Shown: piece by piece, positions 1 through 57,030 of the stretch | Position numbering within the stretch: the stretch's first letter is position 1 | Layout of the letters: each line of letters starts with the position of its first letter | Assembly: GCA_008632985.1 (NCBI GenBank) | Contig: QPGO01000019.1 | Span: 806,001 to 863,030, forward strand | DNA: 57,030 bases | Reading direction: 5' to 3' | Source: Psammoneis japonica | Taxonomy: Eukaryota | Made by a program: the position numbers and the translations under genes | The notes under the pieces: model-generated | Seen by the model: the letters and a program-made list of their open reading frames with translations, nothing else | What the model was told of the DNA's origin: nothing | The model's database searches: none

Positions 1-1750
1 CAGCAGAAAATTGGTCTTGCATTTGTCAACAGAAGCCCCAGCACCTGGGAGCATTGATCCTCAAAAGTTGCACATCAAGTGCCCTTGCTGACAACTCAGT
101 GTCCAAAGCCATCTCTGGTCAAGTTCCTTTGCTTGCAATGCAGGAAGTTGTCAATCACTGCCTTGGCATGCATGCAAAACAGTTGGAATGGTTTCTTCCA
201 CATCTCTTCCAACACCCCAGATGGTCATTTGTCGCTGTTGGTTCCATTTTTGTGGCACTCCCCATGCAAAATTTGCGTTGTTCTTCATTGCTGTGACCTC
301 CTCCTTGAATGCTTCTTTTGTTGTCTCAGCCATTTCCTTGGGACATGCTCTGTGACAACCAATGTCCAATCTTGGAACCAACGCCAATTGACACTTGGCT
401 CATTGAACAAAAATTGCCCCAGCCACATGCTTTTCCCTTGCTGTCTTCTTCTCCAGTTGGCATTTTGCTTGGTGCAAAAAAACATTCACTGAAAGAATCT
501 TGGGAACAAACACTGCCAACCCCCATTTGCACACTTCTTCCAAGCCACCAACTCTTTTTTTTGCAAGTGCCTCTTCTGAATTTTCGGTGCTTTCCCACCA
601 ACTCTTGTCAGCAACTGCTGCGCTGCCCTGTTTCTTTTTCTTTCCATTCCTCTTGCCAAGGTTTTGACTCTGCATCCTTTTTTGTTTGATCATCTTCTTC
701 CTTCTGATTTCCTTCATTTCCTCATTCGGCAACCATGTGTTGTCATCTTCTCCTTTGTCATCATCCACAAAAAGGGGTGAATCCACCACCCTTCTTCTTG
801 CTTCTGCCTTGTGTTCTGCTTTTGCTCCACCACACATCCAGCGCAGCTTGGCTCTGTCCACACCATGTGGCTGCTTTGCAAAACACTTTCTGCATTTCCA
901 AATCTTTCTTTCATCCTTTTCAGTGCTGCTTGCTGTCACACTCTTCACATCAACTCCTTTCTTGAGTGCATTTTCCATTCTCTTTGCTTGCAATTTGGCT
1001 CTCAACTTCTTCCTCTTTGATGCCAGCTCTTGCCAATGTTGACACATCTTGAGTTTTGCTCTTGCGTGCTTTGACATTTGCTTTGGATTGAACACATGCA
1101 ACACAAGCTGCACTCCAAACACAAGAAGCTTGTTAAATTTCTCTGCACACATTTGAACTCTGTCATGCACCAACCCTGTGTCATTCTAAATGGGGTGCAG
1201 CAAAATGGGCACTGCCAAAATTGGTGCTGATTGGACCATCTTCATTTCTTTCCTCACACTCTCTTTCTTTTGCTCTTTTTTCAACCTCTCAATTTCTTTC
1301 TCATTTTTTCTTTTTTCCCTTCCTTTTTTCTCACACTCTCCTTCCCCTCATCTAATCTTTCCCTGTTGCTTGCCATTGCACTGTCATCAGATGCATTCAT
1401 TTGCTTTTGAGACACTTCGCAAATCACTCCAAACTTCCCTCCATCAAATTCATTCGCACACGTGTCATGTTCATTCTGATTGACACCCCCACCCTTGCTG
1501 CTTGGACATCTTTTCTGCACGGCTCATGTTTGAGCATCCCCTTTCCCTTCAACTTTCTTCTTTTCAGCTCTTGTCCTTGTCAACTTTGCCATTTCTTCAC
1601 AAAACACGTGCATTTTCTCATGTCACCTCCACTTTTGCGCATTTTTGCTGACCCCATCAATGTCTTTTTTCACCACATCACCATGATTTTGCCATTCGCA
1701 GCCCATGTTTGCAGGGTGCATTTCTTCTCACGACACCTCTCACCTCCTCC
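1..1750. mobile_element. Degenerate repeat/TE remnant, TpA- and CpG-depleted domain (family not identified)
   Basis: Almost no TA and few CG dinucleotides; dense overlapping Cys/His/Gln-rich ORFs on both strands; a charged coding remnant on the minus strand (400..1173) with no recognisable domain. TE origin is inferred by analogy with the other depleted domains. Confidence 0.5.
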
Positions 1751-2160
1751 TCGCCTCTATCTATCTCACCTTCTTCCCCTCTGCAGCGCAGCCGCCCAGC
1801 ACCCAAGCACCACCTCCCCTCCTTCCGAGGGATGGGCGTTCAGTTAGTCTGCGCGCACTTGCTTGATGTGTGAGCCACACGCCACCAACTGCAGTGCACT
1901 GCAGTGCTGCCGCACGACATACAGACCATAATCGGGTCCATCGCCGCGCCGGCGCCGGCCGCCGCCAACAGTACTGTACATATTCGAATATTGTAGATAA
2001 TTCATATTCAATAATCATTTATTCAAGCCAATTCGTTGTGACGTCATGGAGAATCCACCTGCTGATAATTAATAATAAACAGCTGCCACGCCCCTGCTTT
2101 CTTTCAGACGGCGTACTGTAGATTTTGAATCTTACTGTGTGTATTGTGATCTTTGACATA

Positions 2161-2457
2161 CTACACAAATTGCAAGACAATTGCGCGATTCACGTGCCCG
2201 AAGGTGGAATATCGTTGCCCGAAGCAACATTCTCCCTTCGCGCAGATGTCAATTCTACGTATGATGTGGTATCAAAATTTTCATTTTGGTCCCAGTCATT
2301 TCATCAAATGACCTTGTGGTACTCTCCTACGTGATCTACGAAAATCGGAGCTTCGGGCTGGCTGGTACATTTTCTACAGGCTCTACGTGCGCGAAGCTCG
2401 AATTTCAACAATCACCCTTCGGGCACGTGAATCGCGCAATTGTCTTGCAATTCGTAG
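2161..2457. mobile_element. MITE-like element with terminal inverted repeats and TA flanks
   Basis: Perfect 37-bp inverted repeat 2168..2204 / 2416..2452 (aattgcaagacaattgcgcgattcacgtgcccgaagg). It extends imperfectly to ctac...gtag termini, flanked by TA at 2159-2160 and 2458-2459. No coding capacity. Confidence 0.7.
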
Positions 2458-2524
2458 TAAGCAGCATTCATTCGATGCAGTGAAGTTGGCGCCACAACCA
2501 TACTGTATCGCCATTGAAAGCAAG

Positions 2525-5500
2525 ATGAACGATGATAGCGTCGATGACGTTGAAGTAGATGTAGATGGGGGTGTCCAAATCCAAAATAATGAACTGAAAG
2601 AGGAGGAACATCCAGAGGAAGAGCACCCGGAAGAAGCAAAGGACAAGGTGCCAGAATCGGATGATTCCTACCGACGAAAGGTCTATGAAGATATCGGAAA
2701 CATTTGGAACATTGCTGCTCCGATGGCCATTCGAAATCTTTCTGTTTTGAAAGACAAGAAGAAGAATGGCGATGAAGGATCCGATCTTGCGGGAGCTCCA
2801 AATTTCATGACGGCCATTATCGGTTCTTGGCTTGCACGCAAATTGGGCTGTACGAATCCCCCATCACGGGAATCAACACGAGAGGGCGATGGAGACGGCG
2901 GCGGTATCTCCGACAAGTACGTTATTCATCATATCAGTGCCGTCCTTTCTCCTGGTGAAGCCACACTGTTGATTGCTCCTAGTTCCAGTGGAAAGACAAC
3001 GCTACTGCGGACTATTGCAGATCTTTGTGAATCGACTCAAGAGAACGAGCGGGAAGGAAGTCTTTTGATTGGAGGCTGTGATCCCTCGGACCCACAATAC
3101 AAGGGTTTCTTTCGTCGTTCTACTAAATTCGCCGATCAAGGTGACCTTACTCTTACGCCAGTTTTGACGGTAGAAGAAACGATTCGCTTCACAAGCTCGT
3201 GTGCAATGGACCAAACCGACGAACAACAGGAAAAGTACGTGCATGACTGCCTCCGTCTCGCCGGTTTGAGTCACGTGGCAGGGACAGTGGTGGGTAATGC
3301 AGAGATTCGTGGAGTTTCGGGTGGGCAAAAGCGTCGTGTCAAGATGCTAGAAATGGCAGTTGGACAAGACGCGAGAGTCCTTCTATTGGACGAGATTACG
3401 AATGGACTCGACTCTGCGTCAGCCCTTGCGAGCTGCCGAAATGTTGTCGTTTCCGTAGAAACTACTGGCTGTACTGCTCTTGTTAGTCTTTTGCAGCCAT
3501 CACCCGACAGCTACAGTCAATTTCACCGGGTAATTGTGCTCACCGAAGATGGAGAAATGGCGTATTCGGGACCTAGAGACTCAGCGGTCAGCCACTTTGA
3601 ATCTCTTGGATTGGCCAAGCCTGCCGATATGGATGAACCAGAGTTCCTACTCCGTTGTGCTTTCGAGCCCGAAAGTTTCATGAACAACAACGACGAGTCG
3701 AAGCTGACTCCTTCTGCCTTGGCGAGCATGTTTGCCGATACACCTGCTGGCAAATCGCTAATGGATCAGCTGGATGCTGCCGAGTCGACAGAAGCAAAGG
3801 AAAACCCAAAGGAGCTACCGGTATTCGCCAAGTCTCAACTGAAACAACTTGCGTTACTCCTTGGTCGTGGATGGAAGCTGATAATGCGCGTGCCAGACAC
3901 TTTCATCCGAGTGATCTCCGCAGTTCTCTTTGGGCTCTTTATTGGGACGTTGTTTCTGAACACCCCTGCTGACGCTGGTGGAACCCAGACTCGTGCTGGT
4001 TATGCGTTCACGACACTCATGCTCTTGTTTGATATTGGGGCGAATTGTCCTCTGGAAGCAAACTTTAAAGACCGCATGACTTTTTATTGCCATCGAGAGT
4101 GTAACTTTTACAGCACCAAGGCCTACTACATCTCAACGATGATTTGTTCTTGGTTTACCTCTTTCTTGGAAGCAACTTTCATCTGCCTTTGCAGTTTCTT
4201 CTGTGTTGGGATGGAGACGAATGGAGGATGGGGTTTCCTATACTTTTGGTTGATTTCAATCCTTCTTTCCTTTAACGGCCTGGCGACTGCGCGTATTCTG
4301 TCTTACTCGCTGCCATCGAATGATGTTGCTGCAGCGATTGGCCCGGCAATTCTAATTCTCTTCACAGTTACGGCTGGATTTGCTCCACATTATCTTGACA
4401 TGCCGGTTTGGCTCCGTTGGTTGTCGTGGTGCTCGCCTTGCGCTTATGCATACGAGGGTATGCTCATCAACGAACTACACACGCGAACAGTCTCAGTGGA
4501 TAACGTTTCCGTGCCAGGGAGCGAGTTTGGACAAGAGTTCTTGAACATCCCACGTATTCCATACGATCAGGCCAGTGCAGGCATGCAAACACCGGGGTCT
4601 GTTATGGCATTTGATGCTTACATGATCATTGCATTTACGATTCTTTTTGAAATTGTTGGGTGCGTCCTATTGCACGTGAGTATCAAGTGGTATGGGCCGA
4701 CCACCAAGCGCTACCAGGTGACTTCGGGCATGAGCCTCACTAAGGGAACTGACGTAATGGCTCAATTATCGAGAATGTTGCGTCGTTCCAGTACATTTGA
4801 ACCGGAGAAGCACACATCGGTTCCGACTGCTCCTCCGGCACATCTGACTTCAAGAGATATTGTGTACGAGGTTGATGTCCCAGTCAAAGCCGAAGAAGAA
4901 GAAAAGAAAGAAGAGACTGCGAAACCAAAGACCGACGGCGGAGCGGCTGCACCCGAAGTCGCAGATTCGGCGACGCTCTACCCTGAGCCAGTGGATGACG
5001 ATGAGCGGGTCCTCTTGACGGCAAGAGAATACGGACAAGCAGGCAAAGGCGAGGCACAAGAATTGTTGTTGAAGCGAGCTGTGGGCGCCGAGTCACTTTC
5101 ATCGCGAAGTGCCTCATTATCCGCAGCTTCCAATACGATCCGAGTGGAGGCGCTGACTGCCGCGGAAGCTGGTGCGGCAGATGATCTCGATCCACCGGCT
5201 CCAGGGAGGCTCCGACTTTTGAGTGGAATTACTTCGACATTTAGCCCAGGTACCATGACAGCTCTCATGGGAAGCTCGGGTAAGCCGTTGTTGCCGATAC
5301 AGTATGTGGAGATCCGTTTTGGTGCGTACGTGTACTAACCACTATTTCACTTGTATTCATAGGTGCCGGTAAAACTACGCTGTGAGCTCAGAAGACTGTT
5401 TCTTCGACGCGTTTTGCTTTATCGTTTCATGCGCTCACGTCGTTTTCGTTTCCGTAGCCTTGACGTTCTCGCAGGTTACAAGACAGGCGGTCACATCACT

Positions 5501-7175
5501 GGAAATATCTCTCTAAACGGCGTGCCCAAGACTGACGAGATGTGGCGCCTTGTTGCTGGATATTGTGAGCAAACCGACTTGCATAATCCCGCCATGACGG
5601 TGAGAGAATCTCTAATGTTCGCTGCAAGGATGCGTCTTCGGCCTTTCTCGCTTTCAGAAGAGGCTCGGATGGCTTTCTGTGAGGAGAACATGGAGCTTCT
5701 CGAGCTCGAGGAATACGCCGATGTCCTTGTTGGCGACGAAGCAGCCGGTGACGGACTTCCAAAACATGCACGGAAGCGCCTTACGCTTGGTATTGAGCTC
5801 TCGGCGAATCCGTCCATTTTGTTTGCTGATGAGCCAACATCCGGACTCGACTCGTTAAGCGCATTGCTCGTGGTGAAATCTCTTCAAAGGATTGCGGCGT
5901 CTCGAGGTGTCACTGTCGTTTGTACCATCCACCAGCCTTCGAAAGAGGTGTTCGAGACGTTCGAAAACCTTTTGTTACTTCGGAAGGGCGGAACCGTCGT
6001 CTTCAATGGACCGATTTCTTCGATCAGCAACTACATGACATCAATGTCCGGAGACGACAAGTATGCTTTGAAACCTGGTATGAACCCTGCCGACCATGCT
6101 TTGGACGTTTTCTGTGGTCCCGGAGGCGAGGCGTCGATTGGGGAATGCTATACAAGCGCTCTTCTATGGCGTCCAACATTAATCAAACTGTCGAAGCGTC
6201 TGAGAACGACAAGTCCGGTGGTATTGATGTGGAGGACACCGAGAAACTTGGTATGTTTGTGGAGCTCTCGAACGTTCTGCGCCGACAAGTTCTTGCCCAT
6301 TGGCGAACTCCCACTTATATGGCGATAAGATTCTGGTGGACCCTGGTAAGTAATGCCGTAAGCAACGTGTGCATTTTTTCGTATTTTATTCTGTTCGATA
6401 GTGGTGCTTGTTGCTTACACATCGTCGCGGTGTATTCTGCAGTTTGGGACACTGTTGGTAAGCTTGATCTTCATCGGTTTACCTCAAACGACAGAAGGAG
6501 CCTTCAACCTTATCGGAGCAATCTTCAATTTCGTCACCTTGGCGACGGTTCCTCTATGTCTGCGTCTGTTCCGCTCATCATGGAGCGAGCAGTCTTTTAT
6601 CGTGAAGTGTCTAGTGGAACGTATCGAAAATACATTTATGCCATGGCTGTCGAGCTCGCTGAGATCCCGTTCAACCTCTTGATGGCAGTGATTTCATGGG
6701 TTATCTTCTACTGGATTGTGGATCTCGACCCAAGAGCCGACAGGGTGATTTACAATTTGTTGATGACTCTTGTCGTTTATTGGGTCTTGCCTCTATTTGG
6801 TCAGCTCGTTTCATTCGTTTCTCCGAACTTTGGCATTGCTGCCGTCATTCACGGAGTTCTGCTTGTGGGGTTCACCCTCACGATGGGCTTCCTAATTGCA
6901 CCTGACGAGATTCCAGGTTGGTGGATATGGGTGTACTGGATCAATCCGTTGAGATACGTTTTGCAAGGCATGGCTGTCAACGAGTTGGGTGACGGAAGAC
7001 TGTATCTAAATGAACAAACTGGAGAATCTGTTTCGGGTGATGTGATTTGGATAATCTCGGCGGCTGGTCTTTCGATCAACGTTGGTGGTATTGCTTCGTT
7101 GTTGTTATCATGTTTGGTCTCGCTGCAACGGCGGGTATGCTAGGTGCAGTGCGTATTAACTGGATGAAGCGTTGA
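2525..7175 (+). CDS. Full-size ABCG (PDR-type) ABC transporter, NBD-TMD-NBD-TMD
   Basis: NBD1: APSSSGKTT, VSGGQKRRV, LLLDE. NBD2: GSSGAGKTTLLDVLAG after splicing, YCEQ, ILFADEPTSGLD. Two TMDs, ERAVFYRE motif, C-terminal RINWMKR* at 7175. Introns 5280..5362, 5382..5457 and probably 6346..6441. Apparent 1-nt frameshifts near 6130, 6555 and 7047. Confidence 0.93.
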
Positions 7176-7429
7176 CCAAAGCAGATGTATATACCGGTAA
7201 TTCCTAGTAACTTGAGAATGACTCTTTACCGAGGCAAAGTATTCCAAAGCCACTTGTTGAGAAAACGTTGACTTTAACATAGCTTGTCGAATCAGGTGGA
7301 CCGATGCATCTTGTCGTCTAGCCTCGGGAATCGCGAAGATCGAAGTCGATGCAAAAATACCGTCATCAACCGGGTTTGGGTGCAGACCCAGCCACATTGA
7401 ACCGACTGCGCACTCGACGTCAGCGTCGT

Positions 7430-9200
7430 GTTGGCTCCAACAAGCCATTTTGTCCACATTTACAATGGCACAACCTCATCACAGCATGATGAGCGATGTT
7501 CATCAGTGGAAAATGATGAGTGTTGCGGCCTTGAGGTTTGTATTATGCTGGTTGTCATTTCTTGTAATTTTCTGTTGTCTCAGAAAATTTTCTGCACAGG
7601 CTCAAGGCAATTTCTGTGAGGATCCGCAGATGTCACTGATGATCTGCGTCTTGCTTCTGCAGATTGCTTTTATCCTTGCCAACTGGTCTTCAATGCCACT
7701 TCCTTTCTCTGCTGTTCAATCCAAGTCCTTCACTCTCTGGGGTGAAGCACTGCTTCTGTTGCGGCCCTTTTCAGCAAGAACAACAGTTGTCCTTTGGCAT
7801 CATTTGACCGCCATCAGTTTGCTGCTCCTGCTGGCTTTTCTGTGCAAGATCAGCATTGTTTCCACATGTCACCACTGATGATCTGTTGTCACTTCTCCAG
7901 ACTGCTTTCATCCTTGCCAACTGGTCTTCAACACCACTTCTTTCCTCTGCCGTTCAATCAAGTCCTTTGCTCTTTGGGGCGAATGTGGTGCTTCTGTTGT
8001 GGCCTTTTTCAGCAAGAACACAAGTCATCCTGCAGTGTCATTTGATTGCCATGCATTTGCGGGCTGCTCCCACTGGCTTTTCTGTGCAAGACCCAGTGTT
8101 GTCTCTGCGTGCAATGAATGTTTTCTCCAATGAGCAACCTGCTTCTCTCACCTTCAAGCAGGCTCCTTTTGTGGGCTGTTTTAAAAACCCATCCGGGTGC
8201 AACAGCCCTCTGCAGTTGTGGCATGCCTTCTGTGGCTGTCACCAACAATCACACAACAAATCCCTTGTGTGAATCATTCCTTTTCAGTTGTCTTGGTGGG
8301 GTGTCACCTCATTCTGGCAGCTGGCACCACCCATTCTGGCAGCCCCCTGCGTGCAAAAAGCTCCTGCCACACTGAAGCAGCGTGCTTGCTGGGAGCATGT
8401 GTCAGCCAGTGTCGGCACAGCTGGCAATGGAGTGACAGCACTTGAAATTTAGACTTTTTTCACATCATTGTAAACAACACCAGCCCCAGCAACAACCTGA
8501 AAGGGGCACTGTCTTGACGCAAAGTCATTCACGGGAGCAACCCTTGCTTGGTGGGTGGGTGCAAGAAAACCAGGCTTGCTGGGGAGCATTGACCACACTG
8601 CCATGCTGTTCAAAACATTTCTGGAACCTGAAACATCAGTTTGATGTGCGCATTGCATGTGCTTGTGATTGTTGGTGTGTGTCAGGCATGGGGCAGGCAT
8701 TTTGTTGGTGGATTGTCCCACTGCAATGGCCCACACAGTTGGCTTCAGCTCAAGGTGGCATGGGTGCAAAAGTGGGCCAGATTCTGTGTGTGCAGAACTT
8801 GGCACGTGTTTTCTGCACAAATTGCCACAGTCACCTCACCAACTTTTGAACCCTCTCCCAGATGATGAAAATTTGAACATTTTTCACGTGACAAAGTGTC
8901 CAGACCACTCAACTGCAGTCCCCTCGACTTGTTCATGGAGAGAAACTGCATGTTTTCATGTGTTTTTGAAGACACACACCCCGAATTTAATCAGAAAGGT
9001 GCCAAAATCGCGACGTTCGAGTTTTGCAGAGATGTGGGATGTGGCAAACGACAAATGTGTGAAATTGAAACATGTTGTGTGGTTTCTTTCAATGATTCAT
9101 GGCCAGGGTGATTCATCGAAATGATTCTTCCCCCATTCTGAAGTGCCAGTTCTCAATTCTACAGCATGACAACAGTCATGGCGGCGATCGTTGATTTTTG
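7430..9200. mobile_element. Degenerate repeat/TE remnant, TpA- and CpG-depleted domain
   Basis: Sharp compositional switch after the ABCG 3' end and back again before the helicase; contains an internal tandem duplication; no identifiable domain. Confidence 0.5.
7631..8105 (+). repeat. Diverged tandem duplication, two units of about 235-240 bp
   Basis: Both units (starting ~7631 and ~7868) share, in order, cactgatgatctg, atccttgccaactggtcttcaa, ttttcagcaagaaca and ctggcttttctgtgcaaga. Confidence 0.8.
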
Positions 9201-9372
9201 TGTCTGGCCGTACCCCGGATTCAGGTCTAGAGGGGCTGTGGGCTGGGCTTGGGCTGGGCAAAAAGAGCAAAAAAAGGTGGAGCTACGAGCTACAATCTTG
9301 AGACTTGAGATCGACACAACTTGAAACTAACAGCAACGCATACCTCATCGTTGCTGCCTTGCGTAAATCATC

Positions 9373-12300
9373 ATGAAGACAGCAACAAGGCCCACCAAGC
9401 GTGTCAGAAAAGAAGCAGAACCAGAATTGGTTTTGTCGTTGCGTCGATTGGATCCGATTTTGCAGTTTCTTACCAGAGCCACGGGCAAACCCATGGTGCC
9501 TCTGAAAACGCTGCAATCCACGCTACCAAACGACTTGCAGCAGTCGATTCTGAATCATTTACCAGAATTGTCCAAGCGTGGTGTACTTTTTCTCGAGAAA
9601 AATTCAATGGTTTTCCTCCGCCACCGTCCATAAATGACGACGACACTGCAGCGCAGGAGCAGCAAAGCAAGAGCGGGACCTTGCACGGCAGCACAAAGAC
9701 GGCAGCCAAGAGGAGATTGGCGGCACTGAAACGCAGTCTCAAGGAAACACCAGACTGCATGGTTGATGACGATGATGTCAATAACAATGCTGAGGAGTGC
9801 CATGAAACGAATGAGAGTGAAATCAGAACCGAAGACAATAATAAAACTGAAACTGTAGCGCCTCTCGAGCATGATGATGAGAAACCAGAGGCGACAAAAC
9901 TACCAGTTGGAGTATCTCGCGAAGAACAAGAGGCTCGAAAAACACTGGATACGCTCTTTGGGTTTCTACCTCTAGAAAAGAGGTTGCCTTCCGTACAGCA
10001 CTGCAAAGCGAAAGACGTTCTTTTCCCACTTGCCGGTCAAGCCGCATATGCCGGCTCAAGGCCCGGACGGTCCGTTTGTTATGGCGTGTTGGGCACTACC
10101 ATGAATCAGATTCCAGAATCCTTATTGGATGCCTTTGGGATTGAAAGTGGCACCCAAGAATCATTATTTCATAACCGCCGTCGTTTGTACAAGCACCAAG
10201 CAGACGCCATTCATTCGGCTTTGCAGGGCATCCACACCATTGTCTGCACCGGTACAGGGTCGGGCAAGTCGCTATGCTTTTTGCTTCCCGTCTTGGCAAC
10301 AGCCATGACGACGACATCATGTACATCGCTAGTCATGTTTCCAACCAAGGCACTTGCCCAAGACCAAATGACCAAGCTGACCGCCATGTTGGAAAGGGCG
10401 TCTCCCGAGTTGTCACAACGCATCTTTCCTGGTATCATTGATGGCGACGTGTCTCACGCACAACGTGCTCAAGTGGTGCAGCATTGCAATGTCATATTCA
10501 CCAATCCCGATACTCTCCATGCGGCAATCTTGCCCAATCGAAAATTATACCGCAACATACTGGAGAGACTAAAGTACGTTGTTATTGATGAAGCGCACTT
10601 GTACGAGGGTGTCTTTGGAGCGCACGTGGCCTTGGTCTTGTCACGGCTCGCAAGGGTCTGCATGGCTAACAACAACTCCATGCCGCTACCAACGTACCTG
10701 GCGTGCTCTGCCACGCTGACGCATCCCGCACAACACTTTCGAATGCTTTGTCCCATATCCGATAAGGATCCAATTACTGTGATTTCGAGTGAACAAGATG
10801 GATCGCCCTGTGCACAAAAGTTCTTTTTTGTGTGGAATCCGCCCGTCATGGACGTTGCTTCGGGGAGTAGCACCGGACGAGTGACGGTTCCAAAGAAAAA
10901 AGAAGGCGGACGAAAATACCAATGTTGACGACAGTGGCATCATTGTTCAGAATGCGTCCATGCCGTCCATGATGGGTCAAGACGGGGTCGCCATGGACAC
11001 CGGTGAAGGTGCGTCTCCAGAGGCGGCAAGTAGGGTTGACAAACAGCGGCGATTGTAAAAAGAAAGAGGCCTGGGAGCATTCAATTGTACCGTCGCCATG
11101 CAGCCGAGGAAACCGCGTTGCTTCTTGCCAAGGTTGTAAGTAATAATGTGCGATGCATTGTGTTTTGCAAAACTCGCTGTTTGGTAGAGTGGGTTTATGA
11201 ACGAACCGTGTCGGCTCTAAGATCAAATTCATCTACGGCAAGCTTGGCCATGCGAGTCGAGTCCTATCGTGGTGGCTATACAGCCAAAGAGCGACGGTCT
11301 ATTGAAAAGCGCTTGTTTCAAAATGAGCTGTTGGGTGTGGTAGGAACGTCGGCTCTGGAATTGGGAGTGGACATTGGTGGGATTGATCTTACGCTTCATT
11401 GTGGATATCCAACGTCCTATAGCTCGTTACTGCAGCAAGCAGGTCGTGCCGGACGAGGTGGAAGTGTGCCTTCGGTTGCGGTCATGATTTGTTTTAATTC
11501 ACCCTGCGAGCAACACATTTGGCGTCACCCATCCAACTTGCTTGGCTGTGGAGTGAACGTACCTCCATCCTTGCCCATGAACTCAGGTCTTGTTCAAAGC
11601 CACATGTTGTGTGCTGGTGACGAGTTTCCTCTGACGGGAGAAAGTCTGTTTCAAGTGTCGTTGACCCGGACGGAACTCATGACTATTCGTCCTCGTTAAA
11701 CGACTTTGATCTGTTTTGTTCCGAGGATGCGTACAAGGAGTCCCTGGATGTCTTACTTTCAAGTGGCTCGCTTGTAAAGGAACGGGTTAGTGTTGCGGGA
11801 TGCGATTTGAAGCATGATGTGTGCAAGACTCACGCGGTAAGTACAACGCCGGGGCGCAGTACGCGGTATGCTTCTCAGTGCTTCTTAACAACAACATGGT
11901 GGTGTCTTTTGCGCTATAAGGGTATCGGAAAGCCATGGTCGAAAGTGTCGCTACGATCCATCGAGCCAATAAATTACTTCATTGTCGATGTTGATCACCC
12001 AATGCAAGGAGGACAGACAACACTATCAGCGAGGAGGCTGTGTTAGACACAATCCCTTATTCTCGAGTTTTCTACCACGCGTTTCCTGGTGCAATTATTA
12101 TTCACCGAGGGAAGAGATACGAGGTTCAAAGCATGACGCGACCACCACCCTTCATTGCTGCACTCCCTTTGCAAACAACTACCGAGGCAGCTGCAACCTT
12201 GGAGCCTTCGCCAAGAGAACTACAGCACGGTATTTCACGAGGCCATTGAGTAAGCTGTACATAACCGTTGTAAAACAAATGGAACGCATTGACGGTGTGA

Positions 12301-13198
12301 AGATGATCCTAAGACAGCGCCGAGCAAGGAAGCACAAGAAACATTAATGGATGAACTTCCCTTTCCAAAGACGGCGCTCTTGGCGGCAACGGGGTGTCAA
12401 TGTGAAGCGTGAAGTACACGGGTACAAGAAGTTGTCCCCAGTAACGAGAGAAGAGCTATCGCGTTCCGAAATTTCGTTGCCACCCATGGAGTATGATACG
12501 TTTGCCCTGTGGCTCGACACGGATGCATCGTCACTCTCAGAACACATATTGGACTACGATGCTGGAGTGCACGCATTGTCTCATGCTCTCGTTGCAGTCG
12601 CACCTCTCTTTGTTTCATGTACAAGCTCAGATATTGACTGCGACCATAGTACCTTCCAATGTACTCGATTGGCGTTGTTCGATGTCAGAGCGGGAGGGCT
12701 GGAACTTGCGCTCAATTGTGGCATCATCTATTTCGACCCAGGGACTTTTGAGCGCGGCAGTCGATCTGCTTACAACTTGTCCGTCCTGTGACGTTGACAA
12801 TAGATACCAAGGCGGATGTCCAGCTTGTATCCAATCTGGTCAATGTCTCAAGTTTAACCAGGATCTCTCCAGGTCAGCAGGGGCTATAATTGGCAATCGC
12901 TTGTTGGCTCGCATCGAACAAACTGAAATGTACAAGAGCCATTGTGAGTATTCCGAAGAGCATGATGTGTGGGCTGTAGCGATGACCGAGCGGCAGCGAA
13001 AGCTCCGAGAGCAACGAGAAGAAGAAGTCATCACCCAAGACTGCTTCATCCCCTAGAAGACGTGCAAGAGCTCAAGCTCTTCGCAACGCTAAGGATCTTT
13101 CTGGTGCACGCGAACGCCAAATCGTGGTGGGTCGGCCTTCCTGGCCTCTTGATGGTAGTGAAAGTCGAGTTGGAGGCCGGCAAGCCGATTGTCACTGA
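9373..13198 (+). CDS. HRQ1: Hrq1/MrfA-family DEAH-box helicase with C-terminal Zn-binding DUF1998-type domain
   Basis: Motifs TGTGSGKS, PTKALAQDQ, TNPD, VVIDEAH, SAT, ALELGVDIG, QQAGRAGR; C-terminal HALSHAL and C-x-x-C...GCPACI...C. Intron about 11837..11920. Split over several ORFs by apparent 1-nt indels, so the ends are approximate. Confidence 0.88.
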
Positions 13199-13334
13199 AT
13201 AATCCAAAGAGCTGAGCATTCCAAGACTGCACAACTGTGCTTATGAATTCGATCACGACTCAGTCTGACGGGTCGCGTTTCTGATACATCAGCTCGGAAC
13301 AATTAAAACACAAAACCATCACTCTAATACGGTA

Positions 13335-14263
13335 ATGAGAATTAAGTTGAACCTCCGTCTTCCTGTCTTGGCACTTGCTTCGATTGCCTTCGGGGTCATA
13401 TGATCTACGCTAGTTCCTGGCTGATGCGCCCACGCTTTCCATCAGATCGCTTCAAGCGACGTATGTCTTTCGAGGCATCGTGGAAGGACTAAACGGAACT
13501 CTTGTTGTAGACAAATGGCAGGATGATCAATGGTATTTCAAGACCAGTGTCAGAATGTTTTCTGAATTCGCACGCAGGACAGAAGAGCAAGTAAGAATCA
13601 TGCTAAATATACAGTCAGAGGCTGATCAGTATCTCTCATCTATCACGACGACAACTGAAACTAGTTCGACTTTGAGAATTTGGACGGAAGTTGGGCCAGT
13701 GAAAACATTGTCCGAGAACGTCACAGATTTACTAGACGTCCTATACGTCATTTCAGACGCTGCCCGGGGATAATCCGAGGCCTTTGCTCAATGGCCGAAA
13801 CTGGTACGAGATGAGCATTCTGTTCCTGAATTAGGCGTGGAGGAAGACGATATTGCTTGGTGTACGCCAAATCTGGTGTCAGATGATCTCAATGCAACCT
13901 TTGTTACAAACCGCAAGGTGATCATTCTTCGGCAGCTTGTACTGTTTCAAAAGGGTGTCACAGGAAGTTATCACTTCCGATTCCAAGTCGTAGAAAAGCT
14001 AGATACACGGGGTGGAAAGAAAAGCGTGAGCTGTCGGTTGTGCAATAATGGCTATTCTTGTTGCACTTTTGGTGTTTTATGGAACAGAAGTACCAAAAAT
14101 CAGGTCCCTTATCTCCCTCTTCGAAGCACATAATGTACCGGCATCTACATGTGGAAATAAGCCCGATGAAATAAAAGTTGTCTGCTCGTGCTTGTGGCCA
14201 TCGCTGGTTCTGCATTTTAGGAAGTCTTACGAACAAGATAATATTTATACCAACAAATCATGA
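13335..14263 (+). CDS. Putative signal-anchored protein, fragmented by frameshifts (possibly glycosyltransferase-like)
   Basis: ATG 13335 followed by a hydrophobic stretch (MRIKLNLRLPVLALASIAFGVI); consecutive same-strand ORFs at 13480, 13837 and 14048 with normal gene-like composition; a weak IRRG-like motif near 13830. Confidence 0.3.
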
Positions 14264-14421
14264 CTTGCTTGCAACAGTGTCTAGTGTATTTGGGATGGCT
14301 GGGAGCTCAGTTCTTGCGTGCCAGTCTCGATCACAATTCCTATGACGAGTAAAGAAGTCTATTTTTATCGGGGACAGAAGCATTGCATGCAATAGGGCCC
14401 TATTTTCTATATATTAGCTTT

Positions 14422-15012
14422 CTATTTGCTACGGTGGTATAGTGCTTTCCGTAACAAGTCTTTGAAAGGGTAGTCTGGCAATTGCAACTCGGCCATGGCA
14501 TCGTTGGTGTCAACAACTCCGGGAGCATAGGCTTGTTGAAAATCGTTTGCTGCCGTTGCGATCGCCAAGCGTCTGGCACGCGCAGAGCATTCCACTGCAA
14601 CTTCTGCAACATCATGATCCCTTCCAGTATACTGTTGGGTTTTCAATACCATGTACCGGGTGAGCTGTTGTTCCTTTTGTCGCTCCCTCGAAAGGCGAAA
14701 CTCAAGTCCGCGGCGTTCCTGCGCGAGGCGCTGAGTTTTCCAGTCCCGACAAATGCTTCGAACCTCTTCACGGAACTCTTGCCTTTGACGCAGAGAATAC
14801 CATATTTCACTCCGCTCTTGAGCCGATATGGAGGACCGCGGAGCAATACTAGCCACTACTTGTGTACTTCCAAACGAAACTCTCTTCCGACGTTGGTTCT
14901 TCTCGGGTAAGGTTGGCGACCTTTTGTGCTTGATCACCGTCATGCTTTTGCGACTACTCTTTGGCTTGACTTGTTGACTCTTTTGGGAAACTTCAATGGG
15001 AGCACAGCACAT
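14422..15012 (-). CDS. Diatom-type hypothetical protein (KRVSF...EIWYS...RGLE family)
   Basis: Open frame with the pattern KRVSF-x-V...S-x-x-ER-x-x-IWY...RGLE, which I recognise from diatom unknown proteins. First in-frame ATG at 15012. Confidence 0.65.
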   Translation of the reverse strand: MCCAPIEVSQKSQQVKPKSSRKSMTVIKHKRSPTLPEKNQRRKRVSFGSTQVVASIAPRSSISAQERSEIWYSLRQRQEFREEVRSICRDWKTQRLAQERRGLEFRLSRERQKEQQLTRYMVLKTQQYTGRDHDVAEVAVECSARARRLAIATAANDFQQAYAPGVVDTNDAMAELQLPDYPFKDLLRKALYHRSK

Positions 15013-15551
15013 GGTAGACGCGTGTTTTACTTCAATTGCATTCGACACATAGGTTGAGGGGGGCGCGAATGATGAGAAGTGAGAAGTGGAGGTGACTTCG
15101 CAACAAACTTCCAGCGCGAAAGTGCGAACTGTGCGAAACCTCCCTTCGGACGAAGAAGAGCGCGATTTGTCTCAACTCGATCTCGGATGTTAAATACTTA
15201 CTTAGGGCTGTGTTGCCTAAACGTGATTCTTAAATAATTGTTTAACGATCCATGAATGACTCTACGATTATGATATGACCGGTTAACGATTTCATATATT
15301 GTAATAGAGGCTGTATACCACACATATCTTGATCTCCGTGCAGCTTTGATCGTTCCTCTTATACTTTTTGATTCACGAATGATCGCGTCAACGCCTGTCC
15401 TCCGTTCCAACCAAGACTCGCAAGGTCGCATTTTGGTTGCGATATTTTTCGCCAACTTCGCGACCACTGCCATATCCTCGCAAGCTTGTTCTCACATTTT
15501 TCGTTTCTGCTCCGGCAATCTTGCTATCATTTTGAATTTTGAAATTCAAAA

Positions 15552-16559
15552 ATGTGCAGTGGTATCCGAACCAGTAGTATGCCTCCAGAAGATATCATTG
15601 ACAAGTCTTCACATAAGCATGAAGACAAACAGGAATCGTCGGTCTCTGCTACCGATACTGTGGTCCCTACCGAACTTGATGTGTTGATGGGAAAGGGTCG
15701 CAAAATTCAAAACCACGAGGGAAATGTAAGACTACGTGAGATTGGTCGTCACTTTAGTGAAAAATACCAAGGCCAACCGAATGCTATCAAACAGCGGATT
15801 CGTCAACAAGTTGTCGACTTGGTTCGCAAGAGTGGTGGACGATTTCTAGAATTAGTTGCCGAGGAGTACGTGGATGTCGGCGACAAGCGTGCCATGGAAA
15901 AAGTGAGGCATGTAATGAGTGGTCGTCTCCCACAACCAAAAGGGGATAATTGTAAATACACGTTCGTTGCGACTGAGTCTCAAGCAGCTCAGGCATCTTC
16001 TGAGCAACCCGAGGTGACTGACGACCCGCTTCGCGATACTCGTGAAAAAAGTGAAACGATCCCGAAGCACAGCCAAATCAATACTTATCTTTGTCAGGAA
16101 ATTGGAGCGGCATCAATAGCAGAAGAATCAGTTTCAGAAGAAGAAGAGAAACAAAATAATGCTGAACCCGAGGTTCCGCTTTGTGACATTGCAGATGAAG
16201 CGGTCAAGGTCCGCCAGCGACAACAGCGTTTGTTGTTGCTACGCCATGGCGCAACTTGCAAACACAACTCGCAACGGTGCCCCGTGACGGACCAGTGTGC
16301 CAAATTCAAAGCGCTCTGGGGTCACATGGCGACGTGTCAAGACGCGAATTGTCAAGTCAGACATTGCATCAGCTCGAAATATATGTTGCATCACTACAAA
16401 CACTGTTCGAATGACTTGTGCCTCGAATGTGGACCGCTTCGGGCAACCATTGCAGGCGCTAGAAGAAAACGACAAGAAAGTAACGATGAAAAACCTTGCG
16501 ACGAACCCCAGTTAAAAAGACGGAAAACGAGCTCAATATTTGAGGAATGGAGCGAGTAA
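15552..16559 (+). CDS. DUF6824-domain protein with C-terminal TAZ zinc finger
   Basis: DVLMGKG...HEGN...VRKSGGRFL...A-x-EKV-x-H (DUF6824 pattern); LLLLRHGATC...CPVT..C..FK.LW.HM..C...C.V.HC.SS...L.HY..C....C..C (TAZ finger). Confidence 0.85.
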   Translation: MCSGIRTSSMPPEDIIDKSSHKHEDKQESSVSATDTVVPTELDVLMGKGRKIQNHEGNVRLREIGRHFSEKYQGQPNAIKQRIRQQVVDLVRKSGGRFLELVAEEYVDVGDKRAMEKVRHVMSGRLPQPKGDNCKYTFVATESQAAQASSEQPEVTDDPLRDTREKSETIPKHSQINTYLCQEIGAASIAEESVSEEEEKQNNAEPEVPLCDIADEAVKVRQRQQRLLLLRHGATCKHNSQRCPVTDQCAKFKALWGHMATCQDANCQVRHCISSKYMLHHYKHCSNDLCLECGPLRATIAGARRKRQESNDEKPCDEPQLKRRKTSSIFEEWSE

Positions 16560-16653
16560 CGTAAACAAGAGGAGATGAAGCTTAACTCATCACAATTCTA
16601 AGTCGACCCGGTAATTTTTTTTAGAATTCAACAATTACACTTCATAGCTTTTT

Positions 16654-18240
16654 TTACCAATCGTAATCTGCTCCCCCGGGTGCTCTGGTCTGTCCAAAGC
16701 CCAAATCCGGATTCATATCATCTTCTGGAGTCCATTCCGAGTCCAATCCCAAATCCTTGAGTCGTCGTTCTTGGTAGTACTCTTTGAGATCCAGCGCTTC
16801 TTTCTCTCTTTGTAAGAAAGCCACAGTTCTAGACAAGGCCTTCATCTCGGACTCACGTAGCTTTGCACAGATCTCTGGTCCGCCACCTTTCTTGTCTTGC
16901 TTTTGTAGTTCGTCCAATTCCTTCTCACAGGTATCAATGATTGTGTCTACAACAGCTAATTCATTTGGTTCGCTCACAGGATACGACATGAATTCCCAAA
17001 CTTCTTTTCGAAAAATGCTTTCCAACAGGAACGCATCCGTTCCTCCCAATTTACATAGCCTGATAAATTGCATCATGGCGGGGTCTGGTTCCCCGTCACG
17101 TCCAGTTTCGCTGACGACGTCAAAGGATTGAACTGGATCCATTGGTGCCAAATCGTACGTTTCAAATTCTAATATATCCAGCTTGTCATCACGAAACCGA
17201 TCTTTTTCTGGCGGATCCAGTTCAAAGGTCAATTCGGACACTGCCGCCCTGAACACTTGCGGCGGACAAAAGCCGTGCTCCAAGAGATAATCGGCTGCGC
17301 TCTTTGGTCCATACGAGCAAAAGACTTCGTCACCCTCTTTGTAGTTTTGATTAGCAATCAATTCAGCGCCCTTGGTTGTACCAAAGGCACCCATGGTCCC
17401 ACCCGTCACTTCCAAGCCCTTGTCGTCATGATTGCAAAAGTCCAAGAGCGGCAAGAGACGAAGACTCCCATCCACAAAGACACTGCGTGAGTTTACCAAG
17501 GACATGGCCCATTTGTAGCCCTCTTCTGAAAAGCAGGGGAGATCTCCTACGGTGGATGGAAACTTGTCACGATCCTTGGACCATATGCGTTCTTCCAACC
17601 ACGCAGCATCTTCGTCAATATCATCCAAGACACGATAAATCTTGTTTGTTGTGGATGACTGCAACACTTCTTGATCGTCCTCGGACCACAGTAGGGGGTG
17701 TAACGTTGACATTTCATCTGGGGTGGGTAAGCACGACACCCACGATTCCATAAAGGCTTGAATTTCTTTGGATCGTTTTGGTAGAGCAACGCCAGCACCA
17801 GATATTCGCGCTACTTCATTCAACAACAATAATGCCACCAAGCCCGCATCGCCTGTCCAACCATCGTAGCCTTCGGGTAGTACATCTTTAAATACTTGCT
17901 CGCGAGCAAGCGCTGGTGTCATGACAAAGCTATCATCATATGGCATGGCCACCATGACTTTGCCCTTTTTAATGTCGCTTGTTGCAATCAATCCCAGTCT
18001 ATTGTCTCCCGAAGTACCGACAGTTACCTTGAGCGTCTTTGCAACCTCTGACTGACACTTTTCCAAGTTTTGCTTCAATAATTCCACATTATCGTCAAGC
18101 GATTGCCTCGTCCTAGTTTTCGAACAAGTCGATGCTGTCCAAGGAACGCCTCCTCGATTTGTTGGTGCGATCCTTCCATTGTTTATGAAACCAAAGGCCG
18201 TGGTGGCGAGAAGTACAACGCAGAAAAACCGAATAATCAT
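16654..18240 (-). CDS. Plastid-targeted SET-domain lysine methyltransferase (Rubisco LSMT-like)
   Basis: Signal peptide MIIRFFCVVLLATTAFGF plus a transit-like segment; GLIAT, WAMSLVNSRS, LLPLLDFCNH, EVFCSYG..S...LL.HGF; LSMT-like C-terminus KEYYQERRLKDLGL. Intact single ORF. Confidence 0.88.
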   Translation of the reverse strand: MIIRFFCVVLLATTAFGFINNGRIAPTNRGGVPWTASTCSKTRTRQSLDDNVELLKQNLEKCQSEVAKTLKVTVGTSGDNRLGLIATSDIKKGKVMVAMPYDDSFVMTPALAREQVFKDVLPEGYDGWTGDAGLVALLLLNEVARISGAGVALPKRSKEIQAFMESWVSCLPTPDEMSTLHPLLWSEDDQEVLQSSTTNKIYRVLDDIDEDAAWLEERIWSKDRDKFPSTVGDLPCFSEEGYKWAMSLVNSRSVFVDGSLRLLPLLDFCNHDDKGLEVTGGTMGAFGTTKGAELIANQNYKEGDEVFCSYGPKSAADYLLEHGFCPPQVFRAAVSELTFELDPPEKDRFRDDKLDILEFETYDLAPMDPVQSFDVVSETGRDGEPDPAMMQFIRLCKLGGTDAFLLESIFRKEVWEFMSYPVSEPNELAVVDTIIDTCEKELDELQKQDKKGGGPEICAKLRESEMKALSRTVAFLQREKEALDLKEYYQERRLKDLGLDSEWTPEDDMNPDLGFGQTRAPGGADYDW

Positions 18241-18569
18241 TGCGACGAAAATAAACCTAATTTTCTCCACAAAAGCAAATATGACTTGGGAGAGCTACTC
18301 TAGAAAGGTGCTCGTGTCCCTCTATCAGCGCCAACTGTACTCTACCTACCGGTAATACTTAGAGTAGAGAGGGAGGAGTCTACCTACAGTATCTCTTCCC
18401 TTGTCCGCTCTTTTCATGTTGCGTGCTCCGCCCCCTCCGACGGAGCCGCGGACCTCCCTCCGAGATGACGATTTTCAAAGATACGCAGGTTGAAGTTACT
18501 CGCAAGATTCCTGATTCCTTTTCCAATCTTTAATCGTATGATTCAATTTATGAGTTTTCTCACTTTTTG

Positions 18570-20620
18570 CTCAAAGTTTTGCTTGTTTGCTTTTTGACTT
18601 TTTCTTTTTTGACAATTTTTGAGTGTTCACCGACGATGCCACAGAAGATTCAAATCAAAAGCCGTGGTGGCGAGAAGTGCTGGCACAAGACAGAAAAAGC
18701 CCACAGCTCATCTCTCCGTCTTCTCTGTGCTCCCTCCAAGCCCACCCCCAACACTCACACTTGCACACTCATGGTGATTCCTCACAAACACACTCTTTGA
18801 ACATCGTCATCATGGCTGGTCATCGCGTGATTGAGCTGGCACTCCTCCTTTTCCGCACACCACACAGGATGCAGAAGTGCACAGAGGCAGGGAGGTGCAG
18901 GACACATGCATCCCTGTGTGCAGTGTGCAGAGGAACTGCAATGTCAGTGAATTTAAGGTTTGAAAACAAGATCAAATTGCTTGTTTTTTCTCTCTGCAAA
19001 AGCAAGAATGAAATGATGTGCAATGTCTGTTTCGCACACCAGCCTTCACACACAAAAGCCAGCTCAGCAGATGGCAACATTGTCACATCCAGACAACCAA
19101 TGGTTCTTTCCTGTTTTCATTTCCCCAAACATTTTTCAAACTTCAAGGGTCATGGTGTGCACAGCACCACACATGTTGTGTGCATGCACTCACGCATGTG
19201 TGCGCTCCCCCCTTCATCTTGCAAGTGCTGTTGTCACTGCTGCCATTGGCACCATCATCAACGAACTCTTTGATCTTGACATCAACATCTCCCATCCTTG
19301 CACCAGCCTCTTTCTCAGCAGCTGTGTTGCCCCCAGTTGTGACAACTTGCTCTCAGCAGCAGTGCCAGCTTTTGAGGGGGCATGGCTTTGGCTTGTTGCT
19401 TGGCAGCTGCGCCATTGTCTCTGACTTCTTGTCCATGTTGAGTGTCACTTCAAGGCTTTTCATGTGGCTTTTGTTGTCTTGTCTCCATCAACTTCTTGCC
19501 AAGTCTCTCCAGCTCATTTTTTCTGCTCATTCTTGAGAGTGTTTCTCTCACAGCCTTGGTGTTGGCTGTGCTGCAGTGCCACAACAGTGTCTTTTGGAGA
19601 AGGTCAACAAGATGAGCAAGCAATGTGAGCTGCCACTGAGCCACCCTCTTGGTCTGGCACTGCCCAGCCATGTCCCCTCTCAAAACAGCCTTTGTACGCT
19701 GGTGGGCTGTTTCCACCTGCATTGCATGCCAAGCCATGAACACAGACACCAGCCACTTTGCAATGCAGCAGGAGCCCCACATTGGTGAATTGTCACACAA
19801 GATTGTCCCCAGAAATTGTGTTCTCAAAAAAGAGCCCGGCACTGAGGTGGGTCCTCTCATTGTGCAGCAGCTCTTTGTCATTTTCAATCAACGCATTCCC
19901 AAGCTCTTCTTTTAAACTCAAGCTCTTTCACTTGCTTGCAAAACCAGTGGTGGCATGGCAAGTTGTTGTGCTCAAACAGAAGCTGTGCTTTGCATGAAAT
20001 TTGTCACAAATCTCATGTGACCACCCATCTTTTCATTCAACTGTTCCCAGCTTGGAATCCAAATGCTTGAGCTCCACTTGCCACTTTTTTTTCACATTGC
20101 ACAGATGTTCACATTCATGTTTGGTCTTGGGNGGGGGGGGGGGGGGGGCTCAAGTGGCAAAGATTTGCTTTGGAGCTGTTCTCATGGTGGTCTCCTCTGC
20201 AGCTGCTTTCCTTTTGCTTGGTTTGCTTTCATTTTGCAAAATGTTCCCATGCAAGGAAAACAATTGTTTGTTTTGGGGCTCAGTTCTTCCATGAGGCAAA
20301 AGCTTTGTTGCAGTCTGGAGATTGCTGGTCGCTGCATCAGCAAAGGTGCAATCCATTCTCATGCTCAGCTGGTGTGGCAAGCAGCTTTTGTGCAGCTCCA
20401 AAAAATGAGCAAGTTCGCGTGCCTCTTCTTGTGAGTTCAGAAAACACGATGTGTTCTTCCTGGACAACTCCCACCACTTGAAAGTGGTCAATTGGTGGCA
20501 GCATCTCATGCATGGATTGCTCTTTAGTGACAAGAAATAGATGTCTGTCCTTTGCATGTGTTTTGGTTGCAATTGAAGCAAAGTCACTGGCAAGATTCTG
20601 ATTCCTTCTTTTCAATCTTT
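18570..20620. mobile_element. Degenerate TE remnant (possibly DNA transposase, minus strand), TpA- and CpG-depleted
   Basis: Depleted composition. A minus-strand remnant near 19720 reading V.GL.CNAGGN weakly resembles a transposase D-x-G-x-x-N motif. Poly-G run with an N at 20129..20148. Confidence 0.4.
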
Positions 20621-20629
20621 TTTCCGCGC

Positions 20630-23600
20630 TCGCGCACTGCGATCCCGATCCCGACTGCGGGTTTGTTTTGATCAAATTTTGCAACTCCATGACCTGCATC
20701 CATGCCGTCATTGCCAAAGAACCACCAAGATGTGCCTCCGTGGTGCACATTTGCACACCCACATTTCTGACATCCATTTTCACCCCCGTGCAACTGCCAA
20801 TGTTCAGCTCATTGCATCCTCCTGCCCACGTCAAGAGCTCACTGCTTGGACAACCTCCCTTCAATGGCTCCACTCGCTGCCCCTGTCGCCCCCACCCTTC
20901 TGCGCCTCCCTCTGGCACAAACTCCCCCCTTCCTCCCGCCTCCAAGTCCTCCTCACCCTCCATCATCTCGTCCAATCGACTGTCGACTCCTCTGAGCCCT
21001 TCGACACCGACGACGACCCACCCCCTCCTTGGCAAACTGCCTCCGACCCTTTTTTCAAGCTCCTCTTCCTCTTTGAATCCCTTGTCCTCCACCCTCGACC
21101 CAAGCACTCCAACACCCCCCTTTCCACCACCATCACTCAACGTCTCTTCCTCTTCCGCAACGGTTCCATCCGCGCCCTCTACGACCAATCCCGTTTGATC
21201 CCTGCTCCCGACACATCCGACGAACCTCCCGACTTTGATGACACATCCTACACCCACTCCACCCAAGTTGCCGCCAACGTCAATGACCTCCATGCCGCCT
21301 GCGCCCGGGCCACCTCCTCCCTCCCCGTCGCCTCTCTCACCCCCGAACGCATGGAGCTTGTCAAGCAACTCTGCCCACCCCGCAAACACCCACCGCTTCC
21401 TTCCCCCCCATCCACCAGACACCACTGCTCTACCTCCTCCCCCCTGCACTTCACCGCCGACGACCTCCGCAAAGCCCTCGCTGAATGTCAACCAGGCAAA
21501 GCTCCCGGCGCCTTTGCCGATTCCACCGACCTGTTCAAGGCCTGCGCCCTCCACCGCCGCTCCACCCCAACCTCCACCTCATGCCCCTGCCTGCTCACCT
21601 TCAAACATCTGCTCGACCTCATTCTTGCAGCAGACATCCCTGCATCCATCAAGCCCGCCTTTTCTTCCAACTGCTTCCTCGCTCTCCACAAAGACTCCTC
21701 CAACCTTTCCAAACTTCGCCCCATCGGCGTCGGAACTGCCCTTCGCAGAATCATCGGCACCCTCATCATGTTCCTCTTTGCCGCCACCTTTGCTGCCAAC
21801 CTCCTCCTCTCGGCCAATTCGGAGTCGGCGTCAAAGGCGGTCTCGACCACCCAGTCGACACCACCCATGCCAACATTGAGCGATTCTTTGACCCAGACTC
21901 CACTCCAACCAAGGCCCTCCTCCTCCTCGACTTGTCAAATTGTTTCAACGAATGCTCCCGTGACGCTTGTCGCGACACCCTCGACAACTCTGACGAATGC
22001 CACCCCCTCATCCCTTTCTTCGACCCACTCCATCAAAACCCCAACACTTGCTGGTGCCGTGACCACCGCTTACAATGGTCCTCCTTCTCTCAGCCCGAAG
22101 GATTTGCTCAAGGCTGCCCCCTCAGCCCTGCCTTCTCCTGCCTTGTTTTGGCTCGTGTGTTCCAACCCATCAACGACGACCTGCATCGTCGACTCCCTCC
22201 CCGCTCCAAGTCCGCTGCCTCTTCTCACATCGATGACACCCACATCTTCCTTCCCTTCTCCCAGCTCCCCTGGTTCCTCAAGCGCCTTTCTACCTCCGGT
22301 CCCCAATTCGGCATCAAGCTCAACCCCTCCAAGACCCAAATTCTCACCTCCATCACCGGCTCCTCTCCCATCAACCGCCTTCCACCCTCCAACGCTGCTG
22401 CACTGTCCGAGGCCCTGGCCTTCCTCAACCCTCACAACGATCCCCACATCACACCCAAAATCACCACCGGCACTCGCTTCCTCGGTCGGCCCATCGGCTC
22501 ACCCGCTTTCGCCCTCGATTTCCTCCGCAATGAGGCCATTTCCTTCGCCACTGACCTTCATCGCCTCACCGTCCGGCTCACTGACAAACAAACACAGAGC
22601 ACCCTCTTCTGCAAGTGCTCACTCCCTTCCATCACCCACCTGCCATCTGCGGATGCATGCTGCAACCTTTCACCCTCCGACGACTTTCCACCTCCTTTTC
22701 AGTGGGCATCCCCCTTCGTCGACAAAATCATTGGCCACTCCCTGCGGTTCCTCACCTGCCTCACCCAACACACAGACCCCCTTCCATCTGCCTCCAAACT
22801 CATTGCCACCCTGCCCGTCTCTTTGGGAGGCATCGGATGTCGCGACATCTCCGCCGTCGCCATCCCTGCCCTCATCACCTCCCTCCTCCGCTCCATCCAC
22901 TGCACCAAACATGGCATCCCACCAACCGGTGGCGCCATCTTCCACCTTCCCTCAAGCCGCTCTTCCGCTCTCGGTTCATGGTCCAACCCCCGCTCCACCC
23001 TCTCCCTCTGCCAAATCTTCCGCCACTGCGCTCCCACCCTTCTCAAGCTCGACTCCCCCTCTTTTACCTCCCTTTCGCACGCTGTCGAACACCACAACCT
23101 ACGCGGTCTCTCACAGTGCCTCCACCTGCGCCATCACACACACCACACCCTCCCCTCAATCCTCACCGATCCTTCCATCCAACCAACACTCCCATCCCCA
23201 CTGTCGCCCCTCACAAGCCTGTGCCTTCACTCCCTGTCCCGCATCCCACACTCCAATTGCCTTCCGCCCCATCTTTTCACGATCCTCCTCTTGCGCAAGC
23301 TCCGTCTCCCTGTCATCCCACCCAACCTCTCCCAACACAACTGCCCATGCGGTCACGCCCACCCCGACCCATGCGGCGATCACGCCTTTGCTTGCTCCAA
23401 AATGCACAAAGGCCCCCCATCCAACCACATCCGTGACACGGTCCACACAATCATCGAGACCCTTGGTCCTCCATGCGGCCTCTGCCGATCCCGCCAACAA
23501 GTCTGCCTTGACCCTGCCGGACTCCTGCCCAACCACCCTCTAAAATGCCCCGCCAATGTTGGCGTCCAACTCACCCCCGGCTCCACACCACCAGACGCCC

Positions 23601-24295
23601 CATCCACCCATCAATTCACAGCAATTGACATCACCGTGCCGCCCGCTCCCCCGCCTCCTGCACCTGGTTTGCCTGTCCCTGAAAACCCACTTGACAAGGC
23701 TCACCTCAGCAGCACTCAGGACAAGCTCCTCGGCCGCTCTACATCCTCCGCCCACGGTTCTGACATCATCGATGCCACCAACCAAGCAGGCCTCTTCCTC
23801 CTCCCTTTCACCTTCGATCACCTGGGAGGCATCGGACACCACTTCCATCTTTTCTTTTTTGGTGCCTCCACCACTGCCTCCTCCTCCGCCCCCCCCCTCC
23901 CCCCCAAACCACCCTGGTCCCATCCATCCTCTTTCTCTAACTCTCAAGCATCCTTCTCTGCCTTCACCAACTCCCTTTTGGCTCCTTCCAACCTCCTCAC
24001 CCAATCCAACGCGGCCTGGAAACAACTTTCCCCCGCCCACTTCGGCTCCTCCTACCATGCTGCCACACCCCTACTTTGGGCTTCCCAAACCCTCAGCCTT
24101 AACTTTGGCTTTGCTCTCTCCAACCATCTCTCTACATGTCAAGCTTTCCTCCTCCGCCATCCCTCCGTCACCAACTCCTCCTCCCGACCGTCCGTCCGCA
24201 CCCTCGGCCAACCCTTTTTCTCTCCCTCTCCCAGCGCGCTCCGCGCGCTCCCTCCGCCACCTATTTCCCCAACACCACCACTACCGACCCCATAA
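20630..24295 (+). mobile_element. Non-LTR retrotransposon of RLE type (CRE-like): zinc finger, RT, CCHC, restriction-like endonuclease
   Basis: N-terminal C-x2-C...H-x4-H; LRPIGVG..LRRI, QFGVGVKGG, LDLSNCFN, GFAQGCPLSP, SHIDD (for YIDD), GIKLNPSK, LPVSLGGIG, CPCG...DPCGDHAFAC, and PAN...AIDIT (decayed PD...D). One frameshift near 21810; very C-rich coding strand. Confidence 0.85.
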
Positions 24296-24304
24296 ATATC
24301 TTAA

Positions 24305-24698
24305 GGGTGGTCGGTTGCTACTTTTTTTAGCTCGAATTCGGCCGAATAGCTCGTGTTTTGCATGATTTTTCCTGAATTTCACCGTGCTTCACCGTGGTGA
24401 AAACAACAAGCCATAAGTCTGTGACGGAGGTGGTCCGTCTACCAACTCTCATTTATTTTATGTTTGTTATGTATCAAAGATTGTATATACATGAAAAGTT
24501 GGTAGACGGCAAACTACGTTTTTGAGAAATATCGATGATTGTCATCATCGTCGTGCTTCGGTCGCGGTGGTGATGGTTCTCGTTTTCGTGCGCGATCGGG
24601 TGTGACTATGAATAATTCTTGTATTCAAAAATAAACACTATAAAAAACCTTATTCAAATGCAACGGTAATTTTAGGATAAACGCGGGGATGACCCCCC
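24305..24698. mobile_element. Possible small non-autonomous DNA transposon with TTAA flanks (Kolobok/piggyBac-like)
   Basis: ttaa|gggtggtc at 24301 and gacccccc|ttaa ending at 24702: an 8-bp TIR with one mismatch and TTAA on both sides; AT-rich noncoding interior. Confidence 0.3.
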
Positions 24699-24883
24699 TT
24701 AATTCTTACTTAAAAATCTCGAAATCTGCAACAAATCCGTCCGCAAACCTTGATGATGAAGAATATGATGACAACGAACGACAGAGCGTGAGTTTGATGC
24801 ATTTCTCCGTGTTCATATCTCTGTTGTGCTGTGTGGTTTGTGCCATTGCAGTGATCTTTCCAAATATCATTATTTGTTGTTCC

Positions 24884-25612
24884 ATGCCCACTCATATAGT
24901 AACAAACGAAGCCACTGGCGAGCAGTACATAGTAGAACGTGCTGCCGCTCCGGGCGCGGACTTGCTTGATCCAGATTGTCAGCATGGTGCCCCCGCCTTT
25001 GACCTCCAAAACATGACAGATTTCCAAAAGGAATGGCACCCAGTAGTAAAAATGTACTTGCAGAGGACGAGCATGCTGCTACCGCGCATAGATCGATCAC
25101 CAGGTCCCGTCTTTCTCCTTCGTTGCAATCAAGATTTCTGGACATCGGTTCCGAAAACCATGGATATCCTTCGTCGGGATACTGCCCTGGAGATCCCCCG
25201 AATGCTTTGGTCGTCAGGAGTCAGCGGATCGTGTATGGAAAAAGGTGGTGCTAATTACAGCCGTATGTGCATTGCTGGATCTCTCGTTACCGAGTCTTTG
25301 ATTCAGAATCTGGGTGCCAATGTCCAGGACCTCCTCGACGACTTGTGGGACGACATGAATGCCATTGACTCGGATTGCGGTCTCTACGAATACATGCATC
25401 GAGAAAACAAGCGAAAATGCCTCTGCATGCAATACGTTGCTGCTGAAGCGATCAAACGAACACCCAAAAAATGTCGTTTATGTGATGCAGCATTGGACAA
25501 GCCGCAGCGCTGCAGCCGATGCAAAAATGTATGGTATTGCAATGTCAGTTGTCAGAAGCAGGATTGGAAAATGCACAAAAAAGTCTGTAGACCACCTGCT
25601 GGCACGATCTGA
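24884..25612 (+). CDS. MYND-type zinc finger protein
   Basis: C-terminal CRLC...RCSRCKNVWYCNVSCQKQDWKMHKKVC. Start placed at ATG 24884; the frame is open from 24689. Confidence 0.85.
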   Translation: MPTHIVTNEATGEQYIVERAAAPGADLLDPDCQHGAPAFDLQNMTDFQKEWHPVVKMYLQRTSMLLPRIDRSPGPVFLLRCNQDFWTSVPKTMDILRRDTALEIPRMLWSSGVSGSCMEKGGANYSRMCIAGSLVTESLIQNLGANVQDLLDDLWDDMNAIDSDCGLYEYMHRENKRKCLCMQYVAAEAIKRTPKKCRLCDAALDKPQRCSRCKNVWYCNVSCQKQDWKMHKKVCRPPAGTI

Positions 25613-26201
25613 AGTAGCTTGAACGAAGAGGCGAATAATCGTAACCACTGTGGTGGGATTGTTCTTCCGGCTAGCATGACTATTACTGTAGATGCGAAGG
25701 ATGAACTTGCAGTTTAATGGATAGATGTGTACCTTTCCGGACGTTGTGCTGCTTCAGGATATGGATTCATGTATTTTAGAGCATTTTCACCACAAAAGGC
25801 TCGAAAGTAGAGGAACGGTTTTGGCAGGGAAATAAAGGTCATAGTTTCAAGAGTAAAATTGGTTACCGGCAAGCGTTCTGTTATTGTATTCAGGTTGCTA
25901 GTGAATTCTGACGACAAAATTTTTTCTCCACCGTCTGTGGCCTTGCTTCCAAGACAAGTAGAAGTAGGCACGGTCTACTGTACACAAAGGTGGTGATGAA
26001 TTCACACTCCACTGGACGGGTGCCGTATTTTTGGATACGCTATGCCATGCCCCATACTGACATGAGGAGGGAAAAAGAAAGGTTCCAAAGAAGCTTTAGG
26101 AAGAAGTAACCTTTAGAAAGTATTCTAAACTAGCGATGTGTAAGCATTTTGTACTGATTAACGCAGCCAGTTGTGATTGTGCTGCCTGGAGTTTCTTTTC
26201 T

Positions 26202-27050
26202 CTAACCACGTGCACCGACAAGGACGTTCTCATCAAAGTAGGGATCAATCAGGTCCGCTCGGACTTGCACCGTCACAAGTCCCGCGCTTTCCCAATCACC
26301 ACCTCCACTCGTGACTCTCGTGTCGTCAGGAGAGACAAAGATTCTCAGGTTCGAATCGGCGTACAAGACTCGCGCCACACCTGTGCCTTGAATCGGGAGT
26401 TTGAGCTGTTTCCCAAAGACGGAAACGCAAGCATTTGTAACCGTCACGGGATAATCAAAGGGGCACGTCTTTATGGCAGTCTTGGGATCTGAATCTTGAA
26501 AGGTTCCGGATGCCTGAAGATTGATGGCTATGTACGATAGCACGGCAACGACGACAGAGGGTATTGAGAATAAATGGCACCAACAACAACAACGCGCACG
26601 CAAATCAAGAAAAAGACGTACCGCTTCCCAAGATTTCAGAATAGTTCACAACCCGATTCTCCTCGTCGCCAAGAGTGTACTTTTGTCCTTTTAGATTCCT
26701 TTGTTTCCGCAAAGCTCCAATCTTTTCCCACAGTGGTTTTTTGCCCGAAAAGTAGCACGTCACAAATAGCGGACCGTCAATACATTCTTTAGGATCAAAC
26801 CTCACTTTGCTTTCAGCAAGTGTCGAGACGAGAGAATCAACGCGTTCATTGTCCCGGTCATGCATTGTCCCGCTGGAAGTAGTGTGCTTGTCAACCAACA
26901 ATTCCAACAACTCGGCGGCAGATTTTTGAGATTGAGCAGGAGCCGCCGCTCGTTGAAAAATGAAAAGCCATCCGCATATTTGTGGCAGAACGAAACAAGC
27001 AATAGGACCACCGAGATTGCAGAAGAAGAATGCATCTTGAAGGTTGTCAT
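26202..27050 (-). CDS. Plastid-targeted PAP/fibrillin-like protein
   Basis: Signal peptide ending ...KYADG-F; VVNYSEILG; VLYADSNLRIF resembles the fibrillin TYLD..LRI motif. Phase-1 intron 26528..26621 (GT..AG on minus strand); apparent frameshift near 26945. Confidence 0.6.
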
Positions 27051-27641
27051 GGTGTTCGCAATAATGATGTGTTGCGGGGGTTGGGGGGTATCTTTTACGA
27101 GCTCCACATCCTTCGAGCTCGACCCACTGAAAGACCGGTTCATTGGGAACGAACTCACGAAAAAAAGAGAATGAGTTGCAGTACAGTACAAGCTGCAAAA
27201 GTTAAAAGTCGGGGATCTTTCTGACTTGTCGGAATGAAGCATAGAGCTGAGAAACTGAAACAGCCCAAAGGATCTGCCTCACAGCAGACCCTTTCGCTCC
27301 AAGGGCTCGCTCAGCATGTTGTTGTGTTTTAGCTCTTGTTGGTGTTGACCACCTCGGGCGCAGGACGGACGGATTTAAAAATGACTCTGAATTTATCAGT
27401 GGTTGCGTAATGACCGAATTACTTATTGATTGAATCAATCTTGGTCTCAATAAGGCAATAGACGGGCAATGGAATTTTGAGTCGTGTGCGCGTGCGTCAT
27501 CCGCGATCGATCGGACTGACGTTTCTGGTTTGAATCTTGTCATGTGACAACGTGAAACGTTTGTTGGCGAAGAATCATCATCCATCCCGCCCACTTGGCC
27601 AGCTCGAAAACACGGAGTGCCTTCTAAAATAAACACACGAC

Positions 27642-29035
27642 ATGGGCCGAAGGGCTTTTTCCAGTCAACTGGCGGTAGCCAATGGGCTGCCAAAAGATCG
27701 CCTTCCCTCTACAGAAACTGAAGCTCGCAAAGCCCAAGAGACGTTGGAGTCCGATCTCCTAAACCTCTCTTTGGATGATCAAGAGAAGCTTTTGTTTGAG
27801 ATTCATGGTCTGCCTTGTTCGACCATTGATGACAATGCTGTCAGTGATCTGAACGAGAAGCTGGAGGACATGGAACGAGAGTTGGATGGACCCTTGAGCG
27901 ACAAAAAATCTGCGTACGATCGGGCACTCTACATGAACCCAGAGTACGTGAACAATTTGAAGCGGCTATTCTTGAGGTTTGTCGAATATGATCTCTATTA
28001 GCAGCCGATCAGATTGTTCAACATTTTGAAACCAAACAGTCCTTATTCGGTGACGGACTTGTCCTCGGACGAGGGTTGTTGTACAGCGATCTGTCAAAAG
28101 AAGACTTGGAATACCTTGAGAACAGCTCCATCCAAATATTACCGAGTCGAGATGCAGCAGGACGAGTCGTCGTTTTCTGTGCTCCTGGATGTGGAAAGCA
28201 GGGCTTCTCCGACAGTATGGTAAGTCTTCCCGATGATGCTAAAAAATTTCCATCTATCTTCTCCTTCTCAAACCGTTTTCTGCAGATACGTGCAGCTTGG
28301 TATTTTCAACAAGCCCTCTTACGAGAAGAAGGAGTACTGGAGAATGGGTATGTTCAAGTGAACTATAATATGGGAAAGTATGGAAGGGAGATTTCTCTAG
28401 AGGACATGGAGACGATAAGCAACAAGTTGGTTGATGGATGTTTCTTGAGAATGGCAGTCGAGCATTTCTGCTATGACGATCCAGGTATGAAAAACTGGGT
28501 GGCAGGAGGCGCACTTTTCTCCGACGAAAGCTATCGACACCGCCTGCGATGTCATTTCGGGTCAAAGTCGGATGTTTTGTTCAAGCTTCAAACTTTCGGA
28601 ATACCGACCCAGGATTTCCCTATAAACGATGAGGAGACTTTGGATCTCAGATGGCATCGACAATGGATGGAAATCCAGCGAAAGGCGGACGCAGATCTGA
28701 GCTCTCAGATATTCCTTGCCCCCCGTAAATTTGACGTGCTTTTTGGACGCGGACGCGACGTTCGCGTCCATTCGGGAAACTTGCACGCCAAACAGATCGT
28801 AGACACTCGCTATGACGAGTATGAAGTGGCGTGCAAACAAGACAAAACTCGGATAGCGGAGGAGGTTATTGCGGTGATCCACGAATCGTTTGGACGGTTC
28901 TTGAAATGGGAAGAAGAAAAGGGATGGGTCGAGGTCGAGTTCGAAGTCGCACGCGACAAGGTAGCCCACTTCTTTCGGCGGAGGCGAATTGCAAGTTCGG
29001 ATACGGCTGCAGACAAGAGCTCCTGTTCACCTTGA
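27642..29035 (+). CDS. Diatom CRAL-TRIO-like plus DUF6824 protein
   Basis: LSLDDQEKLLFEIHG, RDAAGR, R.RCHFGS..D..FKLQTFGIP, then DVLFGRG...HSGN...K...GRFLK...ARDKVAHFFR. Intron 28220..28286; frameshift near 27990. Confidence 0.8.
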
Positions 29036-29410
29036 TTCGTGATCTATGTCCCCCCTCCCGCCATTAGTACCGGTAGAGGCAAGCGCGAGCACTTATTCTT
29101 TTTTGTCACTGCTGATCTAGGCTCTCGTCCTGTATCAGAAATGTTTGGCTTTATTTTTCTACCATGGGAAGGCAAAACATACTTGTCTTGTGCCGCGTGT
29201 CGTGCTTGGTAGGTACGGTAGGAGAAAGATGGAATAGCAAAACAATTGGTTGTCGGTATGGCACTACACCTGTTCGGTGTCGATGGTGTTTAGAAATTTT
29301 GCAGCTGCTGTTGTAGCGACGTAGATCGGTTGATAGGGCCCTCTATTAGCTAGCTAGCACTATCCCCAACGCGCGATTCCTACTCGTAGTTGCAGAAAAG
29401 TGCAACTACT

Positions 29411-29714
29411 TGTCGCGGAACATGACTCAGGCGGGACTCAGATGATTGGGTCCCGTTCACGAATGAAGAGTCACGTGATTTCTGGTCACAAGAATCACGG
29501 CGAACCGGGATGTTTGCGATCCAGGGACGATGGTCCCCCGTGATGTTTGACGTGACGTTTGGATGTGTTACTTTGAGTTTGACAGGACTGTAATTCAGAA
29601 GAAGTAGAAAAGTAGATCATAATTTAGCGAGAGTGAGAAAAGTGAAGACTATTAATTTTAGTTTTATGTGCTACTGACGAGGTGTTAGTAGTATCGGCAT
29701 CTGGTTGTCCAACA
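29411..29714 (+). repeat. 5' LTR
   Basis: tgtcgcggaa...ttgtccaaca; colinear with 34881..35184, 14 substitutions and no indels by manual alignment. Confidence 0.96.
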
Positions 29715-29773
29715 CGATATATATCGACAGTTTGTGGCAACACTACATTCGAGAGTAGTAAGTGAGAGAAGCG

Positions 29774-32700
29774 ATGAGCAAGGAAGAACAGACCTACGAG
29801 ACTTCTTTGTCGTGGAGCGGCAAGAGAGAAGACTTCGAGAATTTTTGGTGAAATTCGAGGCATTCGAGAGCGACCACGGTTGTGAGGAAGCAACCGATGT
29901 GGATCTAGGAGATAAGCTTCTCACCAAGGCGGAATACGTGAATGGAAAGAAGAAAGTAACGCAAGCTAATGGTACAGAGACCGAAGAAGACCTCACAAAG
30001 GAGGACAAGAGGTTGCACAAGCTGAGCGCGAAATCATTTTCGAAGATCATCCGTGCGTTGCCTGAAAACTTGATCAAGGCCTGCAAGAACCAAGGTGGAC
30101 CCAAGAAGTCCGTTTATTTGATCAAAGAGTACCTCAAGAAACACTACTCGGAGCAGAATGTGGTAGATGATTACCAAAACCTATACAAGAAGAGGTTGGA
30201 GCTAGAACCTGGAGAGTTCGAGATAGCGCTGTTCTATTTCAACGAGTTGGAGGATGTTAACTCCAAGTTGGGAAAGATTGATGAAAAGTATCGCTTAGAT
30301 GAGCTTCAGTTGAAGACTGATATCTATTCAAAAGTCCCGGATCAAGGTAACTGGTCCTCTTTCAAGTCCGAGTATCGCAAGGACGGCGCGATGGAGAACA
30401 TTGCCTACAGTGCGTTCAAGCAGCACTATGAACGGGAGTGGAAAGCTCATGGTCCACCAGGAGGATCTACTACATCTATAGATCGATCTTCTGGAGAGGA
30501 TAAGACCCTAACTATGAAGGTACAGGGTAGCAAGTTTTTCCCGGGTAATTGTGGGAAGTGTGGCAAGAAAGGTCACAAGTCAAAATTTTGTCCTGACAAG
30601 AAGAACGCCAAGACGAAGAAATTCGATGGCGATTGCTTTTATTGCGGCAAGCATAGACATAGAGCGAGCGACTGCTTCAAGAAGAAGAAGGATGAAAAGG
30701 AGAAAGACGAAGAAACGAACGAGGTTACACTCGGAGTGTTCGATTCCGTCGACTTGGTTGAGGAGGGTAAGGACCATATTCCAGACTCCTTCTTCGATAC
30801 CTTCGATACTAAGCCTGCAGTTCGAGACGATGAGTTCGAGAGAGAGCTTAAGAGGTGGGATACTCGGTCTGGACTGGGTTACGGCTACGATAGTAGCGGC
30901 GAACGCGCGCTGTCATGGTACGAATGGAGCGAGATGGCGGACGATGAGGACGAAGAAGACGATGACGGCATGAGTATGCCGGAGCTAGAAGGTCCTTTTG
31001 TTTCTGATAAGGTCGAGGATGAAAGTATCCCGCCCTTGGAACCGCGGTATGATTCCGACAGCGATTCGGATGATGACGAGTCATTAGAGCTGATCGGCTC
31101 TCAACGCAAGTGCACCAACTGTGACGGGCCTGGACATGTCTATCGAGGCTATCGCACAACGAAGAAAGTTCAAGACGAGGACAAGGGAGACGAGGAAGAC
31201 AGTATCCCGCCCTTAGTATCTCGTGGCGGTTATGATAGCGACTCGAGCGATGACGAGTCGGTTGAATTCGAGGTTGTTTGCTCGTATTGCGGACAGCCTG
31301 GACACGAATTCTGCACTCCTTTCCAAGAGTTTTGGAATAACTCGGATGGAGAGAGCGATGATGACAGTGTGCCGACTCTAGAGAGTGGTATGGACTCGGA
31401 TAGTGATTCAGAGTCCGAGTTTGGTTACGATTCGGACGACGACTATGACGAAACACTGATGTCCGGTGCGCAACATGAACCAGAACGTGGCGGTGCAAGG
31501 CTACTATTGGACTCTGGCTCGACAGCACATACTAAGAGGTCTGCTGAAGGGATGCGGAACCTCAAGGAAGTGAACAAAGTCATGAAGGACGCACACGACG
31601 GGAGTTCGGTAGCGAAGCTCCAAGGAGATTTTCCATTTACGCGTCAGAATGGGGACGGTACAGTAGTTATTACTGAGATGTACGTCCAGCCAAATTTTTC
31701 ACATAACATTGTGAGTCTGACGAAGCTATTTGAGAAAAATTGCAAGCTGAGTCCGAAGACTGATCCCAAACGAGCCATTGTTCTCGAGTGCCCTGATGGC
31801 ACGGAATTAATTTTCGAAAAATCAGCGAAAGATGGGCTGTTTTATATGGAAGTTGACTCGCTGACGGATGTGTCCGAAATGACCGCAGACGTTTCCGATG
31901 GACAGAAATCTGGACAAAAAGAGTCGGACAAGAAAGTCCATGTTAACCGCGCACACATTTTGCTGAACCACATGGGAGAACGCGCGATGAAAATGGCGGC
32001 AGCAGATCTCGGTTGGAAATTGACCGGTATACCGAAGACCTGCGAGTTCTGTGTGAAGGCAAAGGCTACAGCAAAGCCAACCGTGAAGGCTAGCGATAAG
32101 AAAGCGACCAAGCCTGGTCAGCGGCTCTACCTAGACACGTCAGGACCATACAAAGCCACGCGCGGCAAGAATCGATATCATGTGATGATAGTCGATCAAC
32201 TTACAGATCGACTTTGGTCGATGTTCCAAGCGAAGAAAAATGGTTTTACGGACGATATCAAAGCTTTATTGACTAAGCTGAAGGGTCAGGGGTACCCAGT
32301 CGAGTTCTTACGGATCGACAACGCTCCGGAATGGGGTGCACTCAAGCCAATTTGTGATGAGTATGGGATCACGATCGAGTATACCTCCCCTAATACTCCG
32401 CAGTTCAACGCGGCAGTCGAGAGAGCGTTCCCAACAGTGCGTAATATGGCATACGCGGTACTGAAAGCATCCGATTTCGACGACGCAGAGCAAAGTCGGC
32501 AATGGGCGAATGCGCTGCAGGACTGCACTATCGTTCGTAACTTGGTCCCACGTGGGACTGGAGCAATGCTTATGAACCATTTGGAGAAAAGCCACCCGTA
32601 AAGCCGAAGACCTGGTAGAGTTTGGCGCAAAGGGGTGGATGGCCAAGAGAAACAAGATCAAGGCCAAGTTTCAAGATCGTGCCGAGGAGGTTCGTCGCGT

Positions 32701-35013
32701 AGGATACGCTGAGAATCACTCGAGCGATACGTATATTGTTCAAAAGTTATCAAATCGTCGTTGTGTGTTGACACGCGACGTGGTATGGGAGTCTAAAAGA
32801 CGATATGATCACCTAGACCCCGAGACAGTGGTCGAAAAGCAAACTCCGCGAGTAACTTGGGCGGACGACGCAAGACCGTCAACAGTGGTTGAAGAGATAT
32901 CACGCCCCTCTCAGTCATCCGCAGACGACCCCGACTTTCATGATTCTCATTCACAAATTGAGGAGGGAGAAGAGAGTGCAACAGACGGCGAGGAATCAAC
33001 GGATAGCGAAGAAAGTGACTCCGAGATGGGTGCGCCACCTGACGGACCAGGACAGACGGATAAAGAATCAGCTGTGAATAGTCGATTGGAACGCGAGTTG
33101 AGCAAGCTGAGGACTTCTTATAACCCAGCTGGTCTCCCAAGCGACGACGAGGACGAGGTAGAAGCGGTGAATATGGTCGCAGGATATGTTGATCCGAAGA
33201 ATGATCGCGAAGCGATGACAGGCGACGAAGCTGACGAGTGGTGGAAGGGTCTAGTCACAGAATACGATGGCTTTTTCGACTTGAGAACTTGGATACTGGT
33301 CAAGGAAGCCGAATTGAAAGGTAAAAAGATATCCAAGCCGCTATCAACGAAGAACGTCTACAAAAAGAAATTACACGCGATAACAAAAGAGGTGCGGTGT
33401 CGCGTGCGCAACTGCATTCGGGGGTTCGATATGATACCCGGAGTTCATTTCGATGAATCTTTGCACCTACTCCGACGGATCATACTGTGAGACTCATATT
33501 GGCGATATCATTATGGATGCTGGAACAGTTGGAAGTCGATGATATCGACGAAGCCGAGAAGGAGTGGATTGTCGGGCATTTGTTCGATGTTGTGCAGGCA
33601 TTTCTGAACTCAGAGATGACTGGACCACCTGTACATGTGCATCTTCCCCCTATGTGGAAGGAGCATTGCGAATATAAAGGTTGGGAATACAACGAGAACG
33701 ATCTTATTTTGCTCGGAAAGGCGCAATATGGGCAAGTCGATGCCGCGAAGCGCTGGATTGACATGTTTGTCGGAATCATGACTGAAAAGGGTGGCGTCGA
33801 GCTTAAACGAAGCAAGACTGACCCTTGTGTGTTGTACCGTCATGATGACAAGGGGCAGTTGGAGATTATCATTTTGATTTATGTGGACGATGGTTTCATA
33901 TGTGGGAAGCCGGAAGTCGTTAAGGAAGCCAAGGACTATCTGGCGAAGAGAGTTAAGACACTGGACATTGGACGAATCGACACTCATTTAGGAATTGATT
34001 ATGAGTTGAAGAAAGACGAACACGGTTGGTACTTCGAGTGCAGCATGCGCAAGTACGTGGAAAAGATGGTTGCGGAGTGCGAACAACGCTTCAACAAGAC
34101 ACTTAAGGATTACGAGACACCTGGGGAGCCAGGGAAGACATTGATGAAGGCGGACGAAGACCATGAGCCAGTCGAGCAAAACGGATATCGAGCCTTCGTC
34201 GGAAAGATCCTATGTGCGATGTTGAAGGTCTTACCTGATTGCGCGAATGCGATTAGAGCGCTGACAATGCATTTGACGAATCCAACTAAGGATCACTGGC
34301 ACGCGCTGGACAGACTTATGGGACATCTGAAATTTCACTGTCAGCCGTTGAAGTTGAGGTCACCTTTAGAATTAAGGAGCACAGGGACATTCGACGCTGA
34401 GTGGGGGACGGACAAGAATGACAGAAAGAGCATTTCGAGTGACATTTCCACATTGGGCGGTACGTCGTTAACTAATTGGCAATCGAAGAAGCAGACCTCT
34501 GTGGCGCTGAGCAGTTGTGAAAGTGAGACCATAGCGGGCACGGCGTGCGCGCAGAGCATACAATTCCAGAATCATTTATTGGAAGAGCTGGCAGGTACGG
34601 ACATGTTGAAGATGCCGAGTTATGCGTACGGAGACAACGCCGCATCACTGTTTCTGGCTGTTAACAACCAAGTGGGACAGCGGACGAAACACATTCATGT
34701 TCGTGATAGACATTTGGGCGAGTTGGTTCAACGTGGAGAAATTGAACCACGTCATGTCAGTGCGGAGAAGAACCCGGCAGATGTCAACACCAAGAACGCG
34801 AAGATCGAAACGCACAAGAGACTAGCTCAGAACCTGTGTGACGGATTCGTGATGGTTGAACCGGAACCAATCAAGGAGGGTGTCGCGGAACATGACTCAG
34901 GCGGGACTCAGATGATTGGGTCCCGTTCACGAATGAAGAGTCACGTGATTTCTGGTCACAAGAATCACGGCGAACCGGGATGTTTGCGATCCAGGGACGA
35001 TGGTCCCCCGTGA
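29774..35013 (+). CDS. Gag-Pol polyprotein of the copia element (three apparent frameshifts)
   Basis: ATG 29774 (MSKEEQ...WSGK); CCHC knuckles CGKCGKKGHKSKFC and CFYCGKHRHRASDC; protease LLDSGS; integrase H..H..C..C, YLDTSGP, RIDNA, PQFNAAVER; RT YVDD; RNase H DAEWG..RKS, SSCESE, GDN. Frameshifts near 29845, 32560 and 33460. Confidence 0.92.
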
Positions 35014-35184
35014 TGTTTGACGTGACGTTTGGACGTGTTACTTTGAGTTTGACAGGACTGCAACTCAGAAGAAGTGGAAAAGTAGATCACAATTTAGCGA
35101 GAGTGAGAAAAGTGAAGACCATCAATTTCAGTTTTATGCGCTGCTGATGAGGTGTCAGCAGCATCGGCATCTGGTTGTCCAACA
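34881..35184 (+). repeat. 3' LTR
   Basis: Direct repeat of the 5' LTR, preceded by a polypurine tract. Confidence 0.96.
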
Positions 35185-35316
35185 ACTGCTGGAGGATTTC
35201 ACCTTCATTGCTGTCAACAGTTCCGGTCATTTGAAACTTCCATCACCTTTCTACAGTCAATTGTCTTAAACAAATCAATGGTCCTGCAGGTCGCAACTCT
35301 TCAGGGCCCCAAACAA

Positions 35317-36003
35317 TCAAAATCTGTCTTGTTGCAGCTCTCCAAAGACGGCCAAAAATTGTGTAGAAAATCGCTGAAAAGAGTCCGTGTTGCTCTGCCC
35401 GTGTGATGCACTCATTTGATGCGTGCGACCAACACACGCCAGTTTCCAACATTTGGAACAAACGACATGCTTGCACCCAACGAAACGAAACGAAACACCA
35501 CTCTCTGTTGAACAGCACTTCTGCAGTGTCCACTTGGCTGGCGACGGCAATTCTCGGCATGTGTGAAATGGTTCGTAGCACGTCAGTGCCCCCGGCTTGG
35601 CGTCGGTCTCTGGAGGCTTGTTGCAAAGTGGAACTTGGCAAACAGAGCATGTGTGTGATGTCTGCCTTGGATTGCGGTCGGGAAACAATGACACATGTTG
35701 TGCCTTTTTGTCCTTCCAGATTGTCGAGCTACAGTACACACAAAACCGCCGTAGTTGAGTCTTGCGGTCGTCACTTTCCGATGCCATAGTTGCTGACGCT
35801 TGGCTTTTCTGGCTCACATCAGAGAGTCTTTGTTTCTTTCTGGCTGCGGGTGGATCCATGAGTCCAACGGCAATCAACTGGCTGAATTTACACGGTTGAT
35901 GATTTAGATGGAATGTGCCGTTGACATTCTCATTGAGTCTCATTTGCATGAGCTCAGGATCAGTCACCCACTGTTTCCGAGTCCTCTTCTTCGATGCCTC
36001 CAT
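35317..36003 (-). pseudogene. ORF with piggyBac-type C-terminal cysteine-rich domain (TE-derived remnant or small gene), TpA-depleted
   Basis: RRFCVYC...RQTSHTCSVCQVPLC...CYEPFH matches the R.C..C...T.Y.C..C.V.LC...C...FH pattern, with the expected Tyr reading His. No DDD catalytic core visible. Confidence 0.55.
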
Positions 36004-36631
36004 GGTGGCGTCTCTGCTGTCTGCCTGCTGCTTTTTCTGTGGTCTGTGGAGATGAGCCTTTGTTCAGGTCGTCCGGCAGGCCCCACCAAAGTGCAAGCAA
36101 ATGCATCAGCGAGAGGCGAGGAAATCAATGAAAGGCCTTTCGTCAGTCCGGAGTCCGCAGTGGAACGAAGTCGCACATCACCGCAGTTTTCTATGATGCT
36201 GTACCGGTACCTAGTTAGTTTACTAGGGCCTAGCTCTGGTAGCTAGAGTTACTCCGTGTTTTGTGAGTGCAACATTTATAGAGACATTTGTTAAATGAGT
36301 AGACCGTGTCTTTCTGACATTGTTTTAAGTATATAGGCATTCGAAAATCCATTGGGCACGATGACGTGGACTATAGAATCTAACATTGCCATGTCCGCGA
36401 CTTTTTCATGACAAGTCGAAAAATAAATGTTTAGAGTATCAGACGATATCAACTTATTGCCCGACATTTGTTAAATGTTTTGTATTATCATGCATGCTGG
36501 CATTTGTACCGGCACCGATAACGAAACTGGTCACCAAAAGAGTTTTTTTAGGTTTGTTTGTGATGTGCATTCAAGCTCACAAACAGAGGGGCAAAGAAGA
36601 AGCAAACAGGTCTTGACATTGAACGGCGAGA

Positions 36632-38322
36632 ATGCGTGGCAGCATTGTCACGATGCACCGACACTGTCACACAAATGCGGGTCAGAGAAAGCCGTGTTCA
36701 AGACGCGCCAAGTTTTCTTTGGTAAGGTGCACGTCGGTTGTTCTTTTCTTCATCTTGTTTTGCGTGCCTGTTTCGTGGTGCGCGGAGAATGAAGAAGAAG
36801 CATCCTCGAACAATGCAAAACCTGTTTGTGACGGAGACTGTAAGAAGCACAGAGAGCTTGAGCATGAAAAGAAGAAAAACGTACTCTTTCTCATGGCAGA
36901 CCAGATGTCGTTCCGAGTGATGGGGTTGACTGGAAATCACATTGTGAAGACGCCCAACATCGACAAATTGGGGTTGTCGGGTGTTGTGTTTAGAAACGCG
37001 TATACACAGAATCCGGTATGCGTGCCATCCCGGTGAGTATCGTAGTCACTGTCGTGCCAATGAATTTTCGACCAAAATTGATATTACTTTGGCTTATGCA
37101 TTTTGCCTGCTTGTTCATCGGTATGTAGTGCCTCCCTGGTCACTGGAATGAAACCATCCAAGGTTGGTGTCTTCTTCAATAAGAATCATGACCGTGATAC
37201 ATTGCGCGATTTCCCTCTGACGATGCCTCGAAGCTTTAGGAACCATGGCTATAATGTTGAATGGTTTGGAAAGGAACACTGGGGCAGTGATAATAAAGGA
37301 GTCGGATTCGGTAGGGGGAATGAAGAGTTCCCGCTGGTTAGACAACGCAATCGACAAAGTAAGCTTTCAAGGAGAAATGGAAATTGGCCGCAAGATGCCA
37401 CCACGTTCGAAGCCGACATGAATCCGACAATTGACGCGGCAATTGCAGATTTGGCTATTAATTTTTTGAAACGACACGGCAGCACCAAGCCCTTCTTTTT
37501 GGGTGTTTCCTTATACATGCCGCACTTTCCCCTGTTAGTGGAAGAAAAGTATTACGAATTGTACAAGGACGTGATGAAGCTTCCCCGAGTAACACAGGTG
37601 ATGGATGACAACATTCCAATAGTTCTGCGAGATCGCCGTGCTCAGAACTATCCAAACTTGACGCCCGACCAGACTTTGAAAGCACGTGCTGTTTACTTTG
37701 GCATGGTGTCGCATGTGGATGATCTAGTTGGTAGGGTGATTGAAGCTCTAGAAGACCAGGGACTTCGCAATGATACCATTATTGTGTTCACGTCAGACCA
37801 CGGAGATCTTATAGGTGAACACGGGCTTTGGTACAAGAACAGTTTCTTGGAGGGATCCGCTAAGGTGCCACTCATGATATCGCACCCACCAGAAATACCT
37901 CCGAGAACCGAAAACTGGGGTCCCGTCCAGTTGATGGATTTATTTCCAACTCTGAGTGAAATGTGCGGGGTTCCAATTCCGTTCGACAAGGTGGATGGGA
38001 AAAGTTTGATGCCCATTGTTCAGGGTAGGGAAATGGGTGGGCACGACATGCGAGTGTTGAATCTTACGACAAGGAAATAGCTGGGCGCATGGTTCGTTAC
38101 AAGAAATGGAAATACAGTTGGTATGAGGACGGAAACGGGGTAGGACGGTACTTGTACAATGTGAAAGACGACCCAGCTGAAGAATTCAATCTTTACAATG
38201 TGACGGAGTACTCCGATTTGATCACGGAGTTGCACAAACTATCGATGGAAGACTTTGTGCCTCTTAAAAATCGTCTGCGAATGTTGTCAGAGAAAGATGC
38301 AGAGGAAGACTGGATGTGGTGA
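36632..38322 (+). CDS. Sulfatase (formylglycine-dependent, choline-sulfatase-like)
   Basis: NVLFLMADQ, TPNIDKL, CVPSRASLVTG after splicing intron 37033..37128, GKEH, PFFL.VS..PH.P, FTSDHG..GEHGLWYK, DLFPT. Apparent frameshift near 38040-38090. Confidence 0.92.
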
Positions 38323-38479
38323 GAGGTTAGAGTATGAGGAACGTGCTACGAAAGAAGCACTGAAGAGTCATTCTGGCTTGTAACATCTGGAGTGACGTTA
38401 CTTTGCTTTACGTCGTAGCCCCCTCGGGAATACCGAAGTAAATAGAAATCTACAGTGCTGCCAATTCTCTCACCCGTCC

Positions 38480-41400
38480 TTAGCATCACATCTTGTGCTA
38501 ATTTGTGGATGGAGAGTGGAGAGGACTCTGCTGGCGCAGTTGCTGAAGCATCCCAAAACCGAAGCTGGACGGGAGGCTCTCCAGCACCCCCACCATGCGA
38601 AGATTAAGGCCAAAAGCACACTGGAAGGGCTGGAGGGCTGTTACTGTCAAGATTGGGACCGAGGACAAATTGGCTTCTTGCAGAAGAAACAAGCATGACC
38701 CGGGTGAAATTGCACATGATGGACTTGGCTTGAAGGGCAGGGCAGCAGGCCCAGAGTTGCATTGTGTTGACATTGACATGAGCACACAACAGGACCATGT
38801 TGCACCAGCTGCTTGAGGACAGCAGCTTGAAACACTGGCAGGGTTGAAGCCAAAGGTGTGAGACAAGAGGGTGAGGACTGTGACACGCAGCACATTCATG
38901 ATGTTGCTTGGCTTGGGGAGATGCCAGACCAACATCTGTTGTCAAGGTGAGCAACCAGCAGTGTGTCACAGGTGGTGCACTGTTGGCTGCACCATTGGAG
39001 ACACAAAGGTGAGCTGGGGCATCCCATGCAGCCAAGGCTGATGACTTTGCCACAGATGTTGTTCTTTTGCATGGTGAAAGCTGAGGAAGAAAAAGTGGCT
39101 GCATCCAGCTGGGTGTCGCCAGTGTCTGAGAAAAAGCTCAAACAACCAATTGACACAGCGCTGCTTGCCAGCTGGTGCTGGCACCCCTTTCAGGCTTTCA
39201 GCCAGCTGACAAGATGCAAAACAAATCTGGGTTTAAAGTGCCATCACTCCTTTGCCAGCTGGCATTTCCAGAAAACAGTCAAGTGCTGCAGAAGTTGACA
39301 GGGACTGACAAGATGCAAAACACTTGAGAGGGATGTGTCAGATCAGCACCTTGGAAGGGAAAAAAGGGTGAAACTTGCACCTCAACTCACACGTGTGTGA
39401 TCAAGGGGGGCAGTGCACCATCAGCTGAAAATTTGGCCAGCTGACCAACAAGCCCTTGTTGCTGGCATGAGCTGCTTGTGGCCATCTTTGTGTCAGCCAT
39501 GAGCTGTCCATCCTGTGTGGTTTGATGTTGGGCTCCTTGGCTCTTGGTTGGTTTGACAGCTGCGTGGCTGTGCAGTGTTGTGGTTTTCTCTTGCTGAAGC
39601 TGAGCTCCCATGCCAAGCTCAAAAGGCTGACGCTCTTGAGCAGCAGCTGTGTTGGCCAGCCAGGGGGCTGCTTGGCCGTGTGTGCAGTGTTCAGAGGAGA
39701 GAAGCTCAACAAGGGAGCAAGGTTGTGGAAGCAGTGCTGAAAATTGCCCAGCAGGGGGTCTCAGTCTCCAGATGACAGAAGTGGTGATGGACAAAGCTGT
39801 CAAATCTCTTTGCAGCCAGTTGGCCATTTGGAGGGTGTGTTGTGCCGCTGCAATGCCCCCACATTCCACGCAGCATTTTGATGAGCTGGCAGCCCCTCAA
39901 GATGACTGTCACAGCTGATGACATGCTGTCAGTCAGTTGCTTGGCATCATGGCTGCAGGAGGTGCTTGTGAGCATGCAGCTGGTGTGACTGGTGGGTTTG
40001 GCAATGCCATCAAGCACATGGAGATGGTCACAAGCGGCTCTGGCACAAAACTCCAAGCCACCTGTGAGGATGTGCTTGTGCATGAGCCTGTTCTGTTTCT
40101 CTCTGAAACTCCTGCTGCAGCTGAAAACATGCTTGGGGTGTCTTCACCATCCTGCTTGTGCTGTGGACAATGGCTGTGATCCTCCTGCTGCTTTGTCTGT
40201 TGCCAAGGCCAGTGCAATGTTTTCAAAATGTCCATGCACAGTGCTGCTGCCACCACCTTGGCAACCACCAGGGTGTGCCCATCCTCATTGACCACCATGG
40301 CCAAGGCAGCCATTGCAGCATGCTGCTGCCTGATGACCTGGCCCCAGAATGTGGCTGCACTGCTCCAGCCAGGTCTCAGAATGGTTGCTGGCAGCAGCGA
40401 ACAATGCTGACAATGTTCTGGCACCATTGTGGTCATTGTTGCAATTTTTTGGCTGCAGTGGAGCAGAGCCTGTGCTTCTGGGTGGGTGCAGGTGGCAGAT
40501 CCAGTGCCCCCCCCCTGCTGTGCCACCAGCATGGGCTGGCTGCTGCTGCACAAAGGATCCCACTGGTGCCATTCCCAGTGGCTGCAAGCAGGATTGCTGG
40601 TGGCACCACCAGCTGGCGATGCCTTTTTCCAGCCCACAAACTGGTGGTGGAATGATTTGCAGCAGCTGTGGACAAGAAAGACAGTCTGGGTTTGTCGCAG
40701 GTGCCAGTGCTGGAGGAGCACAGTTCACATTGTGTGTCAAGCCCATGCAAAGCCCGCTGAAAATGCCAAGTCTTGTTGCTGCCCATGATGTCACAAAGCT
40801 GAGTGCCAAGACACACTGACAGAGGCCAGTTGAAGCCCTCCAGCCAGCAACAGCAACAACTGGTTGAAATGAAATGGCACAAAAAGGAGGTTGTTGCTTT
40901 CTTTTGGAGCGGGCAAAGTGGAAAGTGTGTGCACTGCAACAGCAAAGGACAATCACACTCAGAAGACAGCGCAATTTCAGCACAAGATCTGTGTGAGAGA
41001 AACCTTGCTTCCAAAGATGAGTCTTGTCTTGCCAAAGACAGGCTGCATTTCACACTTGTGCAGGCCCTGGAATGACACAGTGAGGAGCTCACCACTCAGA
41101 ACTTAGAGCAGTGAGCTTGGCAAGCCAGCAAGCAGAAAAAAGGGATGTTCGGGACTTCTTCTTGTTGCAGGTGTGAAGTGGACAGCCTTGTTGATCACAT
41201 GAAGAGATGGGTGTTGGAAGAAACATTTCTTCTCCCATGGAGACAATGCCAGATCTTGCACAGAAATGCAGATCTGCACAGCACGTGGACAATGGGGTTG
41301 TTGGGTGATGTGCTGAAGGTTTGTCCAAATGAAAACTCAGCTCACACAGTTGATGATGTGGGCGGTGGTCATTGGTGGACTTTTTCTGAAGTGTCCAGAA

Positions 41401-41587
41401 TTTGTGCTGGGTCCTGTGCAGAAAATGTGCCAAATCTGCAGAGAATTGCCAGAAAGAAGGACAATGAGTGCACGAGCCAGCACAAGGCAGGCTTCGATGC
41501 CAGCTGTTCTCTGCTGAAAATTGTTCATGTGATGCTCAAATGAGGGTGTGTGTCATTGGCAGAAATGAGCAAAATGGTCTTGGGGGG
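38480..41587 (+). mobile_element. Heavily degenerate DIRS-like (tyrosine-recombinase class) retrotransposon
   Basis: Ordered remnants across frames: K.KRLT (~39615), SV.R, (L)PFGG..P (~39825), DD (~39918), E.P....LG (~40110), HSQW (~40570). TpA- and CpG-depleted. The assignment rests on decayed motifs only. Confidence 0.45.
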
Positions 41588-41659
41588 NNNNNNNNNNNNN
41601 NNNNNNNNNNNNNNNNNNNNNNNNNNNNNNNNNNNNNNNNNNNNNNNNNNNNNNNNNNN
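41588..41659. other. Assembly gap (72 N) adjoining a G run
   Basis: Run of n characters in the sequence. Confidence 0.99.
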
Positions 41660-42106
41660 GCAGGAGGGGGGCTGCGAGCAGGTGGCTGACGTCCACCAGA
41701 AAGCTCCTCCGTTGCAGACAGTTCCCTCCACCTCCTCCAACCTCTCTGGTGTGGAACAACTGCTCCAGTGGCAGCAAGGGAAAAAATGATTTGTCATTGG
41801 CGTCACAAGTGTGGCATGGCTGTCATGGTCGATGCGCCCGGGGCTCGACTCCACTTGTGCGTGCGTGGGAATCACATCATGCATTTTGTCCAATCATGGT
41901 GCCCCCTGCTCCCTTTCGGCAAACGCCGGCCGGCGCAAGTGTGCGGGCTCTGTCCGCCTGTCCGCCAAAATCTCCAGCCAAGCAACAAACAAAAAAACCA
42001 AAAAACGAAGACAACGCAATAAGCACAAGAACATTGTGCCTTGCCTTGGCGTCCCGCATCCCGCATCCCAATACAATACGGTAGCATATCCCAACCCAAC
42101 AAAATT

Positions 42107-43248
42107 ATGATAGATGCCAAAGTGGTATTGCAGGTGTTCTTGGTCGTCGTCGCTTCTCTTTGCGACAAGAAAAAGCATGTCGCCGCTTTCAAGCCCCCTT
42201 CTAATGACGGCCGACCCTATCACTACGTGTCAGATGTTCGGGTACACGAAAATCTTACATTATCCGAGGAAGAAAACCAGCCAATTTCAGTGTCACACTT
42301 TACAACCATTGGAATGACACAACTGGGCGACAGTAGGGAGGACTACTACAAGGCAACGTCAGCCATTTTTGCGGACGAAGCTAATTTGAAAAGGTTATCG
42401 GTACCTGGATTGATGGATTGCCACTATGTCATTTACTCATCAAGATCAGGGGCGCAATTATGGGGAACTTTGCATGAAGGAACGCGATTTGGAGGGTTCG
42501 TACCACATTTTCAGGGAAAGTCCAAGGTCCAGCTCTGCATCCTTTCCTTGAAACCAACTTTTCCCAGAGAAACAGCTCCAGACGAATGTGAAGCTTGTGG
42601 AGAGCAGCTTGACGGTTGCCTCATGGGCGTGCACGACGAATGCGGCAACGCTGTAAATTTTTTACAGGCGGACGATAAAGACCAGATAGAGATGATGAAA
42701 ATGGTTGCCCAGACGAAGGATGGTGTGGTTTCGTCTGGGTTTGGGTTTGCAAACCCAGACACTAGAGAATTCTTTTTTCTTTCGACTTTGATTGCCCCAA
42801 TTATGGGTTCTGTGGTCAGATCAGACCACTTCCTAAGACTGCAACAGTGCAGCTATCATTATTTGCGAGAGAGGTATCTACCTATCCCTCTGTGAAAGAC
42901 TACGAGGAACTCGAGATCAACAGCAATTATTCCATGGCAAGTCAGTTCTTTGGTTCGGGAAGTTTTGCTGAAGACAACTTAGACGTGAGCAAGAATAATG
43001 CTTATGCCTTGATCGTGGGCCATGTGGTTGAAGCCGAACTTCGAACAAACGAGCTTACGGGGGAGCCATTTTACTGGGCACTGGTTCGGACAGCTGGTGA
43101 CATGGAAATTGACGTTGTGATCCATCCAACTTTGCTGAAAACGTGTGTTGTGGACCCACCAAAAGTTGGCGGGGTCGTTCGTTGCTACGGTTGGTTGTCT
43201 GGTCTTTTGCTCGAAAGACATTTCATTATCAATAAGCTGCAGCCATAA
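42107..43248 (+). CDS. Hypothetical protein with signal/plastid presequence and bacterial-like body
   Basis: MIDAKVVLQVFLVVVASL...AAF presequence; SHFTTIG, SGAQLW, PHFQG, and C-terminal TNELTGEPFYW...EIDVV...P.VGGVV...WLSG. No intron seen; one or more frameshifts near 42800-42890. Confidence 0.65.
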
Positions 43249-43399
43249 CATGCAATAACCTTACTTTTTCATACAAGTCGAACTTCTTCTCTCAATTGTC
43301 GCGACATGCCCTTCGCGTGAACATGATTTGTCCCCACAAAACATCAATGGCTAGCTCCTCGTCAATCATCTGTGTGCCCTTGCCAGAGACAACGTCCCA

Positions 43400-46300
43400 A
43401 CACTGAAATATGTAACGAAGAACTCAGAGCACTCAGCCTGTGGAGAGCAGAAAGAATGACTCACAAACACTCAGAGACCCCTGTTGGCACTTGGGCAGTC
43501 AGTCATCATCTTTGTTCTCTGTCTGATTTCCCTCCTTGGCCTCCTTTCATGCATGCACCATGCCTCCTTTGCCAAGCCAACTGAGGATACATTGGTGCAC
43601 CTGAGTCAGGGGTGAGGGGGTGGACCAGCTTGCTGGATGGGTGTCAGACAGACAATTGCATCAGTGCAATGTCAGTTCAGTGGGTGGGTTTGCCAAGGAG
43701 GTTGGAATCAAGCTGGCACACCACATGTTGTTGGAATCAACACAGAGTTTTCACAGAGTTTGCAGTTGGACAAAGAGCAGATGGCTGGGAACCCCTTGTC
43801 AGGATGGTCCAAACAACATGCAACAAGACTGCAACCTCTCAGCACCCAGCCAAACATCACCACAGGAGTGCTCTTTCAAAAAATTCTTTTCAAAACAAAT
43901 GATGTGTTGGAGTGAATTGTGTGACTTGTCAGCCACCCACAATGTGGCAGAACAAACAAAACCAGAAAGCAGTGGGCATCATGGTGATGTTGATGTGCCA
44001 CACAAAGTGGCAGAAAAGTGTGCCATGAGTCATTTGCAACAAACAAACAGCACCTTGGAAAACAGCTGGTGGTGCTCACACTGCTCCAGTGCACCTCTTC
44101 CTTGCACATGTGACACAAGAGCAAAAAACAAGAGAGCAGTGCCAGACAGCCTTAAAAGCAACCAAACACTGTGAGCTGGCAATGACAAAATGGGTTTTCT
44201 TGCTGCTTCAGCCAGTTGGCAGCGTGTTTCTGACACAATGCCCCATGACTTGTCAAGACAGAGACAGTGCTTGCCCAGATTGCAAATGAATCTCAAAACA
44301 ATGCCTCTGTGGAAAAAGCTGACAATGACAGGGCCCACATCACACAAGTGTGCCATGGCCACTGAGGAGCAATTGTGCTGCATTGGTGTGCAAACAATCT
44401 TCCACAAAGAGGGTTTTTTTGTGCAAGGATTTGTGTGAGCCAGTCACAGGATGCTCAACATGCTGCATGGAGCAGGCACTGCAGCGCACATGGCAATGAA
44501 TCCCAAAACAACTTGTCAATGCATGCTCCATGCACAGTGAAAACAAAAGTGTCAGAGGAGCAGTGCATCTGTCATTCATTTGCAAGCCAAGAGCAGTTGA
44601 ACATTTTCAGCAACGTGCAAGGCATTGGTGTGGATTTTGTTGTTTTTGATTGTCCCAAGCTTGAAGAAGCCCAGCACAGGCCTCTACAAAATCCAGTGCA
44701 GACCTTGACAGTGTTTGCATTTGATGCATTGCAGCAGGCAGGCACTCACTCGAAATTGTGCCAGAGCTTGCACACACCATCCTGACAGAGACTCGCCACA
44801 AATCCACAGCTCTTTTCAGGCTTCCAAAGCCCTGAGGTGGTGCAAAGTAAAAAACATGTGGGGACTTTCTTCTGCACACCATTTTAAGTGAAATGGGAGT
44901 CACAGGAGCTGGTTGTTGCCAATGCTGTGTGTGCACATTTTTAAAATTGACACACAAAAGCACGTGAAGCTTTTTTTGGCAAACCACATGGCTGGTTGCT
45001 GGTGAAGTCACGTGTGCAATGCACAACATCAACTTTGTTTCAGCGATCACTCATTGTCATGCACTTCTCTTTTTGACATGACATGTTGTGCAAACAGCAG
45101 TGTGCTGCCAAGGCAAAAATGAGGGCCGATGCTTTTTGAGCACCCAGGCACTTCTTGTGCTGTCTCTTGGCTGCCCATCAAGTTGCTGTGAAGTTGTGCC
45201 TTTTGAAACATTTTCCCATGCAAGCAATCACTTCAAACCTCAGAGCAAAAACCATGACCAGTTTTGCCAATGACTCTGCACCAGCTTTTCTTTTTGTTGA
45301 CTGACCAAACAGACCAAAACTTTTGCAAAACAGCTTGGCAGTTTTCACCAGAGGAGTCAAGGAGACAGACATTGGTTGAGAGCACACACGGCACTTGGTT
45401 GGCAGAAAGAAGTGCAGCATTTGACAGCATCCTGGGAGACCATTGACGTGCTGCCATTTTTTGTGCAGAAAGCAAAGAAATTCATCACACAGTGATTCAG
45501 TTCTGCAGCATGTAAAAGTTGCATCAGCTTTGACTTGCTCAACTAAATTTATAAAACGGAAACCTGGAGCTCAACCGACCTTGAATTTTTCAACAATTCC
45601 TTGCAATCACGCATGAAATTAGATTTCATGGAATCTCACCAAATGACAATGAAAGGCAAGTTTCAAGATGTTGTTGCAACCTCAAAACTGCAGTGGCATT
45701 TGGAGCACCTTCCACGACCCTCCACTTTGCTTGTTTGAGTGACCCTTCCTCAGATGTGCTCCAAATGGTGAGCTCATTTTGACAAAGCATCAGCTTCAAA
45801 TTGGTGCTTGATTTTCTGTGTGGAGTCTGCCATGACTTCCAGCATTTGACACCACATGGCAAACACTTGATTGTAAAATGAGCTCAAACTGGATTGACAT
45901 GATCGTCTTTTCCCTTTCCGCTTCTTGCTGTTTTTGAATGCTTTTGATGTGAAACTGTCACCGTGTGTGCAGTGCTGTCTCATGATTAAAAGAGCTCTTT
46001 GCAAAATGGATTTGTGCAGGTTGCAGCTCTCAAACCAAGTCCACATTCCAAAATCTTTGTGCTGCTGAGCTGCTTTTGACCGTCATTCACTCCTTTCTGT
46101 CTTGATGATTGATGTCATGGGCATTCAATGTTGTCAATGAGAATTCTTTTTTGTTTCAATGGATGAAAGATGTCTCAATCCACAAGACAAACAAGTTCAA
46201 AGCAGAGTCAGATGTTTTGATCACACCTTTTGCTGGAGACCGTGGTGATGAGTGCAGGTCACTCACTCAAGTCACCAACAGGAAAGACAGAGACTTGGAA

Positions 46301-48630
46301 ACATGTTGCACTCCTTTGGTGATGTTTGAAACAGATTGGAGTGTCGATGCAACATGCAGTTGTTGTTCTGTCCAACATGAAGATTTCTCCTGAAGGTCAT
46401 TCATGGCCTCAGTGAACTGCACCCCAGATGATTGGATCACGACATTTGTCAACAATGACGCCCTGAGATGTCAAGTGGTAGAGAAGCAAAACACTGTTCA
46501 GTTGGGTGTTTGCAATGCAAATGTGAGGTTAAAAACCAGCAAACAACTGGACATTGCAACATGTGTGTCAGGTGTCAACACGCCTCAAGCTGTGAGACAA
46601 ATGACTTGCCATTGTGATCACCATCAATGACTGGACCAATCACAGATCACACAACAACAACGGGAATGAGGTCTCTGCTGCCTCTTCCTGACTGCATGAA
46701 TCCACTGACACAATTGGCTGTGTTTTTCAAGACAACAGCAGTTGGCATTGCACCGTGCAAGTGCGTTTCTGCTGTCTGCACTGCCGCTCTTTGCTCAGTG
46801 CCAAAAATGCACAAGTCATCAAACAACATTCATCCTTCTCAAGAAGGTGACACACAGTGATCAGCAGCCTTTCATGCCCACAGCCATGAATGAAAAGGGG
46901 TTCTGATGTGTCACACAGCAACAGCGCAGACTGCCAGGATGAGACAGAAGCAACAAACTGACAGTCATGGAGGTGGCAGTTGGTGTTTTTTGAATTGGAA
47001 TTTTGTGGATTTCTCTGCACGTGCACGCTGTCCCCCATTTTTTAAATGTCCAGGTCTCTGCATTTGTTGGTCATGAAAAATGTGGAATGATCCTCATGCA
47101 GAATTGTGCATGCAGCAAGAGAGCTTCATGAAACTCTGACATCAATGCAAGAAATTTCCACACAAGTGACACCATCCGCAATTTGTTGGTCATGCTGCAA
47201 ACCAGAAAATCTGCAGTGGAACCCCTGCTTCTCCTCCCTCCCACCATCATTGCATCACTCCTTCTTCTCACCTCCGCATGGTCTGCCTGCTCCCTCCCTC
47301 CCCGCTCTGGCTGAGGCGCGCCACTTGTCAAGCTGCGTGGGGTTGATGTTTCTCAGAACCCTCTGCTTCTTCTTCTTGCAGCCCCTCTTTCTTGCCCCAC
47401 CCAACATGAGGTGGCATCTTCCTCCTCCCCTTTGTCATCAATCACCTTGGTGGCTGGCCTTGGCTCTCTGTCATTGACATCTCTTTGGCTCCACCTGCTC
47501 TCAGCCCAAACTCCCTTGGCCCTCCTCCTCTGCACTTCAAAACTCTGGTGCTTCCCACTCAGCATCTTTCTCCATGCATTGGCTTCTTTGCCCACCCCCT
47601 GTGCCTTCTGCCAGCTTTGCCTGAAACCACCTTTCCAGTGAGCCACACTTTGGTGGCATGCTTTGCGCTCCTCCTCTTCATCTCAATGGGTTGTCCAAGT
47701 GCTGAGGGGCAGCCCAGCATGCCATCTTTCATGCATGCCCTTTGCTCACTCTCCTCCCTCTGCACTCCTTTTTCAAGCAGACCGCAGTTGTTTGAATGAT
47801 TTCTTGTGTCTTGGCAATGTCTGCTCTTTTGCTGATCATGAATTTTCAAGAATTGGCTGATCCAGTTGTTGAGCTTGACACCCTTGATGGCTCCAGCCTT
47901 TGTCAGGTCATGTCACTGGGGTTGGGAAAGACCCATCATGCAGCAGCTGCTCTTCTTGTGTTGGCAGTGAGTGCAGCATTCCACATCCATTGACTGAGCA
48001 TCATGCAAACCATCTCATCATTCAAAATGCATGCATGTCTTGTCTGACTCTGCACAAAGTCCTTTGAGTGTGATTTTGTCATGGACAGGGAGTTTGCCTT
48101 TTCTCACAAAGATTAAGAGCACCCAGGTGGTTGGCCAGTTAGAGTGCGCAAAATTAGTTTCCATGTGGCTTTGTGGAAAATTGGGTGCAGTTGACAATGG
48201 CAGCAGCTGGTCTTTACTCTCATCACAACAAAGCTTGGGGGGAGTGAAGACAGCCCAGCATGGGTGTGCAGCCAAGAGCATGCTCAAGGAGAGAGCAGCA
48301 ACTGCCCATGCCACACATTGGCAGGCAAGAATTTGGAGCATGCTCTGGCCCCACTGGCCTGGCTCCTTTGCCCCAATCTCTGGGGAGCAGAAAGCTCAGC
48401 AAGGTTTTGGGACTGCTTGGGCAGGGCCCCCCAAACTGGCAGCTCTGATCTCCCATCACAAAGACAACTGTGCTGGCACACCACCAGCTTCAATGACAGT
48501 CACAGCAGACCGCCTTTGAAAAGTGTCTTCACAATTCTCACCACACACAAGAGGAGGCAATCTGTTCTGGTTTGCAACATGACCAACAGGAAGTTCTCTC
48601 ATGCGATTCTGCTTGAGGACTGGCTTTCTG
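43400..48630. mobile_element. Nested degenerate repeats (unclassified), TpA- and CpG-depleted
   Basis: Depleted composition throughout, with many overlapping spurious ORFs; no domain confidently identified. Confidence 0.5.
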
Positions 48631-48806
48631 TTTGTGACTCCAACACACATTTTCAGTTTGCTGCGCATGCACACTGCAGTTGCCCCTCACAATTTGCTGC
48701 TGTGCATGATGTTTCTCACACAGGAACCAATCCAAACAACAACAAAATGATCAAACAAAGATGATGAAATCCTCTTCATTCTTCCTTTTTGTGACAGGGA
48801 AGGCAG
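48631..48806 (+). repeat. Left copy of a ~176-bp direct repeat flanking the inverted Penelope pair
   Basis: tttgtgactc...gtgacagggaaggcag, nearly identical to 54320..54496. Confidence 0.92.
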
Positions 48807-48814
48807 CTCTGTGT

Positions 48815-51300
48815 TGGGGTTCTCTAATGTGCTGAGCACCTTTGGCACTGACAAGATTCTGTTTTGTCTTGCCTGGCCTGCAAAGCTCGACGATGCAAGC
48901 TTTCGCTTTCACTTCATCGGTGCGGTTGGCATTTTTCTCGTGAGCCAAAAAAGTCGAGATTGGCATTTTCAATGGCTGAGGTTGCAGCTGACCTCACTTG
49001 CCGTTAAAAAACAACGGGCCATTGGGAACATGCCGATGCACGCTGTGCGCACAGTCTTTGCCCAAAACTCCATTGTGGAGAAAAAGGTGGGCGTCGTCTT
49101 CTCAGTTGATGGTCTGAGCCTGCGAGCTAAAGACCAGATGGCATGGACCAGCCTGCTGTTGTTTGGTGATTGGGGTTTTGTGCAACCCTAAATTCAAAAA
49201 AACTCAAACGGGCGTAAGCCGAAGCACCGCAGGCGCGGCAGGCAGCCCATTTGAGTTTTTTGCCGGAGTTGAGTCATTGCTGCAATTGGCAAGTCATTGG
49301 CTCAGAGCTCCGGTGACAGCAGCTCAATGTGTTGTGAGACCTGGTGTCCTTCTGGTTCATCAAGACATGTTTTCATTGAGGCGTCTCTCAAATTTCGTGG
49401 TCACGAGCATGCTGTCACAAATCTGTCAAAGCCAGAGTGCCAAGCCAGTGTGTCGTTGTATGTGCATCAGATCGATGCTCGCGGTGTGCCTCTTGGGTGG
49501 TGTTCCTTGTGGAAGAACAGGACTGAGCTCGAATTGTTGGTGGGCGTGGTGTCTGGTTGCTGGGGGCGTTGATCCATCCGCTCTGCAGCTTCCATGAAGA
49601 GATGACGGATGGTGTTTTGGTCGTGACCTCTTGCGACGAGTCTCTTCGCAAAGTTTTCTGCGGCGTTGGTGTGATCGCGTGCGTCAGAATTTTGCGTGCA
49701 GAACCATCGCAAGTTTCCATGTGTGATGCTCTTCAGGACTCCTTGTGGGTGGGCGGAGCTGGAAGGTGTGCACAAAAAAAGATTCATTGGTTTTTGGTGA
49801 GTTTTTGCAACAATGCATCCGTCTTCTCCAATCTTTGTTTCCAGGTCCAGGAAGATTGCAGAGGCAGAAAGTGGGGAGGCAACCCATTGAAGGGGGCCTG
49901 AGTTGTTAAGCTCGTTTTTGAAAGCTTCCCAGGCATCTCCACTGTTTCCAGTCCATGCTCCAAGTGTGTCATCAATGAACCGTCCATGGTGCAGGAGGTT
50001 CGGGGTGAAGTTTTTCGTTGTCACTTGCCGTTCATGCAGCGCTTTGTGCAGTGTGGTGCACATGCAAGCGGTGCTTGTGCCCACAGCCGTTCCGGTCGTC
50101 TGCAGCCAGAAGGTGTCGTCAAATTGTGTGATGTTGCTGGTCATGACGACCTTCAAGGTTTCCAGAAAAAAGTGTTTTGGGAAGGCTTCTGGTGTCTCGT
50201 CAGGGCATTCTGAGAACCAGGTTTCAAATGCTTGGAGTGCATGATTCGCATCAATGTTGGCACACATGCCCACTGCATCAACTGTGAACAGTCGTGCATC
50301 TGGTGGCAGCTCTTTCAAGGCTCGTAGGTCGGCGAGGACTTGGCATGAGTCTCGGATGAAGGACCAGGAGAGTGCAAGCAGCTGTTTCATTTTATGATCA
50401 AGCCAAGTCGAAAATGTTTCATTGAAGCCACCGACACAACTGACGATTGGCCTTGTTCTCCAGGGTGAGTTGTGGACTTTAATGGTGACATGGAATTGGG
50501 GGACGCGGTGGGGCAGTTTGAAACTTCTGGTGAAGCAAGTGCATTCTGCGGCACTTAAAATGTTTTTTGCTTCATCACATGCTTTCTTGAGCTTTTCTTT
50601 TGCATCCGCTGGGAGTTGGTCTTTTTTCTCCAGAGGCAGTTGTTGGCAGTTCCGCTTGTTCAGCAGATGGTCTGTCAAGGCTCTTGACATGCAGGTTTTT
50701 CGCTCAAGGATTGCGGGCCCAAGATTTTTGTTGCTGAGGCATGCAATGAATCTCCTGTCTGCCTTCAGGGTTTTTAAGAGGCGGCATTGCATGGGTGTGA
50801 GGTTGCAGCATCTTCGGCCGGCCACAGCTGGGTGGCTCGTGCATTCAACTTGTGCTGCAAAGTCCATCATGCGGAGTTCGAGGTTGCCTTTTTCTATTTT
50901 GGGTGGGTCCCAGTTTGACTTGATGCACAGTCCTGGAATGCAGTCATCACCCGGGGTTTGGGCATCTGCGCTCGTAAGGAAATGTCTAAGGTGCATTGAT
51001 CGACAGAGCTGGTCCATGCTTTCCTCAATTCTTGGGCTTGGTTTTGGTGTTTCGATGCAGCACTTGTGTCCAAGGCCAAGCAGCGTTGTGAGTCCCAGCA
51101 GGGGTTGCATGGTTGTGCACAAATTGTGGCAGGCCAAGTTGTCAGGTTGGTTGAAGCAGTCGGGTGCTTGCATGTTTCCGAGTGCACTGGCTGCGTTCTG
51201 CCAGGGGTTTAGATTTGGGTTTGGTGTGAACCCAAATGTGCGCTGGCAGTGATTGTTGGCGATTGTTTCAGTGGTGTCAATTGGCTGTTGGGTGTTCTGG
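48815..51300 (-). mobile_element. Penelope-like retroelement, 5'-truncated minus-strand arm
   Basis: NKNLGP, RPIVS, DAVGMCANI (for D..SMY.NI), QFDDTFWLQ..GTAVGT, RFIDD, FLDL, KTHQKPMNLFLC.P..SAHP, RPRNLRD. Reverse complement of 51815..54313. Confidence 0.88.
48870..48931 (-). ncRNA. Hammerhead ribozyme-like motif (type I), mutated core
   Basis: Minus strand reads tgccaaccgca-ccgatga-agtgaaagc-gaaa-gcttgcatcgtcgagc-tt-tgcaggccaggca; the core reads CCGATGA instead of CTGATGA. Confidence 0.6.
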
Positions 51301-54300
51301 TGGGATGCCTTTGAAGAAGCAACACTTTGCTCACAACGGCAAATTAACCACGAGCGTGAGATGGCACAAGCAAACGCCAGAGTTGCCGCGGTGTGGTGCT
51401 CTTGCCAGAAAAAGGAGGCAGCGGAAGCAACGGCTGCAGCTCTGGAACAAGAGCCAACTGCAACACCGCCCCTCCTCAGGCAGGCAGCATGCAAAGAGAC
51501 AGAAATTGCAAACAAGGATGAGAAAAAGCCACAAGGCAAGAACAAGCAAAAAAAAAAACGCAAAGGGCGACCGGAAAGCCCCACCGGCAGTGCAAAAACA
51601 AGGCCCGAGAAAGAAACGCCCAGCAGCACAAAAAGAAAATGGTCCGCCAAGCAAGAAATGAAGATTCGAAAGAAACTGCAGACAAAACAAAGGCCCTCAA
51701 GACAACAAGAGGAAAAAAGGCCAAGGAAATGCAAAAGGACCTCGAGGCGCACAGCGCAACGGCGGGCAAAGCAACTCCAGAAACAAGAAAACAGGCGGCA
51801 GGTGCAAATGACCTGCCAGAACACCCAACAGCCAATTGACACCGCCGAAACAATCGCCAACAATTGCTGCCAGTGTACATTTGGGTTCATGCCAAACCCA
51901 AATCTAAACCCCTGGCAGAACGCAGCCAATGCACTTGGAAACATGCAAGCACCCGACTGCTTCAATCGACCTGACAACTTGGCCTGCCACAATTTGTGCA
52001 CAACCATGCAACCCCCGCTGGGACTCGCAATGCTGCTGGGCCTTGGACACAAGTGCTGCATCGAAACGCCAAAACCAAGCCCAAGAATTAAGGAAAGCAC
52101 AGACCGGCTCTGTCGATCAATGCACCTCAGACATTTCCTTGTGAGTGCAGATGCCCAAACCCCGGGTGACGACTACATTCCAGGACTGCACGTCAAGTCA
52201 AACTGGGACCCACCCAAAACAGAAAAAGGCAACCTCGAACTCCGCATGATGGACTTTGCAGCAGGGGTTGAATGCACGAGCCGCCCAGCTGCGGCTGGCC
52301 GAAGACACTGCAACCTTGCACCCATGCAATGCCACCTCTTAAAAACCCTGAAGGTAGACAGGAGATTCATTGCATGCCTCAGCGACAAAAATCTCGGGCC
52401 CGCAATCCTTGAGCGAAAAACCCACATGTTAAGAGCCTTGACAGACCATCTGCTGAACAAGCGGAGCTGCCAACGACTGCCTCTGGAGAAAAAAGACCAA
52501 CTCCTGGTGGATGCAAAAGAAAAGCTCAAGAAAGCACATGAGGAAGCAAAAAACATTTTAAGTGCCGCAGAATGCACTTGCTTTGCCAGAAGTTTCAAAC
52601 TGCCCCACCGCCTCCCCCAATTCTACACCACCATTTAAGTCCACAACTCACCCTGGAGAACAAGGCCAATCGTCAGTTGTGTCGGTGGCTTCAATGAAAC
52701 ATTTTCGACTTGGCTCAATCATAAAATGAAACAGCTGCTTGCGCTCTCCCGGTCCTTCATCCGAGACTCATGCCAAGTCCTCGCCGACCTACGAGCCTTG
52801 AAAGAGCTGCCACCAGATGCACGACTGTTCACAGTTGATGCAGTGGGCATGTGTGCCAACATTGATGCGAACCATGCACTCCAAGCATTTGAAACCTGGT
52901 TCTCAGAATGCCCTGATGAGACACCAGAAGCCTTCCCAAAACACTTTTTTCTGGAAACCTTGAAGGTCGTCATGACCAGTGACATCATGCAATTCGACGA
53001 CACCTTCTGGCTGCAGATGACCGGAACGGCCATGGGTGCAAGCACCGCTTGCATGCAAGCCACACTGTGCAAAGTGCTGCATGAACGGCAAGTGACAACG
53101 AAAAACTTCACCCCGAACCTCCTGTGCCATGGACGGTTCATTGATGACATGCTTGGAGCACATGGACTGGAAACAGTGGAGATGCCTGGGAAGCTTTCAA
53201 AAACGAGCTCAATGACTCAGGCCCCCTTCAATGGGTCACCTCCCCACTTTCTACCTCTGCAATCTTCCTGGACCTGGAAATGAAGATTGGAGAAGACGGA
53301 TGCATTGTTGCAAAAAACGCACCAAAAGCCAACGAATCTTTTTTTGTGCATGCCTTCCAGCTCCGCCCACCCACAAGGAGTCCTGAAGAGCATCACATGT
53401 GGAAACTTGCGATGGTTCTGGATCGAAGAGACTCGTCACAAGAGGTCACGACTAAAACACCATCCGTCATCTCTTTGTGGAAGCTGCAGAGCGGACAGAT
53501 CAATGCCCTCAGCAACCAGACACCACGCCCACTGACAATTCGAGCTCAGTCCTGTTCTTCCACAGGGAATGCCACCCAAGAGGCACACCGCGAGCATCGA
53601 TCCAACGCGCATGCAACGATGCACTGGCTCGGCACTCTGGCTTTGACAGACTCGTGATGGCACACTCGCGACCACGAAATTTAAGAGACACCTTGATGAA
53701 AACACATCTCGATGAACCAGAAGGACACCAGGTCTCATGATGTGTTGAGCTGCTGTTACCGGAGCTCTGAGCCAACAACTTGCCAATTGCAGCAATGACT
53801 CAACTCCGGCAAAAAACTCAAATGGGCCACCTGCCGTGCCTGCGGTGCTTTGGCTTGCGCCCATTTGAGTTTTTTTGAATTTAGGGTTGCACAAAACCCC
53901 AATCACCAAACAACAGCAGGCTGGTCCATGCCATCCAGTCTTCAGCTCACAGGCTCAGACCATCAACTGAGAAGACGACGCCCACCTTTTTCTCCACAAC
54001 AGAGTTTTGGGCAAAGACTGCGCGCACAGCATGCATCGGCACATTCCCAATGGCCCATCATTTTTTAACAGCAAGTGAGGTCAGCTGCAACCTCAGCCGT
54101 TGAAAGTGCCGATCTCGACTTTTTTAGCTCACGAGAAAAATGCCAACCACACTGATGAAGCGAAAGCGAAAGCTTGCATCGTCAAGCTTTGCAGGTCAGG
54201 CAAGACGAAATGGAGTCTTGTCAGTGCCAAAGGTGTTCAACACATTGCAGGTTGGGCAAGACGAAGTGGAGTCTTGTCAGTGCCAAAGGTGTTTGGCACA

Positions 54301-54313
54301 TTGGAGAACCCCA
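51301..54313 (+). mobile_element. Penelope-like retroelement, plus-strand copy with longer basic 5' region
   Basis: Same RT motifs (SDKNLGP, GTAMG, RFIDD, SAHP, RPRNLRD). About 55-bp internal deletion near 53420 and a ~49-bp tandem duplication at ~54190..54300 relative to the other arm. Confidence 0.88.
54141..54202 (+). ncRNA. Hammerhead ribozyme-like motif (type I)
   Basis: CTGATGA at 54152; short stem II gc-gaaa-gc; GAAA; stem III gcttg/caagc; UH; interrupted stem I tgcc...aca / tgc...ggca. Hammerheads are an established feature of Penelope-like elements. Confidence 0.72.
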
Positions 54314-54319
54314 GTGCCA

Positions 54320-54496
54320 TTTGTGACTCGCAACACACATTTTCAGTTTGCTGCGCATGCACACTGCTGTTGCCCCTCACAATTTGCTGCTGTGCATGAT
54401 GTTTCTCACACAGGAGCCAATCCAAACAACAACAAACTGATCAAACAAAGATGATGAAATCCTCTTCATTCTTCCTTTTTGTGACAGGGAAGGCAG
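54320..54496 (+). repeat. Right copy of the ~176-bp direct repeat
   Basis: Matches 48631..48806 with a few substitutions and a 1-nt indel. Confidence 0.92.
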
Positions 54497-54939
54497 TTCC
54501 CATGTGCTGGTGCAGGGACAATGAGGTGTGCCAAATTGGAGATTGTTCAAGCGTGTGAGAGGATGCAAGCTCTGCCAGGGGTTTCTTCCCTGGCACATGT
54601 TTGCACCTTTTCCAAACCCCCAAAAAGAGTGTGCCAAAGATGCCAGTCAAACCAAGTTGATTTGTTGGGATGGAAAAGCCATCATGTCTGCCACAGCATT
54701 CCAAGGCAAGAGTGGGTTGCCTGCAGCATTGCTTGCGGGCCCCTGGGCAAGTTTGCCCAGATCAGCCAGCTTGCTCATTTTTTTGTCAGGCCACAGCCAG
54801 CAGCCTGGATTCTCTGGTGACTGGGGGACTGTGCTGCCCCACCCTGAAGGCTGGGAGAAGGCAAAAAAAGTGGACAAAAGCAGAGCAAGAGTTCTCTTTA
54901 GATCAAACAACAGCAGTTGATGCACAACTCTGCTTCAAT

Positions 54940-55019
54940 GTTGCTTCCTTGTGCAAATCATCATGAAGACAGCAACAAGACCCGCTGGACACTCCAGAAA
55001 AGAAGCAGAACCAGAATTG
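54940..55019 (+). pseudogene. Duplicated fragment of the helicase gene 5' end
   Basis: Colinear with 9350..9429 (aaatcatcatgaagacagcaacaag...cagaaaagaagcagaaccagaattg), encoding MKTATRP...RKEAEPEL. Confidence 0.85.
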
Positions 55020-55229
55020 ATCTGCCATGACACCACCAGCCAGCAACTTTCTCTGCCCAGTCAGCTGGGCTGCAACATGGGAGATGCTGGCAGCATGGCC
55101 CAGTCCAACGGAGCAGCAACAAGACTGCACACAGTGTTTTGCCATTTGATGCACAGGCGCCGTCAATGGCTCAAATGCATTTAGTTAAAATTGATGGAAC
55201 ATGCAACAGGATCAGCCAGATCACATGCT

Positions 55230-57030
55230 GCAGTGTTGAAGCCCGTGCCCCACACATGAAACTTTGAGGAGATGCTGCCCTTGCTTCATCACAACAGCAA
55301 CCAGTGGATCATTTGAAAAATGAAGACCAAAGAACTGCCTGTCATTGTTGGAAGATGTGCTGCAGCAGATCTTGCAAATGAAGTTCTCCACATGGTGGGC
55401 AGACACATTGATGCCAGACCTCACGTTCAATGCCACTTTCAAATGCTTCGGCATTTTGATTTACAAAGTTGAGACAGAAGCAGACATGTGTCACTGTTCA
55501 TGGACCCACATGATTGGTTTGGATTTCTCTGCACTGAGCTCTGTTGCGCAATGCTTGGGAAACATCCCAACCATGCTGTGAGTTCCAAGCATGTGCATGA
55601 CCCCAAGATTGCTCAATTGATTGAACCTCTTCTTTTCTGCATTGCAAGCAACACAAATGCAAAGGAGAAGTTGGAGTCAATTTCCCTGGGTGAGGGTGAT
55701 TCCCAACCATGGGTCTTCAGAACATGCTCGATGCAGGTGCAGGCATTGATCGTAACTGCATCATCATTCTGGATGATGCCAACACTGTTGAAACTCATGC
55801 AAAGGCCAAGGCACTTGAAGGGGGGGATTCTTCAATTGCCAGTTGGAGTTGTTTCCCAATGTGATCATGTGTCTTGATGGCAATGTCATCGGCCAGCGCA
55901 GCAAGGGCAAAATGGTCAACTTGGTGGAGGAGCAGCACTTTGGTGCCATTGCAGAGGCTGGAGCACGTGCATTTGTTGTGCACAGTGTTCCAGAAGAGGA
56001 GCTTGGCATCAGCAAGGATGGCATTGATGTGCTTTTCCCAAAGTGCGCCACTTTCAGGGTGTCCTTGTGGGGGGTGAAGGAGTGGCAGGAAGTGGGTGGG
56101 GTCAAGATCCTCCCAAATTGCTTTTTGCACCATTCACGGCAGGGGCGGTGTTGGTCGCCACAAAGATGGGATGTGTGGGGCGTGGCAAGTGTGCACCACA
56201 TGCATCCTGAGCATCACCTCCAAAGATGCAGCAGCAAAGTCCAGCACTGAGTGCAACAAACATTTGTTGTGTGGCTTGTTCAACACAGGCAGAGGCATGT
56301 CAAGGCAAATTTGCACAGGGTGGGTGCCGCTTTCCATGATCCATCCCCCCATTGTCACTGGCAGCTTTCTCCAGTTGTCTTCATCTGACATTGCCAGCGG
56401 GTTGCATGACAGCAGCGCCTTCAGGACAAGGTTGGGGAGGTCCATGCATGCCAAGTGCATGAAATTGGTCAAGTTGCTTGTGTCAGTCAGCTTCCCATTT
56501 GAGCCATGTGGAGAGCTCCTGCAGTTGGCAGCGGGTGAAATGATCAAGTTCCACCTCTTCATCAGTCATGACAACACATGACATGGCATTGATGTGTGTG
56601 CAGAATTGTCCATTGGGGCGATGTCTTCTGAGAAGTCATCCTTGGGATGTGGGATGGATGCAACAATTTGCACTTTGGTGAGGGACGCTTCAAGGATGTT
56701 CTCATCAATGAGATTGGCCTTGGGGGTGAAGCATTGATGTTCATCCATTGCTTGATGCAAGGCGGGGAGTCCAGGTGACATTTGGGTGCAAAGTGATTTC
56801 AAAAGTCAGGATTTCTTCCTGGAAAACTTGGCGCAGTGTGTGTTTGGCATTGTCCATGGCAAAGACTTTGTGCTTGTTGATCAACACAATGCATGTGCCA
56901 ACAATCTTGTTCCATGTGGCTTGAGGAGCAGAGAACAGGGCCAAGGTGGGTGACTGATCTTTGACGCCAGATTGCAGACTCTGTCCATCAAGTTGCAGGT
57001 TGAAAGGACAAGTCCATGTGTCCAGTCTTG
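55230..57030 (-). mobile_element. Degenerate Ty1/copia reverse transcriptase remnant, a different family from the intact element; runs off the window
   Basis: QGHPESGALWEKHINAIL, LLHQVDHFALA (for RQVDDF) and FNSVGIIQ...CIEHVLKTHGW (for FNGVDI.Q...YI..L..HGW). Confidence 0.8.

What the first reader, a model, noticed from the sequence alone, without database searches (positions are those of the whole stretch)
1..57030. Transposon-restricted TpA->TpG/CpA hypermutation: a candidate 'reverse RIP' genome-defence system
Seen: six domains (~1-1750, 7430-9200, 18570-23900, 34200-36180, 38480-42060, 43400-57030) are nearly free of TA, while the genes between them have normal TA and Tyr. Conserved Tyr positions in three unrelated retroelement types read Cys or His: CRE-like SHIDD; Penelope MCANI, KTHQKP, LFLC.P, ITHG/ITCG; copia GKILCA and CIEHVL. 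TAY->TGY/CAY fixes the direction as A-to-G in TpA on either strand. Established: fungal RIP does the opposite (CpA->TpA), and 5mC decay gives CpG->TpG/CpA, which cannot remove Tyr codons. Inference: a repeat- or heterochromatin-targeted process mutates the adenine in TpA. Candidates are a TadA/ADAT-like deaminase acting on DNA, deamination of a modified adenine, or Pol-eta-type error-prone repair. AA runs remain abundant, which argues against a generic WA mutator. I do not know of a description of this in diatoms but could not search the literature.
Basis: partly seen in the sequence, partly recalled or inferred. Interest (0 to 1): 0.95.

Follow-up and report, generated by a model that had tools for sequence, protein, structure and literature searches.

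The report
TA-erasing hypermutation of diatom transposons
In this diatom DNA, almost every TA step inside dead transposon blocks has been rewritten to TG or CA while neighbouring genes are untouched, a localised mutation process so far reported only in one unrelated alga.

Summary
Six blocks (27.2 of 57 kb) hold 101 TA (obs/exp 0.06) against 1169 (0.58) in the genes between them, with TA-free runs up to 1870 bp. The direction is TA->TG/CA, after integration and at DNA level. In a copia LTR pair, 10 of 14 differences have TA in the 5' LTR and CA/TG in the 3' LTR. Two inverted copies of an RT element differ at 45 CA-versus-TG sites. Of 16 conserved Tyr columns, 14 read Cys/His, and the sister copy still has TAC at two. 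CpG->TG/CA decay co-occurs but is about 5x slower. TA loss runs about 200x background. Block edges are sharp and cut through two elements. Contigs of another run of the same sample carry the TA-free sequence at single-copy depth, so a base-calling artefact is unlikely. Host genes place the window in a raphid pennate diatom. The same signature was shown experimentally in the chlorarachniophyte Bigelowiella natans in a 2026 preprint. Seven literature searches found no report for diatoms. This is a new member of a very recently described kind. The enzyme is unknown.

The parts
11..1756 (.). TA-depleted domain 1 (3 TA, o/e 0.02; CpG o/e 0.22)
   Evidence: HMM segmentation. No family match on its ORFs.
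7568..9158 (.). TA-depleted domain 2 (5 TA, o/e 0.05; CpG 0.27). Holds a diverged tandem pair, 7634-7849 and 7873-8091.
   Evidence: The tandem pair shows 8 CA-versus-TG sites.
18551..24050 (.). TA-depleted domain 3. It is composite: an older CpG-poor part 18551-20599 (CpG 0.18) and a GC-rich RT element 20600-24050 (TA o/e 0.07, CpG 0.84).
21485..24292 (+). RVT_1 reverse-transcriptase ORF (936 aa, 1 Tyr). Its last 240 bp (24051-24292) lie outside the depleted domain and keep TA (o/e 0.68).
   Evidence: Pfam RVT_1. 832 relatives. The 3 of 3 conserved Tyr inside the domain read H, C, H; the one outside is kept. Boundary.
29411..35184 (+). copia-type LTR retrotransposon with LTRs 29411-29714 and 34881-35184. 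The body has normal TA; only the 3' end, from about 34700, is hit.
   Evidence: LTR differences are 10 TA->CA/TG, 3 CG/TG and 1 other.
34713..36190 (.). TA-depleted domain 4 (15 TA, o/e 0.16; CpG 0.84). It spans the copia 3' end plus about 1 kb of flank holding a Cys-rich ORF, 35320-36063 (-).
   Evidence: There is a weak lead to a transposase zinc finger.
38645..41973 (.). TA-depleted domain 5 (2 TA, o/e 0.01; CpG 0.19). Contains the 1870-bp TA-free run and an N gap at 41588-41659.
43424..57029 (.). TA-depleted domain 6 (61 TA, o/e 0.07; CpG 0.35), running to the window end.
48826..51300 (-). Arm B of the inverted pair of an RT-type (DUF8422 family) element. The ORF 49470-52172 (-) has 901 aa and no Tyr.
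51816..54246 (+). Arm A of the inverted pair, 90.5% identical to arm B.
1758..7565 (+). Control: ABCG-type transporter gene region with normal TA (o/e 0.57).
9160..18549 (.). Control: helicase, DUF6824/TAZ and SET/LSMT genes with normal TA (o/e 0.57).

Best explanation
The window comes from a raphid pennate diatom. Six blocks of degenerate transposon DNA in it have undergone near-saturating, block-confined hypermutation of TpA dinucleotides. Either the A becomes G (TA->TG), or the same change on the other strand gives TA->CA.

Shown: the change happened in the chromosome after the elements were integrated or duplicated. It is specific to TpA. It runs roughly 200 times faster than other transitions and about 5 times faster than the CpG->TpG/CpA decay that accompanies it. 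It stops at sharp edges that can lie inside an element.

Inferred: the blocks are silenced, CpG-methylated chromatin, and a chromatin-guided enzyme does the mutating. The most likely candidate is an ADAT2/TadA-like deaminase turning adenine in 5'-TA-3' into hypoxanthine, which is copied as G. This is the same process measured directly in Bigelowiella natans. Its effect is to destroy coding capacity (Tyr->Cys/His, Ile->Thr/Met) of mobile DNA. Because TA->TG/CA cannot create an in-frame stop, long open frames survive in dead elements.
For: Composition. The loss of 875 TA and 1100 CG is about balanced by a gain of 810 TG and 953 CA.

Polarity and timing.
- LTR pair: 10 of 14 differences have TA in the 5' LTR and CA/TG in the 3' LTR, 10 of 10 in one direction (p=0.002).
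- Inverted arms: 179 transitions against 8 transversions. There are 45 CA-versus-TG sites, 18 TA-versus-TG/CA, 53 CG-versus-TG/CA, and only 18 other transitions. The orientation of discordant sites is 25:20, so it is not strand-systematic.
- Conserved Tyr columns: 0 of 16 kept in the 901-aa ORF (9 Cys, 5 His, 1 Phe, 1 Lys), against 206 of 261 other conserved columns kept (p=9e-11). At those codons the sister arm has TAC at 2 and the opposite outcome (Cys against His/Gln) at 6.
- Single-step paths: 24.3 TA>TG/CA against 2 other AT>GC transitions among 71 mismatches. A host gene gives 1 of 30.
- No H->R, Q->R, C->R or W->R at conserved columns, so CpA is not a target.

Not an artefact. Contigs of run X1 cover the TA-free blocks. 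One 2324-bp contig at depth 49.5 runs from a gene (42071) into TA-free DNA (44377) with 8 other letters. Other copies read A where the window has TGT at 34838, which restores Tyr.

Positional targeting. TA o/e is 0.04 in the first 200 bp inside an edge and 0.68 in the first 200 bp outside. Edges cut the RT ORF at 24050 and the copia at about 34700.

Precedent. The B. natans mutation-accumulation lines show about 6e-7 per site, all at TpA, giving TpG or CpA, in integrated viral DNA. That genome also has TpA-poor clusters enriched in RT and DDE domains.
Against: - No enzyme, no chromatin or methylation data and no measured de novo rate exist for this organism. No whole genome is held, so genome-wide association with transposons is untested.
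- The only sequencing runs found come from the same sample as the assembly and have no library record.
- A multi-copy copia is largely unmutated, which fits poorly with a simple 'all transposons are targets' model.
- In the GC-rich RT element the protein-level spectrum is weak: 4 TA paths against 8 other AT>GC transitions.
- Seven copia relatives from metagenomes are CpG-poor but only mildly TA-poor (o/e 0.24-0.59), so the process is not general among relatives.
- Sequence cannot tell A-deamination from a T-directed route.
Confidence: 0.8

Rival explanations
1. Same localised TpA hypermutation, but the base attacked is the thymine. A TET/JBP-type oxidation of T in TpA gives 5-hydroxymethyl- or 5-formyl-uracil, which mispairs with G and gives T->C. 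The chemistry here is recalled, not tested.
For: TpA is self-complementary, so every TA->TG/CA count fits a T-directed process as well as an A-directed one. The blocks also carry a cytosine-modification footprint in their CpG decay.
Against: No call bears on base modifications in this organism. The B. natans authors favour an ADAT2-like deaminase, but on prediction only.
Confidence: 0.15
2. A homology-triggered, RIP-like premeiotic process with reversed chemistry. Duplicated sequence is detected and mutated at TpA during the sexual cycle, possibly involving the diatom DNMT4 enzymes related to fungal RID.
For: The duplicated arms and the tandem pair are heavily mutated. Diatom DNMT4 groups with RID and has no known function (passages of PMC9998398).
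Against: The copia has contig depth 200-500 against about 48 for single-copy DNA, so it is multi-copy, yet its 5' 5.3 kb is unmutated. Block edges lie inside elements. Part of block 6 is at single-copy depth. A C5-methyltransferase fold offers no obvious route to A:T->G:C.
Confidence: 0.08
3. RNA-level A-to-I editing of retroelement transcripts, ADAR- or ADAT-like, fixed by reverse transcription and re-integration.
For: A U before the edited A is the known preference of such enzymes (cited in the preprint). Three of the affected elements are retroelements.
Against: The two LTRs of one insertion differ in 10 TA sites, although LTRs are identical at integration. TG and CA outcomes are mixed along one ORF and between sister arms, so both strands were hit. 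The blocks include non-element flank and stop inside elements.
Confidence: 0.04
4. Sequencing or assembly artefact: a modified base at TpA in silent chromatin is misread.
For: The window differs from the run's contigs mostly by small indels, 17 gaps in 2.3 kb. This suggests a noisy long-read assembly.
Against: Contigs of run X1 at depth about 49 carry the TA-free sequence contiguous with a normal gene. A strand-symmetric misread would give all-TG or all-CA paths, not the intermixed Cys/His pattern. The mutated ORFs are genuinely degenerate.
Confidence: 0.03
5. Native composition or selection: these elements evolved to avoid TA, for example to avoid UpA-cleaving RNases, and were never TA-rich.
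For: TA is mildly under-represented everywhere in the window (o/e 0.58 in genes).
Against: Unmutated relatives have 3.5-4.2% Tyr while the element here has none. Sister copies resolved the same ancestral codon differently, and two still hold TAC. The 5' and 3' LTRs of one copy differ.
Confidence: 0.02

Closest known systems
TpA-specific hypermutation of integrated giant-virus and virophage DNA in Bigelowiella natans (Mettrop et al., bioRxiv 10.64898/2026.01.13.699255; abstract, found passages and sections 11-12 read, supplements not seen)
   Same: Mutations occur only at TpA and give TpG or CpA. The A:T->G:C bias is extreme. The process is confined to foreign or mobile DNA. The long-term footprint is TpA-poor, CpA+TpG-rich clusters enriched in RT and DDE domains. 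The rate is orders of magnitude above background.
   Different: The host is a Rhizarian, not a stramenopile. The main targets there are viral inserts that are still TA-rich (3.3-9.2% TpA), whereas here the retroelement blocks are saturated (o/e 0.06). The parts of the preprint read here mention no CpG decay, no edges inside elements and no TTAA-type refractory context. Here there is no direct rate measurement.
Fungal repeat-induced point mutation (RIP; RID/DIM-2)
   Same: A dinucleotide-specific transition hypermutation on both strands ruins mobile DNA and leaves a compositional footprint.
   Different: The chemistry is the opposite: RIP turns CpA into TpA and makes TA-rich DNA, while here TA is erased. 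RIP is triggered by duplication. Here a multi-copy copia is mostly spared and edges cut elements.
Deamination decay of methylated CpG in silenced transposons (known for diatom transposon methylation, PMC9998398)
   Same: It is present in the same blocks, with CpG o/e 0.19-0.38 and R->C/H/Q/W replacements.
   Different: It cannot remove TA or Tyr codons. It is about 5x slower in the same DNA and separable from TA loss. 20600-24050 is TA-free with CpG 0.84, and metagenome relatives are CpG-poor without strong TA loss.
ADAR/ADAT A-to-I editing and APOBEC3 restriction of retroelements
   Same: A deaminase-type transition signature appears on mobile elements, and TadA/ADAT/ADAR substrates have a U or T before the target A (as cited in the preprint).
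   Different: Those act on RNA or on cDNA before integration and mark one strand. Here the changes are post-integration and on both strands.

Membership tests
Localised TpA->TpG/CpA hypermutation (Bigelowiella natans type) | Substitutions confined to TpA, giving TpG or CpA | tested here: met
   LTR pair, 10 of 14 differences. Inverted arms, 161 of 187 differences lie in YR steps and only 18 are other transitions. There are 24.3 TA paths against 2 other AT>GC transitions.
Localised TpA->TpG/CpA hypermutation (Bigelowiella natans type) | Confined to foreign or mobile DNA while host genes keep the normal spectrum | tested here: met
   All 6 depleted blocks are intergenic. Three hold retroelement ORFs. 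Genes between them have TA o/e 0.53-0.61. This covers one 57-kb window only, with no genome-wide test.
Localised TpA->TpG/CpA hypermutation (Bigelowiella natans type) | Directly measured de novo rate far above background | not testable with these tools
   Only an indirect estimate from sister copies is available: about 208x other transitions.
Localised TpA->TpG/CpA hypermutation (Bigelowiella natans type) | Responsible enzyme (proposed ADAT2-like adenine deaminase) | not testable with these tools
   No genome is held for the window. The enzyme is unproven in B. natans too.
Fungal RIP | C->T at CpA producing TpA-rich DNA | tested here: not met
   The direction is the reverse. TA sits in the unmutated LTR and in unmutated relatives.
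Fungal RIP | Triggered by sequence duplication and covering the duplicated length | tested here: not met
   The copia is at contig depth 200-500 against about 48 for single-copy DNA. It keeps normal TA over 29411 to about 34700. Edges lie inside elements.
Fungal RIP | RID/DNMT4-type enzyme and premeiotic timing | not testable with these tools
   No genome and no life-cycle data. DNMT4 exists in some diatoms.
Methylated-CpG deamination decay | CpG->TpG/CpA loss with TG/CA gain | tested here: met
   CpG o/e is 0.38 against 1.02. There are 53 CG-versus-TG/CA sites between the arms. It is a second, separate process and cannot explain the TA loss.
   Relatives carry Pfam DUF8422. Atlas neighbours carry DUF8422, HTH_animal and RVT_1. 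No GIY-YIG domain was looked for, and the local Pfam copy gave no match.

The most novel reading that the evidence does not exclude
Diatoms run an active, chromatin-guided DNA base-editing defence. A natural TA-specific A:T->G:C mutator marks out silent blocks with base-pair-sharp edges and erases every TpA in them within a short evolutionary time. Because the same signature occurs in a rhizarian alga, the system would be ancient and widespread in the SAR supergroup. It would be the mirror image of fungal RIP and a natural counterpart of laboratory adenine base editors.
Probability: 0.3. Interest if true: 0.9.

Novelty: new member of a known kind. Interest (0 to 1): 0.7.

Why it matters
Dinucleotide-specific hypermutation as a defence against mobile DNA was known mainly from fungi (RIP) and from animal APOBEC/ADAR enzymes.

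A TpA-specific A:T->G:C process has been reported once, in 2026, in a chlorarachniophyte. Finding its saturated footprint in a diatom has several consequences.
- It extends the process to a second, ecologically dominant lineage.
- It shows that retrotransposons are targets.
- It gives anatomical constraints on the mechanism: post-integration timing, both strands, sharp positional edges inside elements, faster than CpG decay, and a TTAA-type refractory context.
- It points to a genetically tractable group in which the enzyme could be found.

There is also a practical consequence. TA-free, Tyr-free open frames in diatom genomes are dead elements that gene finders and profile searches will misread or miss. 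In this window 290 of 291 ORFs from such blocks had no convincing family match.

Tried and rejected
- Whole-genome analysis: no genome is held for this window, so genome-wide maps and a search for deaminase, TET/JBP or DNMT4 genes were impossible.
- Sequencing runs: only three runs of one sample were listed, and no RNA holder was listed. Run X3 laid nothing.
- Pfam on short ORFs: a scan of 145 ORFs of 60-109 aa from the depleted blocks gave no credible family. So four of the six blocks are called transposon-derived only from composition, repeats and context.
- Gradient outside the blocks: I looked for TA depletion spreading into the genes outside the blocks. There is none, with o/e 0.68, 0.64 and 0.55 in successive 200-bp bins. 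An early impression of spreading from the 500-bp profile was dropped, except for the copia 3' end.
- Foldback-read artefact for the inverted pair: rejected, because discordant sites are oriented 25:20.
- Metagenome relatives of the copia: only 7 loci were found, too few to map the distribution of the signature.
- Tyr-free relatives in public protein data (P0140, P0288, P0239, P0323, P0347): they come from unnamed metagenome contigs, so no taxon could be assigned.
- Atlas search on the Cys-rich ORF 35320-36063: it gave only a sub-threshold lead to zf-Tnp_2 (score 0.88).
- The scan's earlier findings: nothing relevant turned up.
- Literature: seven searches for a diatom report found none. Papers outside the held library cannot be excluded.

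Full report
**1. The observation**

A 500-bp sliding profile shows blocks where TA obs/exp is 0-0.1 and TG/CA is 1.8-2.1, alternating with regions where TA is 0.4-0.9. TA-free runs reach 1870 bp. At the TA density of the normal segments (0.039 per base) such a run has a chance of about e^-73.6.

A two-state HMM gives six depleted domains: 11-1756, 7568-9158, 18551-24050, 34713-36190, 38645-41973 and 43424-57029. Together they span 27.2 kb and hold 101 TA (o/e 0.06). The remaining 29.7 kb hold 1169 TA (o/e 0.58).

Taking the normal segments as baseline, the blocks lack 875 TA and 1100 CG and have gained 810 TG and 953 CA. AA is not depleted (1.31 against 1.12).

**2. What lies where**

Pfam assigns the TA-normal segments to ordinary genes:
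- an ABCG transporter
- a DEAD/Helicase_C helicase
- two DUF6824 proteins
- a SET/Rubisco-LSMT protein
- a MYND protein
- a sulfatase

The SET protein's best named relatives are raphid pennate diatoms (Nitzschia, Cylindrotheca, Amphora, Bacillariaceae) at 60-66% identity. The best unnamed hit is at 71%. So the window is from a pennate diatom without a close relative in that database.

In or at the depleted blocks lie three recognisable elements:
- An RVT_1 ORF at 21485-24292.
- A copia element at 29411-35184 with 304-bp LTRs.
- An inverted pair, 48826-51300 and 51816-54246, 90.5% identical. Its 901-aa ORF has five relatives carrying DUF8422. Atlas neighbours carry DUF8422, HTH_animal and RVT_1.

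No other ORF of the blocks matched a family.

**3. Direction and timing**

(a) The two LTRs of the copia, which are identical at integration, differ at 14 positions. At 10 of them the 5' LTR has TA and the 3' LTR has CA (8) or TG (2). Four TA are kept in both. Ten of ten in one direction gives p=0.002.

(b) The inverted arms differ by 179 transitions and 8 transversions. The differences break down as follows:
- 45 sites read CA in one arm and TG in the other. This is the mark of one ancestral YR step resolved independently on either strand.
- 18 sites are TA against TG/CA.
- 53 sites are CG against TG/CA.
- Only 18 are other transitions.

The orientation of the CA/TG pairs is 25:20, so the pair is not a foldback-read artefact.

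(c) Against five unmutated relatives (3.5-4.2% Tyr), the 901-aa ORF (0 Tyr) reads 9 Cys, 5 His, 1 Phe and 1 Lys at the 16 conserved-Tyr columns. By contrast 206 of the 261 other conserved columns are kept (p=9e-11). At those codons the sister arm has the same codon at 5, TAC (Tyr) at 2 and the opposite outcome at 6. One of the 14 Cys/His codons falls in an alignment gap.

(d) In the RVT_1 ORF, the three conserved Tyr inside the block read H, C, H. The one just outside (24053) is kept. In the copia ORF, 6 of 13 conserved Tyr read C or H.

(e) I assigned each mismatch at a conserved column to a single-base path:

| ORF | TA>TG/CA | CG>TG/CA | other AT>GC transitions | mismatches |
|---|---|---|---|---|
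| 901-aa ORF | 24.3 | 8.5 | 2 | 71 |
| Host SET gene | 1 | 0 | 2 | 30 |
| RVT_1 ORF | 4 | 8 | 8 | 51 |

The RVT_1 ORF is less clear than the 901-aa ORF.

No conserved H, Q, C or W became R, so CpA/TpG are not being turned into CpG.

(f) Contigs of other copies in the read data have A where the window has TGT at 34838, which restores Tyr.

**4. Rates**

These estimates come from the arm comparison.
- About 104 ancestral TA were lost at about 85% per arm.
- About 127 CpG were lost at about 30% per arm.
- Per base, TA change is about 5 times CpG decay and about 200 times other transitions.
- The numbers assume equal TG/CA outcomes and homogeneity. Seven shared TA against one expected shows that some sites are refractory.

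The two processes are separable. Region 20600-24050 is TA-free with CpG o/e 0.84. Conversely, seven copia relatives from metagenomes are CpG-poor (0.12-0.86) with TA o/e 0.24-0.59.

**5. Anatomy of targeting**

Edges are sharp. TA o/e is 0.04 in the first 200 bp inside and 0.68 in the first 200 bp outside. CpG, in contrast, falls gradually inward from 0.58 to 0.22.

Edges do not respect element ends.
- The RT ORF runs 240 bp beyond its block and keeps TA there (6 TA, o/e 0.68, same 61% GC).
- The copia is normal over about 5.3 kb and hit only at its 3' end, together with 1 kb of flank.
- The copia is multi-copy, with contig depth 200-500 against about 48 for single-copy DNA.

This favours positional (chromatin-block) targeting over homology- or transcript-based targeting. 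That is an inference.

Surviving TA are not random. TTAA makes up 28 of 101. In TTAA 6.8% of sites survive, in CTAA/TTAG 3.5%, and in ATAT, ATAC, CTAG and GTAC at most 0.8%.

**6. Artefact check**

Three runs of one sample were found, and their library type is not on record. Contigs of X1 cover all 30 bins. Depth is 48-59 across single-copy genes and 49-231 across the TA-free blocks.

One 2324-bp contig at depth 49.5 runs from 42071 (gene) to 44377 (TA-free) with 8 other letters and 17 gaps. Other contigs in TA-free DNA show 1-6 other letters.

Consistent 31-mer depth implies accurate reads. The many small gaps suggest that the window comes from a noisier assembly.

This is the same sample, so it is not independent biological support. 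It does make a base-calling artefact unlikely. So does the intermixing of TG and CA outcomes along one ORF.

**7. Mechanism**

Shown: the process is TpA-specific, hits both strands, acts after integration, is confined to blocks, is very fast, and accompanies CpG decay.

Established knowledge: hypoxanthine from adenine deamination pairs with C. TadA/ADAT2 act on an A preceded by U. These points are as cited in the preprint.

Inferred: an ADAT2/TadA-like deaminase is recruited to silent chromatin.

A T-directed route (oxidised thymine mispairing with G) fits the sequence data equally well, because TpA is its own complement. This chemistry is recalled, not tested.

One useful corollary follows directly from the genetic code. 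TA->TG/CA never creates an in-frame stop, and only CGA->TGA from CpG decay does. This explains the 900-aa open frames in dead elements.

**8. Comparison with what is known**

The bioRxiv preprint 10.64898/2026.01.13.699255 reports, from mutation-accumulation lines of Bigelowiella natans, the following (I read the abstract, the found passages and sections 11-12; I did not see the supplements):
- 20 of 20 mutations in a virophage insert and 210 of 211 in a giant-virus insert are A>G or T>C.
- All of these lie at TpA.
- The rate is about 6e-7 per site.
- The genome holds 124 TpA-poor, CpA+TpG-rich clusters enriched in RT and DDE domains.
- The authors propose an ADAT2-like enzyme.

The word 'diatom' does not occur in that preprint. 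Seven full-text searches found no diatom report.

Fungal RIP is the mirror image and fails two membership features here. Hoguin et al. 2023 (PMC9998398, passages only) note RID-related DNMT4 enzymes of unknown function in some diatoms. This is a lead, not evidence.

**9. Verdict**

- Observation: confirmed.
- Novelty: a new member of a kind described once, in another supergroup lineage. The added anatomy is saturation, retroelement targets, edges inside elements, co-occurring but slower CpG decay, and a refractory TTAA context.
- Interest: 0.7.

Noticed in passing
window 29408-35189: One contig of run X1 (depth 39) joins 29408 to 35189, skipping exactly the copia with both LTRs. This may be an empty-site allele, meaning a hemizygous and therefore recent insertion. 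The shorter side of the joint is only 28 letters, so the evidence is weak.
   Followed up: no
all depleted domains: Surviving TA sit mostly in pyrimidine-TA-purine contexts. TTAA makes up 28 of 101, against 49 of 1164 in normal DNA. ATAT, ATAC, CTAG and GTAC are almost extinct. This is either an extended-context preference of the mutator or regeneration of TA.
   Followed up: partly
inside the edges of the depleted domains: CpG depletion deepens gradually from the edge inward (o/e 0.58, 0.39, 0.33 ... 0.22), while TA depletion is complete from the first 200 bp.
   Followed up: partly
window 42071-44377 and other contig pieces: The window differs from the run's contigs mainly by small insertions and deletions, for example 17 gaps and 8 substitutions in 2.3 kb. 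This suggests residual indel errors of a long-read assembly, or heterozygous indels.
   Followed up: no
proteins P0140, P0288, P0239, P0323, P0347 (public metagenome proteins): A few relatives of the copia and RVT_1 elements in public metagenome data are also nearly Tyr-free and rich in Cys and His (Y 0-0.6%, C+H 8.5-10.5%). The same footprint may therefore exist in environmental diatoms. No taxon or DNA could be obtained.
   Followed up: partly
window 35320-36063 (-): A Cys-rich 248-aa open frame lies in the depleted flank of the copia. It has only a sub-threshold atlas lead to a transposase zinc finger (zf-Tnp_2, score 0.88) and may be a DNA-transposon remnant.
   Followed up: partly
window 54940-55019 and 9350-9429: An 80-bp stretch in depleted domain 6 is 84% identical to the start of the helicase ORF region in normal DNA. 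It is too short to interpret.
   Followed up: partly
window 2312-7140: Two consecutive ABC_tran + ABC2_membrane units lie in three open frames (2312-5335, 5363-6325, 5833-7140). This could be a full-size ABCG transporter interrupted by introns or a frameshift, or a tandem pair.
   Followed up: no
L002, L003, L004, L006 (metagenome copia relatives): Stretches with CpG o/e 0.0-0.2 but TA o/e 0.34-0.57. This is strong methylation-type decay without TA erasure in other diatom-like copia copies.
   Followed up: partly

Follow-up and report, generated by a model that had tools for sequence, protein, structure and literature searches.

What became of a transposon copy from which nearly all TA dinucleotides are gone, when CG dinucleotides and reading frame are largely kept, is the question raised by a locus in the genome of Psammoneis japonica. 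Positions are given here in the window, the whole stretch of 57,030 nt that was analysed (contig QPGO01000019.1, assembly GCA_008632985.1, forward strand). We think it probable, with considerable confidence, that the answer is TpA-specific A:T>G:C hypermutation of silenced DNA, acting after integration in a manner like that of Bigelowiella natans, here in a diatom-like genome.

The element and its class

Table 1. Features of the window that bear on the loss of TA
Feature	Position	Strand	Basis
Continuous TA-erased tract	18550..24040	.	TA positions, o/e, 500-bp profile
Dead non-LTR retrotransposon copy, near full-length, single ORF	20630..24295	+	tblastn with 9 full-length relatives; Pfam RVT_1 E 2.9e-8
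C2H2-type zinc finger, CxxC-x12-HxxxH, frame 1	20703..20762	+	read in translation
The one frameshift, out of frame 1 into frame 3	21806..21811	+	tblastn segments of relatives
RT core: motif A LLLLDLSNCFNE, motif B QPEGFAQGCPLSP, motif C HIDD	21917..22237	+	translation, alignment of relatives
CCHC motif and degenerate nuclease motifs, C-terminal	23342..23638	+	alignment to relatives
Spared 3′ tail of the element	24041..24295	+	7 TA in 255 bp, o/e 0.73; conserved Tyr codon at 24053
Copia-type LTR element, 300-nt LTRs 29411-29710 and 34881-35180	29411..35180	+	LTR comparison
Inverted pair of an RT-like element, arms 48826-51300 and 51816-54246	48826..54246	.	90.5% identical; TA erased, CG partly kept

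The element has 841 homologues at E ≤ 1e-3. Nine full-length relatives are matched by tblastn from their residue ~16-130 on to the C-terminus, and the first 16-50 codons of the relatives may be missing from its 5′ end. Each of the nine gives exactly two abutting segments, in frame 1 at 20670-21806 and in frame 3 at 21806-24292, and the single frameshift over 3.6 kb counted in the first-pass annotation, made from the sequence alone, is thereby borne out; on the alignment it is 1 base lost or 2 bases gained at ~21806. One extra base is present after 21811 in two contigs of run X1 and, since most X1 depth there is without an indel, the frameshift may be common to other copies. On self-comparison of the window, the element, the flanking relic at 18550-20629 and the unit at 24296-24660 are each present once only, and Rfam has 0 matches in the window.

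The CRE clade of non-LTR retrotransposons includes CRE1, SLACS and CZAR, with spliced-leader genes as insertion target. In PMC5753468, CRE is grouped with R2 and NeSL as non-LTR clades with a restriction-like endonuclease. The element is a single ORF without LTRs, with zinc finger, RT and CCHC motif and, putatively, PD..D..K-type motifs. Its RT domain is of non-LTR type, RVT_1 being the sole Pfam family matched, and a profile of the family matches the solved structures of R2 and LINE-1 ORF2 in the RT part only (E 2e-5 to 6e-5), R2 proteins giving the best matches (E 2e-5, RT part); the single element sequence has no match among solved structures. The family consensus, A1, carries two C2H2-type fingers N-terminally. 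The C-terminal motifs, compared by eye with a consensus and matching no fold or Pfam family, may be those of a PD-(D/E)XK restriction-like nuclease. They are degenerate in the element, where a conserved E is D (23510) and RPAD reads CPAN (23546, 23555) with AIDITV retained, but in 20 relatives the corresponding A1 columns C956, C959, H969, C973, E1011, P1024, A1025, D1026, D1045 and K1078 are invariant. The R>C and D>N changes of the nuclease motif are read as CpG-type; the E>D change there is not CpG-type.

TA loss set against family composition

The element has 17 TA (o/e 0.11), where 149 are expected from its base composition (C 45%, G 14%, A 18%, T 22%), and 199 CG (o/e 0.84), so that the first-pass description of TA as rare and CG as abundant holds. 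At the genic o/e of the window, ~0.55, some 82 TA would be expected, and P(≤17) is 3e-18. The loss is local. TA o/e is 0.07 in the tract, 0.54 in the adjoining zf-MYND gene and 0.4-0.7 in genes generally, and TA returns sharply at 24041, within the element and ~255 bp short of its end on the gene side (10 TA, o/e 0.07, in 20630-24040 against the 7 of the tail; Fisher p = 8e-5). The annotation had already noticed this return; its extent of ~400 bp is corrected to 255 bp. In the left part of the tract, 18550-20629, CG is erased too (o/e 0.22), and in the right part, which is the element, CG is kept (o/e 0.83). A further tract edge in the window lies at 35060.

The loss is also specific, AA, AT and TT having o/e values of 0.93-1.36 and being unaffected. 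In the element CA stands at 1.27 (family median 1.18) and TG at 1.52 (family median 1.32), and in the old blocks of the window they reach 1.7-2.3 with CG at 0.05-0.3. Among 114 500-bp sub-windows, TA alone is erased in 23, TA and CG together in 31 and CG alone in 0, an order of events in which TA goes first.

Could the family simply be like this, C-rich and avoiding TA and Tyr, with the present copy unaltered? The coding strand of 79 relatives' loci is indeed 22-45% C and 10-22% G, the proteins are low in E, K and M and high in P and H, and F, I and V also occur at the Y position of motif C. TA o/e at the same 79 loci is nevertheless 0.43-0.83, below 0.25 in 0 of the 79, and the element's own last 255 bp are back at the value in Table 1. 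The C-rich, G-poor strand is a family trait and the TA loss is not. CG o/e, 0.83 in the tract, is close to the family median of 0.79 (79 loci).

The protein points the same way. Tyr, with a median of 2.5% in 186 relative proteins, accounts for 3 of 1247 residues in the element (0.1-0.5%), which keeps it at 0 of 7 conserved Tyr columns (relatives' mean 0.64, minimum 0.33). Retention of the other residue classes is typical of the family, conserved Arg for instance being kept at 13 of 18 columns. Three of the seven Tyr columns read Phe, not a product of TA>CA/TG chemistry, and these may be ancestral. Tyr conservation was to be looked for where the element has His or Cys, and there it is: of 29 Cys cases in the element, 6 stand at Tyr-rich columns, where the relatives have 5 of 537 (p = 4e-6), and for His the figures are 5 of 48 in the element and 95 of 2195 in the relatives (p = 0.06). 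The near-equality of six Tyr>Cys and five Tyr>His means that both strands were hit. Motif C, at nt 22226-22237, is CAC ATC GAT GAC, so that the catalytic YIDD does read HIDD, as had been said, and in 42 aligned relatives the residue before xDD is Y, F, I or V and His in 0 of 42. Among the variant places listed, moreover, other copies keep TA where the element has CA. C-richness, which by the annotation's own test would refute its reading if that bias alone explained the pattern, is common to the relatives, but they are neither TA-poor nor Tyr-poor nor have His at this position, and family composition as a full explanation is scarcely credible. A metagenome scan with a Tyr-poor relative, P0183, gave no locus.

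No in-frame stops are present, and the annotation's claim that inactivation is by missense and not by stops stands up, since T>C or A>G at TA makes no new stop from a sense codon and only turns TAA into TGA. The kept frame is weak evidence when taken alone because TA-free, G-poor sequence has few stops in any frame; the other sense frames of the element are likewise open, for 226-988 codons. That indels are few is known from the alignment to relatives, not from the open frame.

Timing and the rate relative to CpG decay

What the window shows is the TA>CA/TG signature together with the direction it takes, how local it is and how fast it runs compared with CpG decay; in the LTR and inverted pairs it also shows that the changes came after integration. 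The two LTRs of the Copia-type element differ at 14 positions, 10 of which are TA in the 5′ LTR and CA or TG in the 3′ LTR, all changed in the 3′ LTR. In the LTR that was hit, 10 of 14 TA sites are changed against 1 of 18 CG sites, with the LTRs still 95% identical. Mismatches of the inverted pair are transitions in 179 of 187 cases, and 161 of the 187 belong to the TA/CG/CA/TG classes, with 45 CA/TG swaps, 18 TA against CA/TG and 53 CG against CA/TG. A model with a uniform rate per site predicts ~11 swaps, and because 45 are seen the rate is uneven across sites; the model was dropped for rate estimation. When the inverted pair was tested for hits coordinated by strand, 25 runs were counted where 23.3 are expected, and so there is no clustering. 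In both pairs post-integration TA>CA/TG changes outrun CpG decay.

These pairs bear on whether the element could have been edited prior to insertion, its RNA by an ADAR-like A>I activity or its first-strand cDNA by deamination, the edited copy then being inserted. Animal retroelement copies so edited are known (APOBEC; PMC4866542), and since the element has no close partner in the window its own timing is seen only indirectly. Such editing is expected to affect one strand, however, and both products are present (the Cys and His substitutions above); it is expected to affect the whole molecule, and the 3′ tail is spared while the TA-free tract extends 2 kb into flank that is not element. The LTR and inverted pairs, for their part, were changed after integration or duplication. 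We regard editing before insertion as very unlikely.

Hypermutation after integration has also to be distinguished from slow decay, with an ordinary TpA-skewed spectrum in silenced DNA and no dedicated process, the element being merely old. The rates available are relative ones, and the old blocks with TA and CG both erased show that the process completes over long times. Against decay of this kind, the element combines CG at the family median with one frameshift and with differences at 18 of 145 strongly conserved columns (within the relatives' range of 1-16%); in the LTRs, near-identity goes with TA differences that are all in one LTR; and the tract edges are sharp. Slow decay is accordingly judged very unlikely. 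The annotation's further propositions, that TpA loss is much faster than CpG decay and is ahead of indels, and so is not ordinary ageing, gain from the same comparisons, from the contrast of Arg at 13 of 18 columns with Tyr at 0 of 7, and from the LTR counts. With ~90% of TA lost but CG, frame and conserved residues still at levels typical of the family, TpA erasure is early, fast and specific.

CpG decay in the element is not nil, CpG-type changes and the frameshift having also struck it. In run X1, 1375 contigs align at 80% or more, and none of the sequencing runs listed as carrying the stretch is of RNA. Comparison with the other genomic copies, in contigs of the runs, used 37 variant places among 40 listed of 614, with 23980, 24005 and 24431 dropped (minority variants or X2 only). 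Among the places listed, other copies have TA where the element has CA at 21090 and 22671, and most other copies have TG where the element keeps TA at 24054 and 24073. Of the best-supported differences, at least five are TG/CA swaps, derivable from TA or CG, and at least nine are private CG>TG/CA differences of the element. As the places listed are 40 of 614, most CA/TG of the element are not individually polarised.

The copies are pertinent to a last alternative, that modified TA in silenced DNA was miscalled as CA or TG. Neither the assembly nor run X1 comes with a stated sequencing platform, and only 58% of the window's 31-mers are present in X1. Copies nevertheless differ in product (TG against CA) at the same place, which a systematic miscall would not do, the CpG-erased blocks in the same tracts are real long-term decay, and the B. 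natans changes discussed below came out of Illumina sequencing of mutation-accumulation lines. An artefact of reading is barely conceivable.

The sequence of events under TpA-specific hypermutation would be that a single-ORF non-LTR retrotransposon came to lie next to a repeat relic, older than itself, of a diatom-like genome and that, after integration, a TpA-specific A:T>G:C process swept a sharp-edged tract from ~18550 to 24040, converting ~9/10 of TA to CA or TG on both strands. This would have preceded much CpG decay, indels and other substitutions, and would have changed Tyr to His or Cys, the RT active-site motif included. The copy would be dead yet open because the changes cannot make stop codons.

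Comparable processes and implications

Giant-virus and virophage DNA integrated in the B. natans genome is reported to undergo TpA>TpG/CpA hypermutation, which arose de novo in mutation-accumulation lines and was measured there in real time at a rate orders of magnitude above background (Mettrop et al., bioRxiv 2026, 10.64898/2026.01.13.699255). Adenine deamination to inosine is proposed there, for which an ADAT2-like DNA adenine deaminase would be a candidate, and TpA-poor coding sequences of B. natans are reported to be enriched for RT and endonuclease domains (same source). In both cases the changes are nearly confined to A>G and T>C at TpA, with TpG and CpA as products and both strands affected; they are limited to stretches of foreign or mobile DNA and leave adjoining genes untouched, TpA going down with CpA and TpG up. 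Unlike the chlorarachniophyte, the host here is diatom-like, and what is hit is a retrotransposon along with repeat tracts. Loss approaches saturation (o/e 0.07, where their NCLDV region has 0.45), the edges are sharp and fall within an element, CpG decay proceeds alongside and the rates are relative only. The agent here is presumably an enzyme that works on the DNA of silenced chromatin. A full-text literature search found no report of TpA erasure for diatoms.

There is a fungal process that operates in the opposite direction, with C>T at CpA in duplicated DNA, TpA made from CpA/TpG and stops created. Known as RIP, the repeat-induced point mutation of ascomycete fungi (PMC7296669 and PMC3318451 are among the papers on it), it is similar in being a local dinucleotide-specific transition hypermutation that kills integrated mobile DNA and spares neighbouring genes. 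Unlike in RIP, TpA here is depleted, not enriched, and in-frame stops are lacking. The methylation-driven CpG decay of transposons is represented in the same tracts by CG>TG/CA transitions, most advanced in the old blocks (CG o/e as above) but, unlike TA loss, much slower and almost absent in the element.

It is possible, though we put it forward tentatively and as rather less than an even prospect, that diatoms run a dedicated chromatin-domain-guided TpA>TpG/CpA editor, shared with chlorarachniophytes as a genome defence of long standing in the SAR group. If so, the editor acts fast relative to CpG decay and kills transposons by missense only, leaving long frames open, and the presence of the same system in chlorarachniophytes would make it an old SAR defence and more than a peculiarity of one species. 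The signature, known until now from a single preprint on a chlorarachniophyte, is extended to a diatom-like genome and to retrotransposons, with the element as a clean time-stamp for TpA erasure, and the gene-side edge 255 bp inside it gives a testable link to chromatin boundaries. The process also accounts for Tyr-free, Cys/His-rich ‘proteins’ in public collections and for dead elements that stay open over long stretches in more than one frame and so lead gene finders astray.

Identity and completeness of the element

The element, a dead copy of a single-ORF non-LTR retrotransposon, has a Pfam match to reverse transcriptase (RVT_1, E 2.9e-8) and a base composition of 45% C, 14% G, 18% A and 22% T. 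Among 1.84 billion representative proteins there are 841 homologues at E<=1e-3 (top identity 39%), and a second protein collection gave 44 (top identity 43%). The neighbouring ORFs are eukaryotic (ABC transporter, DEAD helicase, SET, zf-TAZ, zf-MYND and sulfatase). Named homologues are from diatoms (Bacillariaceae sp., Fistulifera solaris, Cyclotella meneghiniana), with nothing near-identical recorded (the closest match is 53% identical); the host is called diatom-like.

Each of nine full-length relatives (1233-1369 aa) aligns as exactly two segments, in frame 1 (20670-21806) and frame 3 (21806-24292), that abut in the query and extend to the relatives' C-termini, so the copy is near full length with the single frameshift that the first-pass annotation had counted, a 1-base loss or a 2-base gain. 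Two contigs of run X1, a public sequencing run with other copies of the family, have an extra base after 21811, yet most of the depth there is without an indel, and so the frameshift may be common to other genomic copies. Alignment of 20 relatives reveals two N-terminal CxxC..HxxxxH fingers, then the RT, and invariant C-terminal columns C, C, H, C, E, PAD, D and K, which, by their consensus, we take to be the putative CCHC and restriction-like nuclease of R2/CRE/NeSL-type elements. R2 proteins are the top solved-structure matches of the family profile, over the RT part only (E 2e-5).

Coordinates of features in the window
Feature	Position	Strand	Remarks
Dead non-LTR retrotransposon copy	20630-24295	+	3666 bp
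Copia-type LTR element	29411-35180		Pol_BBD, RVT_2; 300-nt LTRs 29411-29710 and 34881-35180
RT-like copies ('GRFIDDTLG'), head-to-head inverted pair	48826-51300 and 51816-54246		90.5% identical
Blocks with TA and CG erased	1-1500, 7501-9000, 18550-20629, 38501-41600, 43501-49000, 54501-57030

TA loss against the family baseline

That TA is rare and CG abundant in the element is borne out by 17 TA (observed/expected, o/e, 0.11) and 199 CG (o/e 0.84). The C-rich bias as a full explanation stands in part: a C-rich, G-poor coding strand is common to the family (C 22-45%, G 10-22% in 79 metagenomic loci), and the relatives' proteins are low in E, K and M and high in P and H. It fails for TA, whose o/e in those loci is 0.43-0.83 (median 0.65) and below 0.25 in none of the 79, as against 0.07 in the element's tract; 20630-24040 has 10 TA where roughly 90 are expected at the family median. 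Strand composition is a family trait and TA loss is not. CG in the tract (o/e 0.83) is near the family median of 0.79 (range 0.43-1.27), so CpG has barely changed, and the proposal that TA loss ran ahead of CpG decay holds.

The TA positions mark out a single unbroken TA-poor tract, at about 18550-24040. The 2 kb at its left end are a relic in which CG, too, is erased (o/e 0.22); it belongs to the flank, where contigs of run X1 have a summed depth of just about 57, compared with 450-4,300 over the element. Its right edge is within the element, where 10 TA in 3411 bp are followed by 7 in the final 255 bp (o/e 0.73; p = 8e-5 for the contrast); the return of TA near the 3' end is thus real, but extends over about 255 bp rather than the 400 bp or so first proposed.

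Aligned with 42 relatives, the element has Tyr at none of the seven columns where at least half of them have it (F 3, H 2, C 2); by the same scoring, relatives retain a mean of 0.64 (minimum 0.33). At the 25 columns where Tyr makes up 25% or more, its residues are F 10, C 6, H 5, P 2, K 1 and Y 1. Of its Cys, 6 of 29 are at these columns (5 of 537 in relatives; p = 4e-6), and of its His 5 of 48 (95 of 2195; p = 0.06); six changes of Tyr to Cys (TA>TG) and five of Tyr to His (TA>CA) show both strands to have been hit about equally. RT motif C does read HIDD (22226-22237), and none of the 42 relatives has His there, but Y, F, I or V. Of 18 columns with conserved Arg, 13 retain it (relatives' mean 0.85); at the others it is replaced by C, C, H, Q and K, for the most part through CpG-type changes. 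The remaining residue classes are retained at family rates. Of 145 strongly conserved columns 18 differ, a share inside the relatives' own range (1-16%); among them, in the nuclease motifs, are E>D and two changes read as CpG-type, R>C and D>N.

Other copies and the order of loss

Run X1 contains 58% of the stretch's 31-mers, and 1375 of its contigs align there at 80% identity or above; by its depth, which is not copy number, the element family is clearly multi-copy. Among the 40 of 614 variant places listed, 37 were used, and 35 of these, representing 29 sites, are within the element. Other copies have CG where the element has TG or CA at nine sites, with the reverse at three; they have TA where it has CA at two (21090, 22671), and at two more (24054, within a conserved Tyr codon, and 24073) it has TA and most of them TG. 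Five sites are TG/CA swaps, whose source could be either TA or CG, and eight are of other types. Other copies have thus been hit too, independently and to varying extents, and the element's own CpG decay is small but real.

The LTRs of the Copia-type element were identical at insertion, so their 14 differences are post-integration. In ten of them, which lie within 35061-35162, the 5' LTR has TA where the 3' LTR has CA (8) or TG (2), the direction being TA>CA/TG; three of the others are CpG-type and one is neither. In the hit LTR 10 of 14 TA sites are changed against 1 of 18 CG (p = 1.4e-4). The 3' LTR is at one edge of a tract with partial TA loss (35001-36000, o/e 0.19-0.24), which extends into the flank, and so tracts do not keep to element borders. 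TA and CG are normal in the body of the Copia-type element.

The arms of the inverted pair have 187 mismatches, 179 of them transitions (53 CG versus CA/TG, 45 CA/TG swaps, 18 TA versus CA/TG), and share only 7 TA against 63 CG. Between the arms lies a 515-bp A-rich spacer, and a 97% direct repeat (48631-48809 and 54320-54499) flanks the pair; Pfam gave no match in 48631-54499.

Of 114 windows of 500 bp, TA and CG are erased in 31, TA is erased with CG kept in 23, and CG is erased with TA kept in none, so TA was lost first. TA o/e is below 0.25 in 54, about half of the whole. In the blocks lacking both (TA o/e 0-0.17, CG 0-0.37), CA/TG is near 2; a G-run with one N (20132-20150) and 72 N in 41501-42000 are assembly gaps within TA-erased blocks.

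Mechanism, precedent and surroundings

The change, T>C or A>G at TpA on both strands, can turn no sense codon into a stop, stops being touched only via TAA>TGA; inactivation by missense rather than stops, as first proposed, fits this chemistry. It also strips TAA and TAG from all frames, hence the overlapping long open frames in the element region, and an open frame is a poor guide to age. The TA-free tract has long spurious frames on either strand (20337-21578 on the minus strand, other frames of 20577-24365; one antisense example has 413 codons), and a gene finder would call them.

The sole precedent for the signature is a Bigelowiella natans preprint (10.64898/2026.01.13.699255), in which it arises de novo in mutation-accumulation lines and an ADAT2-like enzyme is proposed to deaminate adenine in DNA. 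Such deamination is the likeliest candidate for the agent here also, though thymine-side modification at TpA would have the same sequence outcome. Editing before integration is unlikely, as both strands are hit, the 3' tail is spared and the tract takes in flank DNA.

Full-text literature searching found no report of the signature in diatoms. Seven of 186 public relatives (P0040, P0041, P0062, P0090, P0127, P0183 and P0186) are, like the element, Tyr-poor (0-0.8%) and Cys-rich (3.4-4.2%), so hypermutated family copies have been annotated as predicted proteins in public assemblies other than this one; a metagenome scan did not find the DNA locus of P0183.

Directly 3' of the element's stop codon is a repeated short unit (24301-24570) that contains a 13-nt inverted repeat (24435-24447 and 24497-24509) and has TA at a normal level (o/e 0.75). 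Run X1 shows it to be much more highly repeated than the element, its summed depth reaching 19804 where the unique flank has 57, and contigs connect it with unrelated DNA around 24301-24323. The unit could be a non-autonomous element of small size, or else an insertion target of the element family.

Follow-up and report, generated by a model that had tools for sequence, protein, structure and literature searches.

The right end of a young Ty1/copia-type retrotransposon in this DNA has probably lost TpA dinucleotides in place, as one part of a TA-erasing process that extends over about half of the window (the whole stretch of 57,030 nucleotides analysed here, from Psammoneis japonica). An insertion with identical LTRs would have been followed by a local process acting at TpA and converting it to CpA or TpG (A:T to G:C transitions), which would have worked on one continuous segment at about 34711-36185, taking 10 of the 14 TA sites from the 3' LTR and leaving the 5' LTR untouched. 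The same process, run to saturation and in places joined by CpG loss, would have erased TA between the genes of the window, its target being set by position, that is by the domain, and not by sequence homology. The evidence lies in the pattern of differences between the LTRs, the continuity of the TA-poor state, the polarity of the changes in coding DNA next to the 3' LTR and the independent resolution of sites in place elsewhere in the window. The features concerned are collected in Table 1.

Table 1. Features of the window referred to in the text, with the basis of each or a remark.
Feature	Position	Strand	Basis or remark
Target-site duplication, left copy (putative)	29405..29410	.	ACTACT, TA kept
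5' LTR	29411..29714	+	304 bp, TG...CA; repeat search, alignment, difference count
Internal region, Ty1/copia	29715..34880	+	ORFs, Pfam, relatives at 52-59% identity
Purine tract AAGGAGGG	34873..34880	+	Abuts the 3' LTR; putative polypurine tract, by position
3' LTR	34881..35184	+	304 bp, TA count down to 4; repeat search, alignment, difference count
Part of the 3' LTR with all 14 differences	35034..35162	+	Ten are CA/TG against TA in the 5' LTR
Target-site duplication, right copy (putative)	35185..35190	.	ACTGCT, TG against TA of the left copy
TA-depleted, CpG-retaining segment	34711..36185	.	Segmentation; 15 TA and 77 CG in 1475 bp; TA obs/exp 0.11-0.34
Inverted repeat, left arm	48826..51300	+	Inside a TA-depleted domain
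Inverted repeat, right arm	51816..54246	-	90.5% identical to the left arm

Judged from its predicted domains and relatives, the element (29411-35184) is a Ty1/copia retrotransposon. The Pfam order is zf-CCHC (residue 515), Pol_BBD (591-670), SH3_retrovirus at the integrase end and RVT_2; the integrase core (rve) has no Pfam match in the element at E 0.001, although the relatives do carry PF00665. The sequence for gag, protease, integrase and RT/RNase H is split over three frame pieces (29734-32601, 32639-33490 and 33487-35013), the first of which, beside the 5' LTR, is open over 955 codons, with gag likely to start at the ATG at 29775. At the left end GCAACTACT runs up to the TG of the LTR, and at the right end the CA is followed by ACTGCTGG. 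The sequence-only reading had described the ends as acTAct and acTGct, and the letters do read ACTACT and ACTGCT, a putative 6-bp duplication matching at 5/6 positions (the chance of at least 5/6 being 0.0046). The target duplication of copia elements is usually 5 bp; no 5-bp match is present here, and an alternative reading would be a perfect 3-bp duplication, ACT/ACT (P = 0.016).

The two LTRs form a gap-free direct repeat, 95.4% identical by repeat search and pairwise alignment. A recount returned the figures already given from the sequence, with 14 differences in 304 bp and with 10 of the 14 TA that the 5' LTR carries appearing as CA (8) or TG (2) in the 3' LTR. All 14 are transitions, and all lie within LTR positions 154-282. 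The 14 TA of the 5' LTR stand at LTR positions 159-282, and positions 1-153 are free of TA and identical between the LTRs. No site carries TA in the 3' LTR only, against ten in the reverse sense (Fisher p = 1.5e-4). With a difference rate of 10/14 at TA sites and 4/276 at other positions (Fisher p = 1e-12), the excess of TA sites among the differences is far beyond chance; the CpG count is 18 in one LTR and 17 in the other. The remaining four differences, previously given as three of CG/TG and one other T/C, are TG/CG at LTR positions 154 and 259, CG/TG at 268 and TT/CT at 184. Placed in the 3' LTR, three of these four would be T to C changes outside TpA, which counts against the TA-loss reading, as does the consequence that under TA loss the ancestral LTR would have been oddly in two parts, with no TA at positions 1-153 and a TA obs/exp of 0.90 at 154-304.

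A three-state segmentation over YpR steps sets the entire 3' LTR within one segment that also takes in the final 170 bp of internal sequence and 1 kb of the right flank. Inside this segment TA obs/exp is 0.11 in the internal stretch 34711-34880, 0.16 in the right flank (35185-36185) and 0.34 over the 3' LTR's right half; the values outside the segment are 0.64 in the internal stretch 29715-34710, 0.69 in the left flank and 0.90 over the 5' LTR's right half. Retention of TA is thus alike in the 3' LTR (4/14, or 29%) and in the right flank (0.16/0.64-0.69, or about a quarter). CpG obs/exp in that flank is 0.75 while TA there is lost, and since the segment as a whole has kept CpG and lost TA, the two losses are separable, TA loss coming first or alone. 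The depth of run X1 is 61-66 over the right flank, 48-64 over the neighbouring genes and 220-600 over the element. The flank is at single-copy depth and yet TA-poor, so homology pairing is unnecessary, which supports the original proposal that position, rather than such pairing, governs the change. The left/right gradient within the element is weak (p = 0.07-0.11) and counts against TA loss. The right flank also holds a Cys/His-rich frame (P0337) that recalls a transposase zinc ribbon, with no Pfam match.

The direction of change was polarised against an outgroup of 38 related proteins at conserved columns, and by this comparison the coding DNA adjoining the 3' LTR is shown to have lost TA. 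The relatives conserve Tyr (TAY) in 26 columns, 8 of which read His (CAY) or Cys (TGY) in the element; of the 33 columns with conserved His or Cys, one reads Tyr in the element (p = 0.007), the counts omitting three columns beyond the frameshift at 32553 (Tyr at 32566 and 32593, His at 32578). Single-step replacements in 33487-34878 comprise 8 of the loss type and 1 of the gain type, two of the former lying in the last 170 bp (Leu to Pro, CCA, at 34747 and Tyr to Cys at 34837); in 29734-33486 there are 3 of the loss type and 4 of the gain type. An apparent Met to Val change in gag at 29734 was not counted as a replacement, since gag probably starts only at the ATG at 29775. Conserved Gln or Trp columns turned to stop were not found in the two left frames, in which every conserved Gln column is kept and every Trp column but four; these four read Phe or Tyr (at 29863, 30130, 30406 and 32669), and none is a change of CA or TG to TA. 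The LTR differences would share the loss direction of the adjoining coding DNA. The view that only the right end was hit is slightly too strong: the 5' LTR would have lost 0/14 TA and the 3' LTR 10/14, but loss-type replacements of conserved residues in the internal region extend leftward to about 33400-33640.

About half of the window is depleted in TA, in the stretches between genes. The depleted domains have a TA obs/exp of 0.00-0.1, CA and TG at 1.7-2.0 times expectation and a G+C of 0.44-0.59, and in at least eight 1-kb windows of the non-genic domains CpG obs/exp is 0.1-0.2. The genes, at 60-71% identity to pennate diatom proteins, sit in segments of normal composition, and a dinucleotide scan found no domain enriched in TA and poor in CA/TG anywhere in the window. 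Segments depleted only in part include 34711-36185, 20625-24039 and 48888-54207. Within the depleted DNA lies an inverted repeat whose arms differ by 181 substitutions, 175 of them transitions, with 44 aligned CA/TG discordant steps against 3 of AC/GT and with 49 adjacent double differences (random mean 13.4, maximum 27 in 2000 trials); the 44 TG/CA double differences imply that TA or CG was resolved in place, independently in each arm. In a short pair of paralogues, CG, CG and TA of the normal copy are TG, TG and CA in the depleted one. Among 27 frames from depleted or TA-poor DNA only an RVT_1 match (21485-24295) lies above the Pfam cut-off; the frame 42023-42895, in DNA of normal composition, has no Pfam match above it, and a DUF6824/TAZ protein had no usable match in the protein atlas.

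Several general explanations were set aside. A base-calling artefact caused by modified bases, and likewise a thymine replacement of the dinoflagellate type, were dropped on two grounds: X1 depth is present in 30/30 bins of 28800-41500, including the fully TA-free domain, where few differences are listed, and the genes of the host resemble those of diatoms. Genome-wide mutation combined with selection for TA in genes was dropped because the non-coding 5' LTR keeps 14/14 TA, and protection by the element's own transcription is a poor simple fit with the affected part of the 3' LTR.

RIP in ascomycete fungi converts CpA to TpA, leaving DNA rich in TpA and in A+T, needs duplicated sequence and mutates both copies. 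The present case resembles it in its dinucleotide-specific transitions, its ruin of mobile DNA and its domains of skewed dinucleotide content, but runs in the opposite direction: TpA is destroyed and CpA and TpG are raised, the depleted domains, at a G+C of 0.44-0.59, are nearly TpA-free, the outgroup polarity is one of loss, and one LTR is untouched while a single-copy flank is affected. Diatom transposable elements carry 5mC and undergo methylation-driven CpG decay, according to the available part of one report (PMC9998398), and the loss of CpG to TpG or CpA in the non-genic domains of the window resembles this; TpA removal, by contrast, is impossible by that route, and the segment around the 3' LTR keeps CpG and loses TA. 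Retroelement editing by APOBEC/ADAR, as the accessible text of PMC4866542 describes it, likewise clusters transitions of one kind in an LTR element, but editing before integration would leave the equally TA-poor unique flank and the inverted-repeat outcomes unexplained.

TpA-targeted hypermutation of integrated viral DNA is described for Bigelowiella natans in the available portion of a preprint (bioRxiv 10.64898/2026.01.13.699255). In two regions of its mutation-accumulation lines, 230 of 231 mutations were A to G or T to C, all on TpA, at a rate about 1000 times background, the larger region being confirmed as single copy; 124 clusters are given for about 95 Mb, Rho in the active region was still 0.45, and the TA-depleted sequences were enriched in reverse-transcriptase and transposase domains. 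As far as that text goes, the two cases have in common a GC-ward spectrum of TpA to TpG or CpA (here 10/14 LTR differences, the direction coming from outgroup proteins), sharply bounded regions (here two LTRs with contrasting fates, and normal genes) and an effect on single-copy DNA without homology drive (here the TA-poor flank at depth 61-66); the targets there are of foreign origin (viruses, transposons), and the DNA here holds a copia edge apparently under erosion and the one RVT_1 match in a depleted domain. The host here belongs to another supergroup lineage, with pennate-diatom-like genes, and the scale is far larger, at about half of 57 kb and with TA obs/exp down to 0.00-0.1; many domains are also depleted in CpG, and the TA depletion takes in unique flank and the margin of a recent insertion. 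The three T to C differences outside TpA, if placed in the 3' LTR, would depart from the strict TpA rule of the preprint, and the process is deduced here from standing sequence only, where de novo mutations were recorded there. No report of TpA hypermutation in a diatom was found in the literature searched. Together with the TA-poor continuity, the coding polarity and the inverted-repeat arms, this precedent supports the sequence-only reading in its central claim, that TA changed to CA or TG in situ after insertion. By analogy with what is proposed for B. natans, the base change would be driven by an enzyme that deaminates adenine on either strand, and it may be aimed by a chromatin or RNA signal.

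Other copies of the family bear on the polarity in both senses. X1 contigs covering LTR position 256 were assigned to the 5' LTR in ten cases (depth 1135) and to the 3' LTR in three (depth 212), and at position 259 these three also read T, as the 5' LTR does; most contigs, among the 40 of 766 differences listed, fit the 5' LTR better, which suggests that, over the variable half, the family majority is like the 5' LTR. All three contigs have G at 35121, with no full-share difference at 35120 among those listed, hinting at CG in other copies, from which CA, the state of the 3' LTR, is one step nearer than TA. Both LTRs of this element have TA at LTR positions 203 and 256, where all contigs listed have CA or TG, so that the family is not simply like the 5' LTR. 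A joint across the empty site was not found among the 15 of 24 joints listed, and run X3 contributed no placed contig.

It is quite improbable that the polarity is reversed and that a RIP-like or other cytosine deaminase changed C to T across the right half of the 5' LTR (CpA to TpA or, where the opposite strand was hit, TpG to TpA), possibly by way of plus-strand strong-stop DNA deaminated during reverse transcription and fixed in the 5' LTR only. Such a history would make 13 of the 14 differences C:G to T:A within one copy, would give an ancestral LTR evenly poor in TA (4 TA/304 bp), would agree with the CG hinted in X1 contigs at LTR positions 240-241, and could draw on the DNMT4 enzymes of diatoms, which PMC9998398 relates to RID, the RIP factor of fungi. 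It would have to place 10 changes among the 28 CA/TG sites at 154-304 and none among the 24 at 1-153 (P = 8e-4 if uniform), and to hit the left copy of the duplication as well, across about 150 bp of unchanged LTR. The long open frame beside the 5' LTR, in which no conserved Gln or Trp became a stop, speaks against it, as do the better fit of most listed contigs to the 5' LTR and the lack of any TA-enriched, CA/TG-poor domain in the window; the run of the TA-poor segment of the 3' LTR into unique flank would be left unexplained.

That flank also weighs against ectopic gene conversion or recombination, by which about 34700-35184 would have been replaced from an older, already TA-depleted family copy elsewhere. 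The family has several copies, as X1 depth (220-600, with single copy at about 55) indicates, contigs unlike either LTR were placed on the 3' LTR, and one end holds all the differences, all of which would suit a conversion; but the TA-poor state runs on unbroken through 1 kb of flank at single-copy depth and the right duplication copy, beyond the reach of conversion, TA retention is alike in LTR and flank, and LTR positions 1-153 are identical in both LTRs, so that this origin appears highly improbable. Least probable of all is an artefact of assembly or polishing, in which the 3' LTR was corrected with reads from other copies or LTRs of different copies were joined. Of the 31-letter words of the window, a fraction of only 0.73 occurs in run X1 as well (an estimated difference of about 1%), the window lacks single bases found in all X1 contigs after 29841 and 32553, and the letters of its 3' LTR at 35121, 35136 and 35139 occur in no contig among the differences listed. 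Against these points, the putative target duplication, matching at 5/6, would tie left and right ends to a single insertion (P = 0.0046), TA is scarce in the unique flank by itself, and X1 depth is unbroken through the TA-free domain.

If the polarity of TA loss holds, the LTR pair is a natural before-and-after record of TpA erasure at the DNA level in a diatom, and the process works after integration, aimed by place rather than by sequence similarity, and with a rate at TA that exceeds the rate at other positions at least about 50-fold (10/14 against 4/276). What one 2026 preprint describes in a rhizarian alga would be extended to the ecologically dominant diatoms and to a much larger genomic scale, and LTR pairs set against domain borders would offer a simple genome-wide assay of its rate, spread and timing. 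LTR-divergence dating, repeat finding and homology search would all be biased in such genomes; the warning that LTR ages come out inflated is borne out by the arithmetic, with 14/304 (4.6%) overall against 4/276 (1.4%) outside TA sites, an apparent divergence inflated about threefold. A broader and more tentative reading, which taken as a whole we hold to be possible but slightly short of probable, is that a pennate diatom has a TpA-specific A:T to G:C hypermutation of DNA of the chlorarachniophyte kind, as the default in nearly all non-genic DNA. It would reach saturation (TA obs/exp near 0) before and apart from CpG decay by methylation, would creep 0.5-1.5 kb over domain borders into fresh insertions within about 1% of background divergence, and would leave scars that are inherited via retrotransposition; such inheritance would explain the TA-free LTR positions 1-153 as U3 copied from the eroded 3' LTR of the mother element. 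Were this reading true, every LTR-based age estimate in such genomes would be distorted, and targeted adenine editing of DNA would be an old genome defence across SAR lineages.

It is clear that the two LTRs of the element, once identical, now differ in a TA-specific manner, and that these differences join up with a TA-poor segment that has kept its CpG and takes in unique DNA. All 14 differences are transitions and all fall within LTR positions 154-282 (scripted count, numbering within each LTR). There are 14 TA steps in the 5' LTR and four in the 3' LTR; ten of those 14 sites differ in the 3' LTR, reading CA at eight and TG at two, and no TA step is exclusive to the 3' LTR (Fisher p = 1.5e-4). 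The remaining four differences (5'/3') are TG/CG (n = 2), TT/CT (n = 1) and CG/TG (n = 1), giving a rate of 10/14 at TA sites versus 4/276 at other positions (p = 1e-12). The flanking hexamers, ACTACT and ACTGCT, match at five of six bases (chance 0.0046), the alternative duplication being a perfect 3-bp ACT. The figures of the sequence-only reading (14 differences in 304 bp, 10 of 14 TA sites, ACTACT/ACTGCT) were all reproduced. Neither LTR has a TA within positions 1-153, so a change directed at TA should leave this part without differences, as observed. Like the right flank, this first half (29411-29563 and 34881-35033), with about 14 CpG in each LTR, is depleted in TA alone.

Features of the element, its surroundings and the wider window, in window positions
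Feature	Position	Description	TA observed/expected	Basis
LTR pair (direct repeat)	29411-29714 / 34881-35184	304 bp, ungapped, TG...CA ends		repeat search, pairwise alignment, self-BLAST
Left flank			0.69	
5' LTR, right half			0.90	
Internal, main part	29715-34710		0.64	
Internal, end	34711-34880		0.11	
3' LTR, right half			0.34	
Right flank	35185-36185		0.16	
TA-depleted segment	34711-36185	final 170 bp of internal region, whole 3' LTR, right duplication copy, 1 kb of flank		segmentation
Domains almost without TpA	1-1730, 7429-9206, 18551-24039, 38666-42070, 43425-57030	most also very CpG-poor		profile and segmentation
Depleted segments, TA lost and CpG kept	20625-24039, 48888-54207, 34711-36185			segmentation
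Inverted repeat	48826-51300 vs 54246-51816	2.4 kb, 90.5% identical, in TA-depleted, CpG-retaining domain		self-BLAST
Paralogue pair	9350-9429 / 54940-55019	80 bp; DEAD-helicase gene start / depleted DNA		
Genes in normal segments		ABC-G transporter, DEAD helicase, DUF6824/TAZ, SET/Rubisco-LSMT, MYND, sulfatase		

The depleted segment over the 3' end keeps its CpG (0.58-1.11), and its right flank lies at single-copy depth (61-66) in X1, a sequencing run whose contigs were compared with the window. The 3' LTR retains 4/14 of its TA and the flank a similar share, about one quarter of normal; a single post-insertion exposure of the whole segment therefore fits, given an assumed starting TA content of the flank. 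This flank may be what remains of an old mobile element. It holds a Cys/His-rich frame of 228 residues (35317-36003, minus strand) reminiscent of a transposase zinc ribbon; a Pfam search with it returned no match, even at E = 1. Further right, where a TA-rich island meets depleted sequence, the window and one X1 contig show four T to C differences within nine bases (36553-36561), in a context that is not TpA, and close by a 125-base replacement at 36321-36447.

The element between the LTRs is by its predicted domains a Ty1/copia retrotransposon, with zf-CCHC, Pol_BBD, SH3_retrovirus and RVT_2 matches (Pfam) in this order on three frame pieces and a purine tract directly upstream of the 3' LTR. 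Metagenome relatives of the reverse-transcriptase piece are 52-59% identical, and its best named match is a diatom protein (41%). The first frame piece contains a 69-bp direct repeat (31014-31082 / 31191-31259, 74% identical) coding for an acidic Ser/Asp-rich stretch.

The polarity of the changes was assessed against 38 related proteins aligned to the three frame pieces; a column counts as conserved when it covers five or more relatives and 70% or more of these agree. The change of TAY to CAY or TGY turns Tyr into His or Cys; the element has His or Cys at 8 of 26 conserved Tyr columns, and Tyr at 1 of the 33 columns where His or Cys is conserved (p = 0.007), counts that exclude three columns past the frameshift at 32553 (two Tyr, one His). 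In the right 1.4 kb of coding DNA (256 columns) single-step replacements number eight of the type expected from TA loss and one of the reverse (binomial p = 0.04), the last 170 bp contributing loss-type Leu to Pro (CCA) at 34747 and Tyr to Cys at 34837, versus three and four in the left 3.7 kb (311 columns), a left-right contrast that is weak (p = 0.07-0.11). These replacement counts at conserved columns indicate that the coding DNA adjoining the 3' LTR has lost TA. At 34698-34699 and 38902-38903 the window has TG where all X1 contigs have CA, a double change at a single YpR step (TA, CA, TG or CG); CA is the older state at 34699 according to the relatives' conserved Ile, so such CA/TG doubles can also come from two successive steps.

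The opposite polarity, C to T change in the 5' LTR resembling repeat-induced point mutation (RIP) of fungi, appears improbable. Ten such changes would have to miss all 24 CA/TG sites of positions 1-153 (P = 8e-4), and beside the 5' LTR no TA gain was seen: the first frame runs uninterrupted for 955 codons, and a stop stands at none of the conserved Gln or Trp columns there. The case also departs from fungal RIP in two defining respects, direction and the need for both repeat copies. A small prior for cytosine-based processes is nevertheless kept, since diatoms are described as having DNMT4 enzymes of unclear function related to RID (PMC9998398).

What other family copies contribute to this question comes from three runs of one sample, compared with the window as contigs, for which 40 of 766 difference rows were listed. 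X1 depth is 220-600 across the element versus about 48-66 across neighbouring single-copy DNA, so the copia family has several copies. Among the rows listed, LTR position 256 is covered by ten contigs (depth 1135) on the 5' LTR and by three (depth 212) on the 3' LTR, and those three show the 5' LTR's letter at position 259; both points suggest that in the variable half most of the family is like the 5' LTR. Against a reading of TA loss, positions 203 and 256 are TA in both LTRs and CA or TG in all contigs listed; the 3' LTR letters at 35121, 35136 and 35139 occur in no contig among those rows; and all three contigs have G at 35121 while 35120 lacks a full-share row, a hint of other family copies with CG at 35120-35121. 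Ectopic conversion, as a source of the LTR differences, is judged slightly less probable even than the RIP-like change, and an assembly artefact the least probable of all. After 29841, and again after 32553, every X1 contig carries one base that the window lacks, and the element is therefore called defective or imperfectly assembled; one X1 contig matches the window from 29577 onward only, with unrelated sequence before it. A base-calling artefact was rejected, as X1 depth is present in 30/30 bins of 28800-41500, the TA-free domain included.

Depletion of TA extends well beyond the element. A 1-kb dinucleotide profile finds stretches with TpA observed/expected of 0.00-0.10, in which the ratio is 1.7-2.0 for CpA and TpG and often 0.1-0.2 for CpG; positions 38666-41674 hold two TA and 22 CG in 3009 bp. 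The sequence there is complex rather than made of simple repeats. Segmentation into three states over YpR steps, a descriptive device with author-chosen emission values, divides the window about equally into depleted and normal DNA. All recognisable genes lie as long uninterrupted frames within normal segments, and depleted segments occupy the intergenic spaces. The LSMT-like protein shares 60-71% identity with raphid pennate diatom proteins (Nitzschia, Cylindrotheca, Amphora, Bacillariaceae), which marks the host as diatom-like. The segment 20625-24039 (G+C 0.59-0.60, GC skew about -0.5, weak RVT_1 match at 21485-24295) probably represents an old retroelement of a different type. A single N (20132) and a run of 72 (41588-41659), assembly gaps or masked letters, each lie in a depleted domain.

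Between the arms of the inverted repeat there are 181 substitutions, of which 175 are transitions; the long frames in this repeat gave no Pfam match above cut-off. CA stands opposite TG at 44 aligned steps and AC opposite GT at three, and adjacent double differences number 49 versus a random mean of 13.4 (maximum 27 in 2000 trials). From the counts of CG/CG (62) and CG/CA-or-TG (53) steps, a hand estimate would assign a CpG origin to only about 5-6 of the 44; the rest would fit about 95 ancestral TA sites, ~89% of them lost independently in each arm. In the paralogue pair, CG, CG and TA of the gene copy are TG, TG and CA in the depleted copy. These comparisons show a TA-erasing process at work in place elsewhere in the window, with independent outcomes in the duplicated arms.

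Loss of TA in place at the 3' end of the element, as the sequence-only reading had proposed, is thus the likely explanation, supported by the continuity of the TA-poor segment, the single-copy flank, the outgroup polarity and the inverted-repeat arms. The agent would be deamination of adenine in TpA (A to I, read as G), on one strand or the other, with chromatin or RNA directing it to a domain. That domain would have extended from the flank into the element, or formed across about 1.5 kb once the element had inserted. One candidate trigger is convergent transcription that enters the 3' LTR from the TA-rich island (36192-36550), and the TA-free first 153 bp might have come down, as a U3, from a mother copy with a similarly eroded 3' LTR.

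A full-text literature search for a TpA-loss signature found one report, a 2026 preprint on Bigelowiella natans, and no report from diatoms. In that preprint, two integrated viral regions in mutation-accumulation lines mutate at ~1000 times the rate of the rest of the genome, the larger being confirmed as single copy; 230 of 231 mutations are A to G or T to C, those 230 all on TpA; 124 clusters of windows in the genome are TA-depleted and CA+TG-enriched; and an ADAT2-like adenine deaminase is proposed as the agent (10.64898/2026.01.13.699255). The two systems are alike in spectrum, restriction to domains and independence from copy number; the window differs in its host lineage, in how large and how saturated the depletion is, in the additional loss of CpG from many domains, and in a process that reaches unique flanking DNA and the margin of a new insertion. 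LTR-divergence dating is inflated about threefold (4.6% versus 1.4% outside TA sites), in line with the earlier expectation for this genome.

Follow-up and report, generated by a model that had tools for sequence, protein, structure and literature searches.

Probable in situ hypermutation of TpA to TpG or CpA in retroelement-bearing blocks of the diatom Psammoneis japonica

Two retroelement copies arranged head-to-head in the genome of Psammoneis japonica retain hardly any TA dinucleotides and, as a consequence, hardly any Tyr codons. They are a local instance of a loss of TpA from whole blocks, beyond the view of the original prediction, that occurs across the 57,030 nt analysed here (the window: assembly GCA_008632985.1, QPGO01000019.1, positions 806,001-863,030, forward strand; all coordinates are window-based). 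The changes are of the A:T>G:C type, specific for the TpA dinucleotide and strand-symmetric, they arose independently in the two arms, they stop at block limits, and they recur in four unrelated retroelement sequences. Their cause is probably an in situ hypermutation of TpA to TpG or CpA that is confined to certain regions and falls on both strands alike, overlain by a slower decay of CpG.

The left (L) arm occupies 48815..51300 on the minus strand and the right (R) arm 51816..54313 on the plus strand, both with the 3' end outward. The L arm carries an RT-like ORF of 610 codons (49470..51299, minus strand) with 111 homologues, the best at 49% identity. Three lesions break the R-arm ORF: a TAA (52636-52638), an indel of 2 nt near 53160, and the loss of 47 nt that L has at 49649-49695. 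The centre between the arms (51301..51815) is unique, Lys/Arg/Glu-rich coding sequence in a plus frame that runs on into the R-arm ORF, and has one TA in 515 nt. A direct repeat of ~170-180 nt resembling a target-site duplication flanks the pair, its left copy (48641..48809) lying directly against the outer L-arm end and its right copy (54331..54499) flanking the R arm. The copies (169 nt, 98% identical) are free of TA, and none of the four differences in their alignment is of the TA/CG type. Observed/expected ratios in the L and R arms were 0.10 and 0.13 for TA, and 0.60 and 0.58 for CG.

Alignment of the two arms (2428 columns, 92.3% identity) yielded 187 mismatches, 179 transitions and 8 transversions. 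There were 52 adjacent mismatch pairs, 45 of them TG/CA doubles accounting for 90 sites (25 TG/CA, 20 CA/TG); when 187 mismatches were placed at random in 5000 trials, the mean number of adjacent pairs was 14.2 and the maximum 29, so that 52 was never reached. From the dinucleotide classes (63 shared CG, 7 shared TA, 53 CG singles, 18 TA singles, 45 doubles) conversion was estimated at ~0.90 per TA and ~0.30 per CG in each arm, and under these rates about 39 of the 45 doubles would be assigned to TA. Relative to background, sequence comparison gave a 213-fold rate for TA and a 33-fold rate for CG. The ancestral TA density calculated for the arms is 40.3/kb, compared with 38.7/kb in the gene blocks of the window. 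Seven shared TAs survive where a simple model predicts one, and TTAA is a refractory context. TG and CA outcomes were nearly equal (45:40 in L, 34:42 in R) and without run structure, runs being as in shuffles; the occurrence of both outcomes in each arm indicates that either strand was hit.

The original prediction held that aligned codons reading TGY in one arm and CAY in the other derive from Tyr, by independent hits on opposite strands after duplication. All ten codon pairs on which it was based are present. Positions are numbered along the 610-codon L-arm ORF, coordinates denote the first base of the L / R codon, and 96 protein homologues were used for polarisation. Ancestral Tyr is supported at six of the eight Cys/His pairs: GLC/GLH (position 125, TGC 50927 / CAC 52189, Y76 of 96), KTC/KTH (position 203, 50693 / 52423, Y94), TLH/TLC (position 418, 50048 / 53068, Y59), LLH/LLC (position 437, 49991 / 53125, Y41, F34), ITH/ITC (position 527, 49721 / 53398, Y21, F24) and EHHP/ECHP (position 600, 49502 / 53570, Y54). 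It is likely at a seventh, KAC/KAH (position 241, TGT 50579 / CAT 52537), which lies in a hydrophobic/aromatic column (Y11, R0). At the eighth, RRC/RRH (position 164, 50810 / 52306; R21, Y6 of 96), the homologues favour Arg, as the accompanying caveat that TG/CA may descend from CG allowed. Tyr has been retained at two further sites, both times in the R arm: DDC/DDY (position 120, TGC 50942 / TAC 52174) and QFH/QFY (position 270, CAT 50492 / TAC 52624).

The full arm alignment with homologue polarisation, which had been proposed as the check, placed 29 TG/CA doubles within the ORF, in all three codon phases; 21 were assigned to TA, 2 to CG and 6 were ambiguous, the assignments being made against protein homologues of 29-50% identity and a few contig variants rather than a DNA-level ancestor. 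At the majority of the reciprocal sites the homologues carry Tyr rather than Arg. Tyr is absent from the L-arm ORF (0/610), whereas it makes up 1.4-5.5% (median 4.0%) of the residues in the 111 homologues. Conserved Tyr columns were kept in 0/13 cases in L and 2/13 in R, whereas conserved columns of other residues were kept in 144/180 and 142/180 (~80%; Fisher, 4.8e-9 for L and 5.7e-6 for R), and the change of Tyr was to Cys or His at 11/13 conserved columns in L and 8/13 in R. ACA/ATG pairs occupy Ile columns at positions 488 and 511. AA contexts were spared: 5/7 conserved Lys columns and 8/9 conserved Asn columns are intact. Contigs assembled from a public run contain sister copies with TA at seven listed places where the arms read TG or CA, and at three of these (49673, 52772, 53056) the sister codon is TAC for Tyr. 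Among 14 Tyr-type columns converted in both arms the end state was the same in 8 and different in 6; this is close to the 1:1 ratio expected of independent hits on either strand and shows that the arms mutated independently, in agreement with the prediction.

Could all TGY/CAY pairs instead descend from CGY (Arg), by 5mC deamination on either strand of each arm? CpG decay has certainly left traces: there are 53 CG/TG or CG/CA singles, Arg columns read CAC/CAC at position 103 (R74) and TGG/TGG at position 532 (R84), and position 164 favours Arg. When the CG singles were polarised by homologues, 10 had CG as the ancestral and 1 as the derived state, 11 were ambiguous and 9 synonymous, which shows CG>TG/CA decay in the arms as a secondary component only. 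As the sole cause it has almost no probability left and is already contradicted, since 63 shared CG and 53 singles predict ~5.6 visible doubles against the 45 observed, the homologues give TA for 21 doubles and CG for 2, and the residue that is missing is Tyr and not Arg, at a TA observed/expected ratio of 0.10-0.13.

The window is a mosaic: TpA loss is confined to certain stretches of foreign or mobile DNA, and genes are spared. TA density is 38.7/kb in gene blocks and 2.9/kb in depleted blocks, which are also CG-poor and enriched in TG and CA, with AT, AC and GT unchanged. Gene blocks have observed/expected ratios of 0.35-0.78 for TA and 0.51-1.22, mostly near 1, for CG. Block edges are sharp, resolved to one or two 250-nt bins. 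The arm pair is inserted in a depleted block whose left part (43401..48810) has 0-5 TA and 0-5 CG per 250 nt, with TG and CA at ~1.7-2 times expectation; the exception for CG is bin 48751-49000 (7 CG), which runs into the L arm. The right flanking block (54320..57030) contains 5 TA in 2711 nt (observed/expected 0.03 for TA, 0.19 for CG), and CG ratios of 0.1-0.2 are characteristic of the old blocks.

The same loss was found in other retroelements. A LINE-like RVT_1 ORF (21485..24295, plus strand) has 1 Tyr in 936 residues, where its homologues have 1.6-3.7% Tyr; TA is at 0.05-0.12 of expectation and CG is retained (0.73-0.99). In the right flank, an old Ty1/copia-type RT remnant (55798..56133, minus strand; 305 relatives at E<=0.001, RVT_2 being found in four long ones) shows the changes Y40>TGC, Y24>CAT, L38>CCA, I26>ACA and R35>CAC. 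A further case is a young copia element, whose 5' LTR (29411..29714, plus strand) is unmutated and serves as reference for the 3' LTR (34881..35184, plus strand). The LTRs differ at 14 positions in ~304 nt, 13 of them A:T>G:C, in the contexts TpA (10), TpG (2) and TpT (1). Ten of the 14 TpA have been converted, 8 to CA and 2 to TG; the four other differences are all transitions (2 TpG>CpG, 1 TpT>CpT, 1 CpG>TpG), and there are no transversions. The two copies of its target duplication differ as well, with ACTACT to the left of the element and ACTGCT to the right (TA versus TG). The first 152 nt of the LTR lack TA, so that the block boundary is located there only to within ~300 nt. Taken with the TA-free flanks, centre and ~170-nt duplication, the hits on one LTR and one copy of the target duplication argue that the process acts in situ.

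This location bears on two explanations that act through other routes. ADAR-like A-to-I editing of transcripts or hairpin RNA, fixed by reverse transcription, would find a substrate in the dsRNA that the inverted repeat could form, and A>G with a 5' U/T neighbour resembles the ADAR preference (cited in bioRxiv 10.64898/2026.01.13.699255). Editing of one strand predicts, however, a single outcome per arm, whereas TG and CA occur in random order; non-element flanks, target duplications and just one of two LTRs are affected, and the AA contexts of Lys and Asn codons were spared, which makes RNA editing very unlikely. A RIP-like mutation triggered by homology between duplicated sequences would fit the arms as a large duplication, and enzymes of the DNMT4 type, relatives of fungal RID, occur in diatoms (PMC9998398). 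RIP, however, is C>T and creates TpA, which is destroyed here; of two identical LTRs the 3' one alone was mutated, depletion is just as strong in flank sequence for which no second copy was detected in the window, and the NCLDV region reported as hypermutated in Bigelowiella natans is single-copy (bioRxiv 10.64898/2026.01.13.699255). We regard a RIP-like origin as extremely unlikely.

If modified bases lay symmetrically at TA and CG in silenced DNA and were miscalled as transitions, the consensus could show TG or CA at random; such a sequencing or assembly artefact would mimic both the random choice and the block limits, and the supporting public run is of unrecorded platform. K-mer contigs of that run (depth ~30-50, longest 315 kb) nevertheless reproduce the TA-free flank sequence, a 781-nt contig covers 54330-55108 with 6 differences, and the TA-bearing sister copies come from the same run. 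The N-runs of the window (72 and 1) suggest a scaffolded short-read assembly, and the identical signature in B. natans came from Illumina data (bioRxiv 10.64898/2026.01.13.699255). An artefact thus seems highly improbable.

The original prediction named the arms Penelope, a membership that is unproven. Pfam RT or GIY-YIG had no match in the arm ORFs or their homologues (six full-length homologues, no family at E<=0.01), the only Pfam signal of the arm ORFs being a sub-threshold DUF6809 (E 0.0025, 19.1 bits, cut-off 27 bits), and there was no sequence match to solved structures at E<0.1. An AlphaFold2 model of the homologue P0001 (pLDDT 92) gave telomerase RTs and group II intron RTs as top Foldseek matches (E 2.6e-9 and below, TM 0.3-0.5). 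The arms may be likened to Penelope-like elements (PLEs) for an RT-like ORF whose predicted fold is nearest to those two RT groups, and head-to-head arms with an inverted upstream copy are an arrangement that we take to be typical of PLEs. They differ in that the GIY-YIG domain of EN+ clades and the hammerhead of the terminal repeats were not found, the two matches that Rfam gave over 48000-55000 (E<=1) being at chance level. EN-minus PLE clades exist, and a hammerhead could have been erased from the arms by hypermutation.

The probable course of events begins with two copies inserting head-to-head into DNA already free of TA. After insertion, TpA was probably converted to TpG or CpA (A:T>G:C, either strand) in each arm separately, ~200-fold faster than background substitution, while neighbouring genes were spared. 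The CpG>TpG/CpA decay of these blocks is slower; it may be a separate process and presumably reflects deamination of 5mC where the DNA is silenced. No stop codon can arise by A>G or T>C, and the dead ORFs therefore stay open. The same TpA>TpG/CpA process might run through modified thymine, TET/JBP-type oxidation producing 5hmU/5fU that mispair with G. In dinoflagellates and kinetoplastids, TpA is the favoured site of thymine hypermodification, and 5-formyluracil mispairs with G. T>C and A>G are indistinguishable in duplex DNA, and a few T>C changes occurred at TpG in the 3' LTR (2/28). The sole study of the signature proposes adenine deamination (bioRxiv 10.64898/2026.01.13.699255), and we consider the thymine route unlikely.

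By analogy with that proposal for B. natans, the hypermutation may consist in enzymatic adenine deamination in DNA by an ADAT2/TadA-like enzyme, probably targeted by chromatin state and not by sequence homology. Tentatively, and with more doubt than confidence, one may think of a chromatin-domain-targeted DNA adenine deaminase defence that erases TpA from silenced mobile DNA while ordinary sites hardly change, outrunning 5mC decay; it would be common to Stramenopiles and Rhizaria and so may be ancestral to SAR. TTAA and GCGC would be refractory contexts of the putative deaminase, and C>T at CpG in the same blocks might be the work of the same ADAT2-like enzyme, since the preprint also cites ADAT2 proteins as deaminating C in DNA (bioRxiv 10.64898/2026.01.13.699255). 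Gene finders would then call long, stop-free and Tyr-free 'zombie' ORFs as genes.

The searched literature held one description of TpA-specific A:T>G:C hypermutation, a 2026 preprint on integrated viruses of one chlorarachniophyte. With a saturated footprint on diatom retrotransposons, the phenomenon now extends to another major lineage of eukaryotes and another class of target, and its end state becomes visible: blocks almost without TA, with sharp edges and open Tyr-less ORFs. Natural clocks (LTR pairs, target duplications, inverted twin copies) show the process to be fast and to act in place. For diatom genomics it is a warning that ORF length or composition in such blocks is no evidence of genes, and that CpG-based ageing of transposable elements is misleading there. 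Diatoms include genetically tractable species, which opens the enzyme question to experiment.

In that preprint, Mettrop et al. (bioRxiv 10.64898/2026.01.13.699255) describe, in B. natans, a hypermutation confined to TpA in integrated DNA of NCLDVs and virophages. Of the 231 de novo mutations in two regions of integrated virus, they report A>G or T>C for 230, each of these at TpA; the rate exceeded that in the remaining genome ~1000-fold, and TpA-poor CDS were enriched in RT and DDE domains. Both systems show almost exclusively A:T>G:C changes at TpA only, giving TpG or CpA by strand, limited to regions and orders of magnitude over background, with long-term TpA depletion and CpA/TpG enrichment. 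They differ in host (a diatom, Stramenopiles, here; a chlorarachniophyte, Rhizaria, there), in target (retrotransposons of at least three kinds with their surroundings; integrated viruses) and in extent (TA observed/expected 0.0-0.1, near saturation; Rho 0.45 in the NCLDV region). CpG is also lost in the same blocks here and TTAA is refractory, whereas the accessible text of the preprint mentions no diatom, stramenopile, CpG (0 occurrences) or TTAA; the mutations there were seen de novo and those here are deduced by comparing sequences alone. RIP of ascomycete fungi likewise kills transposable elements by fast dinucleotide-specific transitions and leaves compositionally distinct blocks, but it is homology-dependent, acts by C>T mainly at CpA and makes TpA and stops, whereas here TpA is destroyed, no stops arise and one LTR is hit; with TpA lost rather than made, and the 5' LTR intact beside a mutated 3' LTR, membership in RIP was rejected. 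The CpG decay of methylated transposable elements is a second, slower component here (~0.30 per CpG per arm), which cannot remove TpA or Tyr codons and predicts ~6 doubles against 45. ADAR hyperediting and APOBEC editing share the clustered, deaminase-type transitions in retroelements, and ADAR the preference for 5' U, but they act strand-specifically on RNA or on cDNA before integration, whereas here both strands, flanks and target duplications were hit in place.

The alignment of the two head-to-head retroelement copies (L arm and R arm) spans 2428 columns and has 187 differences, of which 179 are transitions. The eight Cys/His codon pairs between the arms and the two codons at which one arm retains Tyr were all found where the original prediction had placed them. 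Adjacent differences that pair TG with CA across the arms (doubles) occurred 45 times, 25 in one direction and 20 in the other; when the 187 mismatches were placed at random, the mean number of adjacent pairs was 14.2 and the maximum 29 (5000 trials). The ORF of the L arm (49470-51299, minus strand; codon positions refer to this ORF) contains no Tyr in its 610 codons, with Cys and His amounting to 4.6% and 4.3%. In the first 60 of its homologues Tyr makes up 3.9% and Cys 1.4%, and the lowest Tyr content among all 111 homologues, the best of which is 49% identical, is 1.4%.

For polarisation of the differences, 96 homologues (those of at least 450 aa among the first 100) were aligned, and columns with one residue in at least 60% of them were taken as conserved, which gave 193 columns. 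Of the 13 conserved Tyr columns, none (L) and two (R) still had Tyr, and 11 and 8, respectively, had Cys or His instead, whereas the other conserved residues, pooled, were retained in 144 (L) and 142 (R) of 180 columns (Fisher tests, 4.8e-9 and 5.7e-6). Doubles within the ORF were polarised by translating both candidate ancestors, TA and CG, and tallying homologue support. The 29 doubles, representing all three codon phases, were assigned to TA in 21 cases and to CG in two (Arg at position 164 and Asp at position 301), and six were ambiguous. Examples derived from TA include Ile ATA changed to ACA/ATG at positions 488 and 511, and the codon pair NNT ATG, the second member of which is the invariant Met 406. 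Sites with CG or TA in one arm only (singles) were scored likewise: CG was ancestral at 10, derived at 1, ambiguous at 11 and synonymous at 9 sites, the corresponding numbers for TA being 4, 1, 5 and 2. The polarisation of doubles and singles is mostly by protein homologues. Ancestral Tyr, as proposed for the eight Cys/His pairs, holds for six of them and probably for KAC/KAH, but the homologue columns identify RRC/RRH better as former Arg.

The dinucleotide counts of the arms (63 shared CG, 53 CG singles, 7 shared TA, 18 TA singles and 45 doubles) provide a second estimate. In all, 34 TAs remain in the arms. From the shared and single counts, CpG decay is ~0.30 per arm, which accounts for ~5.6 doubles, and the remaining ~39 require a conversion of ~0.90 per TA per arm. 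The ancestral TA density implied for the arms is 40.3/kb, very nearly that of the blocks of normal composition which carry the genes (gene blocks; 38.7/kb). This count-based estimate agrees with the homologue polarisation. Sister copies in contigs from one public sequencing run (a single sample of unrecorded platform), which may be the assembly's own source, have TA at seven places that read TG or CA in the arms, and three of these restore TAC codons (49673, 52772 and 53056-53058).

Of the Tyr-type columns, 14 were converted in L as well as in R; the two arms had the same state in 8 of them and different states in 6. This is the 1:1 ratio expected for hits on either strand in each arm and bears out the view that the arms were hit independently after duplication; conversion before duplication would yield shared states only. 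Conversion probably also followed insertion, since a transposition-competent copy must have had the invariant Tyr residues. Each arm shows similar numbers of TG and CA outcomes in random order, and strand-coordinated clustering of the kind left by a processive single-strand editor was not detected in the arms (41 runs vs 43.3 expected for L, 37 vs 38.6 for R).

The L arm (48815-51300, RT-like ORF on the minus strand) and the R arm (51816-54313, RT-like ORF on the plus strand) form a large inverted repeat with 83-95% complementarity, depending on the segment, and a spacer of 515 nt. Because both ORFs read outward from the centre, the copies lie head-to-head with their 3' ends outside. Both outer ends are adjoined by a direct repeat of ~170-180 nt (48641-48809 and 54331-54499), whose copies are 98% identical and show four differences in the alignment, none of the TA/CG type. 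The arms and flanking repeats look like the result of a single insertion event between long target duplications. Taking the outward 3' ends of both arms together with the flanking duplication, the arrangement fits a two-sided insertion, in which target-primed reverse transcription would have started from both staggered nicks of one target. The duplication is free of TA in both copies, thus conversion of the target preceded insertion of the pair. The outer end of the R arm, and only this end, also carries a 56-nt tandem duplication (54189-54300, 89% identical).

The original prediction had named the arms Penelope elements. Pfam searches with the arm ORFs and six full-length homologues gave no family above the curated cut-offs, the sole match of the arm ORFs being a sub-threshold DUF6809; the NCBIfam search gave only a sub-threshold Drt3a, and the arm-ORF homologue profile had no match below E 0.1 among PDB sequences. 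A hammerhead ribozyme was looked for and not found. In a confident predicted model of a homologue (pLDDT 92) the closest folds were those of telomerase RTs and group II intron RTs, and on this modelled fold the arm RT appears compatible with a PLE-like RT, which falls short of proving that it belongs to that group.

The same loss of TA was observed in three further retroelement sequences. A LINE-like RVT_1 ORF (21485-24295, plus strand) has one Tyr in 936 residues, compared with 1.6-3.7% in 22 homologues, and shows Leu>Pro changes via CCA at three conserved columns. The sense strand of this element is C-rich (GC 0.60, GC skew -0.5) and its CpG content is near expectation; the loss of TA without loss of CpG shows that the two depletions are separable. 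On the right flank of the arms, a copia-type RT remnant (55798-56133, minus strand), for which a HMMER search found 305 relatives, with RVT_2 in the four long relatives tested, displays the changes Tyr>TGC, Tyr>CAT, Leu>CCA, Ile>ACA and Arg>CAC. The clearest case is the LTR pair (29411-29714 and 34881-35184) of a young Ty1/copia element (29411-35184), which has gag, protease beta-barrel and RVT_2 domains and normal composition. Comparison of the two LTRs gives 14 differences, none of them a transversion. Ten of 14 TpA were converted in the 3' LTR, eight to CA and two to TG, which are too few events to be read as strand bias; the remaining differences are two TpG>CpG, one TpT>CpT and one CpG>TpG. 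The left copy of the element's target duplication is ACTACT, the right copy ACTGCT. In the region of this element only the 3' LTR and ~1 kb rightward (35034-36000, 3-4 TA per 250 nt) are partly converted, which could represent a block still undergoing conversion. A block boundary inside the LTR, suggested by the identity of its proximal 152 nt, was rejected: this stretch has no TA, so identity there is uninformative on the block edge.

The window as a whole is a mosaic of gene blocks and blocks depleted in TA and CG, with edges that could be located to one or two 250-nt bins. The window is diatom DNA; the closest protein clusters of its SET-domain gene are mainly from Bacillariophyta. This gene has intron-poor neighbours encoding an ABCG transporter, a DEAD helicase, two DUF6824 proteins, a MYND-finger protein and a sulfatase. 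In gene blocks the observed/expected ratio is 0.35-0.78 for TA and 0.51-1.22, mostly near 1, for CG. The depleted blocks (1-1750, 7500-9000, 18500-21000, 38500-41900 and 43400-57030) contain, outside the arms, 0-5 TA and 0-5 CG per 250 nt, with higher values at the edges and in 20501-21000, and there TG and CA reach ~1.7-2 times expectation. Densities are 2.9/kb vs 38.7/kb for TA and 10.9/kb vs 58.7/kb for CG in depleted and gene blocks, respectively. A tblastn search with the proteins of the copia element, the LINE-like element and the arms detected no further remnants in the window, and the ORFs of depleted blocks had no Pfam match above curated cut-offs; at E<=0.01 only unrelated sub-threshold matches (DUF6155, Med12-LCEWAV, Zn_ribbon_recom) were obtained. 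A 238-nt tandem duplication (7654-8060) lies in the depleted block that separates the ABCG gene from the DEAD gene; its copies differ largely by TG/CA, TA/CA and CG/TG changes. N-runs of 72 and 1 base, at ~41.5 kb and ~20-21 kb, both lie within depleted blocks and suggest a scaffolded assembly that had difficulty in such regions. Comparison of the public-run contigs with the window revealed CA<->TG doubles at 47478-47479, 48053-48054 and 48482-48483, in flanking sequence of which no other copy was detected in the window. Such doubles would imply that two alleles, strains or paralogues were converted independently, and they hint at a recent process.

Survival in old depleted blocks, relative to normal density, depended on sequence context. 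TTAA retained 0.60, CTAA/TTAG 0.22 and GTAA/TTAC 0.12, and every other NTAN class 0.00-0.05; the most refractory CG context was GCGC (0.53). A model of TA survival based only on the +1 base failed, as CTAG was entirely lost and CTAA survives, and no simple one-neighbour rule accounts for the resistance of TTAA, CTAA/TTAG and GCGC. The LTR and one ORF site (position 505) also showed T>C at TpG, a rare change that creates CpG and may partly account for persisting CpGs.

These observations show a region-limited process of A:T>G:C change at TpA on both strands. This process works on DNA in situ and is fast relative to ordinary substitution, TpA conversion in the arms being ~213-fold above background per base. 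As only one of two identical LTRs was converted, it is not driven by homology. TpA conversion precedes CpG loss: in the LINE-like element and the LTR, TA is gone and CG kept, the arms show 0.90 vs 0.30, and in old blocks both are gone. The TpA step is probably the work of an enzyme that deaminates adenine in DNA and is targeted to silenced chromatin; a route by way of a modified thymine is less likely. Beside adenine deamination, a separate and slower decay of the 5mC type would act on CpG. Transposable elements are reported to be methylated in diatoms (PMC9998398). A>G and T>C changes cannot turn sense codons into TAA, TAG or TGA, therefore dead ORFs stay open, and in TA-free DNA, where TGA is the only possible stop, very long meaningless ORFs arise. 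The 901-codon frame at 49467-52172 (minus strand), which crosses the centre and part of the R arm in antisense, is such an artefact of TA-free sequence. ORF length in depleted blocks is thus no evidence for a gene.

No report of a TpA hypermutation signature in diatoms was found in the open-access PMC and bioRxiv literature. For two integrated viral regions in mutation-accumulation lines of Bigelowiella natans, it has been reported that 230 of 231 mutations were A>G or T>C and that each of the 230 hit TpA, the rate being ~1000-fold above that of the remaining genome; clusters poor in TpA and rich in CpA and TpG occur elsewhere in that genome as well, and an ADAT2 homologue was proposed as the agent (bioRxiv 10.64898/2026.01.13.699255). 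This preprint makes no mention of diatoms, stramenopiles, CpG or TTAA. The diatom process differs from RIP in the base affected, in direction and in the absence of homology dependence, and, unlike those in ADAR- or APOBEC-edited retrocopies, its changes are strand-symmetric and made in place. The signature in the window is the same as that in B. natans, extended to a second lineage and to retrotransposons; in the diatom case TpA conversion has reached saturation and is coupled to CpG loss, and natural clocks are available.
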